From an uncultured Bacilli bacterium (GTDB lineage Bacteria; Bacillota_I; Bacilli_A; RF39; UBA660): a stretch of 64,000 bases of DNA. The notes under the pieces are model-generated. The model did no database searches, was not told where the DNA came from, and saw nothing but the letters and a program-made list of their open reading frames with translations. Location: positions 35,571-99,570 of the forward strand of contig CANQON010000003.1 in the NCBI GenBank assembly GCA_947625505.1, written 5' to 3'. Both the position numbers and the translations under genes were made by a program. Positions within the stretch are counted from its first letter, which is position 1. Every line of letters starts with the position of its first letter. Below are positions 1 through 64,000 of the stretch, one piece after another.

Positions 1-1
1 A

Positions 2-1060
2 ATGATTCCAACTATTTCAAGATGTGCAAATAGTCAAAATAAAGTTGATGAAGCCGATTTTTTCTCAAATCACCCTTATCATATTAGATTAGAAGAATAT
101 TCTAGAAAAATAATAGCTCCAGCAAAGAACGGAGACCAATTTGGCACTATTTGGTTTTATGAGCGAGCTAGAGGTCAATATACACAAGCACAAATGAAAT
201 TAACTAAAGCCGAAAGGATTAAGTTTCAAACTAAGAATCCTAAGAATCAATTAATTAAAAAAGTGGATTTATCTAAATATATTAACACCTTTGAATGTTT
301 ACCTCATATAGTAAGTAAAGGTGCTCAAAGTAGTATGAGATATTTTGCTGAAAAAATAGATAAGGATTGGGAAAAGTCAAATACACAATTTAATGATTAT
401 TATTATAAAAAAATCATTTCTTATGCGATTATTTTTAAAGATTTGGATAAAATGATTGCAGATCAAGATTGGTATAAAGAAATAAAAGCTTATAAAGCTA
501 ATATTGTAACTTATACAATTGCTGTAACAATTAATCAATTAAAAAAGAAATACCCAAATAAGAGTATTGATTATAAGAAAATTTGGAATGCTCAAAAAAT
601 GTACCCATCTTTGTCCAAACAATTGTTAAAAACATCACGTGCAATATTAAACTTTATCACATTAGAAGATAGACCTATATTAAATGTTACAGAGTGGTGT
701 AAAAAAGAAGCTTGTTGGGATAGAGCTAGGTCATTGGATTGGCCACTAGATAAAGAATTTATTAATGACTTAGTTGACTTGGATTTTGAAAAGCAGGATG
801 AAATTGCTGCAAAAAAGGAAAGAAAAGTTGACAATGAATTGAGTTTAGAAATAACCGTTATAAATTATGGAGATGACTATTGGAATAAAGTAATTCAATG
901 GACAGAAGGAAAAGGATTTCTTACTCCAATGGAAAAAGATTTATTGCTATTAGCAAGTAGAGCTGTATCTACTGGAAGAATACCATCGTCTAAACAAGCA
1001 GCAATTATTTTACAAACAAGAGAAAAACTTATAGAAGAAGGAATGCCAAAAGAATTTTAA
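2..1060 (+). CDS. AIPR-like abortive-infection/phage-resistance family protein, C-terminal 352 aa (5' end outside window)
   Basis: The ORF runs off the left edge. The block FGTIWFYERARGQYTQAQ resembles the conserved core I associate with AIPR proteins. It lies directly upstream of an m5C MTase/endonuclease pair, a usual AIPR neighbourhood. The family call is from memory and unverified. Confidence 0.45.
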   Translation: MIPTISRCANSQNKVDEADFFSNHPYHIRLEEYSRKIIAPAKNGDQFGTIWFYERARGQYTQAQMKLTKAERIKFQTKNPKNQLIKKVDLSKYINTFECLPHIVSKGAQSSMRYFAEKIDKDWEKSNTQFNDYYYKKIISYAIIFKDLDKMIADQDWYKEIKAYKANIVTYTIAVTINQLKKKYPNKSIDYKKIWNAQKMYPSLSKQLLKTSRAILNFITLEDRPILNVTEWCKKEACWDRARSLDWPLDKEFINDLVDLDFEKQDEIAAKKERKVDNELSLEITVINYGDDYWNKVIQWTEGKGFLTPMEKDLLLLASRAVSTGRIPSSKQAAIILQTREKLIEEGMPKEF

Positions 1061-1136
1061 ATTTTTTTAATTAGCTCTGGAAAAAATAATTAAAACCTGG
1101 TAAAATGGATACTATAAGATAGGGAGGAGTCATATA

Positions 1137-2387
1137 ATGCTAAAAATGGTAGAAACATTTAGCGGTATAGGTGCGCAAGCTAAGGCACTTAAGAATGCTA
1201 AAATAAGTTCTAAAATTTTAAATACTGCTGATTGGGATATTAATGCCATATTAGCATACGACTATATCCATAATGGTGATTATGTTGAACCAAATAAATA
1301 TTCAAAAATGAGCAAGGAAGAATTATTAAAGATTCTTTCTAAATATACTTTGAGTTTTGATGGAAAACAGCCGGCTAAAGCCGGTCAGTTAGAAAGACAA
1401 AATGTTAATTTTTTAAAAAGATTGTGTTTTTCAATTGATAGATCACATAATTTAGTTAGTGTAACTGATATAAAAGGTGAAGATTTACCAAATGATATGA
1501 ATATTTTAACGTACTCTTTTCCATGTCAAGACCTTTCTTTGGCTGGTTGTTGGCATGGCAATAATAGTGGCATTGATAGAGATGCAAATAATAGATCTAG
1601 TATGTTATGGCAAATTGAAAGGATATTATTAGAGAGAAAGCATCAAAATCTTTCAATGCCAAAATTCCTTTTAATGGAAAATGTAAGAAATATTATGTCC
1701 AAAAAACATGAAGCAAATTTTGATATGTGGAAAAGATCATTAAAAGGTATGGGATACGCTAATTATGTTTTTCCTTTAAATGCAGTTTATTTTGGAATCC
1801 CTCAAAAAAGGGTAAGAGCATACATGATTAGTGTATATGTTGGGAATAATAAAAAGTTGAAGAAAAAAGTTGACGATTATTTTCAAAAAAATGATTTAAG
1901 AAAAATTAAAGATCCTAAAGAATTAAATAGAAACGAAATTCATATTGAAGATATTTTGAAGATAGATTATTCTAATCCAATCTATAAAAAAGAAGCAGAA
2001 GAAAGTCAACCTAAGGATACTACTTCACGCAAAAATATTTATAGAGATAATGAAAAATTATATGCTGCAGGAAAGTTTGCAAAAATAGCACCTACTTTAA
2101 CTACTAAGCAAGATAGACATCCTAATTCTGGAGTAATAGATTTTAACAATGGGAAAAAAGGTATGAGTAATTTTAGATATATTACACCAAGAGAATGCTT
2201 TTTGTTTATGGGCTTTGATGAAGATGATTATAATAAATTAATAAACAACAATTTTTTGATTAATAAAAGAGGTAGCATTTTTACAAGAGATAAAATAAAC
2301 AAGATGGCAGGTAATAGTATTGTTGTTAATGTATTAGAAGAAATATTTAAACAAATAGATTATATTGATAAGAATATTCTAATATAA
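1137..2387 (+). CDS. DNA (cytosine-5)-methyltransferase
   Basis: Canonical m5C-MTase motifs occur in order: I ETFSGIGA (FxGxG), IV SFPCQDLS (PCQ catalytic Cys), VI LMENVRNI (ENV), VIII PQKRVRAYMI (QxRxR), X AGNSIVVNV (GNS). RBS GGGAGGAG lies upstream of the ATG. Confidence 0.92.
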   Translation: MLKMVETFSGIGAQAKALKNAKISSKILNTADWDINAILAYDYIHNGDYVEPNKYSKMSKEELLKILSKYTLSFDGKQPAKAGQLERQNVNFLKRLCFSIDRSHNLVSVTDIKGEDLPNDMNILTYSFPCQDLSLAGCWHGNNSGIDRDANNRSSMLWQIERILLERKHQNLSMPKFLLMENVRNIMSKKHEANFDMWKRSLKGMGYANYVFPLNAVYFGIPQKRVRAYMISVYVGNNKKLKKKVDDYFQKNDLRKIKDPKELNRNEIHIEDILKIDYSNPIYKKEAEESQPKDTTSRKNIYRDNEKLYAAGKFAKIAPTLTTKQDRHPNSGVIDFNNGKKGMSNFRYITPRECFLFMGFDEDDYNKLINNNFLINKRGSIFTRDKINKMAGNSIVVNVLEEIFKQIDYIDKNILI

Positions 2388-2443
2388 GTAATAGATAGGG
2401 CTTTCCTATCTATTTTTATGATATAATTTGTATAGGTGATAAT

Positions 2444-3655
2444 ATGTCGAGGATTATTAAATACGAAGATATCCCTAAACAAGAATATATTAATATTGAT
2501 ACAATATATCAAAATGGAGGGTATCAAGATGCAATGTCCTTACTAATGAAAGTAAGGAATGGTGGAGGTTTTAGGCCATGCAAAGGAAAGTCATACTATG
2601 TAATTCATTCAACTAAAAGTGATGTGGATTGGCCGGATTATTTTGATAATGAAATAGGATTATATACATATTATGGTGATAATAAAGAGCCTGGGTTTGA
2701 ATTACATTCAAAAATGGGAAATAAATTTTTAAAAGAAATATATGACAAACTAAGTTATGGAACAAGAGAAGAAAGAATGAAAATACAACCTATTTTTTTG
2801 TTTGAAAATAATAAAGAAAATCGCGGAGTACAGTATAGAGGACTTTTAGTTCCAGGCTATCCAAATATTAATGAAAAAGAATTTTTAGTTGCAATGTGGG
2901 CATCAAAGGGGAATAAAGAAAGATTTCAAAATTATAAAGCCTTATTTACAGTTTTAGATACGAGTGAGGGGTCATTTGATAAACCAAATGATGAAAGGAT
3001 CAATCTTAAATGGCTAGAAGACATAAAGCAAGGAATTTGCTATGAGAGTATTTATGCTCCAATTGCATATAAAAGATGGATTGATAGCGGAAAGTATACA
3101 CCTTTAGAATCAAGAAGATTAAGTGAGATACGAAGTAAAGAAGAACAATTACCACAGGATCCATTAAAGAAGAAAATGTTAAAACAAATATATAATTATT
3201 TTTATAATTCACAGAATAAGAAAGATTCAACTAGATTTGAACCCTTTGCTATTTTTATTTCAACTTTATCTGATGGTAATATAATTAAACTTGATAATAC
3301 TAGACCTACAAGAGATGGTGGACGAGATGGTATAGGTGAATATAGGATTATGAGCAAATCTGAAAGGCCATTAACAACTTTTTTTGCTGTAGAAGCAAAA
3401 TGTTATAATGAGAATGATTCAGTTGGGGTAAAGGAAACATCAAGATTAATTTCAAGAATAAAGCATAGACAATTTGGGGTTTTAGTAACAACTTCATTTG
3501 TTGCTAAGCAAGCATATGAGGAAATAATTGAAGATGGGCATCCAATTTCTATTATTTCAGGTGGAGATATAATAGAAATTTTGTATAGAAATGGATATCA
3601 TAGCTTGGAAAAACTAAATGAATTATTAGAAACAAATTTTCCAAAAAATGAATAA
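2444..3655 (+). CDS. Restriction endonuclease (Mrr-cat / PD-(D/E)xK-like C-terminal nuclease domain), probable partner of the MTase
   Basis: Same strand, 57 nt after the MTase. The C-terminal core TRDGGRDGIGEY ... FFAVEAKCY ... GVLVTTSF fits a D...ExK nuclease fold. The N-terminal ~270 aa are unassigned. Confidence 0.6.
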   Translation: MSRIIKYEDIPKQEYINIDTIYQNGGYQDAMSLLMKVRNGGGFRPCKGKSYYVIHSTKSDVDWPDYFDNEIGLYTYYGDNKEPGFELHSKMGNKFLKEIYDKLSYGTREERMKIQPIFLFENNKENRGVQYRGLLVPGYPNINEKEFLVAMWASKGNKERFQNYKALFTVLDTSEGSFDKPNDERINLKWLEDIKQGICYESIYAPIAYKRWIDSGKYTPLESRRLSEIRSKEEQLPQDPLKKKMLKQIYNYFYNSQNKKDSTRFEPFAIFISTLSDGNIIKLDNTRPTRDGGRDGIGEYRIMSKSERPLTTFFAVEAKCYNENDSVGVKETSRLISRIKHRQFGVLVTTSFVAKQAYEEIIEDGHPISIISGGDIIEILYRNGYHSLEKLNELLETNFPKNE

Positions 3656-3718
3656 AATTAAATAATGATATTAAAAAAATATAAATTAAAAAGATGATAA
3701 TCCGGTAAAGAGCGGAAG

Positions 3719-3738
3719 TTTCCGGACTAGTCCGGAAA
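3719..3738. repeat. Perfect 20-bp palindrome TTTCCGGACTAGTCCGGAAA
   Basis: Read directly; the two halves are exact reverse complements. It is GC-containing within very AT-rich intergenic DNA and has no flanking T-tract. Confidence 0.9.
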
Positions 3739-3755
3739 TAAATAATTTGCTTATC

Positions 3756-3776
3756 TTTTGGTCCATTGGACCAAAA
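3756..3776. repeat. Perfect 21-bp palindrome TTTTGGTCCATTGGACCAAAA
   Basis: Read directly. The 10-nt arms are exact reverse complements around a central T. Confidence 0.9.
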
Positions 3777-3865
3777 CTTAAAATTAGCTACAATAAAAGC
3801 ATACTCTCAATCTAACTAGTGTGCTTTTAAATTACTATTTTTTTCATTTTACCCTATCCTTTACT

Positions 3866-4036
3866 CTAAACATATTCAAAAAGAATTTGTTTAATTAGTT
3901 CATCTCTACTTGTGTAGTAAAACAATTGCTGTGGGCTCATGTAACCATACATAACCTTTATTATGTTGTTAGCCAAATTATATCTAGTTTCTAACTCATA
4001 CAAGTATTTCATTGAATAGTACAAGTCATAATTCAT
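3866..4036 (-). CDS. Small hypothetical protein (56 aa, MNYDLYYSMKYLYELETRYNL...)
   Basis: Not in the supplied track (<60 aa). ATG is preceded by the strong RBS AGGAGGTATAAACTTT. No recognisable family. Confidence 0.35.
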   Translation of the reverse strand: MNYDLYYSMKYLYELETRYNLANNIIKVMYGYMSPQQLFYYTSRDELIKQILFEYV

Positions 4037-4180
4037 AAAGTTTATACCTCCTTTCTATTGAGTAACCGAATTATAACATGTATATCAGAAACTGTCAAAA
4101 TAAGCTAGTGTGCCCAATGGACACACAACATACAAATAAATTATTTGTCTTATGGAAGAATTACTTGATAATACCAAGTA

Positions 4181-5086
4181 GTGCGAGGTGGTGATGGTTC
4201 AGAAGTTATATATGCTCTACGTAATAATGATACATTAGCTAATAGTATCTTAGATGAATTAGCTAAAGCAGGACAAAATATAAGAGGAGTATATCAAAGA
4301 AAATCAACTGTTAATCCTAATAAAGACTATTACTTTATGCAACGAAATACAGGAGATACAGAAAGTATTACCATTGAATATGGCTTCTTAGATAGTACTA
4401 AAGATGATGTAGCGCAAATAAAAAATAATTGGCAGAAATATGCTGAAGCAGCTGTTCAAGGTATACTTAATTATATTAAGGGAGGAACTATTGAAGAGGG
4501 GATATATATTGTTAAACAAGGAGACTCTTTATATAGTATAGCGAATAAGTATAATACAACAGTAAATGATATTAAAAGATTAAATAATTTAAGTAGTAAT
4601 GAATTATCAATAGGTCAAAGATTAAAAATACCTGTTATTAGTAACAATGATAATTATTACTTAGTTAAGAAAGGTGATACCTTATATAGTATTGCTCGTA
4701 ATAATAATATTACAGTCTTAGAATTAAAAAGATTAAATAACTTAACTAGTAATGAAATATATGAAGGACAAAAACTTATAATAAAGCCTAGTTCAAATAT
4801 TGATATTGATACATATACTGTTCAAGTTGGAGATACTTTATATAGTATAGCTAAAAAGTATGGTATTAGTGTTGATGAATTAAAAAAAGCTAATAATATT
4901 ACAAATAATTTATTATCTGTTAATCAAAAATTAATTATTCCTAAAACTAAGAGAATATATATAGTTCAAAATGGAGATACATTATATAAAATAGCTAATC
5001 AAAATAATACGACTGTTCAAAAAATAAAGGAATTGAATAATTTAACTAATGATTTATTGATGCTAGGTCAAGAATTATTTTTATAA
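4181..5086 (+). pseudogene. 5'-truncated N-acetylmuramoyl-L-alanine amidase (Amidase_3 C-terminal half) with four LysM repeats
   Basis: Only the distal half of the catalytic domain is present (GSEVIY..., DYYFMQRNTGDTESITIEYGFLD). Four LysM repeats follow (Y.V..GDTLYSIA..Y...V..LK.LNNL......GQ.L.IP). There is no signal peptide. An in-frame TAA sits at 4169..4171, and the only start is a GTG without an RBS. Confidence 0.55.
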
Positions 5087-5207
5087 AAAAGCCTAAAATA
5101 GCGAGTTATTGACCAATTTTAATAGTATGACATCAAAAAGTGGTCGATAACTTACTTTTATTTTGCAAATATATATATTTAAACTTTATTGCTAGTTATA
5201 AAGAAAT

Positions 5208-5975
5208 TTGATACAATCATTTAAAAAGATGGGAAAAATAAATATGAAATTATTAGAATTATTTAAGTTAAAAAAGGAATCAACTGAAGATTATTTTAAT
5301 TTAATTACTAAAGAAAATGAAGAGAATATGTATTCTTTTGATAAGAGATTTATGAATCAAGAAACAAAACTGTTAAAAATGTATGGTGCTGCTAGTACAT
5401 ATAACAAAAAAATAAAGATGATTGTTATAAGTGATACTCATAATTGTTTAAATGAAGAACAGTTCAAAAAATTTGTAGAGCAACATAAATCATATGATAT
5501 ATGTTTATTACTAGGAGATCATCATTCTAATGATATTTCTATAATCTTAAAATATATAGATAATAGTAAGATTTATGGCTTATTGGGTAATCATGATCAT
5601 AATTATTTAGAAGAGCATAATATCAATAATCTTAATGGTAAGATTATTAATATTAATGGTACAACAATATTAGGGATACAAGGTAGTTTTAAATATAAAC
5701 CATCTAATTTTCCATCATTTACCCAAAGAGAAAGTATATTATTTTTAAATGATAAACCTAGTGTTGATATATTAGTAAGTCATGATAATAGTTTTGATAG
5801 TAATATGAGTAGAAATCCTGCTCATCAAGGATTATTTGGTATTACATATTATCTATTTAAAAATAAAGTGCCATATCATATACATGGTCATATTCATCAT
5901 CCATATAAAAAAGAATTATTAAATGGTACAAAAGAGATAAGTGTCTATATGTATGAATACATAGAGTTAAATTAA
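5208..5975 (+). CDS. Metallophosphoesterase (calcineurin-like)
   Basis: Motifs in order: VISDTHN (DxH), LLLGDHH (GD), LLGNHD (GNH), VSHD, HGHIHH (GHxH). The start is uncertain (TTG 5208, ATG 5229 or ATG 5244). Confidence 0.7.
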   Translation: MIQSFKKMGKINMKLLELFKLKKESTEDYFNLITKENEENMYSFDKRFMNQETKLLKMYGAASTYNKKIKMIVISDTHNCLNEEQFKKFVEQHKSYDICLLLGDHHSNDISIILKYIDNSKIYGLLGNHDHNYLEEHNINNLNGKIININGTTILGIQGSFKYKPSNFPSFTQRESILFLNDKPSVDILVSHDNSFDSNMSRNPAHQGLFGITYYLFKNKVPYHIHGHIHHPYKKELLNGTKEISVYMYEYIELN

Positions 5976-6069
5976 TATCCAGTCCATATTAATAGATTGT
6001 CAAAAATAGAATAATATTATATAATAAATTCATACTTATGATAGATATTTTATATAAGGAGAAGATAGT

Positions 6070-6642
6070 ATGAAGATAGGCTCTACTAATAAAACTTTAA
6101 TAATATTCTTATCTTTGATTTATGTTATACCTATATTTTTATCAATAGTTATATTATCTCAATTTGATGCTAATAACAGTGGTATAATGCTTACAATAAT
6201 TGGAATAGTGTGGATAATTGCTTTTATTCTTACTTATTTCTTAATTAAAGAATTTAAAAAAAATCCTTATCCTTTTTCTTATCTAGTAGATTATGAAACA
6301 TTAATTACATATATGAAAGAAGAAGAAAAGTTTAGTTATGATAATAACTTAGAAGCGGGATTTCATTATTACTTATATCAAAATGGACAGAAAGTAGAAA
6401 TAGAGGCATGGCATTATATTTTTGCAAATAATGAAATAGATAAGGCTAAAGGAAATATATACTATTATAATAATGAAGAGTTTAATTCAATGGAAAGTTT
6501 AATTGAAAATAGAATAAGGTATTTTGAAGGGTATATTTTAATTGAATTAGTTGATACTGATAATACTATGCTTAATAATTATAAAAAAGCTCATCCAGAA
6601 TTAGATGTAGTGAAGCATATAGAAAGTTTAAATATAAAATAA
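6070..6642 (+). CDS. Hypothetical membrane protein (two N-terminal TM helices)
   Basis: RBS AAGGAGAAG precedes the ATG. Hydrophobic segments LIIFLSLIYVIPIFLSIVIL and MLTIIGIVWIIAFILTYFLI. No family recognised. Confidence 0.5.
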   Translation: MKIGSTNKTLIIFLSLIYVIPIFLSIVILSQFDANNSGIMLTIIGIVWIIAFILTYFLIKEFKKNPYPFSYLVDYETLITYMKEEEKFSYDNNLEAGFHYYLYQNGQKVEIEAWHYIFANNEIDKAKGNIYYYNNEEFNSMESLIENRIRYFEGYILIELVDTDNTMLNNYKKAHPELDVVKHIESLNIK

Positions 6643-6666
6643 AAAAGTAGACAAGCGTCTACTTTT
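6643..6666. terminator. Bidirectional intrinsic terminator between convergent genes
   Basis: AAAAGTAGAC-AAGC-GTCTACTTTT: a 10-bp stem with a 4-nt loop and A/T runs on both sides. Confidence 0.7.
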
Positions 6667-6667
6667 C

Positions 6668-7363
6668 TTATACAAATAATGGTAGTATTAATGTCATAAA
6701 GACAATTATTAAGATAGTTAATACACCAATAAATAATATTCTTCTTCTTGTATCGGCTTTATCTTGTTGCTTTTCATCTAGTATTTTAGAAGTAAGTTGT
6801 TGTCCTTGATTTTTATTAGTACCTGCTAAATCATCCATATTGAATTCAGGTGTTACATCATCAACAACTCTTTCTTGGGTATATCGATCATCAATAACGA
6901 TATTTTGCTCTGTAAAGACAGGCTTTTTTTCTTCTTCCACATTTATATCCTTGATATCCTCTGATTGTATACCATATAAAGCATTATAATCAAATGTTAT
7001 ATCGTCTCCAGTGGCACTTTCTTCTGTAGGTAGATCCTCAACAACTGAAGGCTGTACAGCATCTTGTTGTGGAGTAGGATTTAAATCAATTTCTGGTACA
7101 GGTTCAACAACTTCTGTAGTAACAGGAGCAGCTACCTGTGGTGTAGGCATAGCTTGTGCTACTTGAGGTGTAGGTGCTTGTGGTTCTTGTGCTTGAGTCG
7201 TTGCTACTGGTTGAGGCATTGTGACTGGTTGTGGTGCAACTGGCATAGGCGCTACAGGTTGAACAGGTACTTGAGGCATAGGTGCCTGTGGCATTGGTTG
7301 GCCTTGATAAGGCATACCTTGTGGTACTTGATTATATCCTCCATTATTTACATTATTATTCAT
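6668..7363 (-). CDS. Pro/Gln/Val-rich low-complexity protein with a single C-terminal TM anchor
   Basis: RBS GAAAGGGG. The N-terminal ~110 aa are PQ/PV repeats (PMPQAPMPQVPVQPVAPMPVAPQPV...). C-terminal TM is ILFIGVLTILIIVFMTLILPLFV. Confidence 0.6.
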   Translation of the reverse strand: MNNNVNNGGYNQVPQGMPYQGQPMPQAPMPQVPVQPVAPMPVAPQPVTMPQPVATTQAQEPQAPTPQVAQAMPTPQVAAPVTTEVVEPVPEIDLNPTPQQDAVQPSVVEDLPTEESATGDDITFDYNALYGIQSEDIKDINVEEEKKPVFTEQNIVIDDRYTQERVVDDVTPEFNMDDLAGTNKNQGQQLTSKILDEKQQDKADTRRRILFIGVLTILIIVFMTLILPLFV

Positions 7364-7380
7364 AGTTTTACCCCTTTCTT

Positions 7381-8130
7381 TTAAGCAGCTTGTGGAGGTT
7401 TAGGCTTCTTTACTAGTTGAGGTCCTTTTTGTTGTTTTTCAACTTTTTCATGACCTTGAGAAATAACCTGATATTGTTCTCCACGTTTCTCTATTGAATA
7501 TATCATACCATTATCATATATTATTTTGTTATTTAAATCAATATCTACATGATGACCTATTTCTTTTTCAAAGGCTTTAGCAGCTATAGCGATTTCTCTT
7601 TCTTCATTATTTGCAAGATTCATATTAACTTCATTTGATGCGACAGTGTCAGGAGTTATTTTAATTTTATCTTGCATATAATTCATAACATTTAAGGTGT
7701 TATTAGCGTTTTCCTGTTGAAATTGTTTATGTTCTTTTTGAACATCAGCCATCTGATCTTTTATATCACGATTAGAAACGGTATTATCTACTGTTATTTG
7801 TTCTCCTGTATTTTGATCTGTATAAGTTACTATTTCGTGACCATTAACCATATTGGTTTTAATATTATCTGTTTGAAGCTTCTTTCTTTCTTCTTCCTCT
7901 TTACGAATTTCTTCCATTATTTCTTGATATTCTTGTTCATTTAAGATGAAGTATCCATGTGTTCTAATTATGCCTAATAAGTGAGAGTTTTGTTCAAAAT
8001 CTTTCATTGTAGGATTTTTTTTCATAAAGTCTTCAATGCCATTAAATTTTTGTTTACGCATATATGCTTGGATAGTTTGTTTAGCAAAGGCACGACCATA
8101 TTTTTTAGTATATTTTTCTATTAAAGACAT
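7381..8130 (-). CDS. Hypothetical protein (charged, coiled-coil-like), probably co-transcribed with 6668..7363
   Basis: Long ORF located 17 nt upstream of the next gene on the same strand. No motif recognised. Confidence 0.5.
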   Translation of the reverse strand: MSLIEKYTKKYGRAFAKQTIQAYMRKQKFNGIEDFMKKNPTMKDFEQNSHLLGIIRTHGYFILNEQEYQEIMEEIRKEEEERKKLQTDNIKTNMVNGHEIVTYTDQNTGEQITVDNTVSNRDIKDQMADVQKEHKQFQQENANNTLNVMNYMQDKIKITPDTVASNEVNMNLANNEEREIAIAAKAFEKEIGHHVDIDLNNKIIYDNGMIYSIEKRGEQYQVISQGHEKVEKQQKGPQLVKKPKPPQAA

Positions 8131-8234
8131 ACTATCAACTCTTTTCGATACTTTATCACTATAATTATAACATAGATATTTAAATATTTTGTTGATAATT
8201 CTTGTTTAAGTAACTAATATTTGTCAATAAAGTG

Positions 8235-8261
8235 TATAAAAAAAGCTAGTGTTACTAGCTA
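8235..8261 (-). terminator. htpG intrinsic terminator
   Basis: Minus strand reads AGCTAGT-AAC-ACTAGCT followed by TTTTTTT. The hairpin overlaps the htpG stop codon. Confidence 0.65.
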
Positions 8262-10139
8262 TTTTGATATCATATCACAGATAATGTTACTTATTTCTGT
8301 TGGATTATCTAGTGGTAATCCTTCAATTAATCGTGCTTGAGCATATAATACTTTAGTGTATTTAGCTAATTCATCTTTGTCTTTCTTGTATAATGTTTTT
8401 ATTTTTTCGGCAATAGGATGTGCTTCATTTATTTCAAGAATAGCTGATGCTTTTATTTTTTCTTCAGTTGGCATAGCACGCATTACTTTTTCCATTTCGA
8501 TAGATATAGGACCTTCAGTTGTTAAACAAACTGGATGTTTCTTTAAGCGACTAGTGAATCTTACTTCATGAACATCATCATTTAAGGTTGTCTTCATAAG
8601 TTCTAGCATTTCTTTATTGTCTTTGTTTTCTTTTTCAACTTTCTTACTATTTTCTTCATCATCTAGATTTAAATTTTCACTAGATACGTTAGCGAAGCTC
8701 TTACCTTCATATTCCATCATGGCTTGAACTGTAAATTCATCAACATATTCTGTTAAGTATAGAACATCAAAGTCTTTATCTTTAAATTGTTCTATTTGAG
8801 GCATTAAGTCAATTTTATCATGTGTTTCACCACAGGCATAATATATTTTATCTTGTCCTTCTTTCATGTTATCAAGGTATTCTTTTAATGTAATTTGTTT
8901 ACCTTGTTTAGATGAATAGAAAAGTAATAAATCTTTTAGGGTATCTTTATACATACCAAAGTTATTATAGACACTAAATTTTAGTTGCATACCAAATGCT
9001 TCGTAGAATTTTTCATATTTTTCACGATCGTTTGCTAACATATCTTCAAGTTCTTTTTTAATTTTCTTTTCAATATTTTTAGCAATTAATTTAACTTGAT
9101 GATCTTGTTGTAATGTTTCTCTTGAGATATTAAGTGATAAGTCACTACTATCAACTAGTCCTTTAACAAAACTGAAGTAGTCTGGTAATAAATCACTACA
9201 CTTATCCATAATTAGGACACCATTAGAGTATAGTTGTAATCCTTTTTCATATTCTTTGGTATAAAAGTCATATGGTGCATGATCTGGTATATATAATAGG
9301 GCATTATAACTACATAACCCTTCAACAGATGTATGAATTGTTTTTAATGGATCAGCATAGTCAAAGAAGTTATTATGATAGAAATTATTGTATTCTTCAT
9401 CAGTAATTTCTTTTTTATTCTTTTTCCATAAAGGTAACATACTATTAACAGTTATATTCTTAGTTACTGTTTCGTATTCATCTTTACTTCCTTCTTTTAA
9501 TTGTTCTTCTTCAATATCCATTTTAATTGGATAACGAATATAATCAGAATATTTCTTTATGATATCTTTTACTTTGTTATTATCTAAGTAATCACTAAAG
9601 GTATCATGTTCTGTATCTTCTTTAATAGTTAAGATGATAGATGTACCATAGGTATCTTTATCACATTTTTCAATACTATAGCCATCAGCACCTTCAGATT
9701 CCCATATATTAGCTTCATCACTACCATAAGCTTTACTAATAACTTGTATTTTATCAGCAACCATAAAAGCAGAGTAGAATCCTACACCAAATTGACCAAT
9801 AATGTCTAAATCTTTAGGATTATTTTCTTCTTTAAAAGCTAGAGTGCCACTTTTTGCAATAGTACCTAGATTAGTCTCTAATTCATCTTTAGTCATACCA
9901 CATCCATTATCAGATATTGTTAAGGTACGTTTATCTTTATCTATTACAACGTTAATAGCAAAGTCATCAGTATTTATTTTAACTTTTTTATCTGTTAATG
10001 AACGATAGTGTAATTTATCTATAGCATCACTGGCATTAGATACTAATTCTCTTAAAAATATTTCTTTATTTGTATAAATAGAGTTAATCATTAAGTCTAA
10101 TAGTTTTTTTGATTCAGCTTTAAATTGTTTTTTACTCAT
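8259..10139 (-). CDS. htpG: Molecular chaperone HtpG (Hsp90)
   Basis: GHKL ATPase signatures: FLRELVSNASDAIDKL, DNGCGMTKDEL, GQFGVGFYSAF. Length is ~626 aa from MSKKQFKAES. Start is taken at the ATG at 10139 rather than the upstream ATG at 10190. Confidence 0.95.
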   Translation of the reverse strand: MSKKQFKAESKKLLDLMINSIYTNKEIFLRELVSNASDAIDKLHYRSLTDKKVKINTDDFAINVVIDKDKRTLTISDNGCGMTKDELETNLGTIAKSGTLAFKEENNPKDLDIIGQFGVGFYSAFMVADKIQVISKAYGSDEANIWESEGADGYSIEKCDKDTYGTSIILTIKEDTEHDTFSDYLDNNKVKDIIKKYSDYIRYPIKMDIEEEQLKEGSKDEYETVTKNITVNSMLPLWKKNKKEITDEEYNNFYHNNFFDYADPLKTIHTSVEGLCSYNALLYIPDHAPYDFYTKEYEKGLQLYSNGVLIMDKCSDLLPDYFSFVKGLVDSSDLSLNISRETLQQDHQVKLIAKNIEKKIKKELEDMLANDREKYEKFYEAFGMQLKFSVYNNFGMYKDTLKDLLLFYSSKQGKQITLKEYLDNMKEGQDKIYYACGETHDKIDLMPQIEQFKDKDFDVLYLTEYVDEFTVQAMMEYEGKSFANVSSENLNLDDEENSKKVEKENKDNKEMLELMKTTLNDDVHEVRFTSRLKKHPVCLTTEGPISIEMEKVMRAMPTEEKIKASAILEINEAHPIAEKIKTLYKKDKDELAKYTKVLYAQARLIEGLPLDNPTEISNIICDMISK

Positions 10140-10168
10140 ATTTATTTCCTTCTTTCTTGTACTTCTTA

Positions 10169-10197
10169 ATTGTAGCACTCTTTTTAGCACTTGTCAA
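10169..10197 (-). promoter_or_regulatory. SigA-type promoter of htpG (TTGACA-17-TACAAT)
   Basis: Minus strand reads TTGACA (10197..10192), an exact 17-nt spacer, then TACAAT (10174..10169), about 30 nt upstream of the htpG ATG. Confidence 0.75.
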
Positions 10198-10210
10198 TAA
10201 AGAGTGCCAA
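10184..10210. promoter_or_regulatory. CIRCE-like inverted repeat (HrcA operator) overlapping the htpG -35 box
   Basis: TTAGCACTT-N9-GAGTGCCAA compared with the consensus TTAGCACTC-N9-GAGTGCTAA, one mismatch per arm. An extra half-site TAGCACTC lies at 10173..10180. Confidence 0.7.
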
Positions 10211-10248
10211 AAAGAATATTTTAATTATTAAATCGTAAGATAGTATAG

Positions 10249-10692
10249 ATGATATGTATGAAAAGAATAATTAAAAATATTTTAGTAATTATATATCCTA
10301 TTATTTTATTTTATATAGTTAGTTTATTATCTAATTATTATAATTATGCTTTTATTAGCTATAATTTTTTACCTAACAAAAGGGTATTTACTTTTTTAGC
10401 ATTTATTTTTCTTTTAAATATCAGTATTATATATAATAAGCATATTAAATTATTATCGTTAGATATTAATTATTTATATAAATTACACTTATTATTAGAT
10501 AGTATTTGGTGTTTTCTTTTCTTTTTATATCATGAATATTTTATCAGCTTAATCGTTATTATTTTTAGTATTATTACTTTATTTTTATTGACATTTAATT
10601 TATATAAATTTAGAAAAATATTACTTTTATATCTTTTATTTTATATCATTTGGCATATTTACATTGTTATAACTAATATATTGATATTATAG
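10249..10692 (+). CDS. Small polytopic membrane protein, function unknown
   Basis: 147 aa, almost entirely hydrophobic (I/L/F/Y rich), with 4-5 TM segments. No catalytic motif seen. Confidence 0.4.
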   Translation: MICMKRIIKNILVIIYPIILFYIVSLLSNYYNYAFISYNFLPNKRVFTFLAFIFLLNISIIYNKHIKLLSLDINYLYKLHLLLDSIWCFLFFLYHEYFISLIVIIFSIITLFLLTFNLYKFRKILLLYLLFYIIWHIYIVITNILIL

Positions 10693-10700
10693 GTGATAAA

Positions 10701-11243
10701 ATGACTATTATAGAACTTTTATTAGTTGGTATAGGATTAGGTATGGATGCTTGTTCAATAGCTGTTTGTAAAGGCTTATGTATGAAAGTAATGAATTGGA
10801 ATAAAGCTTTTATTATTGCCTTATATTTTGCTACATTCCAATTAATAATGCCACTTATTGGTTATTATTTAGGTAATAATATAGGTGATCATATTAAAAA
10901 ATATGGACATATTATTGCTTTTATATTATTAGTTTTATTAGGTATTAATATGTTAAAAGAGGCATTAAGTAAAGATGATTATCATTTAGATGATGATGTA
11001 TCATTTAAGAAAATGTTAATGCCTTCTATAGCAACTAGTATTGATGCTTTGACAGTAGGTACAACTTTTTCTTTATTAGATGTTAATATTTTAAATGCTG
11101 TTATTATTATTTTTATTGTTACTTTTATTTTATCTTTTTTAGGTACGAAAGTAGGTCAGTTATTTAAAGAAAGATATCGAAGTAAAGCTAGTATAGTAGG
11201 GGGAGTTATTCTTATAATTATGGGTATAAAAATGTTAATATAA
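10701..11243 (+). CDS. mntP: Manganese efflux pump MntP (DUF204 family)
   Basis: Duplicated DUF204 motifs GMDACSIAV and SIDALTVG, ~180 aa, six TM segments. Confidence 0.8.
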   Translation: MTIIELLLVGIGLGMDACSIAVCKGLCMKVMNWNKAFIIALYFATFQLIMPLIGYYLGNNIGDHIKKYGHIIAFILLVLLGINMLKEALSKDDYHLDDDVSFKKMLMPSIATSIDALTVGTTFSLLDVNILNAVIIIFIVTFILSFLGTKVGQLFKERYRSKASIVGGVILIIMGIKMLI

Positions 11244-11268
11244 AAAATAGAATCATTGATTCTATTTT
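11244..11268. terminator. Bidirectional intrinsic terminator
   Basis: AAAATAGAATCA-T-TGATTCTATTTT palindromic hairpin between convergent genes. It overlaps the stop of the minus-strand gene. Confidence 0.6.
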
Positions 11269-12371
11269 CTTTCTAATAAAACAACACTTTCAATATGATA
11301 AGTATTAGGAAACATATCAAATGGTGTTAATTCTTTTATTTGATAATATTCTTTTAATATATTTAGATCTCTTACTAAAGTCATAGGATCACATGATGTA
11401 TATATTATTTTTTGAGGATGGAGTTTAATTATTGTATCTATAGCTATATGATCTAATCCTGCTCTTGGAGGATCAACTATTATAATATCAGGTTTAAAGT
11501 TTAGATTAGTTATAACTTTACTAACATCATCAGCAATAAAAGAGATATTTTTAATAGTATTTAATTCTTTGTTTTTATTAGCGTCTATAATAGCTTGTTT
11601 ATTTATTTCAATACCTAATACTTCATGACAAGTATTACTTAGATATATACCTATAGTGCCTGTTCCACAATATAAATCTAATATATTATCTTTTTTAGTA
11701 GCATGTGCATATTCTTTTATTTTTTCATACATTTTATATGTTACATTATCATTAACTTGAAAGAATGATTCTAAAGATACATTAAATTTATAATTACCAA
11801 TGGTTTTAATAATAGTGGAGTTATCATCTAGGACTTTAACGCCATTAGTACGCAAAGTAATATCTTTAGTTATTTTTTCTATATTTTTTATGTATTCATT
11901 TAATTTATTATCTAGTAATAGACATTGATCTATTTTAACAATTTTATTGCTTTTATTTTCATAGTATCCTACATTATGATTATTATCAACATGAAGAGTT
12001 ACCTTATTACGATAATAAAATTCATTATCACTTGGAATAATAGCCTTTACTTTAATATCCATTTTTAAATATCTTTTTAAAATGTTATTTATTTTATTTT
12101 GTTTATATTTTAATTGCTCAGAATATGGTAGATGCATTATACTACATCCTCCACATTTTTCATAATATGGACATATATCTTTTCTTCTTATAGGACTTTC
12201 TTTTAGATAATTAATAACTATACCTTCCATATAATTTTTCTTATTATCTACTGTTTTTATTTTTACTTCTTCATCAATTATTGTATTAGGAATAAAAACA
12301 ATTTTATTATCTATTTTAGCAATACCTCTTCCTTGATGATCATAATCAATTATTTTTACTACATATTCCAT
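11262..12371 (-). CDS. 23S rRNA (uracil-5-)-methyltransferase, RumA/RlmD/RlmCD family
   Basis: N-terminal TRAM domain (VKIIDYDHQGRGIAKID), Fe-S cysteines CPYYEKCGGCSIMH, SAM motif LDLYCGTGTIG, and DPPRAG. Start is taken at MEYVVK (RBS AGGTG) rather than the upstream ATG at 12395. Confidence 0.85.
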   Translation of the reverse strand: MEYVVKIIDYDHQGRGIAKIDNKIVFIPNTIIDEEVKIKTVDNKKNYMEGIVINYLKESPIRRKDICPYYEKCGGCSIMHLPYSEQLKYKQNKINNILKRYLKMDIKVKAIIPSDNEFYYRNKVTLHVDNNHNVGYYENKSNKIVKIDQCLLLDNKLNEYIKNIEKITKDITLRTNGVKVLDDNSTIIKTIGNYKFNVSLESFFQVNDNVTYKMYEKIKEYAHATKKDNILDLYCGTGTIGIYLSNTCHEVLGIEINKQAIIDANKNKELNTIKNISFIADDVSKVITNLNFKPDIIIVDPPRAGLDHIAIDTIIKLHPQKIIYTSCDPMTLVRDLNILKEYYQIKELTPFDMFPNTYHIESVVLLERK

Positions 12372-12409
12372 ACTAACACCTACTGGTATTATCATAACAT
12401 ATTCTTTAT

Positions 12410-13024
12410 TTAATTAGTAGTTATAGGTTTTAAAAGATTATAAATATGATTATTTAAAGTATAGTTATGTTGAACTTCTTTTAATAGTTCTTTTAGCATA
12501 ATATCTTTATTTTCTTCTTCTTTATTAAAATAGTCATAATATAAATATTTTAAAGTATCATACGATATTTTATTTAAAATATTTAAAACATATTTTTTTT
12601 CATCAATTTCTTTTCTCGTGCTTAATAAATATTTATTTTTACATACTATTTTATAATCAATATTATGTTCTTTAGTTTTTAAACTAAAAGCGATAATATC
12701 TAATTCATCTTCTAATAAGAGGGATGAAGTAGCGCTCGTCTCACCATTTTTATCTAATTTAAGCGCAAAAACATTTTTAGAGTCCGTAATAATTAAAGAA
12801 GATAGTTTTTCTTTACTATTATAAATATCTGTTTTATTTTTAATACTATTAAATATATCATTACTAATAATTATTTTATTAGATATCATTTTCTTTAAAT
12901 TGCTAGTACTTACTTTAAAAAGGGGTATCTTTTTAATATGCATTACTTTATCATTATTATTCCATTCATAAAAATCATAATAGGTTTTATTAAAATTTAA
13001 ATATATATCATATATATAATTCAT
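12410..13024 (-). CDS. Hypothetical cytoplasmic protein
   Basis: 204-aa ORF with an ATGA overlap with the upstream small membrane gene. No motif recognised. Confidence 0.45.
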   Translation of the reverse strand: MNYIYDIYLNFNKTYYDFYEWNNNDKVMHIKKIPLFKVSTSNLKKMISNKIIISNDIFNSIKNKTDIYNSKEKLSSLIITDSKNVFALKLDKNGETSATSSLLLEDELDIIAFSLKTKEHNIDYKIVCKNKYLLSTRKEIDEKKYVLNILNKISYDTLKYLYYDYFNKEEENKDIMLKELLKEVQHNYTLNNHIYNLLKPITTN

Positions 13025-13221
13025 TTATTTCCTCCTAAGTTATTAAATACTAATATCATTATTCCCAATAATAATGTAAATAATTCTCCATGTTTAATTA
13101 TAAAATGGAGATACTCTAAAAAAGAATATCCTACATCTAACATATTTAAATAACCTATCATAAAGATTATTCCTGTAATAGTTAACAAGCATCCAATTAT
13201 ATTAAAAAATAATTTATACAT
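13021..13221 (-). CDS. Small membrane protein (66 aa, 2 TM)
   Basis: Translationally coupled (ATGA) to 12410..13024. Two hydrophobic helices. Confidence 0.4.
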   Translation of the reverse strand: MYKLFFNIIGCLLTITGIIFMIGYLNMLDVGYSFLEYLHFIIKHGELFTLLLGIMILVFNNLGGNK

Positions 13222-13294
13222 AATTCACCTAATTAATTTTATTATATCGGTTTTAAATTTATTAAAATTACGATATAATGGATTAGGTGATTAT

Positions 13295-14110
13295 ATGAAC
13301 ATAATAGATTTACTTAAATATATTTTGATGGGATTTATTCAAGGACTTACAGAGACTATTCCTGTTTCATCAAGTGGACATTTATTAATATTTAAACATT
13401 TAATTAATTTAGATATAGATTTTGATACTATCGCTATTATAACTAATTTGGGTAGTTTATTAGGTATTATTATTCTTTTTAGAAAAGATATTATAGAGTT
13501 AGTTAAAAGTTTCTTTGGATATTTAACAACAAGAAAAGAAGAGTATAAAGCTAATTATAAATATTGTTGGTTAATTGTTTTAGGATGTATTCCTGCTGGT
13601 ATCGTAGGTTTAATAGTTAGTAAATTAGATTTGTTTGCTAAAATAGATAATAATGTTAAAATAGTAGGTATATCATTATTAATTACAGCTTTATTACTAT
13701 TTATTATTCGTAATTTTAAAGGGCATAAAAATGATCATGATATTACATGGAAGAATGCTTTAATGATTGGCTGTTTTCAAATATTAGGACTATTTCCTGG
13801 AATTAGTAGAAGTGGATCAACTATTGTTGGAGGTTTAACACAAGATTTAAAGAGAGATACAGCCTTCAAATATTCTTTTATGTTATATATGCCAATGAGT
13901 GTAGCTGCTACCATGTTAGAAGTAGGGGATTTATTTACTAAGCAATTATCAAGTACGATTATTATCTATTATGTAATATCGGCTTTAGTCGCAATGATTA
14001 TAACGATGTTAGTTACTAAGTGGTTTAGACAAGTTGTTAATAAAGGTAAGTTAATATATTTTGTTATTTATTGCGCTATTATAGGTAGTTTAGTATTATT
14101 ATTTATGTAG
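13295..14110 (+). CDS. uppP: Undecaprenyl-diphosphate phosphatase
   Basis: BacA/UppP signatures: TETIPVSSSGHL and FPGISRSGSTIVGG. ~270 aa polytopic protein. Confidence 0.9.
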   Translation: MNIIDLLKYILMGFIQGLTETIPVSSSGHLLIFKHLINLDIDFDTIAIITNLGSLLGIIILFRKDIIELVKSFFGYLTTRKEEYKANYKYCWLIVLGCIPAGIVGLIVSKLDLFAKIDNNVKIVGISLLITALLLFIIRNFKGHKNDHDITWKNALMIGCFQILGLFPGISRSGSTIVGGLTQDLKRDTAFKYSFMLYMPMSVAATMLEVGDLFTKQLSSTIIIYYVISALVAMIITMLVTKWFRQVVNKGKLIYFVIYCAIIGSLVLLFM

Positions 14111-14118
14111 GGGATTTT

Positions 14119-15708
14119 ATGGGTTTTATTATTAGTATTATTGTATCTTTAGTATTTGCTATATGGCCATTAGTTCATATGCTTAATGATAAAAAACATA
14201 AGGTGTATTATATCTTATGTTTTGTTATTTTATTAGTAGGATGTTTTGTTAGGCTATATCTTATTGATAAATATCCAATAGGACTTCAATCTGATGAAGC
14301 TTCAATTGGTTATGAAGCTTTTTCTTTAATTCAGCATGGTGTTGATCGTAATGGAATGAGTTATCCCGTTAATTTTATATCTTGGGGTAGTGGACAAAAT
14401 GTTTTATATGCATACTTATCTATACCATTTATTAAAATAATGGGTTTAAATGTTTTATCAACACGCTTAGTTATGGCTTTAATAGGATGTTTAACTTTAC
14501 TTGTTATATATTTATTTACACGTAAAGAATTAAATCATAAGTATAGTTTATTAGCGCTTTTTATGATAGCTATTATGCCTTGGCATATCGTTAAAAGTCG
14601 TTGGGCACTAGAATCTAATATTTTTCCAGATATTGTTTTATATGGAGTAATTCTTTTATATTTAGGAATAAAAAATAATAAGAAAAAATATTATCTTTTA
14701 GGATCTATAATATTAGGTATTAGTACCTATGCTTATGGTACTAGTTATCTATTTATACCTGTTTTCTTAGTTATTTTGTATGGCTATTTAATAAAGAAAA
14801 AAATGCTTAAATGGAATCATGCTTTATTATATTTTAGTCTTACAGGTATAGTTGCTTTACCAATGATATTATATACATTTGTTAATTTCTTCAATCTAGG
14901 AACTATTCATCTTGGACCAATAACAATTCCTATGCTATATGTTAATCGTATGGCATCCACAACTTTATTTAATCCTTATGACAATATTCTAACGCGATTT
15001 GGATATAATATTATGGATTTATTTGGAACTGTCTTATTCCAAGTAAGTGATAGAGTATATGGTGGAATACCTTATTTTGGTTTATATTATACTATTTCTT
15101 TACCTATATTTCTTTATGGATTTATAAAAGCTCGTAAATGTAATCATTTAATTATTAAAATAACGCATATATTATTTATAACGAGTATTATTCTAGGATT
15201 ATTTTTAAGGCCATCATCAACACATACTAATATTATTTGGTTTCCAGTAATTACTTATGTTATATATGGCTTTATAAATATTATACAAAACTTTCAAATT
15301 GAACGTCATATCTATGGAATATATATATCTATCTTTTTATGTCTTATTATGTATTATTTTACAGGTTATCAAGATTACTTAACACCTATAACTAATTATT
15401 CTCTTGACGATGCTTTAGAATATAGTAATAGTATTAATTATGATAAAATGTATATAACTATTAATAATCAAAATTATATTAGTTATTTATTTTATAATAA
15501 AATTGATTCAATGTATTATATAGATAATGTATCAATTCAAGATAAAAATTCAATGTTTCAAAATATTGATAGAATTGGTAATGTATATTTTTCTTATCCT
15601 AGCCAGATAGAAAATAATATAGTTATAATTACTTCTCGTCAAGATAAAATAACTTTTGATTGTCCTAGTAAAGAGTTTACTAATTATATTGTTTATGTAT
15701 GTAATTAA
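14119..15708 (+). CDS. Glycosyltransferase family 39 / ArnT-PMT-like polytopic membrane protein
   Basis: The first-loop acidic motif SDEASIGYEAFSL is followed by >10 TM segments. It lies adjacent to uppP (lipid-carrier recycling). Confidence 0.55.
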   Translation: MGFIISIIVSLVFAIWPLVHMLNDKKHKVYYILCFVILLVGCFVRLYLIDKYPIGLQSDEASIGYEAFSLIQHGVDRNGMSYPVNFISWGSGQNVLYAYLSIPFIKIMGLNVLSTRLVMALIGCLTLLVIYLFTRKELNHKYSLLALFMIAIMPWHIVKSRWALESNIFPDIVLYGVILLYLGIKNNKKKYYLLGSIILGISTYAYGTSYLFIPVFLVILYGYLIKKKMLKWNHALLYFSLTGIVALPMILYTFVNFFNLGTIHLGPITIPMLYVNRMASTTLFNPYDNILTRFGYNIMDLFGTVLFQVSDRVYGGIPYFGLYYTISLPIFLYGFIKARKCNHLIIKITHILFITSIILGLFLRPSSTHTNIIWFPVITYVIYGFINIIQNFQIERHIYGIYISIFLCLIMYYFTGYQDYLTPITNYSLDDALEYSNSINYDKMYITINNQNYISYLFYNKIDSMYYIDNVSIQDKNSMFQNIDRIGNVYFSYPSQIENNIVIITSRQDKITFDCPSKEFTNYIVYVCN

Positions 15709-15745
15709 AAGAGATATCACTTCATTTGATATCTCTTATTTTTTT
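15709..15745. terminator. Bidirectional intrinsic terminator
   Basis: AAGAGATATCA-CTTCATT-TGATATCTCTT followed by ATTTTTTT. It overlaps the stop of the convergent gene. Confidence 0.7.
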
Positions 15746-17067
15746 ACTACGACAATTTCTATTGTGGCGCTATGTTCCGTGTTAGGAACACTAACTGTTA
15801 TTATAGTTCGGCCTTCTTTAATAGGTTGAATAACACCTGTATTAGTTACTTTCGCTACTGATTCATCACTACTAGTCCATACTAGATCCATTGTTATGTC
15901 TGATTGATTATTAATAATTGGTGTAATGGTAACATTATTACCCAAAGCTACTGTTCGTTCTTCAAAGTCTGTTGTGAAGTCTTTGATTACAACATTAATA
16001 ACCTTGACTGTTACAACTTTACTTTTTTTAGTTTTATTACTTTTAACAGTTATTGTAGTAGTTCCTTCACTGTTACCTTTAATAACTCCTTTAGAATCAA
16101 CGGATGCAATATTATCATCAGCACTAGTAAAAGTAAAGTCTTTGCTATCTTCAACTACGCCTTTACGATATATTTTATCTTCATATGATGAGCCTTGAGC
16201 TAAATTAATTTCTGTTTTACCTAGGTAGAAGTCATTAGATTTAATATAATAGTTATAACCTACGAAGCCAACCACTCCAATTATTAATGCATATATAATT
16301 AGTAATACAAAATTGAATTTTCTGGTTTCCTTTTTAATTTTACGATCAACATTGGTTTCTGTTTCTCCAGGTCTACTAGCAAACTCACTTTTAGCTACAG
16401 ACACATTAGGATAGATTGAATTTCTCATAAAAGGACTATTAGAATTACTATCATACATGCTATTAAGATATGCAGGCATTGTTTGATTCGGTAAAGTCTT
16501 TGATTCATTAGGTAAAGACATTGGTTCTGTAGGTGTATAATCTTCTAGTTCTGGACTTTTTTTTGGTTGCTGAACATTGAAGTCAATATCTTTACTATAA
16601 GCTAATTGTTGTTCTACAGTTAAATATTGATTATCATCGATAGGCATATCATCAATATGATTATAATTACTAATAATATCAGTAGCTGAGTGAGTAGTAA
16701 TAATAGGCCCATCAACATTATAATCATTATTAATTATTTCATTTTCAATAGCGTCATTATTATTTTGATACTCAAACATAGTAGGGGTAGATGTTAATTC
16801 AGCAGGAGGATTATTTAAATCATATACACTTTGGGGTGTAGTATCTATTGTTTCGACTGTTGGATTAGAACTATACATTGTTTCTTTTAATTCTTTAACA
16901 GGATCAACATAAGTAGGTTGTATAACTTCTTCGGGTGTTGTACTTGGGGTAGTTTCTAAAGAAGTAGATACTTTACTATTCATTGCGTAATTGTTATTAT
17001 TTAGTGTGCCTCCAACTTGACGATAAACATCATCATTAACACTGATAATTGGTTTATTATTATTCAT
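15736..17067 (-). CDS. Membrane-anchored protein with two C-terminal Big_2 (bacterial Ig-like) domains
   Basis: Low-complexity N-terminal ~250 aa and a single TM (FVLLIIYALIIGVVGFVGY). Big_2-like repeats FTSADDNIASVDSKGVIKGNSEGTTTITV and WTSSDESVAKVTNTGVIQPIKEGRTIITV. Confidence 0.7.
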   Translation of the reverse strand: MNNNKPIISVNDDVYRQVGGTLNNNNYAMNSKVSTSLETTPSTTPEEVIQPTYVDPVKELKETMYSSNPTVETIDTTPQSVYDLNNPPAELTSTPTMFEYQNNNDAIENEIINNDYNVDGPIITTHSATDIISNYNHIDDMPIDDNQYLTVEQQLAYSKDIDFNVQQPKKSPELEDYTPTEPMSLPNESKTLPNQTMPAYLNSMYDSNSNSPFMRNSIYPNVSVAKSEFASRPGETETNVDRKIKKETRKFNFVLLIIYALIIGVVGFVGYNYYIKSNDFYLGKTEINLAQGSSYEDKIYRKGVVEDSKDFTFTSADDNIASVDSKGVIKGNSEGTTTITVKSNKTKKSKVVTVKVINVVIKDFTTDFEERTVALGNNVTITPIINNQSDITMDLVWTSSDESVAKVTNTGVIQPIKEGRTIITVSVPNTEHSATIEIVVVKK

Positions 17068-17180
17068 AATTCCAACTCACCCTCTTATTATTCTAACATG
17101 ATTTTACACTAAATAAGGGTAAAAAGCAATAAAGATAGGGACACTTCCTTTTTTTTATGATAGAATAATTATAGAATGGT

Positions 17181-17657
17181 ATGGAGGATAATATGGAAAT
17201 AAAAACAATAAAAATCAGTCAAAATATGTATAATGGTGTTTATGGTGAAGGCAGTGTTTTTGAAAATTCAGTTAATATTACAATGTCAAAGGGAATGTTT
17301 GGTAAAAAAGTAGAGAAAGTGACTAATGATAGCATTTTAAAAGCTACTTGTAGACGTTCTTTCATGGATAATAATTTAAATTTAGTAACAATTGAATTAC
17401 CTGCCAAAAAGGTAGAAGATCCTGATCACTTAATTAAAATAGTTGAAGATATTGCTCATGAAAAAAATCGTATTATAAAAGAACAAGCCTTTAATTTACA
17501 GACTTATTTAAATAAATATACAGTTATTGTTAATGATATTGATGAATATGAAATAGATGTTCATAGTGATTTAGCTAAAGAATTAGCTAGTATTATTGGT
17601 TTAGATGAATTAATTACTAAGAGTAATAGAGATATTATTGCTTCTATAAATATTTAA
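17181..17657 (+). CDS. Hypothetical protein
   Basis: 158-aa ORF followed by a strong hairpin terminator. No motif recognised. Confidence 0.45.
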   Translation: MEDNMEIKTIKISQNMYNGVYGEGSVFENSVNITMSKGMFGKKVEKVTNDSILKATCRRSFMDNNLNLVTIELPAKKVEDPDHLIKIVEDIAHEKNRIIKEQAFNLQTYLNKYTVIVNDIDEYEIDVHSDLAKELASIIGLDELITKSNRDIIASINI

Positions 17658-17682
17658 AAGGTAGATTTAATCTACCTTTTTT
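17656..17682. terminator. Bidirectional intrinsic terminator
   Basis: AAAAGGTAGAT-TTA-ATCTACCTTTT followed by TT. It overlaps the last codons of the convergent gene. Confidence 0.7.
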
Positions 17683-18287
17683 GGTGTATATATTTTTTGT
17701 TTTTTAGGAATAAGATATTCATTTTTATACCAATTTAGAAAAGCTTTAGTTGCGGAAGTGTTTTTACTACTTTCTTTTACTTCTTCATCAGTCATTTCTG
17801 CTAATGTTTTATTATATCCTTCAGGTATAAATAAATACCAAAGACGTGATTTAGCTTTTGCTACATTAGAACCTTTTATTTCTGTAGATAATGTACCATT
17901 ATTATATCCATAAAAAGCATAGTATTCTTCACCATCATAAAAAGTGACACATTCTAAAAAATGACAATGACGATCTTGGACATCTTGTAATGTTAAGAGT
18001 AAGTTTTCAATATCATTAGTTACACCACTTCTTTTAGCACGTATACCAGGATATCCTGGATTATTAGGATAATTATCAATATAAAAGCCACTGTCTGCTA
18101 CAAAGACGGGTTTACCTACAATATCATAAGCTTGTCTAGCTTTTTCTTTAGATATATAGGTTATATCATCTACTTCAGGTTCATCTAAGTCAGCATATTG
18201 ATAATTAACATCAATATTTTGATGTGCAAACTCATTTTTAACTGATTCCCATTTTCCTGGGTTACTAGATACATAAAATAATTCCAT
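17667..18287 (-). CDS. Ham1/RdgB-family non-canonical purine NTP pyrophosphatase-like protein (divergent)
   Basis: The family motif order is retained: LFYVSSNPGKWESV (xTxNxxK), VADSGFYIDNYPNNPGYPGIRAKR (DDSGL...PG..SAR) and KTLAEMTDEE. Start is taken at MELFYV (18287), which removes the overlap with the upstream gene. Confidence 0.55.
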   Translation of the reverse strand: MELFYVSSNPGKWESVKNEFAHQNIDVNYQYADLDEPEVDDITYISKEKARQAYDIVGKPVFVADSGFYIDNYPNNPGYPGIRAKRSGVTNDIENLLLTLQDVQDRHCHFLECVTFYDGEEYYAFYGYNNGTLSTEIKGSNVAKAKSRLWYLFIPEGYNKTLAEMTDEEVKESSKNTSATKAFLNWYKNEYLIPKKQKIYTPKKVD

Positions 18288-18288
18288 C

Positions 18289-19302
18289 TTATAATTCTCC
18301 TTTATAACGATATACCTTATGAACAATATCTGTTTCATAATCAACTTGGGATATATCCATATTTTTAATTCTAGCTATTCTTTCACATAATAAGTATGCC
18401 TGTAATGTTAAGTCATATTCTCCAACTAAGGGATCTTGATAATGACTTTCTAAGAGGATAATATCTTTATAATAAGGCTTTAATAATTCAAGAAAAAGAT
18501 TATCAATTTCTTTTCTACCATTAATTAAATAAATTAGAGTATGCTTATGTTCATTGTGCGAAATCATGTTAGAGCGTCCATGGCAATAAGCATATTTTTC
18601 ATGTACAATAGGTATTCCTATACCTGATTCTGTTAAGGAAGATTCTAAAGCTTTACTAGCTGTATATGTATAATCGCCTGACATTATTTCAAATACTTCT
18701 ACATTTAAACTATCAGGATTTATTTTACTTATTTCTTCTTTATGTAAGGGATAAATAGTATTAAGTAAGTTATGTAGATAAGTATTGCCATTAAGACCTT
18801 GATTATTTAAATATATTTTTAGGAATTCGCCCATTGGTATAAGTGTAGTAGCAATTGATATAAAACTTTTTTCTTCATCCATATTGGGATAATATAGACG
18901 TATTTCATTAGGTGTTAAAGATTCTTTATTAGCATGAACTAATAAAGATTGGCTAGGAAATATTTCTAAAGCTTTATTTATAGCGTATGTTTTGCCACTC
19001 CAAGAGAAGGCGATTAAGTTATCACTATTTTTACTATATAAAATATCTCTAGGTTCTTTAGTGATACTCTGCTTTACTAGAGTAAATTGTTCTAATGTTT
19101 TGGATGCATAATAAGCTGTTATATAAGATCCTCCTGTACCAATAGTTGTTATATTACCGCCTATCCTAATACTAGAAAGTTGATTAAGATGATAATCTAA
19201 TTTATCAGTATCGATATTTTCATTTGCCTTTATTAGTCTAGGTAATAGTTTCGACATTGTTTCATCCATTGAAGCAGAGTGTTGATGATTTGTTCTTTTC
19301 AT
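18289..19302 (-). CDS. SIS (sugar isomerase/phosphosugar-binding) domain-like protein
   Basis: TTIGTGGSYITAYYASKTLE and AFSWSGKTYAINKAL resemble the SIS G-x-G-x-S / S-x-SG-x-T motifs. Its stop lies 1 nt from the next gene's start. Confidence 0.45.
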   Translation of the reverse strand: MKRTNHQHSASMDETMSKLLPRLIKANENIDTDKLDYHLNQLSSIRIGGNITTIGTGGSYITAYYASKTLEQFTLVKQSITKEPRDILYSKNSDNLIAFSWSGKTYAINKALEIFPSQSLLVHANKESLTPNEIRLYYPNMDEEKSFISIATTLIPMGEFLKIYLNNQGLNGNTYLHNLLNTIYPLHKEEISKINPDSLNVEVFEIMSGDYTYTASKALESSLTESGIGIPIVHEKYAYCHGRSNMISHNEHKHTLIYLINGRKEIDNLFLELLKPYYKDIILLESHYQDPLVGEYDLTLQAYLLCERIARIKNMDISQVDYETDIVHKVYRYKGEL

Positions 19303-19361
19303 AAAAAATTTCCTCCCTGTGATTTAAAAATATCACTAGAAGAGGAAATATTTATGTCAGA

Positions 19362-19961
19362 TTAAAAATTTTCATCCAATAATTTATATTCTCTAATACG
19401 TTTTAATTCAAAGTGACGGATGTCACCTCTTAGTTCACAATGGGCAGCACAGTACCAACCATCTTGGAAAAGAAACATTTCACAAGGACATATCTTACGT
19501 TTATTTTCACCTTTGTTATATGAATAATAAAGTATTTCAACTTTTCTTCTTTCTTTAATAGCGCGTACAAGTACGTTATATTTATTTAATGTTTCATCTT
19601 TGAGATTTAGTTCTAAAGCTTCATTTTGACTACCAATATATACACCTTTAATCTTATCTTGAAGAAGAATTAGTTCTTCTTTTTTTCTTTTATCAGTTTC
19701 TTTTAAAATATAGTTATCTAATAGTTTATAGTCTTTAGATTGAAATTTTCTTAAAGGTAGTCTTATAGTTTGATTCAGTACGTATCCCCCATAAGGCCCT
19801 CTTATTGTATCAATATATATACCTGCTTTATCAAGTTCATCTTTATAATGTCTTATCATTCTAGGTGATACTTCTAGTTCCTTAGATAGTTCTTCAATAC
19901 TATATTTCTTACCTGTATTAAGTAGTTGTAATAAAGTAAGGATATTAGATATTTTAGACAT
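19362..19961 (-). CDS. HTH + WYL domain transcriptional regulator
   Basis: N-terminal HTH_11-like region (LLQLLNTGKKYSIEELSKELEVSPRMIRHYKDEL). C-terminal WYL-like region (FQDGWYCAAHCELRGDIRHFELKRI). Confidence 0.75.
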   Translation of the reverse strand: MSKISNILTLLQLLNTGKKYSIEELSKELEVSPRMIRHYKDELDKAGIYIDTIRGPYGGYVLNQTIRLPLRKFQSKDYKLLDNYILKETDKRKKEELILLQDKIKGVYIGSQNEALELNLKDETLNKYNVLVRAIKERRKVEILYYSYNKGENKRKICPCEMFLFQDGWYCAAHCELRGDIRHFELKRIREYKLLDENF

Positions 19962-20005
19962 CGTATCACTTCTTTCATTTGTTATTATAACATAATAAAA
20001 AAGGG

Positions 20006-20908
20006 TTAGTCATTATCCCTTTTTACTTTTTTCATAGATTGATTATTAGGCATTAATGAGTGCCAATCACCTTTAGGTAAGAAAGATGATATATCTCCTT
20101 TAGCGTTTTTAATTCTTATAAAAGCATTCCATTCTGCTTCACTAAGTACTTCTTTAAAATGATGACGATAGAATTCATTCCATGCAAAATAAGATGGAGT
20201 AGGTATAATATGTTTATCTAGTTCAGGTTTAGGTAAGTCAACACCAAATCTTGTTGTTTGATAAGCTAGATATTCTAATCCATATTCTTCTTCTGTTAAA
20301 TCTATACTAGCAATACGTCCTTTAGCTATATCATGTTTACAACGCCATATATGATAGCTTAAAGCATCGATATTTAGCCATAAGTCAACTTCTGAATAGT
20401 CTTTAACTAAACTAGGATTAATAATACCAGGATATATACCATAGATATGTTCTTCTTGTTCTCTTTTTAATCTTCTTTCTGGTGTATCGATATAGTCTTC
20501 AATTTTTCTTGAACCAAATAAGGTTAAGTTATGTAGTTTAGCGCCTTTACTAAAGGCACGACCATTTACGACCTGAATTAATCTTTTTTCAGGATCTTTC
20601 ATATCCCATTCAATAGTTGGTCTAGCGTCTTCTTCTTTTTCATGACTACCTTGTAATAAGTAACGACAAATAGGTTTAGTTCCTGTAGCCATTTCTTCCA
20701 TTAAAGGAGTTAATTCTGTTAATAATTCTTCATGATTATGACTAACAGTTAGTAATAAATATTCTCCACTTTTATATGTTATATAAATATTTTTATTGTT
20801 TAATGTTCCTTCAATACGTTCACCAATAGCATATGAGTCAAATTTTTTACCAAAGTGTCTAGATAATTTTGTTGCTAAATCATAAGCATTTAAAGCTAAT
20901 TTTTCCAT
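20006..20908 (-). CDS. Hypothetical protein
   Basis: Start is taken at MEKLALN (RBS AAGGAGGA) rather than the upstream ATG at 20944. No motif recognised. Confidence 0.5.
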   Translation of the reverse strand: MEKLALNAYDLATKLSRHFGKKFDSYAIGERIEGTLNNKNIYITYKSGEYLLLTVSHNHEELLTELTPLMEEMATGTKPICRYLLQGSHEKEEDARPTIEWDMKDPEKRLIQVVNGRAFSKGAKLHNLTLFGSRKIEDYIDTPERRLKREQEEHIYGIYPGIINPSLVKDYSEVDLWLNIDALSYHIWRCKHDIAKGRIASIDLTEEEYGLEYLAYQTTRFGVDLPKPELDKHIIPTPSYFAWNEFYRHHFKEVLSEAEWNAFIRIKNAKGDISSFLPKGDWHSLMPNNQSMKKVKRDND

Positions 20909-21119
20909 AGGAATCCTCCTTGATAGTTGTTTATTATAGCACATTATCTTATAAAAGCAAGTTAAAATTATGTAAATCTTTTGACATATAGTTTACTAAC
21001 TATAAAATAATCTATCAATAATATTACTAAAAAAATATAAATATCAATAAAAAATGTTAGACATATATTTAACTTTGTAGTATAGTAGAGAAAGTTTTTT
21101 TGGTGAAAGGAGGATATAT

Positions 21120-22118
21120 ATGTTATGTAAGTATGATTTTGTTAATACCTTTTTTAATGAAATATGTTCTATTGATGGAATGAGTGTCGTTATAGAAGAT
21201 AATAAAGCTCGACTAATTCCTCCTAAAAGTAAGTATTATTATATGCCTCCAATCATTATTAATGATTTAAGTAGACTTAATATTGCTCTAGGGGAATATA
21301 TATATGCTGTTATGTGTACACATATTCGTTCAACGATAATGGATAAAAGACATGATGTAAAATATTTCTTAGGTATTTTAAATAAAAATCTTAGTAATTA
21401 TGATAGTTTGCATTTTGAAGAATATGTGGAAAACTATACACATTTTATTTTAGATGAAACTTTTTCTAAATATAAAGATAAAACATTAGTTGGTAGAGCA
21501 GGTGAATATGATTTATTAGTTAAAAGATCTGAGGAATATTATGGATTAGAAACACCTTATCTTTTTAAAGCCTTTAAGAAAAATAAGCATATAGAATATG
21601 AGCTTCCTTTAATTAGATATGGCATATATACTAATAAAAAAGGGGAGAAAGTAGTTAGGATATATGCTATTCAAAGAAAAAGAAATTATGTTAATAATTC
21701 CTTGGTTCAAGATGTTAAAGCTTCTTTTAGGCCTATTAATTCAGGTGTTAAAGATTATCGTGATGTTGCACCTAGTATGGTAGCTTGTTTAACTATGTTT
21801 GTTAGTTTATTACATCAAGAAGGAATAAGACATATTGAAGCTGTTGATTATGTACCTAGAAGATATACTCATTTTTTAGGAGCTAAAACAGAGGAAGAAA
21901 GAGATCTTATTCAGTATAGAGCTACGAATAAGTTTTTAAAATTGTTTTTAAGATTAAGTAATCAAATAGATGGATTTAATATTACTAGTGTTCCTAATGA
22001 TATTGATTCTTTCTTACATATTACTTTAGATGATGAATTAGTGTGCAAAAGTAAAAACTTACTTCCTTATTTAGTAAGTAGTGAACATGAAAAAGTATAT
22101 ATCAAAAAAGAAAAGTGA
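21120..22118 (+). CDS. Hypothetical protein
   Basis: 332-aa ORF with RBS AAGGAGGA. A candidate promoter TAGACA-17-TATAGT lies upstream. No motif recognised. Confidence 0.5.
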   Translation: MLCKYDFVNTFFNEICSIDGMSVVIEDNKARLIPPKSKYYYMPPIIINDLSRLNIALGEYIYAVMCTHIRSTIMDKRHDVKYFLGILNKNLSNYDSLHFEEYVENYTHFILDETFSKYKDKTLVGRAGEYDLLVKRSEEYYGLETPYLFKAFKKNKHIEYELPLIRYGIYTNKKGEKVVRIYAIQRKRNYVNNSLVQDVKASFRPINSGVKDYRDVAPSMVACLTMFVSLLHQEGIRHIEAVDYVPRRYTHFLGAKTEEERDLIQYRATNKFLKLFLRLSNQIDGFNITSVPNDIDSFLHITLDDELVCKSKNLLPYLVSSEHEKVYIKKEK

Positions 22119-22120
22119 TT

Positions 22121-22618
22121 TTACTTTTCTTTTTTCTTTTGCTTACAATTATTTGGTGTTATAGGAAAATTTATGAACATGGAACTAAAGGCATAAGCGA
22201 TATCTTGATGACGACTACCTGACATACAAAAAGATATGTAGCAGGATTTAGTAGCTCTTCCCATTATATCTTTAGGACTTCTTATAAAGCTTATTATAAA
22301 CGCATCTTCATTATTAATTATTTGTAGTGAACTATGCTCTTCGATTATACCATAAGCTTCACTATACCAAGTAAAAACATTATTTTTTAAAGTAGACTCC
22401 CATTTATCATCTTTCTTTTTTATAACCTGGAAAACCTTTTTTAAAGGAATATATAAAGGATTATTTTTATCAATAATAAATTCATTTCCATCATAATAGT
22501 CATTCATAATATAGTAAAAATCTGCTCCTCCAAACTCCATATGAAATTGACTACCATTATCATTTATTACTGTTAATATGTCCTTATTAGAATCGTTAGT
22601 TTGCTTAATTATTTCCAT
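22121..22618 (-). CDS. Hypothetical protein
   Basis: 165-aa ORF with RBS AGGAGTGA. No motif recognised. Confidence 0.45.
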   Translation of the reverse strand: MEIIKQTNDSNKDILTVINDNGSQFHMEFGGADFYYIMNDYYDGNEFIIDKNNPLYIPLKKVFQVIKKKDDKWESTLKNNVFTWYSEAYGIIEEHSSLQIINNEDAFIISFIRSPKDIMGRATKSCYISFCMSGSRHQDIAYAFSSMFINFPITPNNCKQKKKEK

Positions 22619-22671
22619 ATAATCACTCCTAGTAGTTTCTTATTATAGCATAAAAAAAGGATATTACATCC

Positions 22672-23529
22672 TTAATTGTTTTTAAATATAATAATTGTTT
22701 TTTCACGCCCAAAATTATTTAGATCAGCTAAAGATTTTTTATTTATATATTCTTCAAAATGTTTTTCATCAAAATTAATTAATTCATCAATAAATTCTTT
22801 TTCATGCAAGTAGTTATAAAAGCCATCACTATAAAGAATAGCTAAATCATCTTTTTCAAGAGTGACAAATCCTGACTTTATAAAATAAGTAGCTTCTTTT
22901 TGACCTGTTAAAGATCCATATGATACACAATGATTATCAATAATCATGTTAGGATTATTACGATAATTTTTATGTGTTTCTTTTCTTACTTCTGGTAAAT
23001 CCCAAGAACCTAATTTTTCTATATAAGGATCACTAATTGTTAACTTATCATCAGTTGTTTGAAATTTTATCTTTCCATTCTTATCATATACTATGACACC
23101 ACAGTCACATATATATGCATAATTTAATATGTTATTTTTTAATTTAAGACATGATGCCACTGCACCAAAATAATCATTTTGAAGATAATCACAATTTGAA
23201 ATTAATTCATCATTAATTTCTTTTGATCTTTGATTACAACTAACTAGTTTTTCTTTTAATGTACCTTGAGTACTTATAAATGTTTTAACTAATTCTTTAG
23301 CTAAGTATTCTGATCCACTTGGTTTGGGATACTTATCCAACATTTCTTTAGCCGTATACATTGAATAGTTTAATACTCCTATAGGATCTCTTGTTACACC
23401 ATCAACAATAACTCCTTCATTATTATTAGCATAATATTGATCTTCAATAGGGAAGTTAGTATAACTTAATGTATCGGTTTGCGCAAATGTTTTCTTATAA
23501 ATTAACATTTTAATTGCCTTCCTAACCAC
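22672..23529 (-). CDS. PP2C-like (PPM-family) phosphatase domain protein
   Basis: The acidic motif pair VIVDGVTRD ... LAILYSDGFYNYL resembles the metal-binding DG / SDG motifs of PP2C_2-type proteins. Weak assignment. Confidence 0.4.
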   Translation of the reverse strand: MVRKAIKMLIYKKTFAQTDTLSYTNFPIEDQYYANNNEGVIVDGVTRDPIGVLNYSMYTAKEMLDKYPKPSGSEYLAKELVKTFISTQGTLKEKLVSCNQRSKEINDELISNCDYLQNDYFGAVASCLKLKNNILNYAYICDCGVIVYDKNGKIKFQTTDDKLTISDPYIEKLGSWDLPEVRKETHKNYRNNPNMIIDNHCVSYGSLTGQKEATYFIKSGFVTLEKDDLAILYSDGFYNYLHEKEFIDELINFDEKHFEEYINKKSLADLNNFGREKTIIIFKNN

Positions 23530-23721
23530 GCAAATTACTTCTTTGCATTATCTATTTTAGCACATTTTTATAGATATGAAACTAAAAAAGAGAAAAAAAT
23601 ATATTTAAAATATGATATACTATATCTAGAAATGATTGTATAATAAAAAAATATCAATTAAGATTGATATTTAATTTAATTAAATGGTGCCCTAAAGGAA
23701 GAAGTACGACAACTTAGCTTT

Positions 23722-24288
23722 TTAAATTCCTTTTAAAATTTCCGGGAAAGAATTATATCCAGCTTCTTCATTTAAATGCCCACCATTATGTATTATGACT
23801 TCTTTAGCATTTATAGATTCAACAAATTTTTTTAAAACATCTTGTGGTATATATGGATCATTATCACCATATATACATACTATTTCTTTTACATAATCTT
23901 TAATTTTAGATATTTCACAATCATTAACATAATAAGATGGATTTAATTTATTATGAATATCATTTTCGTCTGGTGATAAATAATTATTAAAGCCACTAAC
24001 TAAAATTAATTTTTTTATACTTATTTTATTTTCTAAAATATATTTTAATGCACATATACTTCCCGTTGAATGACCTATAATAATGGTATTTTCATTCATT
24101 AAATTAAAATCTTTATTATAAACATCAATAATTTTTTTCCACTCACTATAAATATGATGTTTATCATCAATTGGGAATTGAGGTATTATACATAAGCAAT
24201 CTTGACTATCTACTTTTTCCTTAAACCAAGGAAACCAATTTTCAATATTACTACCTTTAAATCCATGAATAATAAAATAATTTTTCAT
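23722..24288 (-). CDS. RBBP9/YdeN-family alpha/beta serine hydrolase
   Basis: IIHGFKGSNIENWFPWF at the N-terminus, nucleophile elbow GHSTG, distal GGHLN. ~188 aa. Confidence 0.6.
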   Translation of the reverse strand: MKNYFIIHGFKGSNIENWFPWFKEKVDSQDCLCIIPQFPIDDKHHIYSEWKKIIDVYNKDFNLMNENTIIIGHSTGSICALKYILENKISIKKLILVSGFNNYLSPDENDIHNKLNPSYYVNDCEISKIKDYVKEIVCIYGDNDPYIPQDVLKKFVESINAKEVIIHNGGHLNEEAGYNSFPEILKGI

Positions 24289-24378
24289 TTTCTATCTCCT
24301 ATTTGATGTAGATTTGCATATTGGCTTGTCAATTTGCAAGTGTGTTTTCTAAATTGTCATAAATTTTTATAAAATATA

Positions 24379-24407
24379 TTGTATTAGGAACAAATGTTTG
24401 ATATAAT
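24379..24407 (+). promoter_or_regulatory. Promoter TTGTAT-17-(TGa)TATAAT for the small hydrophobic ORF
   Basis: -35 TTGTAT at 24379..24384, 17-nt spacer, extended -10 TGATATAAT at 24399..24407. Confidence 0.55.
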
Positions 24408-24469
24408 TTTTATAGGAATATTTGACAGTTGAGTGCTTGCCAACTTCTAAAAGGAAGGAGGCTGATAGT

Positions 24470-24553
24470 ATGTTTAAGAAAGATTTTTTAATCTTATCAC
24501 TTATTCTTATTATCTTTTTACTAATAGCCTTACTTTTTACTTTTGTAATATAG
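24470..24553 (+). CDS. 27-aa hydrophobic peptide MFKKDFLILSLILIIFLLIALLFTFVI (candidate type I toxin)
   Basis: Not in the track. Strong RBS AAGGAAGGAGG lies 8 nt upstream. It has the KK-then-single-TM architecture. A 10-bp inverted repeat brackets it (TTGAGTGCTT 24429..24438 / AAGCACTCAA 24571..24580). Confidence 0.45.
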   Translation: MFKKDFLILSLILIIFLLIALLFTFVI

Positions 24554-24562
24554 TACTCTATG

Positions 24563-24599
24563 TAAAAGAAAAGCACTCAATCTAACAAGATTAAGTGCT
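24563..24599 (-). terminator. Minus-strand intrinsic terminator
   Basis: Minus strand reads AGCACTTAATC-TTGTTA-GATTGAGTGCT (11-bp stem with one G-U pair) followed by TTTCTTTT. Confidence 0.65.
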
Positions 24600-24674
24600 A
24601 ACCAATATATTGGTGAGTACTCAACATTGCGTTGTTAAGTATTCCCTTTTTTATTTTATGCAAGTTTCCTTGAC
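24565..24674 (-). ncRNA. Candidate ~110-nt antisense sRNA converging on the 3' end of the small-ORF mRNA
   Basis: A minus-strand promoter TTGTAA-17-(TGt)TATGAT lies at 24709..24681, and the terminator sits at 24599..24563. The boundaries are inferred, not observed. Confidence 0.3.
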
Positions 24675-24754
24675 ATATACATCATAACATAAAAGCAATC
24701 TTTTTACAAGTCGTTTTCTATTTTCACTCGAGTTTTCCGAGTTTCCTATCAATA

Positions 24755-24841
24755 TGGTGCCTGTGGTGGGACTCGAACCCACACGATATTGCTACCACTG
24801 GATTTTGAGTCCAGCGCGTCTACCAATTCCGCCACACAGGC
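24755..24841 (-). tRNA. tRNA-Leu (anticodon CAA), class II with long variable arm, encoded CCA
   Basis: The reverse complement folds as acceptor GCCTGTG/CACAGGC, anticodon stem CTGGA/TCCAG with loop CTCAAAA, long variable arm, T-arm GGGTTCGAGTCCC, and 3' ACCA. Confidence 0.93.
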
Positions 24842-24899
24842 ATAAATAGATTATAACATTTTTAATTATTAAAGTAAATCATAGGGGGATGTTTATTAT

Positions 24900-27290
24900 A
24901 TGAAATTTATTAAAAAGTATGGTTGGTATATGTTGTCTTTTTTGTTACCATTAACTGTGTTAGTGGTTTTATTTGCTATTAAAGGTTTATTTACTAATTA
25001 TAGTATTACCTTATCTGATATGCGATTTCAGCAAGCACCAATGTTTAAATATTTACATGATATTTTACATGGTAGTGCGACTTTTCCTTATACATTCTCT
25101 AATGGTTTAGGGGGAACAATGTATGCTAGTCTCTTTTATTATCTAGCAAATCCTATAAATTTATTTGTTTATTTTTTTAATGATATTGATTTATTTTTAA
25201 CTATCTTAATTATTGTTAAAATGTCTTTATGTGGATTTACTATGTTTATTTTTCTAAAGAATAAGTTTAAAACAAATAATGTTTATCTTTTAATATTTAG
25301 TTTAGCCTATGCTTTAATGGGATACAATATCAATTATTACTGTAATATTATGTGGTTAGATGGTGTTATGATGGCACCTTTAGTTCTTTTAGGAATAGAA
25401 AGATTTGTTAATAAAGATAAGCATGTTTTTTATATTATTACTTTGTTTTTAGCAATTATTTTTAATTTTTATACAGGATATATGTTAACAGTCTTTTCAT
25501 GCTTATATTTCTTTTATTTACTTTATAGTAATTATGAAGGGAAACATTTTATTAAAGATAATCGAAAAAAAATATTTAAGTTTATTGGTGTAACTTTTTT
25601 AACGGGATTATTAACTGCTTTTGTTCTTATACCTATAGCTTATCAGTCTTTAAGTTTTGTACGTGTAGAAGAGGAATATAATATTTTTAATTATAGTTTC
25701 TTTGATATTATTGCGGGAAGCTATATTGGTTTTTCTGATGCTTTGTATCCTTTAAATGATTTTGGACTTATTATTTATAGTGGACTCCTTTGGTTACCTC
25801 TTGTTATCAATTATTTATTTAATAAAGAAGTTAAAAAGAGAGAAAAAATTAGTATCGTTATTATTTATTTATTACTAATATTACCTGTTATTATTCAGCC
25901 CTTAAATTATTTATGGCATATGTTTACATATCCTCAAAGATTTAGTTATAGATATAGTTTTTTAGCTGTTTTATTCTCTTTAATTATTAGTGTAAAAGCT
26001 TTTCAAAATATTAATATATCTAAAAAAGTAACAAAGCTATTTTTTATAATTTATTTAATCTTATCAAGTGCTTTAGTATATTTATGCTTTAAAACACCAG
26101 ATTATTATGTTTATTTAACACCATGGAAAATTATATTATCACTAATTGTAGTATCAGTCTATTGTTTATTACTTGTTAAAAATAAAAGAAAATTAATTAT
26201 TGGTTTATTAGCTATGGACTTAATATTTAATATAGGATGGTTTGTTTTTGATTCTAAATTTTTGGCTAAATCAAGTAATCAGCAAACTATCAGTCACTTA
26301 TCTTATTTTGAAGAGCATTGTCAAAATAGTCAAAGATGTGAATCAATATATATTATGAGCTATAATGATGGCTTCTATTTAAATACTAATCCTATAACAG
26401 TATTTAATTCTACTACTAATAAAAAAATAATTGATTTTTTATCAAAAATTAGAGCTTTAGATAATAATCGTAATTTATATGCTTATGGTACATATGACTT
26501 AATAAGTGATATGTTATTAGGTGTAGAATATATTGGAGAAACAAGAGATATAAAAGAGTATACTGTAGTAGATGAAAAAGTCATTGACGATTTACCTGTT
26601 TACACTTACTATAATCCTGATGCTTTAAATATGGGCTTTATGGTATCTAGTAAAATCAAAATATTAGAAAGTGATAATAGGGGATACAAATATCTTAATG
26701 ATGTTTTAATGTCTATGAAAGATGATTCAACTTATTTAATAAAGTTAGATGTTGAAAAAATAAGTGATACTAAATATGTTATTCATAAGAATGAACAGTA
26801 TCCATACATTTATATTGAGTCTAATGAGCCTACTATAAATATTGACAATGACGATTTAAATGATAGTGATTATTATGGTATTTATTTTGATAAAGATTCT
26901 AAAGACGTAGAATTAGTATTTAAAGAAAAACCGAAAAAGTTAGAAGTATATACAGTTAATGTTGATAAACTAAAGAAATTTAAAGAAACAACTACTGAGC
27001 TTGAAATAGAAGTTAATGATGGTAATTATATTAGAGGTATTGTCAAAAATAAGGAAGCTGGGACTTTATTCACAAGCATTATAAATGAAAAAGGATGGAC
27101 TGTTTATGTTGATGGCTATAAAGTTAATCACTTTGAGTTATTAGATTCATTTATAGGTGTTGATGTAGATAAAGGTATCCATATTATAGAATTTAAATAT
27201 AAAACACCTTATTTAGATTTAGGCTTAGGTGTTAGCTTAACAAGTTTAATTATTTTAATTGCTTATGAAATGAAAAGAAGAAAGGATTAA
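24900..27290 (+). CDS. YfhO-family polytopic membrane glycosyltransferase-like protein
   Basis: ~800 aa. The N-terminal pattern FLLPLTVL...SDMRFQQAPMFKYLHD...FSNGLGGTMYASLFYYLANPINL matches what I recall of YfhO proteins. Many TM segments and a C-terminal extracellular domain followed by a final TM. Confidence 0.65.
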   Translation: MKFIKKYGWYMLSFLLPLTVLVVLFAIKGLFTNYSITLSDMRFQQAPMFKYLHDILHGSATFPYTFSNGLGGTMYASLFYYLANPINLFVYFFNDIDLFLTILIIVKMSLCGFTMFIFLKNKFKTNNVYLLIFSLAYALMGYNINYYCNIMWLDGVMMAPLVLLGIERFVNKDKHVFYIITLFLAIIFNFYTGYMLTVFSCLYFFYLLYSNYEGKHFIKDNRKKIFKFIGVTFLTGLLTAFVLIPIAYQSLSFVRVEEEYNIFNYSFFDIIAGSYIGFSDALYPLNDFGLIIYSGLLWLPLVINYLFNKEVKKREKISIVIIYLLLILPVIIQPLNYLWHMFTYPQRFSYRYSFLAVLFSLIISVKAFQNINISKKVTKLFFIIYLILSSALVYLCFKTPDYYVYLTPWKIILSLIVVSVYCLLLVKNKRKLIIGLLAMDLIFNIGWFVFDSKFLAKSSNQQTISHLSYFEEHCQNSQRCESIYIMSYNDGFYLNTNPITVFNSTTNKKIIDFLSKIRALDNNRNLYAYGTYDLISDMLLGVEYIGETRDIKEYTVVDEKVIDDLPVYTYYNPDALNMGFMVSSKIKILESDNRGYKYLNDVLMSMKDDSTYLIKLDVEKISDTKYVIHKNEQYPYIYIESNEPTINIDNDDLNDSDYYGIYFDKDSKDVELVFKEKPKKLEVYTVNVDKLKKFKETTTELEIEVNDGNYIRGIVKNKEAGTLFTSIINEKGWTVYVDGYKVNHFELLDSFIGVDVDKGIHIIEFKYKTPYLDLGLGVSLTSLIILIAYEMKRRKD

Positions 27291-27841
27291 CTTTCTTCTT
27301 TATATTTTGATTCAAATAAATTAGATACTGTATCATCTTGTTCAATAGGTTTTAATTCAGGTAGATCTTTGATACTATTTAGACCAAAGTAATCTAAAAA
27401 GTCATTAGTAACACCATATAATTTAGGTTTACCTGCTAATTCTGCTCTTCCTACTTCTTGAATAAGGTTTTTTAATAGTAATTTTCTAATGACATACGTA
27501 CTATTGACACCCCTTATTTCATCTACTTCTAATCTAGTTATAGGTTCATTATAGGCAATAATTGCTAATGTTTCTATAGCGGATTGACTTAAATTACTAT
27601 TTTCTTCTTCAAATGTTAATTGTTCATAAAGAGCTTTATGTTTTTCTTTAGTCGTTAGTTTATATCTATTACCTAGGAGTTCTAATTGGATGCCACGTTC
27701 ATCACTTTGATAGTCATCATATAATTCACGAATAGCTTTTTTTACTTCTTGATCGTTACTTTTAGTTAGTTCAATTATCTCTTCGAGGGATAATCCATCA
27801 CTACCTTTAACGAAGAGAAGTCCTTCAATCATGGCTTTCAT
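27287..27841 (-). CDS. scpB: Segregation and condensation protein B
   Basis: IEGLLFVKGSDGLSLEEI ... IETLAIIAYNEPITRLEVDEIRGVNS. Immediately downstream of scpA with a 1-nt overlap. Confidence 0.88.
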   Translation of the reverse strand: MKAMIEGLLFVKGSDGLSLEEIIELTKSNDQEVKKAIRELYDDYQSDERGIQLELLGNRYKLTTKEKHKALYEQLTFEEENSNLSQSAIETLAIIAYNEPITRLEVDEIRGVNSTYVIRKLLLKNLIQEVGRAELAGKPKLYGVTNDFLDYFGLNSIKDLPELKPIEQDDTVSNLFESKYKEES

Positions 27842-28551
27842 TATTCTCCTCCTTTAGCTTCAATAATAATGTTTTCAAAGTTATTATCTTGTTTAATTAA
27901 TATTTCTTGTCTTTTGGACATACTTAAGATAGCTAGAAAAGTTATGACAATATATTCTTTAGTTACTTCATCAAATAATTCAGTAAAGTTAACACGTTTT
28001 TTATTTCTTAAAATGTCACGTATTTCAACACTTCTTTTACCAATAGAATATTCTTTATTAGTTACTTTGGTTGTTAAAGGTTTATGGGCTTCTTTGTCTT
28101 GCAGAAATTTATTTAAAGATGCTACTAAGTCATCTAAAGTAACTCCATAGTCGACATTTTCTATTACTGTTTTATATTCTTCTAATGTTGGTTCACGTGT
28201 ATAAACTTCTTTACGTAGTGCTTCATATTCTCTTAGCTTTTCAGTTGACTCTTTATAAGCTTGATAATCTAATAGTCTTGTTATTAATTCTTCTCTAGGA
28301 TCTATAGTTTCTTCATTATCTTCATGAGGCAATAGTGTTCTTGATTTTAATTCAATTAAATCAGATGCCATTACTAAGTATTCGCTAGCGATATTTAAAT
28401 TTAATTCTTCCATTTTATTAATATAGTCTAAATATTGTTTAGTAATATCATCTATACTAATATCCATAATATCAATATCAGCTTTTTTAATTAAATGTAA
28501 TAATAAATCTAATGGTCCTTCAAAAGAAGGTAAAACAACACTATATTCCAT
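27841..28551 (-). CDS. scpA: Segregation and condensation protein A
   Basis: FEGPLDLLLHLIKKADIDIMDISIDDITKQYLDYI is the ScpA N-terminal signature. Start is taken at MEYSVV. Confidence 0.88.
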   Translation of the reverse strand: MEYSVVLPSFEGPLDLLLHLIKKADIDIMDISIDDITKQYLDYINKMEELNLNIASEYLVMASDLIELKSRTLLPHEDNEETIDPREELITRLLDYQAYKESTEKLREYEALRKEVYTREPTLEEYKTVIENVDYGVTLDDLVASLNKFLQDKEAHKPLTTKVTNKEYSIGKRSVEIRDILRNKKRVNFTELFDEVTKEYIVITFLAILSMSKRQEILIKQDNNFENIIIEAKGGE

Positions 28552-28701
28552 GAAAACACACTCCAAATGATATAATAATTATAAACTTTTTTAAATAATA
28601 ATTCAATATAAGGGATTTTAAGATTATGATGAAAAAAACTTTTAATTTATTTTCTTTTAAGGTATACTATATTTAGAGTTAAAAATAGGAAGGGGATTCA
28701 T

Positions 28702-30303
28702 ATGGTATTAAGAAAGCCTTATGCATTTTTAATTAAACATTTTAAAATGATACACCTTTTTTTAACAGGCGCTATCTTATACTTAATAGTTAGAATGTCA
28801 CATGTTATTGGCTTTGTTAATGAATATCTAGATGCTAACATAAAGTTAATAACTTTAAGCCAATTTAGGACTGTTTATAATATTTTTGATTTTATTATAC
28901 CCGTATTAATATTAGGATTTTCTATAATATTGTTTTTGATTATGACAGTTAAAAAGAAACCTAATAGATTTTATTTATATTCAACTATTATAAGTGTTCT
29001 TTTATTAATTTTAAATATTTATGGATATATAACTTTAAGAAGCTTAACAGAAGTATGGTTACAAGCTAATCGTTTAAGCGTTATGAATGATATGTATCTA
29101 TTTATGATGATATCTTTTGTTGGTCTATGTGGTATGTCATTATCACGTGGATTAGGTTTTAACATTGGAAGATTTGATTTTAATAATGATATAGCTGATA
29201 TAGATGTATCAGAAGAAGATAATGCAGAATTTGAAGTATCAATTGATTTTGATATTAATGACGTTAAAAGAGATGCTAAAAAACAAATTAGATACATGAA
29301 GTATTTCTATAAAGAAAATAAAACTGCTATTTTAACTGTTGTAGGTGTTTTTGCTTGTTTTATTTTAATTTATAGTTTGGGAACATTCTTACGTTATCGA
29401 AAAGATGTTACTAAGGGAAATCTTTTAAGTGCTAATGGCTTTGATATAACAGTAAATAATTCTTATATCATTGATACTGATGCCCAAGGGAATGATTTAG
29501 CTGATAATACCCATTTATTAGTTGTTGATGTAGACGTTAAGAATGTAGGTTACTTAGAGGGTGAAACGTTAAATACAGGACTTATTTCTTTAGATATTGG
29601 TTCAAATACATATCATACGACAAGAGAATATGATACGAGTGCTGTAGATTTAGGAAAAGTATATAACGATGAATTAGTAAAATATGATACATCTATGCGT
29701 CGTTTATTGATTTTTAAAGTTCCAACTAATAGATTATTTAGTCGTATTTTATTTGGTATAAGAGATAATGGTGGAAATACAGTTTATCTTAAACTTAATC
29801 CTAAAGATTTAAGTGATAAGAAAAATAAAATAGTAGAAGTATTCCTTGGCGATGAATTAAAATTAGAAGAAAGTGCCATTGATAATGTTAATATTAAAAT
29901 TAATAAAGTAGAAACTGGAGATCGTTTTAAATTAAATTATAATTATTGTATAAATAAGACAAGATGTGTTAATTCAATTGAATATTTAACTCCGATTTCA
30001 GCTCTTTCTAATTATGATAAAACACTTCTTAAATTAGAAGGAACATTTGAAGTTAAAGATAATTTGTTATTTAAAGATTTCTTTAGTTTATTTGAATCTT
30101 TTGGATACATTGAGTATAAAATAAATGGTAAAACATATCGACAAACATCTGGCTTTAAAGAAGCAAAAAGTACAAAGATTAAGAACCTTAAAGCTATTTA
30201 TATTGAAACTTATAAAGATTTAGCTAGTGCAGATGATATATGTTTAGGTTTAAAAATAAGAAATACAGAGTATCGATATTATTTATCAGGGGGTGCGAAT
30301 TAA
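28702..30303 (+). CDS. Membrane protein: 4-5 N-terminal TMs, cytoplasmic acidic linker, TM, large extracytoplasmic beta-rich domain
   Basis: RBS GGAAGGGG. Hydrophobic segments are visible by eye. The extracellular part (LLVVDVDVKNVGYLEGE...) is reminiscent of DUF4352-type domains. First gene of the same-strand block. Confidence 0.5.
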   Translation: MVLRKPYAFLIKHFKMIHLFLTGAILYLIVRMSHVIGFVNEYLDANIKLITLSQFRTVYNIFDFIIPVLILGFSIILFLIMTVKKKPNRFYLYSTIISVLLLILNIYGYITLRSLTEVWLQANRLSVMNDMYLFMMISFVGLCGMSLSRGLGFNIGRFDFNNDIADIDVSEEDNAEFEVSIDFDINDVKRDAKKQIRYMKYFYKENKTAILTVVGVFACFILIYSLGTFLRYRKDVTKGNLLSANGFDITVNNSYIIDTDAQGNDLADNTHLLVVDVDVKNVGYLEGETLNTGLISLDIGSNTYHTTREYDTSAVDLGKVYNDELVKYDTSMRRLLIFKVPTNRLFSRILFGIRDNGGNTVYLKLNPKDLSDKKNKIVEVFLGDELKLEESAIDNVNIKINKVETGDRFKLNYNYCINKTRCVNSIEYLTPISALSNYDKTLLKLEGTFEVKDNLLFKDFFSLFESFGYIEYKINGKTYRQTSGFKEAKSTKIKNLKAIYIETYKDLASADDICLGLKIRNTEYRYYLSGGAN

Positions 30304-30304
30304 T

Positions 30305-30973
30305 ATGAAAAAGATAATATTCATTATGATATGTTTATTTACTTTCCCAATGATAAGTAAAGCTATTGATGTTGATTACTGTACGAAAGATGAAGCTTCA
30401 GAAGTAAGAGCTCTTGCTTCCAATGTAAGTATTAATTATGATGTAGTCTTAAAAGATGATAAACCTATATATACTATTTATATAACTAACCTAACTGATG
30501 ATATGTTAGTTATTGATAGAATGACATCTGTAACAAAGAAAGGATTTAGTAAGACAGGTAGTGAGTATAGTTTCACAACAGAACAAGGAGGTTCTTATTA
30601 TATAGACATATACTCATATAAATGTAAATCAAAATTAATAAGTAAGGTTTTAGCTTTACCTGTATACAATGCTTATTATAAAGATCCTTTATGTGAAGGA
30701 TTAGATGCTTATAAGCAATGTCAACGTTGGAGTGGATATACAGCTACTCGTGAAAAATTTGAAAGTGATATCAAAAAGATAAAAGATGATATCAAGCAAA
30801 AAGAAGAATATCAGAAGAAACTTGAAAAAAAAGAATTATCTTGGTATGAAAAGATAGTAAGATTATTTATTAAGTTCTGGTGGGTAATCGTTTTAGTTAT
30901 AGCTTTAGTATCATTTGTTGTTTATATTATTAGAAAACAACGAAAGAAAAAAGAATATGATTTCAAATTATAA
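30305..30973 (+). CDS. Secreted/C-terminally anchored protein with 4 Cys ectodomain
   Basis: Signal peptide MKKIIFIMICLFTFPMISKA, coiled-coil KK/E stretch, and C-terminal TM WWVIVLVIALVSFVVYII followed by RKQRKKK. It is coupled to the upstream gene (TAATATG). Confidence 0.5.
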   Translation: MKKIIFIMICLFTFPMISKAIDVDYCTKDEASEVRALASNVSINYDVVLKDDKPIYTIYITNLTDDMLVIDRMTSVTKKGFSKTGSEYSFTTEQGGSYYIDIYSYKCKSKLISKVLALPVYNAYYKDPLCEGLDAYKQCQRWSGYTATREKFESDIKKIKDDIKQKEEYQKKLEKKELSWYEKIVRLFIKFWWVIVLVIALVSFVVYIIRKQRKKKEYDFKL

Positions 30974-30996
30974 GCAAGAATTATTCTTGCTTTTTA
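30972..30996 (+). terminator. Intrinsic terminator
   Basis: AAGCAAGAAT-TATTCTTGCTT followed by TTTAATTTTT. Confidence 0.65.
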
Positions 30997-31076
30997 ATTT
31001 TTATCTAGTAATAATTTATAAAATGTGATATTCTTATTATAGTTAAAATAGTAAAAAAGTCGGTTGGAGGTAATTT

Positions 31077-34000
31077 ATGAAAAAAAGAGTAGTTAATATA
31101 GTGTTGAGCATTGCTATAGCTCTTTCATCTTTAGCTATTGTCTTGTCATTAAAACAAAGTGTATCAGCTGTATCAGTTGGCGGAGACTGGTCTAAGTTGC
31201 CAGGTGGTTCTGGTGGAGGTAGCTGTGGATCAGGAAACTGCTATAACTTAAACTCATCTGGTGTCCGTATTTCCTTGGTGGATGACAATGGTAATCGAAT
31301 TGCAGGAACTAAATCAGTTGATTATTGGTTTGATACTAATGATAGATATCCAAATAAAAATGTTAGTGGATTTGCCCAATATTGTTCAAGTGCTAAATAT
31401 AATAAAAAAGAAGCAATGTCATTAACTAGTACTAGCGGATTTAGTAATTGCAGTCCAAGTTTTAACAATATAAGTAATTTATTAAATGTTAATATTTCTA
31501 ATCCTCGAAGCACAGGTGAGGTTGATACTGTAATGAACGAAATATTACAACTTGGAAAATCAACTAAAGGTGAACGTGGACATGCTAATTGGGCAGTGTA
31601 TGATAAAATATTTGCTCAGACAGGCTATAAAGTAAATGGCCAACAAGTTACGATTTTAAATATCAATGCAGAAGAAGCTAAAAAAATATATATTGAGTTT
31701 GAACCATTAGTTTCTTTTATCAATAGTGGTTCTGCTACTACTGATTCTGTACTTTATGGAACAATATCTGAAGCTGCTGCAATTGGTAATTTGGGTGGAA
31801 TTAATTATGGACTTAATGGACCAATTGTTAACTATATGTTTCAAACGGTTAAATGGGATGGAATATCTTCAACTTCTAGTAAACCATCAGCATATCAACC
31901 TATTAGTAATGTTGCAGGAAGCTTAACAAACTTTTTTGGGGTAAGTAGTAGTGGAAAATATTATGGTTATTCTGTTGGATTTATATATTTAGGAGATTTA
32001 ACAATTGGCTCTAGCTGTGATGAAACTATTCAAAAGGCTTTAAAATCTTATACTGAAGGTAAATCTTCAGCGAGTGATTATGCAAAAGTGGTTAAATCAT
32101 TAAGAAATACTGATTCAACTTGTAAAGCGAATCAAAAAAATTGTGATCATTTAGATTTGGAAGATGTTGCTTTCTATGGATTTACATATGACACTCTTAC
32201 ATGTGAACCTATTGATTGTGGTGATGAAGTATCTGCTATTATAAAAAATTGTTATGGTAGTACGTGTTCTAATAATTCAGGCTCTTATAAGGGTATGACT
32301 TATGAAGAAGCTATTGATTATGCTTTTAAAAATACAAGCGTTGTAAAATCTGTATGTGGAGCAGATGGTTCAAAATGTAATCGTTTATTTAAAGAAAATA
32401 TTGAATTATATGGAATTCCATCATCATCTAATGCTTGTTCTTTATTAAGTTGTGATCAACAAGCTCAAGATGCAACAAATAAATATCGTGGTAATGTTTC
32501 TAAATTAAAACAATATTTAAATTGGTTATATACAAATCAACAAACTGTATATGGTAAAACATTCCCATTGCTTGATTATGCATTATGGCATGACGAATTA
32601 GGTTTATCAGAGCCTAAATGTGGAGAGTTGCCACAATGTGAGCCAACATTAGTAGGGGATAATTGTACGACAGGTAGTGTATCTTTTAAAGATTCAACAA
32701 AAACAAACTGTTGGTATGATGAAGGTGTAGGATATAACATAAAAGGAGGAGCTCGTGGTTCTTCTAAAGACTTGACACTAAGTGGTAATGCTTGTAATGT
32801 AATGTGTCAAGAAACTGTTACATTTAATTTTCCTACAGCAACTGACCCAACAATAGTAAAAGCAGGAAAAACTTTCGTTTGGGGAACATTGAATAACAAT
32901 AGAACTTCAGTTACTTTTGGTACAATGAATTTAACAAAGGTATGTAAAGCACAAACAACAGAAATGATAGATGGTAACTTAATTACATATGATCAAAATG
33001 AAACGCAAATGAAATCTAATTATGCTAAATGGCAAGCTGCTTTAAGCGTAGTTAACTCAAATATTACAGCATCACCTAATGCAAATAAATGTGGTACATG
33101 GAAATTCAATGGTACAGATAAAGCTAAGTATTATGCATCAAAAGGTGGATATTCAGCATGCAATGCTATAAAAAGTAAAGCTATTGATAGTGTAAGAACA
33201 CAAGCTCGTGAAGCTGCTAATTCATATGAAGCTCGATACAATACCAACGTTAGCATTCAAACTAAATATGCTAATGGTGGAGGAGTATGTAAAACTAATA
33301 AAATAAATGATACATGGGCTAATTCAGATCATGTTAAGACAACTATTAAATTAAATTATAGTGAGCCTACAACTCCAAGTAATTATAATACAAATAATAT
33401 AACTTTAGATCGTATTCAAGATTCTAATTCTTATTCAGCTGTTACTAATTTAAGAAATGGTACTAAATTAGATGCTAGTAATAATGCAGGATGTACATCA
33501 ACTTTAAAAGATAAGATAGTATGTCAAAATGGTTCTTGTAAGGTAAGTGGAAAAATTAGAGTTTATGATTGTAGTAATGTAAATAATTGGACATTAAGTC
33601 AAACTTATAGGTTTAATTATCCAGATGAATTATATTGGTATTCAGATAAAACAGATTCATCATTATTAACTCAAACAGATGTAGATCATGATACTAATGG
33701 TAATCGTAATAAACCTTATTATTATGAAATAGGTTATGGTTTACCAACATCATTTACAACTCCTAGAGGAACTTATAATGGTATGGAAGTACAAATATCT
33801 TTAGTTGGATCTTATCAAAATAATAAAGGACATTTTGATGATTTAATTAAACGAGGATATGCAGGATTATATGGCCAAAATTTAAGTTATTTTACATATT
33901 CATGTCCATTTAAAATAAATAATGAATTATTTGCTACAGAATGTGAATATGACGCTAATGGTAATTTAATAGCAGGTTCTCCTGAATATTGCGATCCAAA

Positions 34001-34517
34001 AGATGATCCAACACCAGAGGGAATGCCTACAGGAATCGATGTTGTATTTAGAACTATTGATTTAATTAACGCCAAAGGAACAATCAAGGATGAAATAGAA
34101 AGAGCTTTCCCTGGTAGAGCAGGTGTTGTTGATAGTACATCAAGACGTATTGGTTCTAACTGGGATAAGTTAGATGAAGCAACAATTGTTTCTGTACTAG
34201 ATGATACAGTATATAGTAAAAAAGATCCTCAATATCATATAGAGTTAACAACATCTATTATTCAAAGAATAAGAGGATATAATAAAACAGCTAGAAATAG
34301 TCATTTAGACCCATATTCAGCAATGGAAATAATCTATAATGACAATGATACAGGTACAGGATATACAGGATATATATGCATTGAAGAAAATGGTAAAAAG
34401 TATTGTGGAAGTACATTCTTATCTAGTTTAATATCAAATAGAGAACTTACTGGTACATGTGCTGAAACTAGTAGCACTAGAACAAGAACACTTAACCATT
34501 TAAGAACAGGTTGTTAA
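31077..34517 (+). CDS. Giant secreted cysteine-rich protein, paralog 1 (1146 aa)
   Basis: Signal peptide (MKKRVVNIVLSIAIALSSLAIVLSLKQSVSA) followed by a Gly-rich stretch. About 36 Cys by hand count. No LPXTG motif and no C-terminal TM. It shares blocks with 34605..37877: GTKSVDYW, CQETVTF.(F/L)PT, YYYEIGYGLPT.FTTP, GIDVVFRTIDLIN, RAFPGR, LDDTVYSK..PQYHIELT. Confidence 0.8.
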   Translation: MKKRVVNIVLSIAIALSSLAIVLSLKQSVSAVSVGGDWSKLPGGSGGGSCGSGNCYNLNSSGVRISLVDDNGNRIAGTKSVDYWFDTNDRYPNKNVSGFAQYCSSAKYNKKEAMSLTSTSGFSNCSPSFNNISNLLNVNISNPRSTGEVDTVMNEILQLGKSTKGERGHANWAVYDKIFAQTGYKVNGQQVTILNINAEEAKKIYIEFEPLVSFINSGSATTDSVLYGTISEAAAIGNLGGINYGLNGPIVNYMFQTVKWDGISSTSSKPSAYQPISNVAGSLTNFFGVSSSGKYYGYSVGFIYLGDLTIGSSCDETIQKALKSYTEGKSSASDYAKVVKSLRNTDSTCKANQKNCDHLDLEDVAFYGFTYDTLTCEPIDCGDEVSAIIKNCYGSTCSNNSGSYKGMTYEEAIDYAFKNTSVVKSVCGADGSKCNRLFKENIELYGIPSSSNACSLLSCDQQAQDATNKYRGNVSKLKQYLNWLYTNQQTVYGKTFPLLDYALWHDELGLSEPKCGELPQCEPTLVGDNCTTGSVSFKDSTKTNCWYDEGVGYNIKGGARGSSKDLTLSGNACNVMCQETVTFNFPTATDPTIVKAGKTFVWGTLNNNRTSVTFGTMNLTKVCKAQTTEMIDGNLITYDQNETQMKSNYAKWQAALSVVNSNITASPNANKCGTWKFNGTDKAKYYASKGGYSACNAIKSKAIDSVRTQAREAANSYEARYNTNVSIQTKYANGGGVCKTNKINDTWANSDHVKTTIKLNYSEPTTPSNYNTNNITLDRIQDSNSYSAVTNLRNGTKLDASNNAGCTSTLKDKIVCQNGSCKVSGKIRVYDCSNVNNWTLSQTYRFNYPDELYWYSDKTDSSLLTQTDVDHDTNGNRNKPYYYEIGYGLPTSFTTPRGTYNGMEVQISLVGSYQNNKGHFDDLIKRGYAGLYGQNLSYFTYSCPFKINNELFATECEYDANGNLIAGSPEYCDPKDDPTPEGMPTGIDVVFRTIDLINAKGTIKDEIERAFPGRAGVVDSTSRRIGSNWDKLDEATIVSVLDDTVYSKKDPQYHIELTTSIIQRIRGYNKTARNSHLDPYSAMEIIYNDNDTGTGYTGYICIEENGKKYCGSTFLSSLISNRELTGTCAETSSTRTRTLNHLRTGC

Positions 34518-34546
34518 AAAGTAGTACGAGTTACTACTTTTTTTCT
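34517..34546 (+). terminator. Intrinsic terminator after paralog 1
   Basis: AAAAGTAGTA-CGAGT-TACTACTTTT followed by TTTCTT. Confidence 0.75.
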
Positions 34547-34574
34547 TGATACAATATTAAATTTATTGTATAAT
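34546..34574 (+). promoter_or_regulatory. Promoter TTGATA-17-TATAAT for paralog 2
   Basis: -35 at 34546..34551, exact 17-nt spacer, consensus -10 at 34569..34574, 30 nt before the ATG. Confidence 0.6.
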
Positions 34575-34604
34575 TGTTATGTATAAAATAGTGAGCGTGA
34601 TTAT

Positions 34605-37600
34605 ATGAAGAGATTTTTTAATAGAGTAAAACCATTCTTTTATTGCCTTTTTATATGCGTTTTCTTATCAGTATTTGTAATTTCTGATAATGTTTATGGC
34701 GATTCTAATGCTGGATCCATTCAACCAGGTAGTGGTGGAGGTGGAGGAGGTTCCGGCGGTGGGCATGATAGAAATATCATTGCTTTTGGGTACCGAATTT
34801 CACTTGTATATAATAGTACTAAAGATGGTCATACAGCAGGAACAAGGGTTTCAGGTACCAAATCTGTAGATTATTGGATGATTTCCCACTATAATTTTGA
34901 AGGAAATGGACAGGAATATGGCTTTGGTGCTTTAATTAATAATAATAATAACTGGACTTGGAATGACAAAGGAGAAGCTCATTTTTGTTATCCTTCTAAT
35001 GCTCCAGGTGTTACTAATCGAAAATTTACTAAGCAAGAAGTCTCTGCAGGTAAGACTGGAACAATATCATGCAGTTCTTTTTTAAGTAATGACAATGATA
35101 ATAATAGGATAGATACGTTAACGGGCGTAACGACCAATTTTGCAAGAAGTAAATATGGTGGCGATGATGGATATGAAAGAACTGGTAACTATATAGCTCA
35201 AATTGCTTCTACAAATTTAAAAACAATTTTTGATAAAGATCAAAGTCAATATTCGAGCTATGAATATAATACAATTAATACGTTTTTAGTTAACTGTGGT
35301 TTTAATAAAAACCCAGATGCAAAAACAAATATAAATGAAGCTGTTCGCCAAGATGTTACTCTTCAACTTGAACCAGTTTCAGCCATTCGTGATGGTTCTG
35401 GGCAACAAACTGATGATAGAAATCATAATTGGACCAATGTCTATGTAGGAACGTCTGCAGAACAATCACTTAGTGGAATGATGGCAGACGATGATAATTG
35501 GGCTTATAATAAAGTTACATATTTGCATCCAATTATTTTTGCTCAAAGAAATAATAAAGACAAGGCAAATAATATTTACACTAAAGCTGGTATAGCAATT
35601 TCTGATAGTTTTTCTAATGATAATGTTACTCGCGCTAACTCAAAATCTGCTAGTAGCCCTTTAGCTGTTGCATTATATTATTTAGGAGATTATTTTGGAT
35701 CAAATAATTGTGATGCTGATTTAGTTAGTGCGTTAAAAGCTAATAATAGTACTTCATATAATAGCTTGGTTAACAACTATAAAGCCTCATATCCTGCTTT
35801 AAGCAAGCTTTCATTTAATGATTTTAAAATGATATATTCTGGAAAATATGATAGTGCGTCTTGTTCTCCTTCTTGTGAAGATGAGGCAAATGCGATTTAT
35901 AAAAATTGTTATGGTAAAAGTTGCTCATATATGGGAAAAACGAACTATTCATCTGCTGTGTCAGCCAGTGTTAATAATTTGTCAAAATATGATGCTACAA
36001 ACGAAAACAATGTAAAACTTTATTTGGCAACAAATAGTTCGCCAACGAGTGATGGATTCTTTTGCGTAGATTATGGATGCGACAAAATGGTTGAAGATGC
36101 ATCTATAACATGGAGTGCAAGTATAGGATATCCTAACTCCGTATATGAAAAATATATTACCTGGTTACTTAGCTATCTCCCTACAAAATATCCTGGAACT
36201 AATACCACTTTAATAGCAACCAGCAATTGGCAAGATATAGGACTATCCGGGCCACAGTGTGATTCTTTACCACCTTCACCGCCACCTCCTACTCCAAATG
36301 CTAATTGTACGGGATCGGTTACTTTTTCAGACACAAGTGATTTAGACATAATAAAACAAAATGTAGCATATGAAACTGTTAATGGCAAAAAAGCTGCTAG
36401 TGCATTAATGAATGTTGGAAATACAACTTGTAAATATGTTTGCCAAGAAACGGTTACTTTCACTCTTCCAACTAGACCAAGCACCATAAAAGCTGGAAAA
36501 GTATTTAAATGGGGTAGCAGTACAAATATTAATAGTGAAGAATTTGGAATAATGAATGTAACTGAAAAATGCTATATTAAGCCTACAGTGAAAAAAGAAG
36601 TGGGCACTAGAAGGGTAAAAAATAAAAAAACAGGAAAATGGGAAGATGAAACTTATACAAAGGGATATACTATAAATTGTGCTGGTACACATACATTGCA
36701 TAATAGTGATTTTGAAGACAAATTTACTGGAACAAAAGTTAAATTATATTTTAATGAACCATCTGATAGTTCATTAAAGGTAAATGGTGTTGAATTAAAG
36801 GTTGTTAAAGACACAGTGTCCACAACAGGAAGTGTATCTTGTTCAACAGCACTTTTTAGTAGTAAAGATAGTGCAAAGAATGGATGCTCTAACTCTATAA
36901 CATTTACTGGAAAATATTTACTTAATTATGATGACAAATTGAAATGGGAATCTAGTAAAATTGACAGCTCTTTAATAACAAAGAATAATGTCGATGTTTC
37001 TAAATCAAGTTGGTATTATGAAATAGGATATGGTCTACCTACTGCATTCACCACACCAAACTTTACTGTTGAAGATAGTAACCCTAATTATTTATATGCC
37101 AATATTAGTAATATTGGTAGAACTCAAAATTCAAATCATCATTTTGATAAATTAGTTTCTAGTATTACAGGTTCTTCCACCCTTAAATATTATTGTGGAT
37201 TTGAGATAAAAAACGAGTTGTTTGGTGATGATTGTGAATATGATTCTAATGGTAATTTAAAACCAGGTTCTCCTGATTACTGTGATTTAAAAGAAGATGA
37301 TCAAATAAATCCTGGTTTAGATAAGGAACCAGTAAGAGGTATAGATGTTGTTTTCCGAACTATTGATTTAATAAATAAAAAAGATAATATTGCTTCTCAA
37401 ATTGATAGAGCATTCCCTGGTAGATTGGGAAAAATTGATAATAATGGAAGACAAAAAGGACATAACTGGTCTAATCTAGATATCGATCCTGCTGTTAATG
37501 ATACTAAAATAGCTGATATACTTGATGATACAGTATATTCTAAGGCAAAGCCACAATATCACATTGAATTAACAGTAGCTAAAATATATGATATACGTAA

Positions 37601-37877
37601 AATGAATAGAGAAGCTAAAAGTGCTACACCAAAACTTGATCCTTTTTCAGAAATGACTATTTATAATTATAGTGATGATTCACATATGTCTCCTGGTAAT
37701 ACTGGATACTATTGTGCAGAAGGAACAGATGTAAATGGTGAAAAGCATAAATATTGTGCAAGTCATTTTGTATCAATTTTAAAAGAAAAATATGGCTTAA
37801 CAGGTTCATGTATAGATGGACACCCATATACACAATCTAGAGCTGTATATTATAAGAATAATGGATGCACATCATAA
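34605..37877 (+). CDS. Giant secreted cysteine-rich protein, paralog 2 (1090 aa)
   Basis: Signal peptide followed by a GSGGGGGGSGGG stretch. About 25 Cys in the mature part. Same conserved blocks as paralog 1, plus a PPSPPPPTP linker. Confidence 0.8.
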   Translation: MKRFFNRVKPFFYCLFICVFLSVFVISDNVYGDSNAGSIQPGSGGGGGGSGGGHDRNIIAFGYRISLVYNSTKDGHTAGTRVSGTKSVDYWMISHYNFEGNGQEYGFGALINNNNNWTWNDKGEAHFCYPSNAPGVTNRKFTKQEVSAGKTGTISCSSFLSNDNDNNRIDTLTGVTTNFARSKYGGDDGYERTGNYIAQIASTNLKTIFDKDQSQYSSYEYNTINTFLVNCGFNKNPDAKTNINEAVRQDVTLQLEPVSAIRDGSGQQTDDRNHNWTNVYVGTSAEQSLSGMMADDDNWAYNKVTYLHPIIFAQRNNKDKANNIYTKAGIAISDSFSNDNVTRANSKSASSPLAVALYYLGDYFGSNNCDADLVSALKANNSTSYNSLVNNYKASYPALSKLSFNDFKMIYSGKYDSASCSPSCEDEANAIYKNCYGKSCSYMGKTNYSSAVSASVNNLSKYDATNENNVKLYLATNSSPTSDGFFCVDYGCDKMVEDASITWSASIGYPNSVYEKYITWLLSYLPTKYPGTNTTLIATSNWQDIGLSGPQCDSLPPSPPPPTPNANCTGSVTFSDTSDLDIIKQNVAYETVNGKKAASALMNVGNTTCKYVCQETVTFTLPTRPSTIKAGKVFKWGSSTNINSEEFGIMNVTEKCYIKPTVKKEVGTRRVKNKKTGKWEDETYTKGYTINCAGTHTLHNSDFEDKFTGTKVKLYFNEPSDSSLKVNGVELKVVKDTVSTTGSVSCSTALFSSKDSAKNGCSNSITFTGKYLLNYDDKLKWESSKIDSSLITKNNVDVSKSSWYYEIGYGLPTAFTTPNFTVEDSNPNYLYANISNIGRTQNSNHHFDKLVSSITGSSTLKYYCGFEIKNELFGDDCEYDSNGNLKPGSPDYCDLKEDDQINPGLDKEPVRGIDVVFRTIDLINKKDNIASQIDRAFPGRLGKIDNNGRQKGHNWSNLDIDPAVNDTKIADILDDTVYSKAKPQYHIELTVAKIYDIRKMNREAKSATPKLDPFSEMTIYNYSDDSHMSPGNTGYYCAEGTDVNGEKHKYCASHFVSILKEKYGLTGSCIDGHPYTQSRAVYYKNNGCTS

Positions 37878-37906
37878 AAGGTAGTATTTGAATACTACCT
37901 TTTTTA
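37878..37906 (+). terminator. Intrinsic terminator after paralog 2
   Basis: AAGGTAGTATT-TG-AATACTACCTT followed by TTTTAT. Confidence 0.75.
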
Positions 37907-38086
37907 TGAATTTTATGGAAAATAATTCCTCAAATACTAGTATAAAAAAATTTTTTATGTTATACTAACTATAGTATTTATGATAGTAGAGTATAACTAT
38001 GCTCTAATATAGTTCATAATACTTGTTTGGCCAAAAAAGTATTGTAACTTTAGTTTTAACTAGGTACATCGACAGGAGGTGACTAG

Positions 38087-38500
38087 ATGAAAGAATCTTT
38101 TTGGGCAGTAATGATTGTAACATTGGGAATTATGTCAATATTTTTGGTTTATTACTTTCAAACAGTCACAAATACTAGTGAACATAACTATGAGCTTTTG
38201 AAAGAGACAACCGAAGCTGCAATGTTTGACGCTTTAGATTTAGCTGCTTATCGTAATGATGAAACAATCCGTATAGATCAAGAAAAATTTGTTGCAAGTT
38301 TCATTAGAAGATTTGCACAAGATGCTACTTTAGCTCATGCATATGATATTAGCATATATGATGTACATGAAGAACCCCCTAAGGTAAGTATTAAAATAGA
38401 TACATTTAATAACTTAGCTAGATTTGCTTGGGGTAGTGAAGAAACAAAATTCTTATTGTCTAATAGAATTGATGCAATACTAGAAACAAAATATGATTAG
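38087..38500 (+). CDS. TadE-like / minor-pilin-like protein (N-terminal MKES + TM)
   Basis: The N-terminus MKESFWAVMIVTLGIMSIFLVYYF shares the M[KR]ES[IF]-then-TM pattern with 43063.. and 43583... RBS AGGAGGTG. Confidence 0.4.
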   Translation: MKESFWAVMIVTLGIMSIFLVYYFQTVTNTSEHNYELLKETTEAAMFDALDLAAYRNDETIRIDQEKFVASFIRRFAQDATLAHAYDISIYDVHEEPPKVSIKIDTFNNLARFAWGSEETKFLLSNRIDAILETKYD

Positions 38501-38529
38501 TAAAAAATGTTTAGAGAGGGGAATATTAT

Positions 38530-39405
38530 ATGAATAATTTAGCAATTTCATTAAAAAAGTTTTTTACGAATAAAAATACTGTAACAATTATTGGTGTTGT
38601 TGCAATCTTAGTTATTTTGTATTTCTTATATACAAGTACTGTAAATAATGCAACAGAAAAAGTTCAAGTTCCTGTTGCAGCCAATACAATTAACCCACAA
38701 ACTCAAATTACAGCAGAAGACGTTACATATGTTGAAGTAGCTAATGCTGCTAAACCAGATGACGTAATTATGAATGATAGTGAGATTATTGGTAAATATA
38801 CTGGTGTTGGTATGACTGTTCCACAAGGTAGTATGTTTTATGCAGGTGTTGTTGTTGAAAAAGAAGATTTACCTGGTAGTTGGTTAAAATTACTAGAGAA
38901 AGATGCTTTAGGTAATTTACAAAAACCTTATTACTTCCCAGTTAATGTAACAACAACATTTGGTAACTCAATTCAACCTGGTGATTATGTTGACTTCTAC
39001 GTAAAAACATATAATGAACAAGATGTATTAATGTTTGGTAGAATGATTGAAAACGTAAAAGTTTTAGCAGTAACTGACTCTGATGGACAAAATGTATTTA
39101 GAAGCCAAGGAGATATTGGTGATCCTGCCTTCCTAGATATTGGTTTATCTGATGAACTTCATGATGTATTTAGAAAATCAGAAAATATAAATGAAGTTGA
39201 AATTGAATTAATTGTTGTACCACATGGTGGTGCTGTACCTGAAACTGACCTAGAAGTTAATGTGTCAAGTGAGTATTTAAGAGATTTCATTGTCGCACAT
39301 TCAGCAGAAATTCCTAAAAATGCTGAAGCAGAGGATGCAACTACACCAGAAGGTGGAGCTACAACTCCAGCTACAACAACTCCAGCAACTACTCCTGCTA
39401 ACTAA
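38530..39405 (+). CDS. CpaB/RcpC-like Flp pilus assembly protein (TM + SAF domain)
   Basis: N-terminal TM (VTIIGVVAILVILYFLY). SAF-like region VPVAANTINPQTQITAEDVTYVEV...IIGKYTGVGMTVPQGSMF. RcpC-like region GDYVDFYV...VKVLAVTD. Thr/Pro tail. Confidence 0.6.
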   Translation: MNNLAISLKKFFTNKNTVTIIGVVAILVILYFLYTSTVNNATEKVQVPVAANTINPQTQITAEDVTYVEVANAAKPDDVIMNDSEIIGKYTGVGMTVPQGSMFYAGVVVEKEDLPGSWLKLLEKDALGNLQKPYYFPVNVTTTFGNSIQPGDYVDFYVKTYNEQDVLMFGRMIENVKVLAVTDSDGQNVFRSQGDIGDPAFLDIGLSDELHDVFRKSENINEVEIELIVVPHGGAVPETDLEVNVSSEYLRDFIVAHSAEIPKNAEAEDATTPEGGATTPATTTPATTPAN

Positions 39406-39432
39406 TATAAAATAGATAAAAAGGGATAATTT

Positions 39433-40842
39433 ATGGATAATAACATATTTGAACAGATGGACTTTGGTCCACTACAACAATTTTTGGATAACGATGATGT
39501 TACCGATATTTCATATAGTAATGGTGGACAAATTTGGTTAAAAACTTTATCTCATGGTATTTTTAGAATTGAAAATCCTGATATAAACAATAGTTTCATG
39601 GAAAAGTTAGCTTTTCAATGTTCAAATGTTGTAGGTCATAGTTTCAATGCTGCTCATCCATTCCTCGATAGTGAGGATGCTGAGTTACGTATGAATTTTA
39701 TTCATGAGTCAATAGCTCGAAATGGTATAGCTTGTGTTATACGTAAAACACCTGCTAAGATACGTTTAGAGAAAGATAAAATAATTGCAGATAAGTATAT
39801 TACAGAGGATATCCATGATTTATTAATTCATTGTGTTCATGGACATTGTAATATCATTGTATGTGGAGAAACTGGTTCAGGTAAAACTGAGTTCGTTAAA
39901 TATTTAGCTTCCCATACAAGAGAAAATGAAAAATTAATAACAATAGAGGATACACTTGAACTTCACTTGGATCGTATTTATCCACATCGTGATATCGTTG
40001 CTATGAAAACTAATAACGTTGCTAGTTATTCTGACGTATTAGTTTCCTGCATGAGACAGAATCCAAAGTGGATATTACTTTCCGAGGTTCGTAGTGCTGA
40101 AGCTGTTACAGCAGCTCGTAACTCTATTTCTTCAGGACACTACATTTTGTCAACAATCCATGCTGATAAAGCATCATCTATACCTAACCGTATGTATAGT
40201 TTGATGGAAACAAGCCAAGATGTAGATCAGTTCTTGAAAACCATTTATCGATATATACAAATAGGAGTCTATATAAGAGGTTACCAAAGTAAGAAAACAC
40301 AACATTTTGTTCGTGAAATAGCTGAGGTTTGTGAATTTTATGTAGATGAAAATAATAATTGTAAAGAAAATATAATATATCGTAAAACACCTGATGGTAA
40401 GATTATTAAGCATCAACCTAGTCAACATTTAATTGATTATCTTGAAGCTCAAGGAGTATTATTACCAAAGGGATTAATTAAGGATGAAGAGATTGATACT
40501 GGCGAAGCATCAATTGATGTTGATACTGTTGATTCACCTGGTGGTATGAAAATAGAGGATTTTAATGAGGGAAAAGCTATGGACAAAGTTCCATCGAATG
40601 ATGAAAAAAGCAATGTAGTTAAACCTCCTGTGAATCCTTTGCCAACAACAAATAGTCAACCTACACCATCAATGAATGTAAGACAAATGCCTGTAGGAAA
40701 TACTAATATACCTAATAATGTTGGTTATAATCCTATGATGCAACCTAATACACAACAATATCAAGGCAATAGATTTATTAATCAATCTATGCCTAACGTA
40801 CGTGTAACACCTATGCCAGATCAAAATAACACAACTTCTTAG
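39433..40842 (+). CDS. CpaF/TadA-family secretion ATPase (VirB11 superfamily) with ~115-aa N/P/Q-rich C-terminal extension
   Basis: Walker A CGETGSGKTEF, ITIEDTLEL (Asp box), NPKWILLSEVR (Walker B region), LSTIHA (His box). Confidence 0.85.
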   Translation: MDNNIFEQMDFGPLQQFLDNDDVTDISYSNGGQIWLKTLSHGIFRIENPDINNSFMEKLAFQCSNVVGHSFNAAHPFLDSEDAELRMNFIHESIARNGIACVIRKTPAKIRLEKDKIIADKYITEDIHDLLIHCVHGHCNIIVCGETGSGKTEFVKYLASHTRENEKLITIEDTLELHLDRIYPHRDIVAMKTNNVASYSDVLVSCMRQNPKWILLSEVRSAEAVTAARNSISSGHYILSTIHADKASSIPNRMYSLMETSQDVDQFLKTIYRYIQIGVYIRGYQSKKTQHFVREIAEVCEFYVDENNNCKENIIYRKTPDGKIIKHQPSQHLIDYLEAQGVLLPKGLIKDEEIDTGEASIDVDTVDSPGGMKIEDFNEGKAMDKVPSNDEKSNVVKPPVNPLPTTNSQPTPSMNVRQMPVGNTNIPNNVGYNPMMQPNTQQYQGNRFINQSMPNVRVTPMPDQNNTTS

Positions 40843-40868
40843 TTGTTAGATATAGGAGGTGGAAATAT

Positions 40869-41774
40869 ATGTCTACTATACTTGTATTCGTAATAATAGC
40901 GGCAATTATGATATTCGTTATTATTTATCGTAATGCTAGTGGTGAAAATTTATATAAATATGTTGCTGAAAATACAACGTTCATTTATGATAAATTTGCA
41001 CCTTATACTTACAAATCTATTAGAGAAAAAGTTAAAGATTTAGGGCAAGATTATACAATTCACCAATATATAATGCAAGCTGTTGGGTTTGCCATTGGTG
41101 CAGCTGTAATATCTTACTTATATTTCTATAGTTTAATTATTTCGATAATATATGCCGTAGCAGCAGTATCTGTTATTCCTTATTTAAATTATTTACGTTG
41201 TAAAAGATTATATAGTGAATTTATTTTTGAACAAATTCAAGTCTATACATCTAATACAATAATGGAATTTGCTACTACGCAATCTTTTGTTAAATCACTT
41301 GAAGGTGTATATAATTCAGGTGTCTTAGAAGATCCTGTTAAAACAGATGTTAAAGTAATGATTGATATGGCTTATGAAAATGGTACAATTGATCAATCAT
41401 TAAGCTTTATGAGTACTAAATATGATTTCTATATGGTTAAGAATATGCATCAATTATTCTTACAAATCACTAATGAAGGTGCTAAGGATACAGCAGAATC
41501 TCTTGAAAATATGTCACAAGATATCGATAACCTTGTTGAAAATGTATATCGTGATAGACTTGATAGAGCTGCTTTCCATAAGAAGTTCTTACAATTTGGT
41601 ATAATCTTATACTTTATGTGTATGTTACTTCAATTTATGTTAGGTGCTGAAAAGTACGAAAATCTATTAGAGTTATGGTATGTAAAATTATTAATTCATA
41701 TAATTTTAATAGTTAATTCTTACTTCTTATTAAAGGGTGAGAAATATTATAATGAGAATGTAGGTGCTGAATAA
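40869..41774 (+). CDS. TadB-like (T2SS-F family) inner-membrane platform protein
   Basis: Topology is TM, TM pair, ~140-aa cytoplasmic helical domain, then 2 TM. Position is directly after the CpaF-type ATPase. Confidence 0.6.
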   Translation: MSTILVFVIIAAIMIFVIIYRNASGENLYKYVAENTTFIYDKFAPYTYKSIREKVKDLGQDYTIHQYIMQAVGFAIGAAVISYLYFYSLIISIIYAVAAVSVIPYLNYLRCKRLYSEFIFEQIQVYTSNTIMEFATTQSFVKSLEGVYNSGVLEDPVKTDVKVMIDMAYENGTIDQSLSFMSTKYDFYMVKNMHQLFLQITNEGAKDTAESLENMSQDIDNLVENVYRDRLDRAAFHKKFLQFGIILYFMCMLLQFMLGAEKYENLLELWYVKLLIHIILIVNSYFLLKGEKYYNENVGAE

Positions 41775-42559
41775 TGTGGTTTATAGTTATAGGTATAATA
41801 ATTGTCTTTATTTTGAATTATAACCGTGTTGTTGACACTAAAAAATTCATTAGTGATTCAGGAGGAGTTTTATCACATTTAGTTGAGGATGATTATGAAT
41901 TCTTACTATCTGTTAAATATCCTGGACGTAACTTAGATACAGGAGCATTATTTCAAAGAAGATTAAGAGATGGAATTATAGCTATTTTAGTTGGATTCTT
42001 TATCTTTATGAATCAAATGAATTTAATGTATGCTGTAATAGCTGTTGTTCTTGGCTATTTTGTATTTAAAGCTCCATATATGAACTTAAAAAGTTATTAT
42101 AAGGCTAACTTACATCATATTGATACAATGTTACCTTATTACTTAAAAAGCTTGGAAATATTAGTACAACACTATACAGTTCCTGTTGCTTTAAGCCGTA
42201 GTATTGATACAGCTCCAGAAGTATTTAGACCTGGACTTAGAAGACTAGTTGCTCGTATTGATAGTGGTGACTCATCTATTCAACCATATATCGATTTTGC
42301 TAATGAGTATCCTGTACGTGATTCAATGCGTATGATGCGTTTACTATATCGTTTAGGTTTAGGAAGTCAACAAAATAAACACGAGCAAGTAATGATGTTC
42401 TCTCGTACAGTTTCATCATTACAACAAAAAGCACGTGAACAAAAGTATAAAGAGCGTCTTGAAAAGATGGAAAATCAAACTTTAATCATGCTTGTCTTTA
42501 CAGGATGTGGTTGTATGGCTTTGATGTTCTTATCAATGATGCAATTAATGCAATTTTAA
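41774..42559 (+). CDS. TadC-like (T2SS-F family) platform protein
   Basis: TAATG overlap with the tadB-like gene. Same TM / cytoplasmic domain / TM layout. Confidence 0.55.
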   Translation: MWFIVIGIIIVFILNYNRVVDTKKFISDSGGVLSHLVEDDYEFLLSVKYPGRNLDTGALFQRRLRDGIIAILVGFFIFMNQMNLMYAVIAVVLGYFVFKAPYMNLKSYYKANLHHIDTMLPYYLKSLEILVQHYTVPVALSRSIDTAPEVFRPGLRRLVARIDSGDSSIQPYIDFANEYPVRDSMRMMRLLYRLGLGSQQNKHEQVMMFSRTVSSLQQKAREQKYKERLEKMENQTLIMLVFTGCGCMALMFLSMMQLMQF

Positions 42560-42567
42560 TAAAAAAG

Positions 42568-42597
42568 TTGAAAAATATGTAAATATTATGATATAAT
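42568..42597 (+). promoter_or_regulatory. Strong promoter TTGAAA-18-(TGa)TATAAT for the Flp-like pilin gene
   Basis: -35 at 42568..42573. Extended -10 TGATATAAT ends at 42597. RBS AAAGGTGGTGAGG and then the ATG at 42627. Confidence 0.7.
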
Positions 42598-42626
42598 CAG
42601 TTTATAAGGTAAAGGTGGTGAGGTAA

Positions 42627-42911
42627 ATGAAAGAAGCTGCTGGAGAAGCAAACTTAACTGTTGTTGCAATTATCTTAATTGCTGTAGTTGTTGCAGTTGC
42701 TACGCCATTAGTTAATAGTTTAATGTCAAACAGTGCTAAGAGATCATGTTGTACTGATGCTGGTGGTGTATGGCAAGGAGGATGTAAATATCCTAAAGGT
42801 GGAAATACTAATAATAATACAGGTATTAGTAATGGATACAAACAATGTTGTACTTCTGCTAATGTTAATAATGCAAACACTGCATGTGGTATGCAAGGAA
42901 CACAATCATAA
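42627..42911 (+). CDS. Atypical Flp-like pilin with Cys-rich C-terminal domain (94 aa)
   Basis: Short polar leader MKEAAG, then the hydrophobic helix EANLTVVAIILIAVVVAVATPLV, then a 6-Cys tail (CC..C..CC..C). It has its own promoter and terminator and occupies the usual flp position after tadC. Confidence 0.55.
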   Translation: MKEAAGEANLTVVAIILIAVVVAVATPLVNSLMSNSAKRSCCTDAGGVWQGGCKYPKGGNTNNNTGISNGYKQCCTSANVNNANTACGMQGTQS

Positions 42912-42921
42912 TTTAAAAATT

Positions 42922-42948
42922 AAACCTTTGATTTCAAAGGTTTTTTTG
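42922..42948 (+). terminator. Intrinsic terminator after the pilin gene
   Basis: AAACCTTTGA-TT-TCAAAGGTTT followed by TTTTGTG. Confidence 0.75.
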
Positions 42949-43062
42949 TGTAAAAGAATAAATATTAGTTACATACAATTAACATTTAATTATTGCTTAT
43001 TATTTTATTTAATGTTATAATAAATACGTATAAATAGGTAAGAATAAAATGGAGGAATACTC

Positions 43063-43569
43063 ATGAGAGAAAGTATAGGAACAGTTTCACTTTTAAATTT
43101 TATTATATTTTTTATTCTATTAGTATTCGCTTTTCTTGCTGGATCTCTAAGCTATTATAAAGCGTATCGTGTAAATAATGCTATTGTATCCTCAATTGAA
43201 AAGTTTGAAGGATTTAATCCTATGTCATATGAAGATATGGAACAAAAATTAGTAGATTTTGGTTATGAACGTGTTGATTTTAGCTGTCCTGTTGATTATA
43301 AAAATTCACATGGTGAAGTTGCATACCTAGTTGATAATACTGGTGCACGTGTTACAAATTCATCTAATTATAATTATGGCTATTGCATTTATCGTTATGA
43401 AAATGATACTATTTATAAGGGGTATAATACTAGTACCTTAGCAACTACTGATAAATATGATTCATACGAAGTTATGACATTAATTAAATTTGATTTCCCT
43501 GTAATAGGAAGTATACTTCGATTAAGAGTTTCTTCTAGAACAGGACGTATATTCTATTTTTCAGATTAG
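43063..43569 (+). CDS. TadE/TadF-like minor pilin-like protein
   Basis: N-terminus MRESIGTVSLLNFIIFFILLVFAFLAG. Position after flp as in tadZABC-flp-tadEF loci. Confidence 0.45.
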   Translation: MRESIGTVSLLNFIIFFILLVFAFLAGSLSYYKAYRVNNAIVSSIEKFEGFNPMSYEDMEQKLVDFGYERVDFSCPVDYKNSHGEVAYLVDNTGARVTNSSNYNYGYCIYRYENDTIYKGYNTSTLATTDKYDSYEVMTLIKFDFPVIGSILRLRVSSRTGRIFYFSD

Positions 43570-43582
43570 ATGAGGTGAAGTC

Positions 43583-44044
43583 ATGAAAGAATCGATTGCA
43601 CAAGCATTTATCTTAAATTTAATATTATTTTTCTTTGTTATATTAGTTTTACTTTTATTTGGATCAATTAATTATTCAAAAGCTTATAAAGCTAAAAATA
43701 GAATAATTACAATTATTGAAAAATATGGTACTTTTAATAGTAATGCACAAGATGAGATTGAAGAAAATTTAGCTAGAGCAGGTTATCAAACAACAACAAA
43801 TAATCAAGGCTGTTATGATATTGCTTCTAAAGAAAGTAATGGACATGTAGTTTTTCCAACAACAAGTAGTAATGCAGTTCGTCAATATCATTATTGTGTT
43901 ATTGAACATGATGGTACTATTGAAAATTCTAAATATTATCAAGTCGTAACATATATGGAGTTTGATATTCCTATAATTGGAGGATTATTAGAATTCCCAG
44001 TTAGAGGAGAAACAAAGGTTTTATATAATAATTTAGGCAATTAA
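43583..44044 (+). CDS. TadE/TadF-like minor pilin-like protein
   Basis: N-terminus MKESIAQAFILNLILFFFVILVLLLFG. The C-terminal block (F/M)(D/E)FP(V/I)IG resembles the previous gene. Confidence 0.45.
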   Translation: MKESIAQAFILNLILFFFVILVLLLFGSINYSKAYKAKNRIITIIEKYGTFNSNAQDEIEENLARAGYQTTTNNQGCYDIASKESNGHVVFPTTSSNAVRQYHYCVIEHDGTIENSKYYQVVTYMEFDIPIIGGLLEFPVRGETKVLYNNLGN

Positions 44045-44060
44045 TAAGAAGGGTGATAAA

Positions 44061-45041
44061 ATGAATGTTATTGTTTCTAATAAATATCAATTAATGCTAG
44101 AGAATTTAGGAATTGATGTTATAAAGAATTTAAATGGTGAGTATGATGTTGATGAAATTATTAGTACATTTCAAAATTTCTTCTATCAAAGAATGATCTT
44201 AGATATTACAGCAATTAGAAACTATAAAGATATCAGAAATTTACAAAAACTATCAATTTCCCTTGATATGGATAAGGTAATACTATTATTGGATGATTCC
44301 CCTGAAAGTTCATCACCTGCATATCTTTCTAAATTAATTTCTATGGGAATATATAATTTCACAAGAAATTTGGAGGGAATTCAATACTTATATAATCATC
44401 CAAATTCATATCGTGATGTTGCACAATTTCATCAAATTGATGATGTTGTTGTTGTTCAACAACCTAATTCTCAACCACAACAACCAGTATATGTTGAACA
44501 ATACTCTGGTGGAGGACAACATAGCCGTATTATTGGTGTTAAAAATGTAACTAAAAGTGCAGGCGCTACAACATTAATTTATATGATGTATAATGAGTTA
44601 GCACGTAATTATAATGTTACAGCTATTGAGGTTGATAAAACAGACTTTGCATATTTAAAAGATAATACATTAGTATCTGCCATAAGTGGTACAATAATGC
44701 AAGAAGTAAGTCGTTTTACAACTAGTGATGTTATTTTAATAGATGTAAATAATAGTGTTCAAGCTGAATCTTTATGTAATGAAATTATATATTTGATTGA
44801 GCCTACAACTATAAAATTAAATAAACTTATGATGGTTACGCCACAGGTTCTTAAAACAATAAAGGATAAAAAGGTTATATTAAATCAAAGCTTACTAAGC
44901 TCTAAAGATGTTTTGGATTTTGAATATGAATCTAGATTAAAAATATTCTATAATATGCCACCTTTAGATGAACGTGAAACAAGAAATAAAATGTTGAATG
45001 ATTTCTTAGTTCGCTTAGGGTTTGATTTACAAGCAAAATAA
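44061..45041 (+). CDS. TadZ/CpaE-like protein (pseudo-receiver N-domain + degenerate MinD/ParA ATPase domain)
   Basis: The N-terminal ~110 aa are receiver-like, followed by a Gln/Pro linker. The P-loop position reads GVKNVTKSAGATT, compared with KGGVGKTT, so the GK[ST] lysine is lost. Confidence 0.5.
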   Translation: MNVIVSNKYQLMLENLGIDVIKNLNGEYDVDEIISTFQNFFYQRMILDITAIRNYKDIRNLQKLSISLDMDKVILLLDDSPESSSPAYLSKLISMGIYNFTRNLEGIQYLYNHPNSYRDVAQFHQIDDVVVVQQPNSQPQQPVYVEQYSGGGQHSRIIGVKNVTKSAGATTLIYMMYNELARNYNVTAIEVDKTDFAYLKDNTLVSAISGTIMQEVSRFTTSDVILIDVNNSVQAESLCNEIIYLIEPTTIKLNKLMMVTPQVLKTIKDKKVILNQSLLSSKDVLDFEYESRLKIFYNMPPLDERETRNKMLNDFLVRLGFDLQAK

Positions 45042-45068
45042 TTAATATAATCGTATGAGGTGATAATT

Positions 45069-46367
45069 ATGAGTAAGAGATTAATGAAAACTATTGTTCT
45101 AATAGTTTTTGTCGTATTTTTTGGCATGAAGAATGTTCATGCTGGAGTATTTAAGACATGCTTATACACTAGTGGAAGCAAAAGTGTATCTATGACTATC
45201 AATGATTCCTTTAAAAATGCTAAGGTTAGTGAAAGTAGCTTTGGTGATTTCAAAGGCGTTGTAAACTGGGAAAAGTATATAAAAAATGCTACTGGAAAAG
45301 AATTTGGACAAGTAGCTACTTTTTTAGGACAAAAGTTTTTTTTAGATAATGGTAAGAAGTGTCCACCAATAGCTATTGCTGTTCAATATACCGCAAATAG
45401 ATATTTATATTTATCGGATAACAATAGTAAGCAATCCATTCTTAGTGATGCTGAAAAAATGCGAGGTAGTGTATTTGGTTGGAAACCTGGTACTTATGAG
45501 GTTACTGAAATGTCATTAGCTCAAGAAATACAAGGTGACGATTATTATGATGATGGAAGTAATGATAATTCAAATAGTCAAGTAACTGCAAAAACGTGTA
45601 AATGTTCCGGTAAGTCAAATGGAGTTAGAGTATCTGTAAAATTTAAGGTAACACCAAATTTAGTAGAACCACGTCCTACCATTGTATGGAATGGTAATAA
45701 TAATGATGAAAATATATCAAATTGGTCTAATCCATTAGAAAGTTCAACATATACTTATTTACAACATTTAGCAAAAAGCGATTCATGCCCAGATTATGCA
45801 ATAGTTGGACATGATGTACAGTATAAACTTGCAGTAAGTGATTCAGCAAATAAAAGCTCTGTGGAACAAGGAATGCATGACAGAGGGTATTCAAACGTAT
45901 ATACCGTTGCTTGTGAACAGCAAACACAAAGCGAAGAGTCAGAGCCTGAAAAGCCTACTACTCCTTCAAATCCTGAATATGTTGACCCAGGGGTTGAGCC
46001 TGGAGTAATTGGAAATTTACATACTTCTATAGATACATATAGTTGTGGAGATAATTTTATTACTGGTATACCATCAAAGTTAATATCTACTACAAGATTT
46101 ATATATAATTTTATTCAAGTGTTAGTACCTGTAGTATTGGTTATCTTGGGAATTTTAGATTTAGTAAAAGCAATTGCAGGTCAAAAAGAGGATGAAATTA
46201 AGAAGGGACAACAAATTTTTATAAAAAGAGTTATTGCAGCTATTGTTGTATTCTTTGTATTTGCTATCGTAAAATTAGCTATCAGCCTTATAAATGTTGG
46301 TTCTCAACCAATTATTGAATGTGTAGAATGCTTCTTATCATCTGATAGTTCTTGTATATTGGAGTGA
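45069..46367 (+). CDS. Family member A: secreted variable domain + Pro-rich linker + conserved C-terminal TM-hairpin (VirB2/TrbC-like) module
   Basis: Signal peptide ends NVHA/G. C-terminal module: VPVVLVILGILDLVKAIAGQKEDEIKKGQQIFIKRVIAAIVVFFVFAIVK...CVECF. Start is taken at the ATG at 45069 (RBS GAGGTG). Confidence 0.65.
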   Translation: MSKRLMKTIVLIVFVVFFGMKNVHAGVFKTCLYTSGSKSVSMTINDSFKNAKVSESSFGDFKGVVNWEKYIKNATGKEFGQVATFLGQKFFLDNGKKCPPIAIAVQYTANRYLYLSDNNSKQSILSDAEKMRGSVFGWKPGTYEVTEMSLAQEIQGDDYYDDGSNDNSNSQVTAKTCKCSGKSNGVRVSVKFKVTPNLVEPRPTIVWNGNNNDENISNWSNPLESSTYTYLQHLAKSDSCPDYAIVGHDVQYKLAVSDSANKSSVEQGMHDRGYSNVYTVACEQQTQSEESEPEKPTTPSNPEYVDPGVEPGVIGNLHTSIDTYSCGDNFITGIPSKLISTTRFIYNFIQVLVPVVLVILGILDLVKAIAGQKEDEIKKGQQIFIKRVIAAIVVFFVFAIVKLAISLINVGSQPIIECVECFLSSDSSCILE

Positions 46368-46371
46368 TAAT

Positions 46372-46896
46372 ATGAAAAAATTTATTATATTATTATTGTT
46401 TGGAATACTTTGTTATTCAGTATGCTTTACTAATGTTTATGCACGACCTGTAAGTCAAGTTGAGATTAATGATGGTGGTGGAGGAGAAACATCTACTACA
46501 CCTGAAAAAAAATCTAATGCTGATTTTATGTCAAGACAAGGATATGTTAGCTGTGGAGGAGATCAACCATTGATTAATAAAATCCCTTCTATTATTCCAA
46601 AGATAGCATCTAATATTTTACGTATAGTCATGGTTGCTGTACCTGTAATACTTGTATTGCTTGGAATGATTGATTTAGTAAAAGGCTTAATGTCTCAAAA
46701 AGAAGACGAAATTAAAAAAGGAAGAGAATCTTTGACTAAACGTACAATAATGGGAATAGTTGTTTTCTTAATAGTATTAATAGTAAAAGTATTTGTAAAT
46801 TTTTTAGGCGGAGCAGATTCAGCTAGAATTGCTTCTTGTATTGATTGCTTTGTTAATAATGAATGTGGTACGTATGTTGCAACCACAACTTCATAG
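46372..46896 (+). CDS. Family member B: short variable domain + conserved TM-hairpin module
   Basis: Signal peptide ends NVYA/R. Module: VPVILVLLGMIDLVKGLMSQKEDEIKKGRESLTKRTIMGIVVFLIVLIVK...CIDCF. Confidence 0.65.
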   Translation: MKKFIILLLFGILCYSVCFTNVYARPVSQVEINDGGGGETSTTPEKKSNADFMSRQGYVSCGGDQPLINKIPSIIPKIASNILRIVMVAVPVILVLLGMIDLVKGLMSQKEDEIKKGRESLTKRTIMGIVVFLIVLIVKVFVNFLGGADSARIASCIDCFVNNECGTYVATTTS

Positions 46897-46914
46897 TTAA
46901 AAGGAGATATAGTA

Positions 46915-47319
46915 ATGAAAAAATATTTAAGTTATGTTATTGTTATTTGCATTTGTTTGTTTGCTTGTTGCTATAATGTTAATGCTTTTACTTGTGAAGC
47001 TTTTAATGGAGTAAATATAGATGATCAGTTGGCTTTAATAACAAAAAATGTTATACTTATATTGCAATTACTAGTACCTATAATTTTAGTTGTTATAGGA
47101 TTAGTAGATTTGGTCAAAGGAATATCTGCTCAAAAAGAGGATGAAATTAAGAAAGGTCAACAAGTTTTTGTTAAAAGATTAATTGCTGCAGTTATTGTAT
47201 TCTTTGTAATAGCAATTGTAAAATTTGTTATAAGTGCTGTGGCAGGAGGATCATCAAGTTCCATAATGAGTTGTGCTAATTGTTTTATTAAAGGTGCCGA
47301 TGATCAAAATTGTAAATAG
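46915..47319 (+). CDS. Family member C: minimal form (134 aa)
   Basis: Signal peptide ends NVNA/F. Module: VPIILVVIGLVDLVKGISAQKEDEIKKGQQVFVKRLIAAVIVFFVIAIVKFVISAVAG...CANCF. Confidence 0.7.
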   Translation: MKKYLSYVIVICICLFACCYNVNAFTCEAFNGVNIDDQLALITKNVILILQLLVPIILVVIGLVDLVKGISAQKEDEIKKGQQVFVKRLIAAVIVFFVIAIVKFVISAVAGGSSSSIMSCANCFIKGADDQNCK

Positions 47320-47330
47320 GAGGATTATGT

Positions 47331-47780
47331 ATGAAACAAAAAAAGATTGTATTATTAATATTAGTTGCTGTGATTAGCTTATTTGCTTTACAAACTAATG
47401 TATATGCAGATGTATATTGTTCAATTGTGCCTGATGCTGTTATTGATGATTCTATTGCTGATGCTGTGCATACCATTATTAGAATCATTCAAATTGCTGT
47501 ACCAATTATTTTAGTTGTACTTGGTATGATTGATTTCCTTAAAGCATTAATGGCTCAAAAGGAAGATGAAATTAAAAAAGGTCAACAAATTTTTATTAAA
47601 AGAGCTATTGCTGCAATTATCGTTTTCTTTGTAATAGCAATTGTAAAGTTTGTTATAAGTGCTGTTGCTGGAACTGATAGTAGTGATATTATTAATTGTG
47701 CTAATTGCTTTATAGAAGGATCAAACTCTCCTTCATGTCAATCTACAAGTAGTGGCGATGCTGATGCTGATACAATGTAG
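47331..47780 (+). CDS. Family member D: minimal form (149 aa)
   Basis: Signal peptide ends NVYA/D. Module: VPIILVVLGMIDFLKALMAQKEDEIKKGQQIFIKRAIAAIIVFFVIAIVKFVISAVAG...CANCF. A 41-nt stretch at 47625..47665 is 40/41 identical to 47200..47240 in member C. Confidence 0.7.
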   Translation: MKQKKIVLLILVAVISLFALQTNVYADVYCSIVPDAVIDDSIADAVHTIIRIIQIAVPIILVVLGMIDFLKALMAQKEDEIKKGQQIFIKRAIAAIIVFFVIAIVKFVISAVAGTDSSDIINCANCFIEGSNSPSCQSTSSGDADADTM

Positions 47781-47796
47781 TTAATGGAGTGATTAA

Positions 47797-48987
47797 ATGA
47801 AAAAGATAAATAAAAAACCTCTTATAATAATTGGTGGATTATTTGGCGTTATTATTTTAATAATTATTATTGTAGCGTTAGTGCGTTCATGTGGTGGGCC
47901 AGGTTCTAACTATGAAAAAACAGAAAGGGCAATGGTAACAGCTGCCTCTAAATATTTTAATCAAGAGGGTAATTTTTTACCTAATGAATTTGAAAGTAAA
48001 GAGGTATCAGCTGTAGAATTAGCTTCTTCTGGAGCTATGAAACCTTTATCTGAGCAATTAAAAGATGCTACATGTACTGGTAGTGTTAAAGTATATAATC
48101 AAGGTGGTCAGTATTTATATTTACCTATACTTAATTGTACGGAATATAAAACACAATTATTAAAAGATAAAATTATTTCTGATAATATGGTTGAGAGTAC
48201 ATCAGTAAGTGATACTACTGATGAGGTAACTGATGAGAGTACTTCTGTTGATGAAGAAACAACTAGTAGTGAAAACCAAACCGATAATGAAGATAATAAT
48301 TATACTTCTGGACTTTATCAAGTAGAAAGTAATTATGTTTTCAGAGGAAAAAATCCAAATAATTATTTATCATTTGGTGGTATCATTTGGAGAATAATTG
48401 ATATTGATGCTAATGGATTAATTAGAGCTATCAAAAATGAATCTGAAACACGTGCTATTTATTGGGATACCAAATTTAATTCTGATGCTAGTAAGGCATA
48501 TGGAATAAATGATTATAAAAATAGCTATATTTTAGAAACAATGAATAATGAATATCAAAAATTTAAAGATGAAAACAAACTTCATTTAGCGCCATTTAGT
48601 GTTTGTATTGGAAAAAGAGATGCCAATGATTTAAGAATTGATTATAGTATTGATTGTGCTGAAACATTAGAGAATCAATATATTGGAATTATTGATAGTT
48701 CTGATTTTTCAAGAGCTTCATTAGATAGAAATTGTACTAAAATAACTAATGGGGCATGTACAAACTATAATTATCTAACAAATGTAACTGGTGAAACTTG
48801 GACTTCAACAGGATTAACTAGAAATACATATGAGGTTATTTATATCAATGGTGGCATTGCTGCTGCTATGAATGCGCGTAGGACAGCTAACTATAATTGG
48901 GTAATAGCTTTCCAGGGCGAAGAAAAATATATTTCTGGCGATGGAACAATTTCAAATCCTTATTTAATTGGTTCTAATGCTAGTTAG
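47797..48987 (+). CDS. N-terminally anchored extracytoplasmic protein (396 aa), function unknown
   Basis: TM segment LIIIGGLFGVIILIIIIVALV, an acidic Ser/Thr/Asp/Glu linker, and a Cys-containing C-terminal domain ending GDGTISNPYLIG. Confidence 0.5.
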   Translation: MKKINKKPLIIIGGLFGVIILIIIIVALVRSCGGPGSNYEKTERAMVTAASKYFNQEGNFLPNEFESKEVSAVELASSGAMKPLSEQLKDATCTGSVKVYNQGGQYLYLPILNCTEYKTQLLKDKIISDNMVESTSVSDTTDEVTDESTSVDEETTSSENQTDNEDNNYTSGLYQVESNYVFRGKNPNNYLSFGGIIWRIIDIDANGLIRAIKNESETRAIYWDTKFNSDASKAYGINDYKNSYILETMNNEYQKFKDENKLHLAPFSVCIGKRDANDLRIDYSIDCAETLENQYIGIIDSSDFSRASLDRNCTKITNGACTNYNYLTNVTGETWTSTGLTRNTYEVIYINGGIAAAMNARRTANYNWVIAFQGEEKYISGDGTISNPYLIGSNAS

Positions 48988-48994
48988 TAATTTA

Positions 48995-49023
48995 TTGACA
49001 AAGATTGACAGTTATAGTATAAT
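48995..49023 (+). promoter_or_regulatory. Consensus promoter TTGACA-17-TATAAT
   Basis: TTGACA at 48995..49000, exact 17-nt spacer, TATAAT at 49018..49023, 26 nt before the ATG of member E. Confidence 0.8.
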
Positions 49024-49049
49024 CGATTTAAGAGAGAGGGATGTGTTAA

Positions 49050-49454
49050 ATGCTTAATATGATTAATGTTTTGGATACTATTAATACTAAGTCTACATAT
49101 ACTTGTGGTAGTGCTGGTATTGAATTTGGTGGAATGCTTCCAAATGCTGTATCTCTTATAATTAAGGCTATTTGGATTATTGTACCAATACTTTTAGTTA
49201 TTTTTGGTTTATTAGATCTTGCTAAAGCTGTTATGGCTCAAAAGGAAGATGAAATCAAAAAAGGACAACAAACTTTAATTAAGCGTGTTATTGCTGCAGT
49301 TATAGTATTCTTTGTAATTTTCATCGTTCAAACAGTTGTAAGATTTGTTTCAGGTGAAGATGATACCGTAATGAGTTGCTTCAATTGCTTTGTTAATGGC
49401 GAAGTAGGAAATAATGGATGTAGCTTAGTTCAAGGAAACTCTGCAGGATTATAA
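49050..49454 (+). CDS. Family member E: monocistronic, no classical signal peptide (134 aa) - candidate major subunit
   Basis: Module: VPILLVIFGLLDLAKAVMAQKEDEIKKGQQTLIKRVIAAVIVFFVIFIV...CFNCF. Flanked by a consensus promoter and a strong terminator. Confidence 0.7.
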   Translation: MLNMINVLDTINTKSTYTCGSAGIEFGGMLPNAVSLIIKAIWIIVPILLVIFGLLDLAKAVMAQKEDEIKKGQQTLIKRVIAAVIVFFVIFIVQTVVRFVSGEDDTVMSCFNCFVNGEVGNNGCSLVQGNSAGL

Positions 49455-49462
49455 TATTGGTG

Positions 49463-49492
49463 AAAAAACTATTTATTTAATAGTTTTTTTTT
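49463..49492 (+). terminator. Intrinsic terminator after member E
   Basis: AAACTATT-TATTT-AATAGTTT followed by a T-run. A possible extended -10 TGTTATAAT (49492..49500) for the next gene follows immediately. Confidence 0.75.
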
Positions 49493-49533
49493 GTTATAAT
49501 ATTGATAGTAGATTGTCTAATTAGAGGTGGATT

Positions 49534-50688
49534 ATGCATAAAAAAAGTTTTTGGACTTTATTGATGTTTTTTGTTATGTTTTTTATTAGTATAAATAAAG
49601 TAGAAGCAACTGCTTTTAAGTGTGTTTATGGAATTGATAGCGGTTCAGGATGGGAAAAAAAACTTACTTTTTCTATTGATGACGTAAATGGCTTCAAAAA
49701 TGAACATATCGAAGAACCTGACTCTCCAATTATTTCAGATTTTTATATTGTTGATTTTGAATCTGTTGATAATGAAGATTATAATTATATAGGATATGAT
49801 GATGATTCGATTTTTACAGTTAAAGATAAGTTTGAATTTTATGTTTCTTTATACCCAAATAAAACGGCTTATAATATGTTGATGGAAAGAAGTGGAAAAG
49901 AAAGATGCCCTTCAGTATTACATTATACGATAAGATCTGAAGTTGGAGCTATTCATAATGCTTGGCAATACTATATTAAAATTTTTAATGATTCGTTAGA
50001 TGAACCAGATGAACATTTTTCGTGGTGGAGAAGAAAAACTGGAGAATTAGATGCTGATATTAAAAATAAATTTTCTGTTTCTTTTGATCCAGAAGGATAT
50101 TTTGTGGAAGAATCTGTAAAAGATAAAAAATTAGAGGATTTAGTTGATAATCGTGATTGTATGACATATTCATATGCAATTCAAGGAATAAGAACAGCGG
50201 CTGAAAGTAACGAGACAGGCTGCGATAATAATATTGAATTTAATAAAATATATTCTGAAATTGAATTGATGTGTGAAAACTATCGAGCTACGGCATTATA
50301 TGCGGAGGATAGTAATTCATCTGTAGTAGCAAAGTCTTGTAGTAAAGCTTGCAGTATGCTTAAAGATGATGTTGCTGAAATTTGTCAAGTAGATGCAACA
50401 AATGGATATTGTGGATCTCTTGGAAATAAAATTGTCAACTGGATTTTTAGAATGGTTAGAATAGTTAGATATGCATTACCTGCTTTATTAATTATTTTAA
50501 GTATTCTAGATTACATTAAAGCACTTGCTTCTGATAGTGAAGATGAAATGAAGAAAGTAACTAATAGATTTGTAAAGAGACTTATTGCTGCAGCTATTGT
50601 ATTTATAGTACCTTTCATCTTAGACTTTGTATTAAATATATTCAGTATTCCAGGCTTGAATGCTGATAATCCATTTTGCGCTGAATAA
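49534..50688 (+). CDS. Family member F: large Cys-containing variable domain + divergent TM-hairpin module
   Basis: Signal peptide ends KVEA/T. Module: LPALLIILSILDYIKALASDSEDEMKKVTNRFVKRLIAAAIVFIVPFILDF...FCAE. Confidence 0.6.
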   Translation: MHKKSFWTLLMFFVMFFISINKVEATAFKCVYGIDSGSGWEKKLTFSIDDVNGFKNEHIEEPDSPIISDFYIVDFESVDNEDYNYIGYDDDSIFTVKDKFEFYVSLYPNKTAYNMLMERSGKERCPSVLHYTIRSEVGAIHNAWQYYIKIFNDSLDEPDEHFSWWRRKTGELDADIKNKFSVSFDPEGYFVEESVKDKKLEDLVDNRDCMTYSYAIQGIRTAAESNETGCDNNIEFNKIYSEIELMCENYRATALYAEDSNSSVVAKSCSKACSMLKDDVAEICQVDATNGYCGSLGNKIVNWIFRMVRIVRYALPALLIILSILDYIKALASDSEDEMKKVTNRFVKRLIAAAIVFIVPFILDFVLNIFSIPGLNADNPFCAE

Positions 50689-50708
50689 AGAATGGGGATT
50701 GATATTAT

Positions 50709-52871
50709 ATGGAATTTGTAATTGATACAATTAGAATGCTATTCTTTTCCATAGATAAAATTGTTTATGGTTTGATAGATGATGTATATTCTTTATTGTT
50801 ACAGCTTGCTAGAACATCTATTTTCTCTCAAAGTGCTATTCATCAATTTTCAGAAAGAGTATATGCACTTGTTGGAATATTTATGCTATTTAAAGTTTCT
50901 GTATCATTGATTAATTATGTATTAAATCCAGATGATTTTACAGATAAAGATAAGGGATTTTCATCTATTGTTAAACACGTTATATTAGCTTTAGTTTTGA
51001 TTGTTTTAGTACCTTACATATTTAACGAAGCTTTTGAATTACAATCAATAATTTTAGAGGAAAATACAATTATGAATGTTGTATTTGGATCTCCTGCAAG
51101 TAGAGATTCCTCTATGCCTAAGACATCTAATAGTAGTTATGCAGAGTCGGCGGGGCAAAAAATTCAGTTTACTGTGGCTTATGCTTTTGCTCAACCAAAT
51201 TATGAAGAATTTTTTAATGATAGTAAATATGACTTAGCAGATTGCCAGGAAACATATGACACTATACCTAGTGGTCAAGAAGGTGCTGGAGATTACAAAT
51301 TTAGGCAAAAACCAACTTTTGGATCTGAATCTGGAGGAAAATCACAATTTATATATGAATTAAGGCCTTCATGCTGGGGGGTATATGATTCTGAATCTGA
51401 TACATATTCAGCTGATGGAGAGAATGGACAGTTAGCTTCATTGTTTGAAGATAATGATTATGAAATTATATATCAAAACTATGCTCAAGGAGTTGCTCAG
51501 CAAAGTTTTAATATGTTCTTTATTAAAGACGTTATGAGAGCTAAAGAGCAGGGGGTAGAAAATGCTAGATATTTAGTTAACTATAAATTTGGAATTAGTA
51601 CAGCAGTAGGAGTTGGAGTAATTTATTTACTATTAATGTTCTGTATTGATATCGCTGTACGATCAGTTAAATTAGGCTTCTTACAAATGATAGCGCCTAT
51701 TCCAATTCTATCTTATGTTGATCCTAAATCAGGTAAAGATGGAATGTTCAAAAAATGGACAGATATGTGTGTAAAAACTTATTTGGAATTATTCATGAGA
51801 TTATTTGCTCTATATTTTGGCATTTATGTTATTAGTTTAGTAGGAACATTTAGAGATGTTGTTACTGGTGAAATAGTGTCAGGTTGGACAGTTTCAATCT
51901 TTATGATTATTGGTATTTTAATCTTTGTTAAAAAATTACCAGAAATTCTTAAAGAAGTTCTTAATATTAAATCTGATGGCAAATTTACATTTAATCCACT
52001 TAAAAAACTTGAAAATGATGCTATTGGAGGTAAATTCTTAGCTGGTGCTGGTAAAAAAGCAGTAGGATTAGCTAAAGGTGTTGGAGCAGCTGGACTTGTT
52101 GGTACAGCAGGCTTAGTGACTGGACAAGGTTTCAGATTAGGTGCGATGGGTAAAGCTGTTGCAGGTGGATTTAGAGGAGATAAATTTGGTAAAAACTTTG
52201 CATCTTCTTATGGAGCTGCACGTGCACGTAGAAAACAAATAGATGAAATGCGTGATGATGGAGTTAGTCCATTGGCAGTTGAATTAGAAAAAGCTAGAAA
52301 TGTCTTTAGAGGACAATCTCCTGCTGAACATATTAAGGCTGTTAGCGGTGGCTTAAAAGCCATTCAAGATGATTATGCACAATATGAAAAAGTTGCAGCA
52401 GGCGTAGATAAAATAGCTAAGGATCTTGATAAACGTCGTAAAGCTGCAGAAGCTGCTGGTGATTATGAAGCAACTAAAAAATGGTCTGATGCATTTGATG
52501 CTCGTGTAAAACAAATTGCACAAAACAAAGGTCGTATTGTAACTAATAGTGAAGGATTTACTATTAATGAGCATGCAAGAAAGCCAGAAGATATGTTTTC
52601 ATTTACTGCAGATGCAACTTATGCTGATAACGCTGCATTACAGAACTTAGCTAGTCATATGGCTGGCCTTGCTAGTGAAATGAATAAAAATGCTGCACAT
52701 ATGGATGGATACCAACGTGTTGAGGTTGAAAAGACAGCCGATGGCGGATTGGTTAACATTAAGGATGTTAAGAATCAGGCACAAGGCTCTCAACAATCTA
52801 TCGATACCAATGCTGCTACACGTCATGCAAACGATATGGACAAATATACAGGTGGAACGAAAAAGAAATAA
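50709..52871 (+). CDS. VirB6/TrbL-like polytopic membrane protein with Gly/Ala/Lys-rich and charged C-terminal tail
   Basis: Multiple TM segments in the first ~430 aa. The Gly-rich segment GGKFLAGAGKKAVGLAKGVGAAGLVGTAGLVTGQGF follows. Position is between pilin-like genes and VirB3/VirB4, as for VirB6. Confidence 0.45.
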   Translation: MEFVIDTIRMLFFSIDKIVYGLIDDVYSLLLQLARTSIFSQSAIHQFSERVYALVGIFMLFKVSVSLINYVLNPDDFTDKDKGFSSIVKHVILALVLIVLVPYIFNEAFELQSIILEENTIMNVVFGSPASRDSSMPKTSNSSYAESAGQKIQFTVAYAFAQPNYEEFFNDSKYDLADCQETYDTIPSGQEGAGDYKFRQKPTFGSESGGKSQFIYELRPSCWGVYDSESDTYSADGENGQLASLFEDNDYEIIYQNYAQGVAQQSFNMFFIKDVMRAKEQGVENARYLVNYKFGISTAVGVGVIYLLLMFCIDIAVRSVKLGFLQMIAPIPILSYVDPKSGKDGMFKKWTDMCVKTYLELFMRLFALYFGIYVISLVGTFRDVVTGEIVSGWTVSIFMIIGILIFVKKLPEILKEVLNIKSDGKFTFNPLKKLENDAIGGKFLAGAGKKAVGLAKGVGAAGLVGTAGLVTGQGFRLGAMGKAVAGGFRGDKFGKNFASSYGAARARRKQIDEMRDDGVSPLAVELEKARNVFRGQSPAEHIKAVSGGLKAIQDDYAQYEKVAAGVDKIAKDLDKRRKAAEAAGDYEATKKWSDAFDARVKQIAQNKGRIVTNSEGFTINEHARKPEDMFSFTADATYADNAALQNLASHMAGLASEMNKNAAHMDGYQRVEVEKTADGGLVNIKDVKNQAQGSQQSIDTNAATRHANDMDKYTGGTKKK

Positions 52872-52888
52872 AAAGGGTGTGATAAATA

Positions 52889-53218
52889 ATGAATGGATAT
52901 TTAATACCAGCCAATTCAAAAAAATCAATGTTAATATTTGGGCTATTTAATAAAAATGATTTAATTATATTTGGACTTGGTGTTGGTGTATCACTACTAC
53001 TTTTGATGTTATTACCAGTAGATGAGCTATTATATGCAATAATAGCCATCTCTCCTGGTATTATTACTGGGGTATTAGTTATACCGATACCTAACTATCA
53101 TAATATAAGAACAATAATTAGATTAGCCTATGAATTTTATACAACTAGACAGCAATTTGTATGGAAAGGTTGGTGCTTTAACGATGGCGACGAAACAAAA
53201 AAGCAAATATACAAATGA
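52889..53218 (+). CDS. VirB3-analogue (TcpE/PrgI-like) small two-TM protein
   Basis: 109 aa with two adjacent TM helices (LIIFGLGVGVSLLLLMLLPV / AIIAISPGIITGVLVIPIP). It overlaps the start of the VirB4 N-domain gene. Confidence 0.5.
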   Translation: MNGYLIPANSKKSMLIFGLFNKNDLIIFGLGVGVSLLLLMLLPVDELLYAIIAISPGIITGVLVIPIPNYHNIRTIIRLAYEFYTTRQQFVWKGWCFNDGDETKKQIYK

Positions 53219-53735
53219 TGATATTCCTGTAAAGAGTATTACTAATGGAGTAATATATCTAGAAGGTAAACAAAATTTAAAAGTAACTGGAGTAAAGATT
53301 ATGCCTAGAAATATCTTTATTCTTGATCCTAATATGCAGGATGCAATTATTAGTAATTTAAAAACTGTTTATAATGTAATTGATTATGAATTTTGGATTA
53401 TTGTTGCTGATAGACCTGTTGATATAAATGTTTATCTTTCAGAGTTAGAGCTTTTATATAATAGAACAACAGATCCTGCTAGAAGAAAAATTATTAATCA
53501 AGATTTAAGCAAAGCTAATATGTTTATGAATAACAATGTTGTTGATACTGAGTATTTCTTATTATTTAAAGAGCGTGATGATGATTTAATTAATAAGAGA
53601 ATTAGAAATTTAATTAACAATTTTGCTAATGCTGGTTTAACAGCATTTCAAACAACTAATGATGATTTAAGAATGATATTAGATAACTTCTTAAATGGTG
53701 GAGTTACTACTAATTTTGGGACGGTGTTATCATGA
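53184..53735 (+). CDS. VirB4-family N-terminal domain, encoded as a separate ORF
   Basis: IPVKSITNGVIYLEGKQNLKVTGVKIMPRNIFILDPNMQDAIISNLKTVYN resembles the N-terminus of Gram-positive VirB4/TraE/Orf16-type ATPases. ATGA overlap with the ATPase ORF. Start is taken at MATKQK. Confidence 0.55.
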   Translation: MATKQKSKYTNDDIPVKSITNGVIYLEGKQNLKVTGVKIMPRNIFILDPNMQDAIISNLKTVYNVIDYEFWIIVADRPVDINVYLSELELLYNRTTDPARRKIINQDLSKANMFMNNNVVDTEYFLLFKERDDDLINKRIRNLINNFANAGLTAFQTTNDDLRMILDNFLNGGVTTNFGTVLS

Positions 53736-55519
53736 TGGATATTAAAAGCCAAATAGCGCCTAAAGGCTTAGAGTTTAAACCCGCTGAATTTGTCATTAGT
53801 GACAAGTATGCAACAATATTAACAGTTATTAGTTATCCAAAATATATTTATCCAGGATATTTATCATCACTTACTTCTATGTCAGGAATTAAGCTTGTAA
53901 TCAAGCATATTCCTCTTCCTTTTAGTACAATTCAAAAAATGTTAAACAAGGAAATAGCTGATTTAAAGGTTAGATATCAAGAAGAAAATGATAGAACTAT
54001 TCAGGAAAGAATTAAACAAGATTATGCATCTTTGGAACAATTTGTTTCAGAGTTAGCTGCCTCACAAGCTAAAATATATGATTTTCAAATGCATATTATG
54101 ATTACTGCTAATTCTGAAGATGAATTAGTAATTAAGAAATTACAATTAAAGAATTATCTTGAAGCAATGGAGATGCGTGCTATTCCTCTTCGCTTTGAAC
54201 AAGATAAAGTATTAAAATCAATGCTTCCTATTTATGAGAAGCAAGAAATAGAAGATCGAATTGGTACTCCTATTCCAGCACCTACAATGGCTGCTATGTA
54301 CCCATTTATCTTTGATAGTATTAAAGACCCTGGACTATCTACTTTATTAGGCATAGATTTTTCAGGAGGAGTAATTCTATTTAATCAATTCTTATATCAA
54401 ATAAGAAAAGAGCATAATAGAAATAATGCTAATATGGTTATCCTAGGTACTTCTGGTAGTGGTAAATCTACAGCTGCTAAGTTACTCTTAAGAGCTCATA
54501 TTAGAAATAATTATCAATTAGTTGTTATCGACCCTGAAGGTGAACTAGAAGATATGTGTAACCTTTATGGTGGAGACTTCATTAGCCTTGGAAAAGGTGG
54601 ACAATTCGGTATGATTAACCCATTAGAGGTTGTCATGGATGTTGATGAAGAAGAAATTAAACAAGGTCTTGGATATACGACATTTACTAGAACAATTCAA
54701 TCAGTAAAAGCTTTCTTAAAATATTATGATCCTTCTATTGAAGAGGATGTTCTAAATATGTTTAGTGAAGTTGTTCAAGAAACCTATAGACGTTTCAATA
54801 TTAATTTTGATACGGATTTTACAAAGTTAACGGCTAGGGATTATCCAACATTCAAGGATGTTTATGCAACTATTAAAGGTAAATTATTATCTATGCCTGA
54901 AAGAACACAAGAGAGAGATATACTTGAAAAACTAGAATTAAAAATAAGACCAATTGTTAAAGAGTTAAGATATTACTTTGATGGACATACAACTATCACA
55001 ACTAATAGTGATTTTATAGTATTTAATATTAAAGAGTTAATGAATTCAGATGAAAATATACGTAATGCTTTATTCTTTAACGTATTAAAATATGCATGGA
55101 GTTTAACTCTTGATGTTAAAAAGAATACTGTTTTGACAGTTGATGAAGCTCATGTATTATTAAGTAATCAAAACGTATTAGGTGCAGATTTCTTAGCACA
55201 AATTCAAAGACGTGCAAGAAAATATAATACAGGTACAATAATTATTACACAACAACCTACAGATTTCTGTGATCCTGCTGTTATTACTCAAGGTAAAGCT
55301 ATATTTGATAATGCTTCTTATTACTTAGTAATGGGATTAAAGAAACAAGCTGCAACTGATTTAGCTCGTTTAATTGACTTAAATGAGAGTGAAATAGAGA
55401 GTATTAAAAAGTATGGTCAAGGAGAAGCTTTATTTGTATGTGGAAGCCGAAGAATGCGTATTAATGTTGTTGTAACTGATGAAGAATTAGATTCATTTGG
55501 TCGTGGAGGGGGACTATAA
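53732..55519 (+). CDS. VirB4-family T4SS ATPase (C-terminal ATPase part)
   Basis: Walker A ILGTSGSGKSTAAK, Walker B VLTVDEAHVLL, then IIITQQPTDF. The combined size with the preceding ORF is about 780 aa, typical of VirB4. Confidence 0.85.
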   Translation: MMDIKSQIAPKGLEFKPAEFVISDKYATILTVISYPKYIYPGYLSSLTSMSGIKLVIKHIPLPFSTIQKMLNKEIADLKVRYQEENDRTIQERIKQDYASLEQFVSELAASQAKIYDFQMHIMITANSEDELVIKKLQLKNYLEAMEMRAIPLRFEQDKVLKSMLPIYEKQEIEDRIGTPIPAPTMAAMYPFIFDSIKDPGLSTLLGIDFSGGVILFNQFLYQIRKEHNRNNANMVILGTSGSGKSTAAKLLLRAHIRNNYQLVVIDPEGELEDMCNLYGGDFISLGKGGQFGMINPLEVVMDVDEEEIKQGLGYTTFTRTIQSVKAFLKYYDPSIEEDVLNMFSEVVQETYRRFNINFDTDFTKLTARDYPTFKDVYATIKGKLLSMPERTQERDILEKLELKIRPIVKELRYYFDGHTTITTNSDFIVFNIKELMNSDENIRNALFFNVLKYAWSLTLDVKKNTVLTVDEAHVLLSNQNVLGADFLAQIQRRARKYNTGTIIITQQPTDFCDPAVITQGKAIFDNASYYLVMGLKKQAATDLARLIDLNESEIESIKKYGQGEALFVCGSRRMRINVVVTDEELDSFGRGGGL

Positions 55520-55567
55520 TTATCCTCCTCTTATTAAATATTAACTTGTTTGAAAGATGGTGTAAAA

Positions 55568-57601
55568 ATGAGCCAAAAAGATGATATTAGAGATCTCGCT
55601 AGACAACTTGGTATAGATAGTGGAAGTAGTTCATCAGAATTAGATCAGCTAAAAAAAATAGCTGAATCTGTAGGTATGAGTTCATATAATGGTATATCTA
55701 ATGCTGATACTGATGAGTTGCAAAATAGACTAAGAAATTTATCTAGAGAACGTGACTTAAAAAAACAAGCAGAGAATGCTTCTAATGGACGTGCTGTACC
55801 AAGGAATAATTATAAGAATGGTTTAGGTAATCATAATAGCAACAATAATAGCTCAAATATTAGTCCACAAGCTGTAGGAAATCAAGATCGAAGTGCAGCT
55901 GAAGCTGCTTCTATTAATGCAGCTAATGCTAAAAGAAAAATTGCTAATTTGAAGATGGCAGCAGCCCAAGAAATTATTAAAAAATATGCCGCAGCTCATG
56001 GAGTACCAGAAGGTGTTACTCAAAAAGCAATGGATTCTAAAGCTGGACAAAAAATAATGGATAAGGCTTTAAATAAAAAAAGCCTAGGTAGAAGAGCTTT
56101 TGATAAGATAATGAGTCGTGGCGATGATAAACCTGATAAGCCAGATTCTGAAAAAACAGTTGATGAGAAAAGTAGAGATGAAGAACAAAAAAGATTACAA
56201 GATGGGGAAATTAATTTTGCTTTACCATTAAAAGTTATTAAGTGGTTGGTAATTATCACACCAATGATTTCTTTGGTTTTGTTTTTCTTATTAATAATTG
56301 TATCTGCTTTAAATGATGAGAAAGCATCATCAATGATTTTAGCAGGTATGGCTTCTAGCTCAAAGAAAGAATTATTATCTGAAGTTGGAAGAGGAGATTC
56401 CAGTATTACTGAGTTAGCAATTGGTAAGGGAAATGGGGATTTTCCAGATGAATATTACAAGCGACTTGAGTCATTAGGAAATGTTTATTCTTCACAAAAA
56501 CAATGTGAGGGTGATGAATGTTTAGAACGTGACGAGTTTCTATATTATTTAAAAATAGCGGATATTAATTTAAGATATAAGAATAAATATCATGTTGATT
56601 TAGATTGGTATTTAATTGCGGCAACTGATTTATATTTTGCTGAGTCAACTGAAGATACAATGCGTGCTAATTTAAGTAGTTATAATAAAGATACTGTTGA
56701 AGATTATAGTACGTTATCTGAATTAGATTGGGATAATGATTTTACTAAGATGCCAGGATACCAATATTTAGATGCTAATGATTCTAGATATGATTTAAAT
56801 ATCTTAGCTAAAAACATGGTAAAAAAGAAGACAATACAAACTTGTTCTGATGGAAATAGTGTTGTTAAAACACAAGAAGATGAAGATGTTGAAGACATGT
56901 ATTTCGAGTTAGGTGGAGAAAAACGCCTAAGTTGTGGTTCAGGTCAAAAATATAATATTTCAAGCACTTATACTTTAGATAAAGATAAATATGATGAATT
57001 TATGCTTGAATATATTGATAAAAAAATGATGACACCTGGAACAGGTAGTGGTAATCATCATAGTGTAAGTGGTAATAGTTTATCTAATGCTTTTGTTAAT
57101 TTAGCTGTTGATCAGTTGAATGATCCTTCAGCTAAAGGAGGAGAAAAATATTGGCGTCATATGGGATGGACTTATCGTGTTGCTTGGTGTGCTGCTTTTG
57201 TTTCATGGAATATTGCTAATACCGTTCATGATGGAGTTCCTTTAAGTGATATTATTAAAAAACAAACATCAGCCGTATATGAATTTATGAATTATTTTTA
57301 TCAAAGTAGTGATTCAAATATTCAATTTTACTATAATGATAATTGTTCAAGGCTAAAAGGAAAAAATGGTAGTGGTACTTATACACCAAAAGAAGGAGAC
57401 TTAATATTCTTTGATTGGGAACAAACATGGGATGCTAAAATGCCTACTTGTTGGGGATGTGGGCCAGATCATGTTGGCATTGTTCAAAGAGTAGAAAATG
57501 ATAATATTATTACTATTGAAGGTAATTCAAGCGATGCAGTTAATGAAAGAAGTTATCCAATTACTAGTTGTAAAGTAATTGGCTTTGGATCTTGGTATTA
57601 G
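55568..57601 (+). CDS. T4SS-associated cell-wall hydrolase: long cytoplasmic N-region, TM, C-terminal CHAP domain (VirB1 analogue)
   Basis: TM segment VIKWLVIITPMISLVLFFLLIIVSAL. CHAP catalytic pattern AWCAAFVSW ... GDLIFFDW ... PDHVGIVQ ... IEGNS. Confidence 0.75.
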   Translation: MSQKDDIRDLARQLGIDSGSSSSELDQLKKIAESVGMSSYNGISNADTDELQNRLRNLSRERDLKKQAENASNGRAVPRNNYKNGLGNHNSNNNSSNISPQAVGNQDRSAAEAASINAANAKRKIANLKMAAAQEIIKKYAAAHGVPEGVTQKAMDSKAGQKIMDKALNKKSLGRRAFDKIMSRGDDKPDKPDSEKTVDEKSRDEEQKRLQDGEINFALPLKVIKWLVIITPMISLVLFFLLIIVSALNDEKASSMILAGMASSSKKELLSEVGRGDSSITELAIGKGNGDFPDEYYKRLESLGNVYSSQKQCEGDECLERDEFLYYLKIADINLRYKNKYHVDLDWYLIAATDLYFAESTEDTMRANLSSYNKDTVEDYSTLSELDWDNDFTKMPGYQYLDANDSRYDLNILAKNMVKKKTIQTCSDGNSVVKTQEDEDVEDMYFELGGEKRLSCGSGQKYNISSTYTLDKDKYDEFMLEYIDKKMMTPGTGSGNHHSVSGNSLSNAFVNLAVDQLNDPSAKGGEKYWRHMGWTYRVAWCAAFVSWNIANTVHDGVPLSDIIKKQTSAVYEFMNYFYQSSDSNIQFYYNDNCSRLKGKNGSGTYTPKEGDLIFFDWEQTWDAKMPTCWGCGPDHVGIVQRVENDNIITIEGNSSDAVNERSYPITSCKVIGFGSWY

Positions 57602-57610
57602 GAGGCAAAT

Positions 57611-58288
57611 ATGAAGAAAAAATTATTTTTAATAATCTTTGTACTCTTATTAACGGGATGTACAAGTCAATATAATATAAATATTAGTAATGATAAAATA
57701 GAAGAAGAAATAGTTTCTAATATTTTAGTACAAGATATTCCTGTTCAATCAACTGCTGAGATACAAGCTGGTATTGAACTAGATGATCAAGTAACTCCTT
57801 TTATTGAAGACGATCAATATCCTTTCATTGATGATGAAAAGGAAAAATATAATAAGACAGTTGAGAAGAAAACAACTCAAACAATTGTTAAATTAAATTA
57901 TAATTATACTTTTGATGAATATCGAAGATCTAGAGTATACAATACTTGCTTTCAAAATAAAGAATTAGTAGAAAATAAAAATGATTATTCCTTAAATTTT
58001 GGAGGTAAATTTTATTGTTTATATGGTGATGAATTAAAAGTAAATATAAAAACAAAAAATAAAGTTTTATATAATAATGCCGATGAAGTAAAAGGAAATA
58101 CTTATACTTGGATTATTAATAAAGATAATCTTAATAAAGTAAATATTTCTATGCAAATATCTAAAACACCTGCCGTTGTTACTTCTGTAGCAATGATTAT
58201 TATTGGCATAGTAGGTGTTATATTAATAGCTTTTGGTTTCGTTGCTTATAAAAATATTAAGAATCGTGAAAGTGTCAATGAAATATGA
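57611..58288 (+). CDS. Lipoprotein with C-terminal TM anchor (paralog 1)
   Basis: Lipobox LLLTGC. Shares QYN(I/V), NAD.V.GNTY.W and the C-terminal TM plus basic tail with 59664..60350. Confidence 0.6.
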   Translation: MKKKLFLIIFVLLLTGCTSQYNINISNDKIEEEIVSNILVQDIPVQSTAEIQAGIELDDQVTPFIEDDQYPFIDDEKEKYNKTVEKKTTQTIVKLNYNYTFDEYRRSRVYNTCFQNKELVENKNDYSLNFGGKFYCLYGDELKVNIKTKNKVLYNNADEVKGNTYTWIINKDNLNKVNISMQISKTPAVVTSVAMIIIGIVGVILIAFGFVAYKNIKNRESVNEI

Positions 58289-58302
58289 TGTGAGGTGTAA
58301 AA

Positions 58303-59655
58303 ATGAAAAAGATAGTAAAAACTTTAGTGCTAATAATTTGTCTTTGTGTTCTTATGCCTACATCTTCAACAGCTTATGAATTTGATTCTAAAAACAAAGA
58401 ACAATCTGCTAAGATAACACGTAGCGAAATATATGAATTGTATAATTTATATAAAGATATATTGATAACACCAAAGTCTTCTAATTTTGGAGTTATTGGC
58501 TATAATGGAGTTTGTAGCACAGTTAATGTAAATGGAACAAGTGTACCACTTGATGATTATATTGCTGGTGTTGTAAAAAGAGAGTTAGGTAGTGGTTCTA
58601 TTGAAGTTTTAAAAGCTCAAGCGATAGCTGCTCGTTCCTTTTTACTATATCAAAAGAGAAATAGTTCAGATTGTAGTGTAGTTAATGGACAATCTTTTCA
58701 AGCTTATGCTGGTGTTGATGAATCAAATCCTAGTGATCAAGTATATTTTCAAGCTGCTAGAGAAACTTCTGGTATGGTAGTTAGCCGTAATGGAGCTATT
58801 GCTAATACCCAGTATCAATCATATCCTGCTGGACAATTTCAAACAGAGGATAGTAGTGGATGGCATGTAAAGTTTCAAAGATGGTCTGATGATCCATCAT
58901 CTACATGGACTTGGAATGGGCCTCCAAAAGCAACTGTAAAATCTATATCGTCAGGAGTTGAGATGGATTATAATAACGCTCATAACTGGGGTATGAGTCA
59001 AACTATAGCGCGATATCTTGCTAATGCTGAGGGATATACATATCAAAAAATCATTGAGTTATTTTATGCTGAACCAATTGTAACTTTGTCTGATGGTAAT
59101 TATTCTGGTAATATAACTTATTTAGATTCTGATTTTGGACAAATTACATATTTTAATCAAGGAGATTATCCAAATTATTACTATTCAGAAGATCCATTAA
59201 ATTCTAATAAATATGGAGGTACTATAAAAAGTCATGGTTGTGGTCCTACATCAGCTGCTATTGTTGCATCTAGCATATTGAAAAAAAATATCGATCCTGT
59301 AACTATGACCCAAAAGGTATGTTTACGTGGAGGATGTACTAGTAGTGGATCTTATAATGATAAATTAGGTGAAACACTTAGTGGAGACTATGGATTAAGT
59401 GTAAAAATGAGTAATAGTGATCAAGAAGTAATTAATGCCTTAGGTTCTGGTAATTCATTAGTTATTGTTTTAATGGGACCTGGTACATTTACTACAGGAG
59501 GACATTTTATTGTTTTAACAGGAGTTAACTCTAGTGGACAAGTATCTGTTGCTGATCCTGCTAGTAGAGATAGAACTAATACTAAATGGTTTTCATTTAA
59601 TACAATCGTAGAACAAAGAAAAACTTATGCTAATTATACGATTGTTTCAAGATAG
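58303..59655 (+). CDS. Secreted bifunctional wall hydrolase-like protein: SpoIID/LytB domain + C39-like cysteine peptidase domain
   Basis: Signal peptide present. SpoIID signature DYIAGVVKRELGSGSIEVLKAQAIAARSF. C-terminal SHGCGPTSAAIVAS ... GGHFIVLTGV (papain-like Cys/His). Confidence 0.65.
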   Translation: MKKIVKTLVLIICLCVLMPTSSTAYEFDSKNKEQSAKITRSEIYELYNLYKDILITPKSSNFGVIGYNGVCSTVNVNGTSVPLDDYIAGVVKRELGSGSIEVLKAQAIAARSFLLYQKRNSSDCSVVNGQSFQAYAGVDESNPSDQVYFQAARETSGMVVSRNGAIANTQYQSYPAGQFQTEDSSGWHVKFQRWSDDPSSTWTWNGPPKATVKSISSGVEMDYNNAHNWGMSQTIARYLANAEGYTYQKIIELFYAEPIVTLSDGNYSGNITYLDSDFGQITYFNQGDYPNYYYSEDPLNSNKYGGTIKSHGCGPTSAAIVASSILKKNIDPVTMTQKVCLRGGCTSSGSYNDKLGETLSGDYGLSVKMSNSDQEVINALGSGNSLVIVLMGPGTFTTGGHFIVLTGVNSSGQVSVADPASRDRTNTKWFSFNTIVEQRKTYANYTIVSR

Positions 59656-59663
59656 GTGATAGA

Positions 59664-60350
59664 ATGAAAAAAATATTTATTATAGCTGCATTGATGCTTT
59701 TATGTGTCGGTTGCGAAGCTCAATATAATGTTGAAATAAAAGATGACGGAACAGTTAAAGAAACTTTAAGAGCTATTGAAGATAAAGATTTCTTTGAAGA
59801 GTATGAAAAATCATCCACAGGTAGAGTTGTATCATTTATATTAGAGCCATATTTAAATGAGTTAAATAATAATAAATATGAAGTAAAGAATGATATAGCT
59901 GAAGATCATGGTGGAGTAGTTATTACAAGAAACTATTCTAGCATTGAGACATATATCAATAGCACAATCTTATCAAGTCAATTTACGGACAAGGTTAATT
60001 TTGAAAAAGATAGTCATACAGTAACTATTACAGCAAAAGGAGCTTTTTCAAAAGATGAACAAAATCAAGATAAGATACCTGTAGATGAAGGAATTATTTC
60101 AATTACCATTCCTTATAAGGTTAAAGAACATAATGCCGATAGAGTAGATGGCAATACTTACATTTGGGAGTTTAGTGCTGTTGATTCAGAAGACGAAGAG
60201 TTAAAAATTGTCTATGATGATTCCAAATTAAGTGGTAAAAATAATTATTTACTTATTGGAACTATTGGTGGTATTATTATCTTGTTAGTTGGAGGCTTTT
60301 TGATGTATAATGTTATAAGAAGCCGTAGAGCTAATGCTAATAAGATTTAA
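59664..60350 (+). CDS. Lipoprotein with C-terminal TM anchor (paralog 2)
   Basis: Lipobox LLCVGC. Same layout as 57611..58288. Confidence 0.6.
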   Translation: MKKIFIIAALMLLCVGCEAQYNVEIKDDGTVKETLRAIEDKDFFEEYEKSSTGRVVSFILEPYLNELNNNKYEVKNDIAEDHGGVVITRNYSSIETYINSTILSSQFTDKVNFEKDSHTVTITAKGAFSKDEQNQDKIPVDEGIISITIPYKVKEHNADRVDGNTYIWEFSAVDSEDEELKIVYDDSKLSGKNNYLLIGTIGGIIILLVGGFLMYNVIRSRRANANKI

Positions 60351-60367
60351 CATGGAGGTGTGTCATT

Positions 60368-62521
60368 TTGAAACTCAAATTTAGAGCAGATACAAAAGAT
60401 GTAGTCATCTTTTGCATATTTTCAGCAGTTTTATTTTTCTTAATATGTTTAGCAGTTTCAAATTTAGGAACATTTATATCTAGTAATACTTTTTCAGGAT
60501 TAAATATTATTCCTGCTCTTACTAAGTATTTATACGTAACTATATTATTATTTATAGTAGCTATTGTAGCCATGTTCTTAAGTGTTCAATCTTGGTTTAT
60601 TGAACGTGAAGAAGGATTTGGAATACAAATAGGTGCTAAAAAAGAGAAGAATTATTCTCGTTGGGCTAAAGATAAAGAAATTCAAAAAGATAATGATGTA
60701 GTAGCCGTTGATCCATTATCACCAAAAGCTGATGCAGGTGGAATTCCACTTATGATGAACCCTAAAAAAGTATGGGTTGATAATGGTGGATATCATAACT
60801 TAGTAATAGGTTCTACTGGTGCTGGTAAAACACAAACAACCGTATTACCAATGGTTAACTTATTAGCTAAGCATGATGAATCAATGATTATTACGGACCC
60901 TAAAGGTGAAATATATGAACAAACTTCTAATTATTTAAGAAGTTTAGGTTATAATATTGTTTTACTTAACTTCCGTGATCCTCAACAAGGTAATAGTTGG
61001 AATCCAATGTATTTACCATATTCTTTATATAAAGATAATAAAATTGATAAGTCTATTGAGTTATTAGAGGACTTAGCTGCTAATATCTTAAAAGATCCTA
61101 CAGCTAAAGGACAAGATCCTTTCTGGGAAAATACTTCAGCTGACTATTTTGCAGGTTTAGCTTTTGCTTTATTTGAAGATGGTGATGAAAATCAAATTAA
61201 CTTAAATAGTATTAACTTAATGACAACTGTTGGAGAAGAAAAGTTAGCTAATACAACTTATATAAAAGAATACTTTAGTTTTAAAGATCCTGCTAGTACA
61301 GCTTATATTAAAGCATCATCTACATTGATGGCCCCAAATGAAACAAAAGGATCAATCCTTTCTGTATTTAAACAAAGAGTTCAATTGTTTGCATCTCGTA
61401 CTAATTTATCTGAGATGTTAGCAAATAATGACTTTGATATGCGTGATATTGGTCGTAAAAAGACAGCTGTATTCATTGTAATACAAGATGAAAAAACGAC
61501 ATATCATACTTTAGTAACAATTTTCTTAAAGCAATGTTATGAAACACTTATTTCTGTTGCTCAAGAAAGTGGAGGAAAATTACCTCATCGTACAAACTTT
61601 ATATTGGATGAGTTTGCGAACATGCCACCTTTAAAGGATGTTACAACCATGGTAACAGCTGCTCGTTCAAGAAATATTCGTTTTACGTTCATTATCCAGA
61701 ACTTTTCACAATTATATGAAGTATATGGAAAAGAAAATGGTGAAACTATTAAAGGTAACTGTGGTAACATTATTTACTTAATTAGTACTGAATTAAGTGC
61801 TCTTGAAGAAATAAGTAAAATGTGTGGTGAAGTAAAATCAAAAGAAAAAGAAAAGACTTCTTCAACACCATTAGTTACAGTTAGTGATTTACAACGTTTG
61901 GAACAATGGTCAACTATTATTCTTCGTATAAGAATGATGCCATTTAAGACTAAGTTAACACCAAACTTTAAAATGGATTGGGGACATAGTTTCCCTAAAG
62001 CAGAATATCCACATCGTCAAGAAATACCAGTTAATATTTTCGATTTAAAAACTTTTGTTGAAAAGAAAAGAGAAGAAAAAATTAATAAGTTAATTGGTGG
62101 AGAAGGAGGAGCTCCTGCTGGTGGAGGAGTAATTCCACCTACACCTTTTGGTAATGGTACACCTAGTAGTCCATTCTCTTCAAGACCAATTCCTCCAAGT
62201 ACTCCTAAACCATTTGGTGGAGATAGTCAAGCTAATGGTGGATTAAATCTTGATAATTTAGTAAAGAGAATTGATGAAAAAATTGCGGAGATGGAAAAAG
62301 AGGATAAAATGCGTGAAGAAGCTGAAAAGCAAGGCACTATACCTGGAAGTATTGCTAAAGAACCAGTAGATAGTAAACCTACTATGGGAGCACCTGAAAT
62401 TCCAGGACCTATTCCTCAAGCACCAAAACCAATGGTTGAACCAAAGCAATCATTTGTTCCTGATAAACAAGAGGGAATTAGTGATGATCAATTCTTTGAT
62501 GATTTCTTTGGAGACGATTAA
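60368..62521 (+). CDS. VirD4/TraG-type type IV coupling protein with Pro/Gly-rich acidic C-terminal tail
   Basis: TTG start with RBS GGAGGTG. Two N-terminal TMs. Walker A VIGSTGAGKTQTTV, Walker B NFILDEFANMPP. The tail ends DDQFFDDFFGDD. Confidence 0.85.
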   Translation: MKLKFRADTKDVVIFCIFSAVLFFLICLAVSNLGTFISSNTFSGLNIIPALTKYLYVTILLFIVAIVAMFLSVQSWFIEREEGFGIQIGAKKEKNYSRWAKDKEIQKDNDVVAVDPLSPKADAGGIPLMMNPKKVWVDNGGYHNLVIGSTGAGKTQTTVLPMVNLLAKHDESMIITDPKGEIYEQTSNYLRSLGYNIVLLNFRDPQQGNSWNPMYLPYSLYKDNKIDKSIELLEDLAANILKDPTAKGQDPFWENTSADYFAGLAFALFEDGDENQINLNSINLMTTVGEEKLANTTYIKEYFSFKDPASTAYIKASSTLMAPNETKGSILSVFKQRVQLFASRTNLSEMLANNDFDMRDIGRKKTAVFIVIQDEKTTYHTLVTIFLKQCYETLISVAQESGGKLPHRTNFILDEFANMPPLKDVTTMVTAARSRNIRFTFIIQNFSQLYEVYGKENGETIKGNCGNIIYLISTELSALEEISKMCGEVKSKEKEKTSSTPLVTVSDLQRLEQWSTIILRIRMMPFKTKLTPNFKMDWGHSFPKAEYPHRQEIPVNIFDLKTFVEKKREEKINKLIGGEGGAPAGGGVIPPTPFGNGTPSSPFSSRPIPPSTPKPFGGDSQANGGLNLDNLVKRIDEKIAEMEKEDKMREEAEKQGTIPGSIAKEPVDSKPTMGAPEIPGPIPQAPKPMVEPKQSFVPDKQEGISDDQFFDDFFGDD

Positions 62522-62548
62522 AAATAGCTATATAGCTATTTTTTTTAA
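62522..62548 (+). terminator. Intrinsic terminator closing the block
   Basis: AAATAGCTATATAGCTATTT palindromic hairpin followed by TTTTTT. Confidence 0.75.
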
Positions 62549-62595
62549 TATTTGATATTATATATGATATAATTTAATTAGAACTAGGTGATAAT

Positions 62596-63015
62596 ATGAT
62601 TTATTTTTGGATATCATTGGTTGTTGTTTTAACATTTATTGAAGCTATCACTGTTAATTTAACAACTATTTGGTTTGTAGCGAGTGGTTTAGTAGCGCTT
62701 CTTATTTCTTTTGTTACAGATAATGTTTTCATTCAATTTGGTGTCTTTAGTGTATTAGGTGTTGCTTTTCTAATACTTACTAAACCAATATTAGAGAAGT
62801 GGATGAAAAAAGCTGATGAGAAAACGAATTTAGATCGCATTCTTGATATGAAAGGATTAGTTACCGAGACAATAACTCCTTCAATGACAGGAGAAGTAAA
62901 AGTTGATGGTAAGTTATGGACTGCTATAGCCAAAGAAAATCTTAAAAAGGGTGATTTTGTTCGTATTCTAAAAATAGATGGTGTTAAACTCATAGTTGAA
63001 AAGTGGGAGGATTAA
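62596..63015 (+). CDS. NfeD-family membrane protein
   Basis: Three N-terminal TMs plus a C-terminal OB-like segment (GEVKVDGKLWTAIAKENLKKGDFVRILKIDGVKLIVE). Directly upstream of an SPFH gene, the classic pairing. Confidence 0.75.
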   Translation: MIYFWISLVVVLTFIEAITVNLTTIWFVASGLVALLISFVTDNVFIQFGVFSVLGVAFLILTKPILEKWMKKADEKTNLDRILDMKGLVTETITPSMTGEVKVDGKLWTAIAKENLKKGDFVRILKIDGVKLIVEKWED

Positions 63016-63017
63016 AT

Positions 63018-63938
63018 ATGGATTTTTTAATTATTATTATCGTATTAGCTTGTGTACTTATCATACCTAATGTCAAAATAGTTCCTCAAGCTAGAGTATA
63101 TGTTATTGAAAGATTAGGATCTTATTATAAGACATGGAATAATGGATTACATTTTAAAATACCATTTGTTGATAGGATTGCTAATGTAGTGACATTAAAA
63201 GAGATTGTACAAGATTTTCCACCACAACCTGTTATTACTAAAGATAATGTAACTATGCAAATAGATACCGTAGTATATTTACAAATTACGGATGCTAAAT
63301 TATTTACTTATGGTGTTGAAAGTCCTATGAACGCTATTGAAAATTTAACAGCGACAACTTTAAGAAACTTAATAGGAGAATTAGAGTTAGATCAAACTTT
63401 AACATCAAGAGATATTATTAATACTAAAATGCGTTCTATTTTGGATGAAGCTACAGATCCTTGGGGAATTAAAATAAATCGTGTTGAGGTTAAGAATATT
63501 ATTCCACCTCGTGATATACAAGAGGCTATGGAGAAACAAATGCGTGCTGAACGTGAAAGAAGAGAAAAAATTCTTCAAGCTGAAGGAGAGAAAAAATCTA
63601 GTATTTTAATTGCTGAAGGTGAAAAAGAAAGTGCTATTTTAAGAGCAGAAGCTAATCGTGAATCAAAGATACGCATTGCCGAAGGTGAGGCTGAAGCTAT
63701 GTTAAAATTAAAGGAAGCTGAAGCTAATGGTGTACGTATGCTAAAACAAGCTGAGGCTGATGGTATTAAATTATTAAAAGAAGCTGATGCTAATGATAAA
63801 GTTATTCGTTTAAAGAGTTTTGAGGCTTTAAATAATATAGCGCAAGGACAAGCTACTAAGATTATTTTACCTGCTGATTTACAAGGTGTTGCGACTTTTG
63901 GAACAACTTTAAAAGAAATGTTTGAAGAGAAAAAATAA
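63018..63938 (+). CDS. SPFH/band-7 (stomatin/slipin-like) protein
   Basis: N-terminal TM, then VKIVPQARVYVIERLGSYYKTWNNGLHFKIPFVDR ... TKDNVTMQIDTVVY ... and an EA-rich coiled C-terminus. Start is taken at the ATG at 63018 (RBS GGGAGG). Confidence 0.85.
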   Translation: MDFLIIIIVLACVLIIPNVKIVPQARVYVIERLGSYYKTWNNGLHFKIPFVDRIANVVTLKEIVQDFPPQPVITKDNVTMQIDTVVYLQITDAKLFTYGVESPMNAIENLTATTLRNLIGELELDQTLTSRDIINTKMRSILDEATDPWGIKINRVEVKNIIPPRDIQEAMEKQMRAERERREKILQAEGEKKSSILIAEGEKESAILRAEANRESKIRIAEGEAEAMLKLKEAEANGVRMLKQAEADGIKLLKEADANDKVIRLKSFEALNNIAQGQATKIILPADLQGVATFGTTLKEMFEEKK

Positions 63939-63963
63939 AAAGATTCATTTGAATCTTTTTTTG
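63938..63963 (+). terminator. Intrinsic terminator
   Basis: AAAGATTCA-TT-TGAATCTTT followed by TTTTGA. Confidence 0.7.
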
Positions 63964-64000
63964 ATTAGATAAGTAGGGTATAATATTATTTAGGAGATGA

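Follow-up and report, generated by a model that had tools for sequence, protein, structure and literature searches.

The whole stretch of DNA analysed here, a 64-kb window from a member of the uncultured gut Bacilli RF39, carries a block of about 34 kb in which a Tad-like pilus set is followed by a monoderm T4SS. Sequence comparison suggested that the block is a descendant of a Bacillota conjugation apparatus in which all the envelope and motor (mating-pair formation) parts were retained, with the DNA-processing parts, namely the relaxase, auxiliary proteins, SSB, primase, topoisomerase and recombinase, missing from the block. The explanation that we favor, with roughly even confidence, is a domesticated, conjugation-derived machine for contact-dependent transfer with a non-conjugative role between cells.

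The ORF listing gave 31 genes on the plus strand between positions 28702 and 62521, consistent with the more than 30 tightly packed, same-strand genes of the initial annotation. The array is unbroken, with intergenic gaps of mostly 4–30 nt and several overlapping neighbors (e.g., 41774/41774 and 53732/53735), and the two linked modules are separated by 18 nt (Table 1). The motifs quoted in the initial annotation were all found in the translations, as were its flanks, ScpA/ScpB upstream and NfeD with Band_7 (SPFH) downstream, in agreement with Pfam searches of homologous loci. The right end given there was also correct, while the start at 31077 was moved to 28702 to include the 533-aa and 226-aa ORFs, which are conserved along with the block. 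Homologues of the 533-aa protein, for which family searches gave no match, were found in 30 loci by HMM and occupy the equivalent position in L007, L009 and L010, and the 226-aa protein gave 39 HMM matches in related loci. Scans detected promoter-like and terminator-like sites inside the block, among them a terminator-like hairpin at 30972–30992, by the end of the 226-aa gene.

Table 1. Features of the block, with positions in the 64-kb window and the supporting evidence.
Feature	Position	Strand	Evidence
533-aa membrane protein, ~4 TM and large ectodomain; first conserved gene	28702–30303	+	TM scan
226-aa protein, signal peptide and C-terminal anchor; conserved partner of 533-aa gene	30293–30973	+	
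Giant secreted Cys-rich surface protein, 1146 aa, 36 Cys; putative adhesin	31077–34517	+	Signal peptide, Cys count
Giant secreted Cys-rich protein, 1090 aa; paralogue of 1146-aa protein	34605–37877	+	Repeat families D2, D3, D5–D7
DUF5411 protein, N-terminal TM and ~110-aa ectodomain; pseudopilin-like	38087–38500	+	PF17424 7.5e-49
CpaB/RcpC-like SAF-domain protein	38530–39405	+	TIGR03177 4.5e-11, below cut-off
CpaF/VirB11-family secretion ATPase, disordered C-terminal tail	39433–40842	+	T2SSE 5.2e-27, above Pfam cut-off
TadB-like platform protein, T2SSF-type by remote homology	40869–41774	+	hhalign 98%, E 2e-13, plasmid homologues
TadC-like second platform protein	41774–42559	+	hhalign 96%, E 1.7e-9
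Flp-like major pilin candidate, 94 aa	42627–42911	+	N-terminus, hydrophobic stretch, Cys-rich tail
Two minor-pilin-like proteins, DUF4320-like, 168 and 153 aa	43063–43569, 43583–44044	+	hhalign
TadZ-like: N-terminal domain, disordered linker, ParA/MinD-fold domain, degenerate Walker A	44061–45041	+	AF2/Foldseek
Four VirB2-like paralogs (435, 174, 134, 149 aa)	45060–47780	+	PF18895 1.6e-3 to 2.8e-2
396-aa protein, N-terminal TM and large ectodomain, inside pilin array	47797–48987	+	42 HMM matches, related loci
Two further VirB2-like paralogs (134, 384 aa)	49050–49454, 49534–50688	+	PF18895 4.9e-4, 6.9e-4
VirB6/TrbL-like polytopic channel protein	50709–52871	+	TrbL_4 2.2e-5, 24.4 bits vs cut-off 27
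VirB3/PrgI-like 2-TM protein	52889–53218	+	PrgI 0.045 in window (weak)
Separate VirB4 N-terminal-like protein (TrsD-like)	53130–53735	+	VirB4_plasma positions 98–276, 1.6e-12
VirB4 ATPase, C-terminal part	53732–55519	+	P-loop_TraG 5.7e-12; NCBIfam VirB4_plasma 2.2e-103
VirB1-type wall hydrolase, TM and CHAP domain	55550–57601	+	CHAP 1.6e-8
Lipoprotein-like, 225 aa	57611–58288	+	TM/lipobox
SpoIID and Peptidase_C39_2 hydrolase	58303–59655	+	SpoIID 2e-14, Peptidase_C39_2 3e-13
Lipoprotein-like, 228 aa; paralogous to 225-aa protein	59664–60350	+	TM/lipobox
VirD4 coupling protein, Pro-rich acidic C-terminal tail	60368–62521	+	PF02534 T4SS-DNA_transf 1.5e-57, TraG-D_C 2.7e-24

The 1146-aa Cys-rich protein matched neither Pfam nor PDB and is fast-evolving (28–42% identity); its equivalent position in the plasmid systems is occupied by adhesins or large surface proteins. 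No family match was obtained for its 1090-aa paralogue. By hhalign, the DUF5411 protein reached 96.8% against a set combining DUF5411-like plasmid proteins with pLS20 gene-36 proteins and 57.5% against pLS20-family proteins alone; pLS20 gene 36 is its counterpart, and DUF5411 is annotated at the matching position of pBMB53. RcpC and SAF matches of the CpaB-like protein were weak; hhalign gave 99.9% to an annotated plasmid CpaB, and the RF39 HMM matched plasmid CpaB at 1e-41 to 1e-45. The best PDB match of the secretion ATPase was CpaF (6.4e-17, both domains covered), the NCBIfam matches to VirB11 (3e-32) and TadA-type (7.9e-27) ATPases were both below cut-off, and the protein is about 30% identical to a pLS20-family “CpaF/VirB11 family protein”. 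Neither platform protein had a Pfam match in the window or among 56 homologues; the L097 member among the plasmid TadB homologues passes PF00482 T2SSF (26.6 bits vs 25.2). HMM matches were 1.4e-17, 1.6e-10 and 5.5e-12 for TadB and 2.5e-13 and 3.3e-11 for TadC, which also matched the gene after TadB on Bacillus plasmids (tblastn, 1e-4).

The Flp-like pilin gave no family match. Its approximately 100 homologues, often in tandem copies, share an invariant N-terminus (MKEA[AT]GE[AL]N[ML]TV) followed by a hydrophobic stretch of about 20 residues and a tail rich in Cys, and the gene lies between a promoter-like site (42568–42597) and a terminator-like hairpin (42922–42943). The initial annotation called the Tad set complete, which did not hold, as the leader (MKEAAG/EANLTV) is without the canonical G/XXXXEY motif and no prepilin peptidase was found within the window; such a peptidase could be encoded outside it. 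Of the three proteins called TadE-like, none had a TadE match in Pfam, and what stood were remote matches to DUF4320 (hhalign probability about 93% to the plasmid set, for the two minor-pilin-like proteins) and to DUF5411 (97%, mixed set). Homologues of the minor pilins are fused to a RicinB lectin (L010) or to Flg_new repeats. The TadZ-like protein, for which sequence searches of families and PDB gave no match, is kept at 48–87% identity in 80 species loci. Its AF2 model (pLDDT 71.7 overall, >80 in the C-terminal domain) matched HypB, ParA, ParF, BcsQ and MinD in Foldseek (E 3e-5 to 3e-3), and its Walker A is degenerate (GVKNVTKSAGATT), in line with the TadZ with a degenerate P-loop proposed initially. 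The Flp, minor-pilin and TadZ identities are putative, as they rest on topology, remote profiles or a medium-confidence model.

In the T4SS module, alignment and a TM scan showed that the four VirB2-like paralogs at 45060–47780, which share repeat family D1, consist of a signal peptide, a variable ectodomain, a TM segment, a QKEDEIKKGQQ loop, a second TM segment and a Cys motif; of all six paralogs, five matched PF18895, each below cut-off. The 396-aa protein within this array matched no family or PDB entry. A promoter-like site with a 12/12 consensus (48995–49023) precedes the other two VirB2-like genes, for which the AF2 model contains a helical hairpin (residues 29–100). The VirB6-like protein matched the MMCAP2_0566 family (4.6e-11) and the pLS20_p028 family (hhalign 96.6%). 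Among 28 VirB3-like homologues, seven matched PrgI and one VirB3, and the HMM matched a PrgI-annotated pBMB67 gene at 2.9e-5. The split of VirB4, whose N-terminal-like gene likely starts near 53184, is kept in all related loci, and pBMB67, the pLS20 family and the T. ramosa ICE have it too. At the position of the CHAP gene, relatives encode different hydrolase domains (C39_2, M23, glucosaminidase), and the lipoprotein/hydrolase set at 57611–60350 is conserved in about 27 loci. Profile matches bore out the VirB4 and VirD4 assignments, VirD4 scoring 293.9 against a cut-off of 250 for NF045973, and those of the secretion ATPase and of the CHAP and SpoIID/C39_2 hydrolases are likewise firm. The CpaB, TadB, TadC, VirB2, VirB6 and VirB3 assignments are weaker and come from remote homology.

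Conjugative plasmids with a relaxase from Bacillus, Parageobacillus and Listeria, including pBMB67, pBMB53, the pLS20 family, pAW63 and pLM5578, carry homologues of both the Tad-like and the T4SS half; their pilus genes bear the annotation hypothetical. Contrary to what had been presumed, the pairing thus has precedents, and the composite is accordingly an inherited trait of a class of Bacillota conjugation systems rather than newly fused. On pBMB67, the RF39 HMMs for VirD4, VirB4, VirB4-N and VirB3 gave 7e-80, 3e-90, 8e-23 and 3e-5, and those for CpaB, the ATPase, TadB and TadC gave 3e-41, 1e-54, 6e-12 and 3e-11. The module order matches that of RF39 in pBMB53, the Parageobacillus plasmid, the pLS20 family, pLM5578 and pAW63. 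Nor is a chromosomal T4SS with VirB2-like arrays and no relaxase new: Patescibacteria have such monoderm systems, with a split VirB4/TrsD, which were co-opted and are essential for epibiotic growth (PMC12102498).

No relaxase, integrase/recombinase, transposase or Rep family was found in a search of every ORF of 150 aa or longer throughout the window, as the initial annotation had stated for its part of it, and no SSB or primase family was matched in the same set. The repeat search of the window detected no flanking direct or att-like repeats, and no effector candidate was identified. At least 204 species-representative genomes of RF39 carry the block, among them that of Ca. Fimihabitans, a taxon assigned to RF39. 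The locus often sits between scpAB and rmuC, with scpAB upstream and rmuC downstream even in distant relatives. Both halves are contiguous in 41 of the 50 species loci with enough flank to be counted, and their identities co-vary (Spearman 0.57–0.74, p ≤ 2e-5). Median identity was 80% (range 70–96%) for VirB4, 75% for the ATPase and 68% for TadB, higher than for ScpA/B (59–60%), indicating that selection on the motors exceeds that on the housekeeping neighbors; the surface parts had medians of 26–36%. These data indicate that the block is vertically inherited and chromosomally fixed across many species and, as read initially, is not an ICE.

An ordinary or decaying ICE with an accessory Tad locus, whose integrase and relaxase genes would lie a short way beyond the examined region, is accordingly very improbable and largely refuted. 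A tRNA-Leu gene (24755–24841) does lie about 4 kb upstream, and every component has ICE or plasmid homologues, but scpAB and yfhO separate this gene from the block, the window holds neither recombinase, relaxase nor direct repeats, and decay or recent insertion is incompatible with the conserved position, intact ORFs and VirB4 identity over at least 48 species loci. An apparatus that still transfers DNA is unlikely. Its DNA-processing functions would be elsewhere in the genome (a relaxase and oriT could be encoded outside the window) or on co-resident elements that it would mobilize in trans, or else it would exchange chromosomal DNA between conspecific cells independently of a relaxase, as reported for mycoplasma ICE-dependent chromosomal transfer, and so counter genome decay in a lineage with small genomes. 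VirD4 scores above the curated threshold for CD1115, a conjugative family known otherwise from systems that transfer DNA, and its TraG-D_C domain also counts against a non-DNA role; VirB4 and VirB6 have their best NCBIfam matches in mycoplasma ICE families, all characterized homologues (pLS20, pAW63) transfer DNA, and coupling-protein and relaxase genes are often apart from virB4 (PMC12102498). Against this, no relaxase, SSB, primase or topoisomerase was present among the scanned window ORFs or the Pfam annotations of related loci, whereas the plasmid and ICE relatives retain these genes beside the T4SS; in RF39, VirD4 is directly followed by housekeeping genes (nfeD, SPFH, rmuC).

It is improbable that the block encodes two functionally independent organelles, a Tad-type pilus for adhesion or twitching next to a T4SS, that are neighbors through inherited gene order only. 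In L009 the Tad half neighbors nusA/infB and in L087 metabolic genes, with no adjacent T4SS in either, and in L075-type loci a Flp/TadE/TadZ-like cassette accompanies a canonical CpaE, T2SSE and 2x T2SSF motor, again with no T4SS, so physical cooperation is not obligatory. In the T. ramosa ICE, the T4SS core is accompanied by sortase pili while Tad genes are absent, and the promoter- and terminator-like sites inside the block would also fit separate units. However, functional coupling is favored by the recurrence of the pairing on unrelated replicons in single conjugation operons (pLS20 genes 36–54, pAW63, pLM5578, pBMB67). Most loci have contiguous halves with co-varying identities, and in L071 the pilin/TadZ-like cassette adjoins the T4SS, not the motor. 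The initial claim of a single unit stands for most loci; the halves are unlinked in a minority of relatives, a pattern that the initial annotation had named as contrary evidence. A machine for DNA uptake, with a pilus catching DNA for import through the T4SS core, as in H. pylori ComB and archaeal Ced/Ups, is quite improbable. The block is relaxase-less and chromosomal and combines a pilus with a VirB4/VirB6 core, and Ced-mediated import depends on type IV pili (PMC12102498). VirB4 and VirD4 also weakly matched CedD and CedB. In contrast, the operon has a conserved VirD4 coupling protein, a component that H. pylori ComB is not known to have. The block contains neither DNA-binding nor ComEA/ComEC-like parts, and the closest homologues are export systems.

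The favored domesticated transfer machine, for which pilus production, physical cooperation of the halves, transport direction and substrate are inferred, might work as follows. The CpaF/VirB11-family ATPase, on the TadB/TadC-like platform and with a CpaB ring, would extend a thin pilus of Flp-like pilin and minor pilins, some lectin-tipped in relatives, under a ParA/MinD-fold organizer. This pilus and the giant Cys-rich surface proteins would jointly find a partner cell and hold it or pull it in. The CHAP and SpoIID/C39 hydrolases would open the cell wall, and the T4SS, made of VirB6, VirB3, split VirB4 and a VirB2-like array as the wall-spanning conduit, would then move a VirD4-chosen substrate into or onto the partner, for example as delivery of protein or other cargo, comparable to the relaxase-less T4SS of Patescibacteria. 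A pilus and a conjugation-type channel without DNA-processing genes resemble a plasmid transfer apparatus kept for the lineage’s own purpose, and the shedding of those genes, together with stronger selection on the motors than on housekeeping genes, favors a non-conjugative, lineage-essential interaction between cells. RF39 bacteria have reduced genomes and many auxotrophies (PMC12306168), which would provide the setting for such a role.

The T4SS half of the block that lies between scpAB and nfeD-SPFH is a solid assignment as judged from family profiles. VirB4 matched P-loop_TraG, AAA_10 and DUF87, all above the cut-offs, as well as the NCBIfam models VirB4_plasma (2.2e-103) and CD1110 family (7e-51), and VirD4 matched PF02534 (1.5e-57) and NF045973 (293.9 against a cut-off of 250). 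Both proteins exceeded thresholds of curated models, which upheld their naming in the initial annotation. A separate protein of 183-201 aa resembled the N-terminal third of full-length mycoplasma-type VirB4 (1.6e-12). The split of VirB4, likewise described in the initial annotation, was kept by all relatives as well as by pBMB67, the pLS20 family and the Thomasclavelia ICE. It is thus no frameshift but a true arrangement of genes, which PMC12102498 describes as "TrsD". The identities of VirB6 and VirB3 were supported at the profile level: VirB6 scored 24.4 bits with TrbL_4 (cut-off 27), 4.6e-11 with the MMCAP2_0566 family and 96.6% with pLS20_p028 in hhalign, with no match of its sequence among PDB sequences, while PrgI was matched by 7 of 28 VirB3 homologues and the RF39 HMM also matched the PrgI of pBMB67. 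Two wall hydrolases, one with CHAP and the other with SpoIID and C39_2 (all above cut-offs), are accompanied by two paralogous lipoprotein-like proteins.

The six VirB2-like paralogs share a C-terminal module (TM, QKEDEIKKGQQ-F-KR, TM, C-x-x-CF) with the predicted topology of VirB2/TrbC, and two of them carry ectodomains of ~300 aa. PF18895 (T4SS_pilin) gave sub-threshold matches in five of the six. The AF2 model of a paralog showed a helical hairpin (pLDDT 70-81), but Foldseek returned nothing meaningful. The 396-aa protein, a conserved family-less product of the block, had no match among PDB sequences.

Coordinates of features in the window and, with L-numbers, in the fetched contigs and plasmids that carry homologues of block genes
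Location	Strand	Feature	Remark
2-3655		Small defence cluster	AIPR abortive-infection protein (cut by the window edge), C-5 cytosine methyltransferase, AspBHI-N/Mrr-type restriction endonuclease
24755-24841		tRNA-Leu(CAA)	Upstream of block
		yfhO	Upstream of block
	-	scpB/scpA	Upstream of block
28702-62521	+	Block	31 ORFs
31077-37877		Giant paralogs	Strongly conserved C-terminal region (GIDVVFRTIDLIN...AFPGR...PQYHIELT), Cys-rich N-terminal parts
39340-39405		CpaB low-complexity end	TTPATTTPATTPAN
40480-40842		ATPase C-terminus	~120 aa, Pro/Asn/Gln-rich, low-complexity
42568-42597		Extended -10 promoter-like site	11/12; 5' of Flp-like gene
42922-42943		Bidirectional hairpin	Terminator-like; 3' of Flp-like gene
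45060-47780, 49050-50688		VirB2-like paralogs	Six
48995-49023		Perfect TTGACA-17-TATAAT match	Promoter-like pattern match ahead of 134-aa VirB2-like gene
53130-53735		VirB4 N-terminal protein	
53732-55519		VirB4	
60368-62521		VirD4	
62050-62521		VirD4 Pro-rich tail	~150 aa; acidic end motif DDQFFDDFFGDD
		nfeD, SPFH/Band_7 gene	Downstream of block; then rmuC in identical contigs
L009:15518-17078	-	Metallophosphoesterase + Rce1-like protease pair	Beside Tad-half end
L075:6767-8305	-	Metallophosphoesterase + Rce1-like (CAAX/CPBP) protease pair	Directly beside Flp cassette in L075-type loci
L093:25751-26452		CAAX-family protease gene	Within pLM5578 conjugation operon
L010:13340-14269		168/153-aa family homologue	Extended by RicinB lectin domain
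L076:7016-8128		370-aa protein	Probable bearer of Flg_new match
L092:19448-23307, L093:19431-23006, L095:5434-9491, L096:7134-14997, L097:5038-11186, L100:30260-36471		Tad-like sets on plasmids	Around "VirB11-like" ATPase
L010:1-4786, L011:1-4693		Regions directly upstream of scpB	Different genes, same ATPase sequence

The Tad-like half, by profile comparison, is real, yet very divergent. Its ATPase belongs to the T2SSE family (PF00437, 5.2e-27, above cut-off), and its best solved relative in the PDB was CpaF (6.4e-17), aligned over both domains, whereas VirB11 aligned over the C-terminal domain only; the NCBIfam scores for VirB11 (3e-32) and the TadA type (7.9e-27) were not separable. CpaB matched TIGR03177 (4.5e-11, below cut-off) and SAF (2.4e-4, at cut-off), and reached 99.9% in hhalign to annotated CpaB. 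The CpaF/TadA-type ATPase and the CpaB-like SAF protein proposed in the initial annotation were thus supported. Its TadB and TadC were recovered in part, through remote matches to plasmid proteins but with neither a direct family match nor detectable similarity between the two (hhalign 7%). The RF39 TadB-like profile aligned with plasmid homologues that lie beside homologous ATPases (hhalign 98%, E 2e-13, ~250 columns), one of which passed PF00482 T2SSF (26.6 bits against 25.2), although no direct Pfam match was obtained for the TadB-like protein in the window or its homologues. The TadC-like protein, with no T2SSF match, aligned with the gene after TadB on plasmids (96%, E 1.7e-9). Compared directly with pLS20 genes 38/39, the pair matched weakly (5% and 33%), the link running only via B. 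cereus-group plasmid proteins (94-98%). On these alignments, the two membrane proteins after the ATPase were accepted as a putative platform pair.

The Flp-like protein of 94 aa showed an invariant leader-like N-terminus, MKEA[AT]GE[AL]N[ML]TV, with a hydrophobic stretch of ~20 residues and a tail rich in Cys behind it, in ~100 homologues, and its gene often occurs as a tandem duplicate in relatives. It appears pilin-like with a non-canonical Flp motif: G/XXXXEY is absent, with Glu at +1 and not +5 and no Tyr, no pilin family was matched in Pfam or NCBIfam, and the hhalign comparison with plasmid small proteins was not significant. The promoter- and terminator-like sites near the Flp-like and VirB2-like genes, as pattern matches, would fit separately boosted expression of two filament subunits. 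No match to the prepilin peptidase TadV/CpaA (peptidase A24) was obtained in the ORFs scanned within the window, so that, together with the atypical leader, the Tad set could not be called "complete" as it had been. Proteases of the CAAX family adjoin pilin, Tad-half or conjugation genes in three of the fetched loci, which could be plain synteny or a hint of a non-A24 pilin-processing protease.

The 168-aa and 153-aa proteins reached ~93% in hhalign to DUF4320 over the N-terminal 65 columns, and TadE (PF07811) had no match in the window or in 36 homologues. One homologue was extended by a RicinB lectin domain (2.1e-14), and a Listeria-Bacteroides (Flg_new) repeat match (1.3e-10) fell in one member of the scanned set. 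Such extensions would suggest a sugar-binding pilus tip, and the fusions fit what is expected of minor or tip pilins. The 137-aa DUF5411 protein reached 97% against a mixed set of plasmid DUF5411-like proteins and pLS20 gene 36, but only 57.5% against pLS20-family proteins alone.

In the AF2 model of the TadZ-like protein, pLDDT exceeded 80 at residues 155-326, and the C-terminal domain adopted a ParA/MinD/HypB fold, for which Foldseek returned ParA, ParF, MinD, HypB and BcsQ at E 3e-5 to 3e-3. This fold and the degenerate Walker A agreed with the degenerate P-loop TadZ of the initial annotation, but a sequence link to CpaE was not found: the comparison with plasmid CpaE-type ATPases was not significant (hhalign 4%), and the protein had no sequence relatives beyond the RF39 clade. 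As L075-type genomes carry it in addition to a canonical AAA_31/ParA CpaE, we use the name TadZ-like and not TadZ. Scanned singly, TadB, TadC, Flp, the TadE-like and the TadZ-like proteins gave no Pfam or NCBIfam match in the window or in 148 homologues, and PDB-sequence profile searches with the TadB and TadZ alignments gave none. The giant paralogs, with no match in Pfam or PDB sequences, are predicted to form an uncharacterised surface-protein family. The low-complexity tails of the block proteins vary widely in length between relatives (ATPase 363-497 aa).

The closest plasmid homologues of the ATPase were "CpaF/VirB11 family" proteins of pLS20-family Bacillus plasmids and Listeria pLM5578, and those of VirB4 were on B. 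thuringiensis pBMB67-type plasmids. All of these plasmids bear both modules, as does pBMB53, which removed the premise that the pairing of Tad and T4SS genes is unusual. On pBMB67, a MobP3 relaxase, VirD4, TrbL, PrgI, a 227-aa protein and VirB4 are followed further along by an SLH protein, 851-aa and 134-aa proteins, SAF/CpaB, an AAA ATPase, a secretion ATPase, 305-aa, 244-aa and 89-aa proteins and DUF4320; RF39-derived HMMs matched eight families there. pBMB53 and a Parageobacillus plasmid are similar, with DUF5411, CpaB and a T2SS-F protein annotated. The single conjugation operon of pLS20, pBatNRS213 and pLM5578 contains this order too, with an adhesin, gene 36, "VirB11" and genes 38 to 41 ahead of VirD4, VirB6, DUF5592, a ~190-aa protein, VirB4 and a hydrolase; in the Bacillus plasmids a MobP2 relaxase ends it.

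The order of the block, its homology established by HMM and hhalign, recurs on pBMB67, pBMB53, the Parageobacillus plasmid, the pLS20 family, pAW63/pXO2 and pLM5578/pLM80. A large protein of the surface or adhesin kind is followed by a small protein with an N-terminal TM (DUF5411 or gene 36), in some cases by CpaB, and by the ATPase of the CpaF/VirB11 family; after these come a pair of membrane proteins (~300 and ~250 aa), a small protein resembling pilins, and DUF4320. The shared T4SS parts are VirD4 (CD1115 family), VirB6/TrbL, PrgI/DUF5592, split VirB4 and a wall hydrolase. In the B. cereus-group plasmids, CpaB and the motor are separated by an AAA ATPase of the canonical CpaE type. The plasmids showed no detectable homologues of the VirB2-like array, the Flp type of the block, the TadZ-like protein, the 533/226/396-aa proteins and the giant Cys-rich proteins. 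Conversely, the plasmids alone possess a relaxase (MobP2 or MobP3), Toprim/primase, topoisomerase and genes for partition and replication, none of which is in the window. In published accounts the ATPase is VirB11, its neighbours are "unknown" or "conserved hypothetical", and Gram-positive elements are stated to form no conjugative pili (PMC8557374, PMC1196294, PMC9673590). From our alignments, these hypothetical genes on pLS20-family, Listeria, B. thuringiensis and Parageobacillus plasmids are predicted to be a Tad-like set, in which small pilin-like ORFs accompany DUF5411, DUF4320, CpaB and a platform pair of the T2SSF type. The presence of both modules on these plasmids suggested that one class of Bacillota conjugation systems inherited the fusion of a Tad to a T4SS from its ancestor; the window stands out in that all DNA-processing and maintenance genes are lost and the block is fixed in the chromosome.

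A second group of relatives is found in the Patescibacteria, whose chromosomal, mostly relaxase-less T4SS is nested in MPF_FATA, comprises TrsD, PrgI, VirB6, 2-11 divergent VirB2-like genes in arrays (PF18895 being one of the profiles that detected them) and hydrolases lying downstream, and is essential for epibiotic growth in Saccharimonadia (PMC12102498). By gene content, the RF39 T4SS half agrees with this description feature for feature. Both systems are chromosomal and lineage-wide in reduced genomes with no relaxase (in RF39, within the window), and in both the N-terminal part of VirB4 is a protein of its own, TrsD-like, alongside PrgI/VirB3, VirB6, divergent VirB2-like (PF18895) genes in tandem and hydrolases downstream of virB4. 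They differ in phylum, RF39 belonging to the Bacilli, in VirD4, which is conserved and in the operon in RF39 but usually distant in Patescibacteria, and in the Tad-like module upstream in RF39, as no Tad-like or VirB11-type module is reported beside the T4SS of the Patescibacteria clade (PMC12102498). The RF39 VirB4 clade was isolated at 50% clustering, with the next representatives at 43-44%; its nearest named relatives, at 30-34% identity, were Thomasclavelia, Solobacterium and a Mycoplasmatota plasmid, and the Thomasclavelia (T. ramosa) locus, which encodes sortase pili and a serine recombinase, is an ordinary ICE.

Mycoplasma ICEs (MICE), from a host lineage that phylogenetically neighbours RF39, provided the best NCBIfam matches of RF39 VirB4 (VirB4_plasma, Mbov_0397 family, 2.2e-103) and VirB6 (MMCAP2_0566 family), but RF39 scores lay under the family cut-offs (346 bits against 590), and VirB4 is a single protein of ~890 residues in the MICE model and split in RF39. 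MICE are mobile and carry a DDE recombinase, and a Tad-like module is not known from them. With the canonical Tad/Flp (type IVc) pilus of Aggregatibacter and Caulobacter, which has monoderm versions in Bifidobacterium and Micrococcus, the block shares a CpaF-like ATPase (the best PDB match), a putative platform pair, CpaB, candidate minor pilins, an accessory protein with a predicted ParA/MinD fold and a small pilin-like protein whose short leader ends in Gly. It differs in the pilin motif, in the peptidase (no TadV/CpaA in the window), in platform and pseudopilin proteins that fall below every Pfam/NCBIfam model, in a TadZ-like protein without sequence similarity to CpaE and in the embedding of the module in a T4SS operon. 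The IncI R64 thin pilus of Gram-negative conjugation and the archaeal Ups pilus with the Ced importer offer a working analogy, but belong to other pilus and T4SS classes with no module-for-module homology to the block; in the Sulfolobales, the Ups pilus and Ced importer genes are unlinked. In R64 and in the archaeal system alike, as summarised in PMC12102498, cell contact for a translocator of the T4SS family is made by a pilus of the type IV family.

The TadZ-like profile scan identified at least 204 species-representative genomes that carry the system, all uncultured gut "Bacilli/Tenericutes/Mollicutes" MAGs apart from some evidently mislabelled bins, and including Ca. Fimihabitans, which is placed in family CAG-822 of order RF39, as well as two genomes of ~1.2 Mb that are circular. 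Eight of the fetched contigs (L012, L021, L038, L046, L052, L061, L082, L083) come from GenBank MAGs titled Roseburia sp., Muribaculaceae or Bacteroidaceae; such carriers of a Bacilli-type locus are probably mis-binned or mislabelled assemblies. Database relatives of VirB4 numbered in the thousands; its 120 best cluster representatives were all full length and at least 81% identical, and the corresponding range for the ATPase was 66-99%. Among the 50 loci with enough flank, 41 had the ATPase and platform genes upstream of the TadZ-like gene and VirB6/B3/B4 downstream, and scpAB upstream and rmuC downstream recurred in relatives with 80-85% ATPase identity. Identities of the Tad and T4SS halves co-varied over species (Spearman 0.57-0.74, p<=2e-5). 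Median identity was 80% for VirB4, 75% for the ATPase, 71% for VirB4-N and 68% for TadB, compared with 59-60% for ScpA/B, 29% for YfhO and 26-36% for the surface-exposed parts of the block. Conserved motors with variable surfaces suggested long vertical inheritance, strong purifying selection and diversifying surfaces, a pattern that does not fit an ICE or an ICE remnant.

The window DNA is low-GC (0.21-0.34), and in the block the gaps between ORFs are mostly 4-30 nt, with several overlaps. Outside it, apart from the defence cluster, the genes of the window are those of an ordinary chromosome, among them htpG, bacA, Ham1 and one for a tRNA methyltransferase. Family scans of the ORFs in the 64-kb window gave no match to relaxase, tyrosine/serine recombinase, DDE transposase, Rep, Par, SSB or primase families, as the initial annotation had claimed for the first five between 28.7 and 62.5 kb, and the repeat scan found no flanking att direct repeats, the repeats in 24-64 kb being internal paralogs only. 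An ICE was therefore rejected, in line with the earlier view: with neither recombinase nor relaxase among the window ORFs, no att repeats and conserved synteny, this reading is highly unlikely. Two contigs with the same ATPase sequence were found to differ ahead of scpB: PcfJ/PcfK/DnaB-like genes, of a kind typical for mobile elements, lie there in one, and a DEAD/ResIII helicase gene in the other, suggesting that the surroundings outside the block are variable and the block itself is fixed.

We consider it an even chance that the block is a domesticated machine for transfer on cell contact that serves a role other than conjugation. Such a role is favoured because the DNA-processing genes of the homologous plasmid and ICE systems are all absent from the window, and the envelope machine is strongly constrained in a lineage with reduced genomes and auxotrophies (PMC12306168). 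DNA transfer with functions encoded elsewhere, beyond the 64 kb analysed, is a less likely but real possibility. Some loci do separate the modules: in one (L009), the nusA-infB operon comes after the 533/226-aa genes, a gene for a giant protein, and those for DUF5411, CpaB, the ATPase and TadB/C; another (L087) has the Tad half and then metabolic genes; L075-type loci have Flp-Flp-TadE-TadE-TadZ-like, obg and a canonical CpaE/T2SSE/T2SSF/T2SSF set with no T4SS; and L071 joins the pilin/TadZ-like cassette to the T4SS, with unrelated genes at the motor position. The modules are thus separable, though usually together, and co-occurrence of the halves holds for most loci but not for these. Two independent organelles, to which these exceptions point, are improbable beside the contiguity and co-varying identities of the halves. 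DNA uptake, with the Ced importer as an analogue of another class, is quite improbable. Returning to the domesticated transfer machine, it would not be categorically new, as it combines a pAW63/pLS20-type conjugative T4SS with a "VirB11" module and a Patescibacteria-type co-opted T4SS; this combination of two known kinds occurs in a prominent uncultured gut order. The literature searched on RF39 with T4SS, Tad or pili and on DUF4320/DUF5411 yielded no description of the block.

Within Gram-positive conjugative plasmids that are experimentally tractable, the comparison brings out a Tad-like module so far overlooked, with a T2SSF-type platform, CpaB and pilin-like genes, so that pilus use by Gram-positive T4SSs is directly testable in Bacillus subtilis pLS20. 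The idea of a co-opted, relaxase-less monoderm T4SS would reach past Patescibacteria into Bacilli, and RF39 offers a Bacillota case of VirB2-like arrays beside an MPF_FATA-type VirB4; as MPF_FATA systems are without VirB2, the array origin in Patescibacteria was unclear to the authors who described it and was left open (PMC12102498). RF39 is reported to be a gut order that has not been cultivated, whose genomes are strongly reduced and whose auxotrophies are many (PMC12306168). The 34-kb block takes up ~3% of a 1.2-Mb genome, and its motors are more conserved than scpAB, suggesting that it is central to how RF39 live. Tentatively, this order, prevalent in the human and animal gut, may depend on a pilus-plus-T4SS organelle for an obligate cell-cell relationship. 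In one possible form, the cells would attach to other gut microbes or to host cells in the manner of an epibiont or parasite and exchange cargo with them, by analogy with Saccharibacteria, and another would be relaxase-independent chromosomal exchange of the mycoplasma type. If this tentative reading is true, a corollary would be that a Tad-like pilus for conjugation is built by the "hypothetical" genes beside "VirB11" of pLS20, pAW63 and plasmids of the pXO2 type, against the textbook view of pilus-less Gram-positive conjugation. The block is a concrete target for cultivation, perhaps with a partner cell, for imaging and for metatranscriptomics.

Follow-up and report, generated by a model that had tools for sequence, protein, structure and literature searches.

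We asked what role is played by two large, cysteine-rich proteins, p1 and p2, that are encoded beside a Tad-like pilus and T4SS gene set, and whether they belong to that machine. The window, i.e., the whole stretch of DNA analysed, comprises 64,000 nt from an uncultured Bacilli bacterium. The original prediction was that the two could be pilus-tip or adhesin proteins or secreted substrates of the adjacent machine.

Genes of the block and their transcription signals

The features of the block, all on the + strand, are as follows.

28702..30303, +: TM533, 533-aa polytopic membrane protein, first gene of the block, divergent from scpA
30293..30973, +: g226 (ORF), 226 aa, N-terminal signal-like segment and C-terminal TM segment
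31077..34517, +: p1 (paralog 1), 1146 aa, 36 Cys (ORF and BLASTP paralogy)
33582..34514, +: C-terminal "constant" domain of p1, residues 836-1146, best conserved part of the family
34517..34546, +: terminator-like hairpin and T-run 3' of p1 (RNA folding -10.2 kcal/mol, z -2.5)
34546..34574, +: promoter-like TTGATA-17-TATAAT 5' of p2 (consensus match only, 11/12)
34605..37877, +: p2 (paralog 2), 1090 aa, 27 Cys, 25 of them past the signal peptide
34760..37185, +: strain-variable cassette of p2, residues ~52-860, unalignable DNA in the conspecific strain L021
37186..37874, +: constant C-terminal segment of p2, ~100% protein identity between two strains
37876..37905, +: terminator-like hairpin and T-run 3' of p2 (RNA folding -15.4 kcal/mol, z -5.7)
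38087..38500, +: DUF5411 protein, 137 aa (Pfam PF17424, E=7.5e-49)
38530..39405, +: CpaB/RcpC-like protein, SAF and RcpC domains (TIGR03177, 42.5 bits, below the cut-off of 71)
39433..40842, +: TadA/VirB11-type secretion ATPase (PF00437, 94.9 bits)
40869..41774 and 41774..42559, +: two polytopic membrane proteins in the TadB/TadC position (ORFs and position)
42627..44044, +: Cys-rich pilin-like protein (94 aa) and two pseudopilin-like proteins (43063..43569 and 43583..44044), synteny conserved
44061..45041, +: 326-aa conserved protein in the TadZ position (putative identity; no Pfam match)
45060..62521, +: Gram-positive-type T4SS genes (T4SS domain matches)

BLASTP of p1 against p2 gave two aligned regions, one of 420 aa at the C-termini with 40% identity (E=1e-71) and one of 647 aa covering the N-terminal and middle parts with 26% (E=3e-34). 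This similarity is far above chance and indicates that the two are paralogs. A GGAGG sequence lies 7 nt 5' of the p1 ATG. Comparison of two strains gave 14 synonymous versus 5 non-synonymous codon differences for p1, and 11 versus 3 for the p2 C-terminus. Given the paralogy and this synonymous excess, p1 and p2 are real genes under purifying selection.

Both proteins begin with a signal peptide followed by a poly-Gly stretch, as noted earlier. In p1, a signal-type segment (residues 1-31) and a Gly-rich linker (~32-53) precede conserved modules at residues 55-90, 181-240, 451-625, and 751-780 and the C-terminal domain, which carries the motifs IGYGLPTxFxTP, GIDVVFRTIxLIN, AFPGRxGxGRxxGxNW, and PxYxIxL. 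The conserved islands listed earlier were all found in p1 and p2 by alignment, but two begin one residue later (KNCYG..C instead of IKNCYG; CEYD.NGNL instead of ECEYD). Likewise, the hand count of about 36 and 25 Cys was right for p1, but for p2 holds only past the signal peptide. The expected lack of an LPXTG motif, a C-terminal TM segment, and a wall anchor was borne out: the single hydrophobic segment of each protein is N-terminal (~residues 3-25), a motif check of both sequences found no LPXTG-type motif, and Pfam and NCBIfam gave no LysM, SLH, choline-binding, or other domain. The AF2 model is multi-domain (pLDDT 74), with a mixed alpha/beta C-terminal domain. These features indicate that p1 and p2 are probably Sec-exported, disulfide-rich, multi-domain extracellular proteins.

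In regards to the position of the two genes, p1 and p2 do not head the block, as had been proposed, since two co-conserved genes, TM533 and g226, come first. TM533, which has no family in Pfam or NCBIfam, is syntenic 5' of the big gene in L005, L006, L009, L010, L011, L013-15, L021, and L022, where g226 travels with it; it is missing in strains L023 and L024. A further hairpin lies 3' of g226 (30972-30992).

Downstream, the DUF5411 protein has an N-terminal hydrophobic helix and a pilin-like architecture, and the secretion ATPase matches the VirB11, TadA, and TrbB models, each below its cut-off. The proteins in the TadB/TadC position gave no T2SSF Pfam match at E<=0.1, the pilin-like and two pseudopilin-like proteins gave no Pfam match, and the window holds no prepilin peptidase. 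With the CpaB match also below its cut-off, the assignment of the neighbours as "Tad" is incomplete. The T4SS genes, which are chromosomal and at a fixed site, include several PF18895 T4SS_pilin-like proteins, TrbL/VirB6-like and VirB4-like proteins, a CHAP hydrolase, a SpoIID+C39 protein, and a VirD4 coupling protein; no relaxase was detected among them.

Each paralog had been assigned its own transcription unit. Both hairpins fold with T-runs, but a consensus terminator scanner called neither. The proposed p2 promoter is there and is the best promoter-like match of the region, but the DNA is AT-rich and such matches are not enriched over shuffled sequences (108 found, 106 expected). The hairpins and the promoter-like site suggest that p1 and p2 may be independently expressed in this species. 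In most relatives, however, the family gene stops 3-7 nt before the DUF5411 gene. This spacing implies co-transcription, so that separate units are a feature of this species at most.

Distribution of the family and its linkage to the machine

Exhaustive HMMER scanning of 1.84 billion representatives gave only 115 relatives, most of which have 950-1330 aa, a signal peptide, and 20-48 Cys; a 60-member alignment showed ~22 conserved Cys columns. Searches of Pfam, NCBIfam, PHROGs, and PDB sequences gave no match to p1 or p2, and their AlphaFold models had none in Foldseek (best E=0.49 in PDB and 0.22 in BFVD, TM-scores <0.1). No homology to a characterised family, which had been named as a ground for rejecting the prediction, was thus found. 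Judged by sequence, the family is a rare, uncharacterised orphan family of uncultured gut Bacilli. Nor did p1 and p2 resemble any adhesin or pilus protein in sequence or fold.

The gene directly 5' of DUF5411 was a family member in all 14 distinct DUF5411/CpaB-like/ATPase loci seen, which take in the most distant members (P0100, P0103, and P0104) and four loci retrieved via DUF5411 itself. The family gene is followed by DUF5411, the CpaB-like gene, the TadA/VirB11-like ATPase, and pilin-like genes, and in several species the cluster occupies one and the same place on the chromosome, at scpAB. These results support the predicted link to the adjacent machine. On the other hand, about 7 of 17 informative family loci do not adjoin the machine, with copies beside corA (L003, L004), near lepA (L007, L020), and beside a GH25 gene (L018). 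Wide distribution without the machinery had been named as a second ground for rejection; copies away from the machine do exist, and at least one MAG has both machine-linked and unlinked copies (L004 and L006).

The unlinked copies and the separate transcription signals in the window would fit a variable surface or coat protein that stands alone and works, independently of the pilus and T4SS genes, as a general adhesin or as an immune- or phage-evasion antigen, its adjacency reflecting shared regulation or history only. We consider this unlikely. The association with DUF5411 holds in all 14 DUF5411 loci over deep divergence, often with the short spacer that implies co-transcription, and neither protein has a wall or membrane anchor to hold it. 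Conservation of the C-terminal module is strong, which suggests that its partner is conserved too.

Divergence and exchange of N-terminal parts

The big proteins are 27-48% identical across species, compared with 70-95% for the TadB/TadC-position proteins, 70-88% for the TadZ-position protein, 75-80% for the ATPase, and 64-82% for DUF5411. On either side of the p2 cassette, identity between the window and L021 is 98.8-99.4%, and p2 and P0003 are ~100% identical solely from residue ~878 on. In L022, another species, the C-terminal ~720 aa of the two paralogs are 100% identical, whereas identity over their N-terminal ~550 aa is 18-54%; its sister strains L023 and L024 have one copy only. These comparisons indicate that cassette replacement and paralog gene conversion occur in the family. 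Related strains exchange N-terminal parts. Alleles and paralogs appear to be the partners in this exchange, by homologous recombination or gene conversion; neither a recombinase nor inverted repeats were seen. Such swapping of the front part is expected of a variable "grappling" protein, although cassette variation is also typical of antigenic variation, as a free-standing surface protein would show.

Rapid diversification of a large, secreted, anchorless protein adjoining a type IV filament-type ATPase could also point to an antibacterial or host-directed effector or toxin, exported by Sec and released through the wall with the aid of a Tad-like, T2SS-like piston. This appears improbable: searches of p1, p2, and eight distant members with profiles from Pfam, NCBIfam, and PDB turned up no domain of a toxin or an enzyme. 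Neither His nor Glu is among the invariant residues, which form no obvious catalytic triad, and the variable N-terminus and constant C-terminus are the reverse of polymorphic toxins. Moreover, DUF5411 always follows, with no small immunity-like gene next.

A structural machine part, e.g., a wall-spanning conduit or cap replacing the secretin/RcpA of diderm Tad systems, would account for the constant presence of a family member beside the machine genes and for the conserved C-terminal domain and Cys columns. We regard it as very improbable, because the divergence relative to true machine parts, the copy number of one or two, and the strain-level replacement of the N-terminus are unexpected of a core part.

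Proposed role and comparison with known systems

Our preferred, though tentative, reading is that p1 and p2 are Sec-exported, machine-docked, target-binding proteins, analogous but not homologous to PilC/PilY1. In function they would resemble PilC/PilY1, or MshQ, on type IV pili. We infer the export route, disulfides, docking partner, and adhesive role as follows. The signal peptide would direct Sec export, with cleavage likely after VSA (p1) and VYG (p2), leaving a Gly-rich linker and a chain of domains. The constant C-terminal ~230-720 residues may dock the protein onto the conserved machine, the most plausible partners being the pilin-like proteins encoded directly 3', namely DUF5411 and the pseudopilin-like pair. 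Target binding would fall to the fast-evolving region that spans the N-terminal and middle parts, the target possibly being another cell or a host surface, and exchange of N-terminal cassettes by homologous recombination between alleles and paralogs could create new specificity. p1 and p2 would thus be an exchangeable target-recognition component of the adjacent Tad-like pilus/T4SS apparatus.

The predicted adhesin or pilus-associated role is therefore favoured indirectly, by fast evolution beside a conserved machine, N-terminal cassettes, and a constant C-terminus. The alternative prediction, a substrate of the machine, is disfavoured because the signal peptides are of the classical Sec type, not pilin-type leaders, and the proteins are not cytoplasmic T4SS substrates. 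Counted against the preferred reading are the loci off the machine (~7/17), the lack of adhesin or pilus similarity, the incomplete "Tad" assignment of the neighbours, and possibly independent expression. So are the many presumed disulfides, which would be unusual for an anaerobic gut firmicute; no oxidoreductase was found within the window.

Large non-pilin tip proteins (PilC/PilY1, MshQ, and CpaL) are encoded beside minor pilins and dock via the C-terminus (PMC13533445). PilC/PilY1 of type IVa pili (Neisseria PilC1/PilC2, Pseudomonas PilY1) resemble p1 and p2 as non-pilin proteins of ~1000-1200 aa with a Sec signal peptide, located beside minor-pilin genes, with a conserved C-terminal module and a variable N-terminal part, and in that they can come as two paralogs. 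However, p1 and p2 have no Pfam sequence match and do not belong to that family; their AF2 C-terminal domain is mixed alpha/beta rather than a beta-propeller and has no Foldseek match, they are cysteine-rich, the host is monoderm, and the gene set is Tad-like rather than type IVa. MshQ (Vibrio MSHA pilus) and CpaL/TadG (Tad pili) are large accessory proteins for which a place as subunits of the tip complex has been proposed or shown (PMC13533445), and their genes likewise adjoin minor-pilin genes. CpaL/TadG has a pilin-like N-terminus, whereas p1 and p2 have a classical signal peptide and gave no TadE, Tad, or vWA Pfam match; homology to MshQ was not detected.

In the thin pilus of IncI1 plasmid R64, DNA rearrangement (the shufflon) alters the adhesin PilV and thereby target specificity, and this type IV pilus acts jointly with a T4SS. 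Variation of an adhesin by DNA rearrangement beside pilus and T4SS genes would be the common feature. PilV, however, is a minor pilin, and site-specific inversion switches its C-terminus, whereas p1 and p2 are non-pilin proteins whose N-terminal part varies, apparently by homologous recombination or gene conversion. R64 is mentioned in PMC12102498.

PrgB/aggregation substance and other LPXTG adhesins of Gram-positive conjugative T4SSs are large surface proteins that are encoded with a monoderm-type T4SS and serve donor-target contact. p1 and p2 differ in that they lack LPXTG as well as Ag I/II and glucan-binding domains and show no homology. Their T4SS neighbours occupy a fixed chromosomal site, with no relaxase in the window.

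A Clostridia DUF5411 operon (Roseburia, Ruminococcus, and Eubacterium; Miller et al. 2022) is predicted to be a secretion/pilus operon with an internalin-like protein (PMC9523054). p1 and p2 come from uncultured Bacilli and, unlike that protein, have no LRR or internalin match. Both gene sets combine DUF5411 and a CpaF-type ATPase with a large putative cell-interaction protein (PMC9523054).

The p1/p2 pair and its protein family

The window, with a G+C content of ~28–32%, contains two genuine tandem genes for large Cys-rich paralogs.

31077..34517, + strand: p1, ORF of 1146 aa
34605..37877, + strand: p2, ORF of 1090 aa

BLASTP aligned the C-termini of p1 and p2 with 40% identity across 420 aa (E=1e-71) and their N-terminal and middle parts with 26% identity across 647 aa (E=3e-34). 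The motif islands listed in the original prediction were all found in both proteins in the alignment. In regard to the Cys residues, counted there as about 36 and 25, p1 contains 36 and p2 contains 27, two of which lie within the signal segment. The signal peptide followed by poly-Gly was also recovered as a hydrophobic segment at about residues 3–25, followed by VSA (p1) or VYG (p2) and a Gly-rich stretch. This K/R-rich and hydrophobic N-terminus was the sole hydrophobic stretch in each protein in a hydropathy scan, and neither an LPXTG motif nor a C-terminal TM, both said to be missing, was found by regex and hydropathy scan. The earlier idea that p1 and p2 are substrates of the adjacent machine is weakened by these classical signal peptides, which would instead direct Sec export.

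The description of the pair was confirmed with two corrections. Firstly, the pair does not head the block, as had been proposed, because two more co-conserved genes come before p1: TM533 (28702..30303; 533-aa polytopic membrane protein) and g226 (30293..30973; 226-aa protein). Secondly, each gene had been assigned its own transcription unit. Separate hairpins with a T-run behind indeed follow the stop codons of p1 (-10.2 kcal/mol, z -2.5) and p2 (-15.4 kcal/mol, z -5.7), both missed by a simple terminator scanner, but the big gene abuts the next gene in most relatives, so that the assignment is not valid across the family. The p2 promoter TTGATA-17-TATAAT (34546-34574) is the best promoter-like site of the region, although such matches are not above those in shuffles of this AT-rich DNA. 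A search of 30900-38100 for tandem repeats and homopolymer arrays gave none of note, and phase variation via simple repeats was rejected on this ground.

We searched for known relatives of p1 and p2. Neither protein gave a match in Pfam (down to E<=0.1), NCBIfam, or PHROGs, and nothing was found among PDB sequences by single-sequence search or by family profiles at E<=10. Eight distant family members likewise gave no Pfam match. The S-layer, wall-binding, or glycoside hydrolase homology that had been named as evidence against the original reading did not appear, SLH, LysM, choline-binding, CWB2, and GH domains being absent from p1, p2, and these eight members. Foldseek searches with AlphaFold models, a check that had been proposed, gave no significant PDB or BFVD match (best E 0.2-1.3, TM-scores <0.15); weak matches to the F17G/GafD lectins (E 0.5-0.75, TM <0.15) were dismissed as noise. 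The earlier remark that none of the motifs was recognised from a described adhesin, toxin, or pilus-tip family agrees with these empty searches of Pfam, NCBIfam, PHROGs, PDB, and Foldseek. A phage origin was rejected since PHROGs was empty and BFVD gave nothing significant, and a plasmid origin of p1 was rejected since tblastn of p1 against PLSDB plasmids gave no match.

The AlphaFold2 model of the p1 C-terminal domain had a pLDDT of 66.8 (23-sequence alignment), and that of full-length p1 had a pLDDT of 74.4 and a pTM of 0.55 (60-sequence alignment). The following parts were predicted in p1.

Start: signal helix, then disordered Gly linker
Residues ~54-300: beta-rich N-terminal domain
Residues 314-507: all-helical domain
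Residues 524-627: beta domain
Residues 631-745: helical insert, low confidence, missing from most relatives
Residues 756-1146: C-terminal region, mixed alpha/beta

Because neither sequence nor fold searches gave a match, the ~310-aa C-terminal domain, like several of the other modules, may represent a new fold and is worth solving.

A word-indexed protein search with p1 returned its own cluster only, and one with the C-terminal alignment returned three fragments only. Such a search is unsuited to this family, and an exhaustive HMMER scan, in which 1.84 billion representative proteins were searched with a profile of p1 and p2, was needed. It gave 115 matches at E<=0.001, 91 of them at E<=1e-30. 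The members are mostly 950-1330 aa long with a signal-type start and 20-48 Cys; about 22 Cys columns are common to at least 60% of 60 aligned members, and the proteins are probably disulfide-rich. Conservation is highest in the last ~310-340 residues, and the constant C-terminal domain spans residues 836-1146 of p1 and 763-1090 of p2. In p1, the conserved blocks are 55-90, 181-240, 451-625, 751-780, and 841-1146, and the variable blocks are 91-180, 331-450, 631-750, and 781-840. The scan also returned P0109, a 193-aa protein whose N-terminus resembles the pyruvate:ferredoxin oxidoreductase gamma subunit and whose sequence closes with the family motif IDLDNPFPGKDGNGRYPGDNW; either it is a chimera produced in assembly or gene calling, or it hints at a more remote branch with the FPG..G.GR..G.NW loop. 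Among GTDB species-representative genomes, the family was found at nine loci, eight of them in MAGs from rabbit and mouse gut labelled "uncultured Bacilli bacterium" and the ninth in a bin labelled Roseburia. A JGI metagenome scan gave one further locus.

The adjoining machine and its chromosomal site

The genes downstream of p2 are in the following order.

From 38087, + strand: DUF5411 protein with a hydrophobic helix at its N-terminus (PF17424, E=7.5e-49)
CpaB/RcpC-like protein
TadA/VirB11-type ATPase
40869..41774 and 41774..42559: two polytopic membrane proteins
42627-42911: 94-aa pilin-like protein
Two pseudopilin-like proteins (168 and 153 aa)
326-aa conserved protein
45060-62521, + strand: Gram-positive-type T4SS (several PF18895 pilin-like proteins, TrbL/VirB6-like, VirB4-like, CHAP hydrolase, SpoIID+C39, and VirD4)

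The ATPase exceeded the Pfam cut-off for PF00437 T2SSE (94.9 bits), and its NCBIfam scores for VirB11 (111.9 bits), the TadA family (94.3), and TrbB (92.6) were all under their cut-offs. The CpaB-like protein scored 42.5 bits for TIGR03177 against a cut-off of 71. The two polytopic proteins occupy the position expected for TadB/TadC and gave no T2SSF match at E<=0.1 in Pfam or NCBIfam, and the scanned ORFs of the window included no A24 prepilin peptidase. For these reasons, the label "Tad-like" is validated in part only.

The 94-aa protein has no Flp motif (G/XXXXEY) and no Pfam match. From its architecture, the DUF5411 protein is probably pilin-like. The N-termini of four pilin-like proteins (starts 38087, 42627, 43063, and 43583) run from M-K/R-E-S/A straight into a hydrophobic helix; neither a prepilin leader nor a G-1 cleavage motif could be recognised, and these proteins may be leaderless or unconventionally processed pilins. 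In the 94-aa protein, the extracellular part of ~60 residues contains seven Cys, with two CC pairs among them, and the T4SS_pilin-like proteins have CxxC ends. The extracellular apparatus as a whole is therefore unusually Cys-rich for an anaerobic gut firmicute; no disulfide machinery was found in the window.

In regard to the T4SS, TraG P-loop/AAA_10, T4SS-DNA_transf (E=1.5e-57), and CHAP were matched, and the match to TrbL_4 was weak, its 24.4 bits lying under the cut-off of 27. The window thus holds the MPF-FATA-type set of VirB4, VirD4, a VirB6/TrbL-like protein, and a CHAP/VirB1-type hydrolase. T4SS genes were also seen in the downstream parts of L006, L008-L010, and L022-L025, which are loci carrying family members. 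Six genes in 45060-50688 share a terminal two-TM module of ~70 aa (QKEDEIKKGQQ...C..CF), behind Cys-containing N-terminal extensions of none to ~330 aa; three of the six gave weak PF18895 T4SS_pilin matches, and the module is present as five diverged 211-nt DNA copies (repeat family D1).

Upstream of the block, scpA/scpB and then yfhO and ordinary housekeeping genes lie on the opposite strand. The order yfhO, scpB, scpA, TM533, g226, big gene(s) (members of the p1/p2 family), DUF5411, CpaB-like, ATPase recurs in L006, L009, L010, L013-15, and L021 (from a strain conspecific with the window), in species whose ScpA and YfhO are 64-81% and 41-45% identical to the window proteins, respectively. 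Because this order is kept at such distances, the block appears to be a fixture of the chromosome passed on vertically, not a recent acquisition. No relaxase or integrase gave a Pfam match among ORFs >=100 aa in 28.7-64 kb of the window. This result and the common scpAB/yfhO site in several species led us to reject an ICE for now, and suggest that the T4SS is vertically inherited and possibly repurposed, as in Patescibacteria. The sole tRNA gene of the window, tRNA-Leu(CAA) (24755-24841, - strand), lies just upstream of yfhO, and no repeat or integrase evidence ties it to the block. At 2-3655 lies a defence-type cluster. The gene for its AIPR (abortive infection) protein is truncated by the start of the window, and the other products are a C-5 cytosine DNA methylase and a restriction endonuclease of AspBHI-like/Mrr type.

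We pooled the loci reached via the big protein and those reached via DUF5411 to determine how the family is placed. A family member lies directly upstream of DUF5411 in all 14 distinct DUF5411 loci, often with a gap of just 3-7 nt, and this adjacency extends to P0100, P0103, and P0104, which are the most distant members. The genomic association of the family with the machine is strong. About 7 of 17 informative loci are away from the machine: by corA (L003 and L004), near lepA (L007 and L020), by a GH25 gene (L018), and L005 and L017. One MAG has both kinds (off-machine L004 and machine-linked L006). Besides the window, tandem pairs occur in L002, L020, L021, and L026, and a single machine-adjacent copy is commoner. 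The off-machine paralogs, some in tandem, occupy other conserved chromosomal sites and could be adhesins in their own right or supply cassettes for exchange. It is unlikely that p1 and p2 themselves are autonomous variable surface antigens or adhesins.

Cassette exchange in the N-terminal part

The big proteins are far less conserved across species than the proteins encoded beside them.

Identity to the window proteins across species
TadB/TadC-position proteins: 70-95%
ATPase: 75-80%
DUF5411: 64-82%
Big proteins: 27-48%

Two conspecific assemblies differ by 14 synonymous and 5 non-synonymous codons in p1 and by 11 and 3, respectively, in the p2 C-terminus. With regard to point mutations, purifying selection acts on both genes, which vary through recombination instead. 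The window and L021 are 98.8% identical over 24707-34759 and 99.4% identical over 37186-47876, and the 2.4 kb in between (p2 residues ~52-860) are unalignable. Identity between p2 and its L021 counterpart, P0003, is 10-60% to residue ~877 and ~100% beyond. In a second species (L022/L025), two big paralogs flank TM532 and g227; their C-terminal ~720 aa are 100% identical and their N-terminal ~550 aa 18-54% identical. These comparisons indicate that the N-terminal part is swapped as a cassette and that the C-terminal module stays constant and is even homogenised through gene conversion. The signature of recombinational diversification in the family is clear.

The sister strains L023 and L024 have an identical DUF5411 gene and one big gene, and lack TM532/g227. 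The TM533 and g226 genes, co-conserved with the family in most loci, appear dispensable, or were lost in these two strains through recombination between big-gene paralogs.

The pattern of variation bears on two other readings. A core structural part of the machine is highly improbable, given the hypervariability and the varying copy number of the big proteins. A secreted effector or toxin is very unlikely: the polarity of variation is reversed, and neither an immunity gene nor an enzyme signature was found.

Proposed role and comparison with known systems

We tentatively favour p1 and p2 as exported proteins with a constant C-terminus docked to the pilin-like proteins of the machine and a variable N-terminus for target recognition. 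Each would be exported via Sec to the cell exterior and consist of two functional parts: a constant C-terminal module in contact with a conserved partner, and a variable N-terminal part directed at a variable target. By the logic of PilC/PilY1, MshQ, and CpaL, the most economical partner would be the pilin-like proteins encoded immediately downstream. If this is true, the family determines the specificity of a pilus/T4SS apparatus whose conservation exceeds that of housekeeping genes in these uncultured gut Bacilli, which were found in MAGs from rabbit and mouse and in other metagenomes. The family would then provide a handle on what these Bacilli attach to or exchange material with, and a natural case of adhesin diversification via recombination between paralogs. 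Since these Bacilli are uncultured and the function of p1 and p2 is a prediction, the practical value is limited.

It is quite unlikely that the whole represents a previously undescribed apparatus of a low-GC, uncultured gut Bacilli lineage, serving either host attachment or cell-to-cell contact (epibiotic, predatory, or for DNA/protein exchange), in which a relaxase-less, vertically inherited T4SS and a Tad-like filament system are fused at a fixed chromosomal site, with a cassette-switching, disulfide-rich family of new folds as interchangeable target-recognition heads. In role, such an apparatus would be comparable to the repurposed T4SS and type IV pili of Saccharibacteria. The MPF-FATA-type T4SS of Patescibacteria is repurposed (PMC12102498); the likeness is a chromosomal T4SS with no relaxase detected in the window, whereas the host here is labelled Bacilli.

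Several named families were compared with p1 and p2. Polymorphic toxins have a conserved N-terminus, a variable C-terminal toxin, and an immunity gene; this identity was rejected since p1 and p2 have the reverse polarity, with DUF5411 downstream and no toxin domain. An LPXTG adhesin of the PrgB type was rejected since the combination of LPXTG, TM, and positive tail was not found by regex and hydropathy. A pilin-like identity of the TadG/CpaL type was rejected since there was no TadE, Tad, or vWA Pfam match, and the N-terminus resembles a cleavable Sec signal with poly-Gly behind it.

PilC/PilY1 is closest in mode of action to the favoured reading, yet p1 and p2 do not belong to it. The PilC/PilY1 domain is absent (Pfam, E<=0.1), the AlphaFold2 C-terminal domain consists of mixed helices and strands with no propeller and has no Foldseek match at E<0.4 in PDB, and neither sequence nor fold is similar. 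The common trait is a non-pilin with a Sec signal encoded next to a protein, here DUF5411, that is pilin-like by its architecture. PilC/PilY1, MshQ, and CpaL are large proteins that are encoded beside minor pilins and dock C-terminally at the filament tip (PMC13533445), and an operon predicted in Clostridia combines DUF5411 and CpaF with a large protein of internalin-like character (PMC9523054). Machine-associated variable recognition proteins are thus a known kind, of which p1 and p2 would be an orphan family with unrecognised domains and, if the favoured reading is true, a monoderm, Tad-associated counterpart of PilC/PilY1-type tip proteins that shares no detectable homology with them.

Follow-up and report, generated by a model that had tools for sequence, protein, structure and literature searches.

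Upstream of the type IV secretion system (T4SS) genes in this 64,000-nt stretch of DNA from an uncultured Bacilli bacterium (hereafter the window) lie six ORFs that end in the same two-helix module but differ in the parts preceding it. The question raised by this locus is what the shared hairpin is for: whether it builds a secretion tube, anchors surface proteins, provides interchangeable pilins or belongs to the Tad-type pilus cluster next to it.

The array and its shared module

The six-ORF array (members A–F) was placed by ORF check of the 64-kb window at 45069–50688, all on the + strand. The features of the locus are:

38087–45041, + strand: Tad-type pilus module upstream of the array (DUF5411, CpaB/SAF, CpaF ATPase, two TadB/C-like membrane proteins, Flp-like pilin at 42627–42911, two TadE-like pseudopilins, TadZ-like protein); same order in 47–69 of 78 loci
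45069–46367, + strand: member A, 432 aa, signal peptide, Cys-containing ectodomain of ~300 aa, C-terminal module (PF18895 E=0.0016, residues 342–403)
46372–46896, + strand: member B, 174 aa, signal peptide, low-complexity linker of ~45 aa, module (PF18895 E=0.025); own orthologue clade
46915–47319, + strand: member C, 134 aa, signal peptide and module (Pfam: weak CagC match only)
47331–47780, + strand: member D, 149 aa, signal peptide and module (PF18895 E=0.028)
47797–48987, + strand: X396, not a family member, N-terminal membrane anchor and outside domain of ~360 aa; inside the array in 35 loci
48995–49023, + strand: promoter matching the sigma-70 consensus perfectly (TTGACA-17-TATAAT; consensus matching), 27 nt upstream of the E start codon
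49050–49454, + strand: member E, 134 aa, without signal peptide, the most conserved member (PF18895 E=4.9e-4, 59 of 71 profile positions)
49462–49494, + strand: terminator-like 12-bp AU-rich hairpin followed by a U-run, just after E (-11.7 kcal/mol, z=-4.2)
49534–50688, + strand: member F, signal peptide, two-domain ectodomain of ~270 aa, divergent module (PF18895 E=6.9e-4, positions 3–71 of 71)
50709–52871, + strand: VirB6/TrbL-like polytopic membrane protein with long hydrophilic C-terminal extension (PF19597 TrbL_4 E=2.2e-5)
52889–53218, + strand: PrgI/VirB3-like small membrane protein (weak PF12666 match; position as the annotated PrgI-family gene of pBMB67)
53130–55519, + strand: VirB4 ATPase, split into a 201-aa N-terminal gene (53130–53735) and a 595-aa ATPase gene (53732–55519) (NF045975 positions 98–276; 29% identity to a B. 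thuringiensis plasmid VirB4)
55550–57601, + strand: CHAP-domain cell-wall hydrolase, VirB1 role (PF05257 E=1.6e-8)
60368–62521, + strand: VirD4-type coupling protein (PF02534 E=1.5e-57)

A preliminary description of this DNA had reported six ORFs with a common C-terminal hairpin module, and both the module alignment and an HMM search of the window, which returned exactly these six genes, agreed with it. The length of 435 aa given there for A assumes a GTG start at 45060; with the ATG at 45069, A has 432 aa, as in the gene calls on public contigs. In the module of ~95–105 aa, TM1 and TM2 flank a charged QKEDEIKKGQQ turn and are followed by a Cys tail. The six modules aligned readily with pairwise identities of 28–63%, F being the most divergent as described before, and were invariant at P, L, D and K in TM1, E-D-E-x-K-K in the turn, K-R before TM2 and one tail Cys. 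Signal peptides ending in N/K-V-[HYNE]-A were found in A, B, C, D and F, again in line with the earlier account, and none was found in E or in its orthologues. The CxxCF motif and further tail Cys had also been noticed, but that account lacked a conserved Cys ~20 residues before TM1; the full set (this Cys, CxxC(F) and a further Cys after TM2) was conserved in 143 of 145 diverse representatives of the family, which is unnamed and comprises more than 9,000 clusters. These representatives showed a median length of 222 aa, 30 of them being at least 300 aa long, and extended the module N-terminally in 77 cases and C-terminally in 12, which is consistent with both module ends lying outside. AF2 models were hairpins with a 3-residue turn (in D, helices 40–74 and 78–111 plus a short C-terminal helix with CxxC; for F, pLDDT 85 and pTM 0.72). 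From the K/R excess and the Cys at both other ends, the charged turn is predicted to be cytoplasmic and both ends outside.

The N-terminal parts were unrelated between paralogues, as had been claimed: BLAST searches with each found only its own orthologues. No fold match was obtained for the ectodomains of A and F, the latter containing about four conserved disulfide-capable Cys pairs. The intervening X396 was 44–64% identical to its orthologues and gave no match in Pfam, NCBIfam or PDB.

The locus was compared with 78 loci from uncultured gut Bacilli/'Tenericutes' MAGs. The order Tad-type pilus cluster, array, VirB6-VirB3-VirB4...VirD4 was kept in most of these, with VirB6 3′ of the array in 60 of the 78 and F always directly 5′ of VirB6. 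The flanks contain the housekeeping genes scpAB, yfhO, htpG and bacA, and scpAB adjoins the locus in eight loci from different species. No relaxase domain was found among ORFs of at least 90 aa within the window, and no MobP3 homologue across the 78 loci. An integrative conjugative element is not supported: the hallmarks of such elements (relaxase, integrase, variable insertion site) were not found at the locus, and the scpAB neighbourhood recurs in those eight loci. The combined Tad and T4SS locus is a chromosomal, vertically inherited apparatus; related loci point to small genomes, and one of them sits on a closed chromosome of 1.49 Mb.

Relationship to VirB2-type pilins

The only secretion-related family matched was PF18895 (T4SS_pilin), which was detected in five of the six members over nearly the full 71-position profile (A 18.9, B 15.1, D 14.9, E 20.6 and F 20.1 bits; C none) and in 62 of 106 small relatives. 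All six proteins of the window fell below its gathering threshold of 26.6 bits (matches of 11–20.6 bits), and unrelated TM-rich families, e.g., DUF621, were matched about as often at similar E-values, so that the Pfam signal alone is close to compositional noise. By a published rule of thumb for recognising VirB2-like proteins (i-E<0.001 with profile coverage >50%; PMC12102498), E (4.9e-4, positions 12–70 of 71) and F (6.9e-4, positions 3–71 of 71) are included and A–D are not. A homologue of F, P0174, passed the threshold (32.2 vs. 26.6 bits); it was 43% identical to the F module (E=7e-27) and matched the six-module profile with an hhalign probability of 99.5. A PF18895 annotation was carried by none of the best 120 family matches and by one, P0174, of 61 F homologues.

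Two further families suggested previously did not hold up: PF04956 (TrbC/VirB2) gave no match at E<=1 for the six members and matched 5 of 106 relatives at E<=0.05, and PF12750 (Maff2) was absent from all Pfam outputs, even at E<=1 for the six. In the comparison with archaeal CedA1/TedC and solved conjugative pilins, the module profile gave no match to PDB sequences at E<=10 and Foldseek returned no pilin (best E=3); as two-helix hairpins are poorly discriminated, the module may nevertheless have a pilin fold.

VirB2-like pilins have been defined by a mature length of 50–150 aa, two TM helices, a short charged loop that is cytoplasmic in the membrane state, a position near virB6, a pilus-like helical arrangement on a VirB6 pentamer and a requirement in transfer (ter Beek et al., 2025). 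The small members B, C, D and E (precursors of 134–174 aa with two hydrophobic helices) fall within this size range, A and F exceed it owing to their ectodomains, and 20 nt separate the end of F from the VirB6-like gene. The PF18895 matches in five of six members, the above-threshold homologue P0174, the position directly 5′ of VirB6-VirB3-VirB4 and the predicted topology together support the module as a below-threshold relative of PF18895 and a VirB2-type T4SS pilin-like hairpin, in agreement with the preliminary description.

Member E and the age of the paralogues

Member E was 65–88% identical to its orthologues, with the shortest branches. Perfect sigma-70 matches occur twice in the 64 kb vs. 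0.27 expected, and the only strong promoter in the array is that of E. A promoter match of at least 11/12 was present upstream of 34 of 37 E-class orthologues vs. 2.9% of background ORFs, and a hairpin followed by a T-run downstream of 37 of 38 E-class genes vs. 0–40% in other classes; these features are thus shared by about 92–97% of E orthologues. We read E as the candidate abundant major subunit and A–D and F as minor ones. An ectodomain of ~300 aa on every subunit would not fit into a VirB2-type helix, so that A and F cannot be the bulk subunits.

These features of E also bear on another explanation, in which the hairpin would only be a membrane anchor or docking module for surface proteins beside VirB6 (a collar, a wall-spanning stalk or adhesin anchors) and no filament would be extruded. 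Such a role would suit the many family members with large outside domains, the missing structural match to solved pili and the fact that no conjugative pilus has been observed by EM on a Gram-positive cell. However, a small, highly conserved member with consensus promoter and terminator in almost every locus is what a bulk structural subunit should look like, the turn resembles lumen-lining loops in being charged and invariant, and labelling data for PrgF favour extrusion in a related class of systems, and we consider a pure anchor unlikely.

The six paralogues are old. Each formed its own orthologue clade across nine genomes, without concerted evolution, and the array was collinear and 98.9–100% identical on eight metagenome contigs, which argues against both a phase-selectable repertoire and a recent duplication or gene conversion involving C and D, as had been proposed. 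The 40/41-nt stretch identical between C and D (47200–47240 vs. 47625–47665) is indeed present, but it falls where codon conservation is highest in two modules sharing 81% identity overall and is thus not strong evidence for a recent event; D is closer to its orthologue in another locus, L003 (79%), than to C (65%). The ectodomains, 24–38% identical between orthologues (for A, found in at least nine loci) compared to 58–88% for the modules, evolve fast. The N-terminal parts, called hypervariable in the preliminary description, are not so in the population sense, B, C and D together carrying 5 SNPs across six further metagenome contigs.

A phase or antigenic repertoire has been proposed for the VirB2 paralogues of Bartonella Trw and Anaplasma, and the same idea was raised for the arrays of Patescibacteria (CPR). 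Here, the use of one of several interchangeable pilins at a time would agree with the tandem arrangement of divergent paralogues and with the rapid evolution of the A and F ectodomains. Besides the stability described above, the single strong promoter at E speaks against it, as does the result that no inverted-repeat switches, invertible repeats or recombinases were found at the locus; moreover, the members differ in architecture and are therefore not interchangeable. We regard such a repertoire as very improbable, and of the earlier proposal it is the multi-subunit set that stands. That the family works for the Tad-type pilus encoded upstream, or consists of unrelated small membrane proteins that only travel with the locus, is scarcely tenable: a TadZ-like gene directly precedes the array in 69 loci and the sub-threshold Pfam matches are mixed with spurious TM families, but the Tad module encodes a Flp-like pilin and pseudopilins of its own, each having a single N-terminal helix, some loci without detectable Tad genes keep the array with VirB6-VirB4 (L032, L052, L062) or next to VirB4/VirD4 (L045/L063), P0174 is a PF18895 protein, and the positional analogue in pBMB67 lies between VirD4 and TrbL, far from Tad genes.

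Proposed assembly and comparison with known systems

We consider it fairly probable, as an explanation of the whole, that the six proteins are VirB2-type, PF18895-related subunits of a monoderm T4SS tube, with E as major subunit and the others as minor ones. The mature protein would be a membrane-inserted helical hairpin whose charged turn, QKEDEIKKGQQxFxKR, faces the cytoplasm while both ends are outside. VirB6, encoded immediately downstream, would be the platform on which hairpins are drawn out of the membrane and stacked to form a tube through the cell wall. Judging from solved Gram-negative pili and the model of PrgF, the turn would then face the lumen, leaving the N- and C-terminal segments on the surface. 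The conserved Cys residues that precede TM1 and follow TM2 probably link these outside ends to each other. E, with its own consensus promoter and the terminator-like hairpin behind it, would be abundant; A–D and F would join the assembly at low abundance via the same hairpin. The large surface domains of A and F may be adhesins, plausibly at the tip or laterally, or may act as initiators, a role held by VirB5 in Gram-negative systems.

A close likeness was found in Patescibacteria, where arrays of 2–11 VirB2-like genes lie beside a monoderm-type T4SS and the six-gene array of Ca. Southlakia epibionticum is essential (PMC12102498; PMC12857230). Those arrays are likewise tandem, divergent two-helix pilin-like genes beside virB4/virB6, sometimes interrupted by one non-pilin, were detected with PF18895, are chromosomal without a relaxase nearby, and occur in monoderm hosts also encoding a type IV-filament pilus. 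Correspondingly, the present array has six genes with one intervening (X396), lies 3 kb upstream of VirB4, and is chromosomal without relaxase judging from the window flanks and the 78 loci. It differs in its host, a Bacillota/Bacilli-type gut lineage, in its tighter family (set apart in description by the QKEDEIKKGQQ turn and Cys staple, and mostly below the PF18895 threshold), in the physical fusion of the T4SS to a Tad cluster, in the presence of VirD4 and in the two members with ~300-aa ectodomains.

Gram-positive plasmids carry single VirB2-like pilins; conjugation of pCF10 requires PrgF, and in 95% of Gram-positive plasmid classes VirB2-like genes with 2 TM helices adjoin virB6 (bioRxiv 10.64898/2025.12.18.695078). 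Like the small members here, PrgF(B2) of pCF10 and its predicted plasmid counterparts are small, with two TM helices and a short charged loop, beside virB6. The pXO2/pBMB67-type apparatus is also alike in gene order (VirD4, small hairpin protein, TrbL, PrgI, split VirB4, Tad-like module), B. thuringiensis pBMB67 holding both Tad and T4SS modules; no sequence similarity of the six to the pBMB67 hairpin protein was detectable. Unlike these plasmids, with one functional pilin and a relaxase, the locus carries six conserved paralogues at a fixed chromosomal site, and no relaxase was found; ectodomain fusions were not reported and no VirB5 analogue was found there. NCBIfam NF045849 (Mbov_0395 family pilin-like conjugal transfer protein, Mycoplasma ICEs) is an 80-aa hairpin protein of Mollicutes T4SS, encoded by a single gene on a mobile element rather than by an array; it was weakly matched by D (E=0.047) and the pBMB67 positional analogue (E=1.9e-4), at 13–21 bits vs. 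a cut-off of 40, and the N-terminal part of VirB4 matched the Mycoplasma ICE VirB4 model. The Bartonella and Anaplasma loci share several tandem, sequence-variable VirB2 copies per T4SS; their pilins are Gram-negative TrbC/VirB2 proteins (PF04956) thought to give host-range or antigenic variation, whereas the paralogues here are ancient, architecturally distinct and stable.

The arrangement was initially not known to be described anywhere. VirB2-like arrays and pilins are published, but neither ectodomain-on-pilin fusions nor this host lineage were found described in PMC12102498, PMC12857230 or bioRxiv 10.64898/2025.12.18.695078. The hairpin is most likely the building unit of the tube in a DNA/protein secretion machine, and for a vertically inherited chromosomal locus with no detectable relaxase, a Tad and T4SS apparatus for cell-cell contact and exchange is more likely than one for mobile-element transfer. 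VirB2-like arrays have so far been described only in Patescibacteria, which are ultrasmall parasitic bacteria; the large unnamed family with its ectodomain fusions would extend them to a second monoderm lineage.

Array genes and their common C-terminal module

Seven ORFs were found on the + strand between positions 45069 and 50688, and six of them, designated members A–F, were shown to end in a common C-terminal module of about 95–105 residues.

Members of the array
45069–46367, + strand: member A, 432 aa from an ATG (as in public gene calls) or 435 aa from an upstream GTG
46372–46896, + strand: member B
46915–47319, + strand: member C
47331–47780, + strand: member D
49050–49454, + strand: member E, without a signal peptide
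49534–50688, + strand: member F, with a single tail Cys

Each module is built from two hydrophobic helices joined by an invariant, charged turn (Q-K-E-D-E-I-K-K-G-Q-Q-x-F-x-K-R). Helix 1 carries invariant P, L, D and K, and helix 2 is followed by a tail that, except in F, contains CxxCF and one more Cys. Pairwise comparisons of the six modules showed 28–63% identity, with C and D as the closest pair and F as the most distant member, and an HMM built from the six recovered exactly A–F in the window and nothing else. ORFs, alignment and HMM thus confirmed the six-gene family of the preliminary description, and its signal peptides ending in N/K-V-x-A were likewise found in five of the six members. 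Of 145 diverse relatives, 143 had both a Cys about 20 residues N-terminal of helix 1 and the tail CxxC.

A neighbour-joining tree of the modules from nine genomes was divided into six clades, one per array position, with E on the shortest branches (65–88% identity), F deepest and C and D as sister clades, which shows that the paralogues are older than the species and have not undergone concerted evolution. The 40/41-nt identical stretch reported earlier for C and D is real, and the recent duplication or gene conversion proposed for this pair was rejected from the tree. The proposal of a phase-selectable repertoire was also rejected, since the array was stable: 19 metagenome contigs carry the gene, and the eight fetched for comparison, from different samples, were collinear with the array and 98.9–100% identical to it, with 5 SNPs in B, C and D together across six of them, and no inverted-repeat switch was present at the array.

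The ectodomains of A and F showed 24–38% identity between orthologues compared to 52–85% for their modules. For the confidently modelled F ectodomain no counterpart was found in PDB or BFVD; the best Foldseek match of the F model in PDB was CorA (E=0.05, TM 0.15), and the best in BFVD had E=0.06. CorA was rejected as a relative of F, the likeness being architectural only (a soluble domain and two C-terminal TM helices).

The seventh ORF, X396 (47797–48987), encodes a membrane-anchored protein of 396 aa and lies inside the array in 35 loci, with an orthologue identity (44–64%) above that of the A and F ectodomains. Its N-terminal half contained most of the strain-level SNPs and a 6-nt indel. 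No protein of known function was recovered as a homologue of X396, and the PDB sequence search was empty. Besides, the near-palindrome AAAACTATT…AATAGTTTTT was present twice, within the signal-peptide codons of A (45087–45110) and as the terminator-like hairpin after E (49464–49488); this repeat is probably a coincidence in AT-rich sequence.

Assignment of the module and the candidate major subunit

Members A, B, D, E and F matched PF18895 (Pfam T4SS_pilin) over almost the whole 71-position profile (E=4.9e-4 to 0.028), all with scores below the gathering threshold of 26.6 bits. In scans of 106 or 146 relatives, the TM-rich decoys DUF621 and GPCR families were matched about as often as PF18895, and the number of PF18895 matches was therefore not treated as proof of pilin identity. 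The assignment was raised above noise by a homologue of F (P0174), a published inclusion rule and gene position. P0174 was retrieved with full-length F (E=2.5e-20; 43% identity over the module), aligned to the six-module profile with an hhalign probability of 99.5 and scored 32.2 bits on PF18895, which is above the threshold. E and F are classed as VirB2-like by the inclusion rule from work on Patescibacteria (PMC12102498), and the array position directly before VirB6-VirB3-VirB4 was kept in most related loci. This combination supports the six proteins as T4SS pilin-like subunits. The module had earlier been described as VirB2/TrbC- or Maff2-like; in Pfam scans the six members matched neither TrbC/VirB2 (PF04956) nor Maff2 (PF12750). 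The Maff2 likeness is not supported, and the module is read as a VirB2-type, PF18895-related pilin-like hairpin.

In the AF2 model for D (pLDDT 72), two helices fold into a hairpin around a three-residue turn, and a short helix with CxxC comes after the hairpin; the model of F (pLDDT 85, pTM 0.72) showed the same hairpin at its C-terminal end. Additional domains were found N-terminally in 77 and C-terminally in 12 of 145 representatives, as expected if both module ends are outside the cell. Searches of PDB were uninformative for such small hairpins: a profile of 106 family members gave 0 matches to PDB sequences, and Foldseek of the D model gave only noise (E≥3). The NCBIfam scan returned weak matches only, to a Mycoplasma ICE pilin-like family.

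Within the array, E was distinguished by its regulatory signals. A perfect TTGACA-17-TATAAT promoter lies upstream of E, one of two in 64 kb compared to 0.27 expected, and a 12-bp hairpin with a U-run (z=-4.2) directly follows the gene. Among orthologues at corresponding positions in related loci, a promoter match of at least 11/12 within 110 nt upstream was found for 34 of 37 E-class genes, compared to 2.9% of 973 other ORFs, 0/37 F-class and 0/30 B-class genes; a downstream hairpin with a T-run followed 37 of 38 E-class genes and 0–40% of those in other classes. A conserved promoter and terminator-like hairpin is the pattern expected of a major pilin gene, and they mark E as a clear candidate for the major subunit.

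Genetic context and distribution of the locus

Pfam scans of all ORFs of at least 90 aa placed the array within a 34-kb + strand block of envelope genes. Upstream of the array lie two conserved membrane or secreted proteins, two Cys-rich giants and a Tad-type pilus module (DUF5411, CpaB/SAF, a CpaF-type ATPase, two polytopic proteins, a Flp-like pilin, two TadE-like pseudopilins and a TadZ-like protein).

Selected features upstream of the array
28702–30973, + strand: polytopic membrane protein (533 aa) and secreted protein with a C-terminal anchor (226 aa), always at the locus head (26–32 loci) and adjoining scpA
31077–34517 and 34605–37877, + strand: two paralogous secreted Cys-rich proteins of 1146 and 1090 aa, with a common C-terminal block DVVFRTIDLIN…ERAFPGR…PQYHIELT
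42627–42911, + strand: Flp/type IV-like pilin ORF of 94 aa, starting MKEAAG/EANLTVVAIILIAVVVAVA…, with a Cys-rich tail and no family match

The Flp-like pilin gene has its own 11/12 extended -10 promoter (42568–42597) and a terminator-like hairpin (42922–42943). The secreted giants had no Pfam match and were present in just 2–5 of 78 related loci, as a variable insert between the conserved locus head and the Tad module; they are possible adhesins.

Downstream of the array lie genes for TrbL/VirB6-like and PrgI/VirB3-like proteins, a split VirB4, a CHAP hydrolase, a SpoIID/peptidase-C39 protein and a VirD4 coupling protein. The VirB6/TrbL-like protein (50709–52871) carries a hydrophilic, Ala/Gly/Lys-rich C-terminal extension of about 300 aa and thus counts as an 'extended VirB6'; PDB sequence searches with this protein and with member A were empty. 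VirB4 (53130–55519) is split between two genes that overlap by 4 nt, one of 201 aa for the N-terminal part and one of 595 aa for the ATPase; the former overlaps the PrgI-like gene as well. The 201-aa gene matches positions 98–276 of the Mycoplasma ICE VirB4 model (NCBIfam), and the split was kept in 56 related loci and in Bacillus thuringiensis plasmid pBMB67.

Housekeeping genes flank the block, with htpG, bacA, tRNA-Leu, yfhO and scpB-scpA on the left and nfeD/SPFH on the right. Defence genes are clustered at the left window edge (2–3655). An AIPR protein, truncated there by the end of the window, is encoded beside a C5 cytosine methylase and a restriction enzyme of AspBHI-N/Mrr type.

The module was found to belong to a very large, unnamed family. 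The six-module profile retrieved more than 4,000 proteins from a 90%-identity collection, nearly all unnamed and without Pfam annotation, and, after clustering at 50% identity, 9,248 cluster representatives with E≤1e-3 (4,098 of them with E≤1e-10). A scan of one genome per species yielded 78 related loci, nearly all of them in MAGs titled 'uncultured Bacilli', 'Tenericutes', 'Mollicutes' or 'Bacillota' from rabbit, human, mouse and ruminant guts; one is on a closed 1.49-Mb chromosome. These loci contained 1–8 module genes, located after a TadZ-like gene in 69/78 and before VirB6-PrgI-VirB4 in 60/78. The nearest loci showed the identical order A, B, C, D, X396, E, F, and minimal loci contained one small and one large member or two small members.

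An origin of the present locus as an ICE or plasmid was rejected on account of the housekeeping flanks, the same scpAB site in eight loci and the lack of a detected relaxase. In the window and seven further loci, scpA/scpB adjoin the block, with modules in those loci only about 43–54% identical to the query module, which indicates a fixed chromosomal site and vertical inheritance. No relaxase or integrase domain was found in the window by Pfam scans of ORFs of at least 90 aa, and a homologue of the pBMB67 MobP3 relaxase was absent from all 78 loci. No near-identical DNA was found in plasmids, and member D had no tblastn match among 72,556 plasmids.

Comparison with known systems and proposed function

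The apparatus is clearly related to conjugation machinery of the pXO2/pBMB67 type. Its VirB4 showed 29% identity with that of pBMB67, which has a similar gene order (VirD4, a 126-aa hairpin protein, TrbL, PrgI and split VirB4) and a separate DUF5411-SAF-TadZ-CpaF module corresponding to the Tad genes of the window. The 126-aa protein (13649–14029 of the pBMB67 locus), annotated as 'hypothetical protein' between VirD4 and TrbL, has a signal peptide and a two-helix hairpin with a charged loop, matches the Mycoplasma ICE 'pilin-like' NCBIfam model (E=1.9e-4) and is probably the VirB2-like pilin of pBMB67. Architecture and position are alike, with homology to the present module not demonstrable (hhalign probability 0.1).

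In Patescibacteria (CPR), arrays of 2–11 VirB2-like genes lie beside an MPF_FATA-like, relaxase-less chromosomal T4SS, and Ca. Southlakia has an essential array of six (PMC12102498; PMC12857230). The present locus resembles these in having a divergent VirB2-like array at a chromosomal T4SS for which no relaxase was found, beside a type IV-filament pilus, and it places this design in a second monoderm lineage, from guts of humans and other animals. A December 2025 review described Gram-positive T4SSs as lacking VirB2-type pilins, with Patescibacteria as the exception, and the CPR pilin array as 'unique' among monoderms (PMC12857230). According to a 2025 preprint, PrgF is a VirB2-like pilin on which pCF10 transfer depends as an essential component, and 95% of the classes of Gram-positive plasmids, pXO1 and pXO2 among them, are predicted to encode one such protein beside virB6 (bioRxiv 10.64898/2025.12.18.695078). 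Thus, the general idea of monoderm VirB2-like pilins is already known. Our literature search found no description of this sequence family or its size, of ectodomain fusions on a pilin module, of a T4SS fused to a Tad cluster at a fixed chromosomal site, or of this host lineage. Beyond the plasmid and CPR work, the array offers a clear candidate major subunit with a conserved promoter and terminator, and pilin-module proteins with large outside domains as natural tip or adhesin candidates.

Beside the observed family, architecture, synteny, orthology and regulatory signals, a mechanism can be proposed if the solved pili of Gram-negative bacteria and the model of PrgF are taken as analogues. The hairpins would insert in the membrane with both ends outside and the charged turn inside, and the VirB6 platform would recruit them into a stacked tube, composed mainly of E, with the turn lining the lumen. 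A–D and F may be sub-stoichiometric subunits, and the outside domains of A and F may serve partner recognition or initiation in place of a VirB5 tip protein, which to our knowledge has not been found in monoderm systems. T-pilin and TrbC are cyclised head to tail; here, a staple between the Cys preceding helix 1 and the one following helix 2 probably does this job. The chromosomal, fixed position and the lack of a detected relaxase make contact-dependent exchange likelier than self-transfer, and such exchange is probably the task of the locus.

A wider reading, which we consider rather unlikely, is that the locus encodes an organelle by which epibiotic gut Bacilli attach to partners and exchange material, with fusions of pilin and adhesin as VirB5 analogue. 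These uncultured Bacilli may be RF39-like, and at least one related genome is small, with its closed chromosome of 1.49 Mb. The Tad and T4SS superlocus would then be domesticated, and linked by homology or convergence to the T4SS/pilin-array apparatus that is essential in epibiotic Patescibacteria. E would build the wall-crossing tube, and A, F and hundreds of longer relatives would be tip adhesins or initiators choosing the partner cell, and ectodomain-bearing pilin-module proteins would supply the VirB5 analogue still missing from monoderm systems. If the organelle reading is true, these abundant gut lineages live attached to other bacteria and feed from them, and if the apparatus serves partner attachment, E, F and VirB6 would provide a handle for cultivating and imaging lineages that have never been grown.
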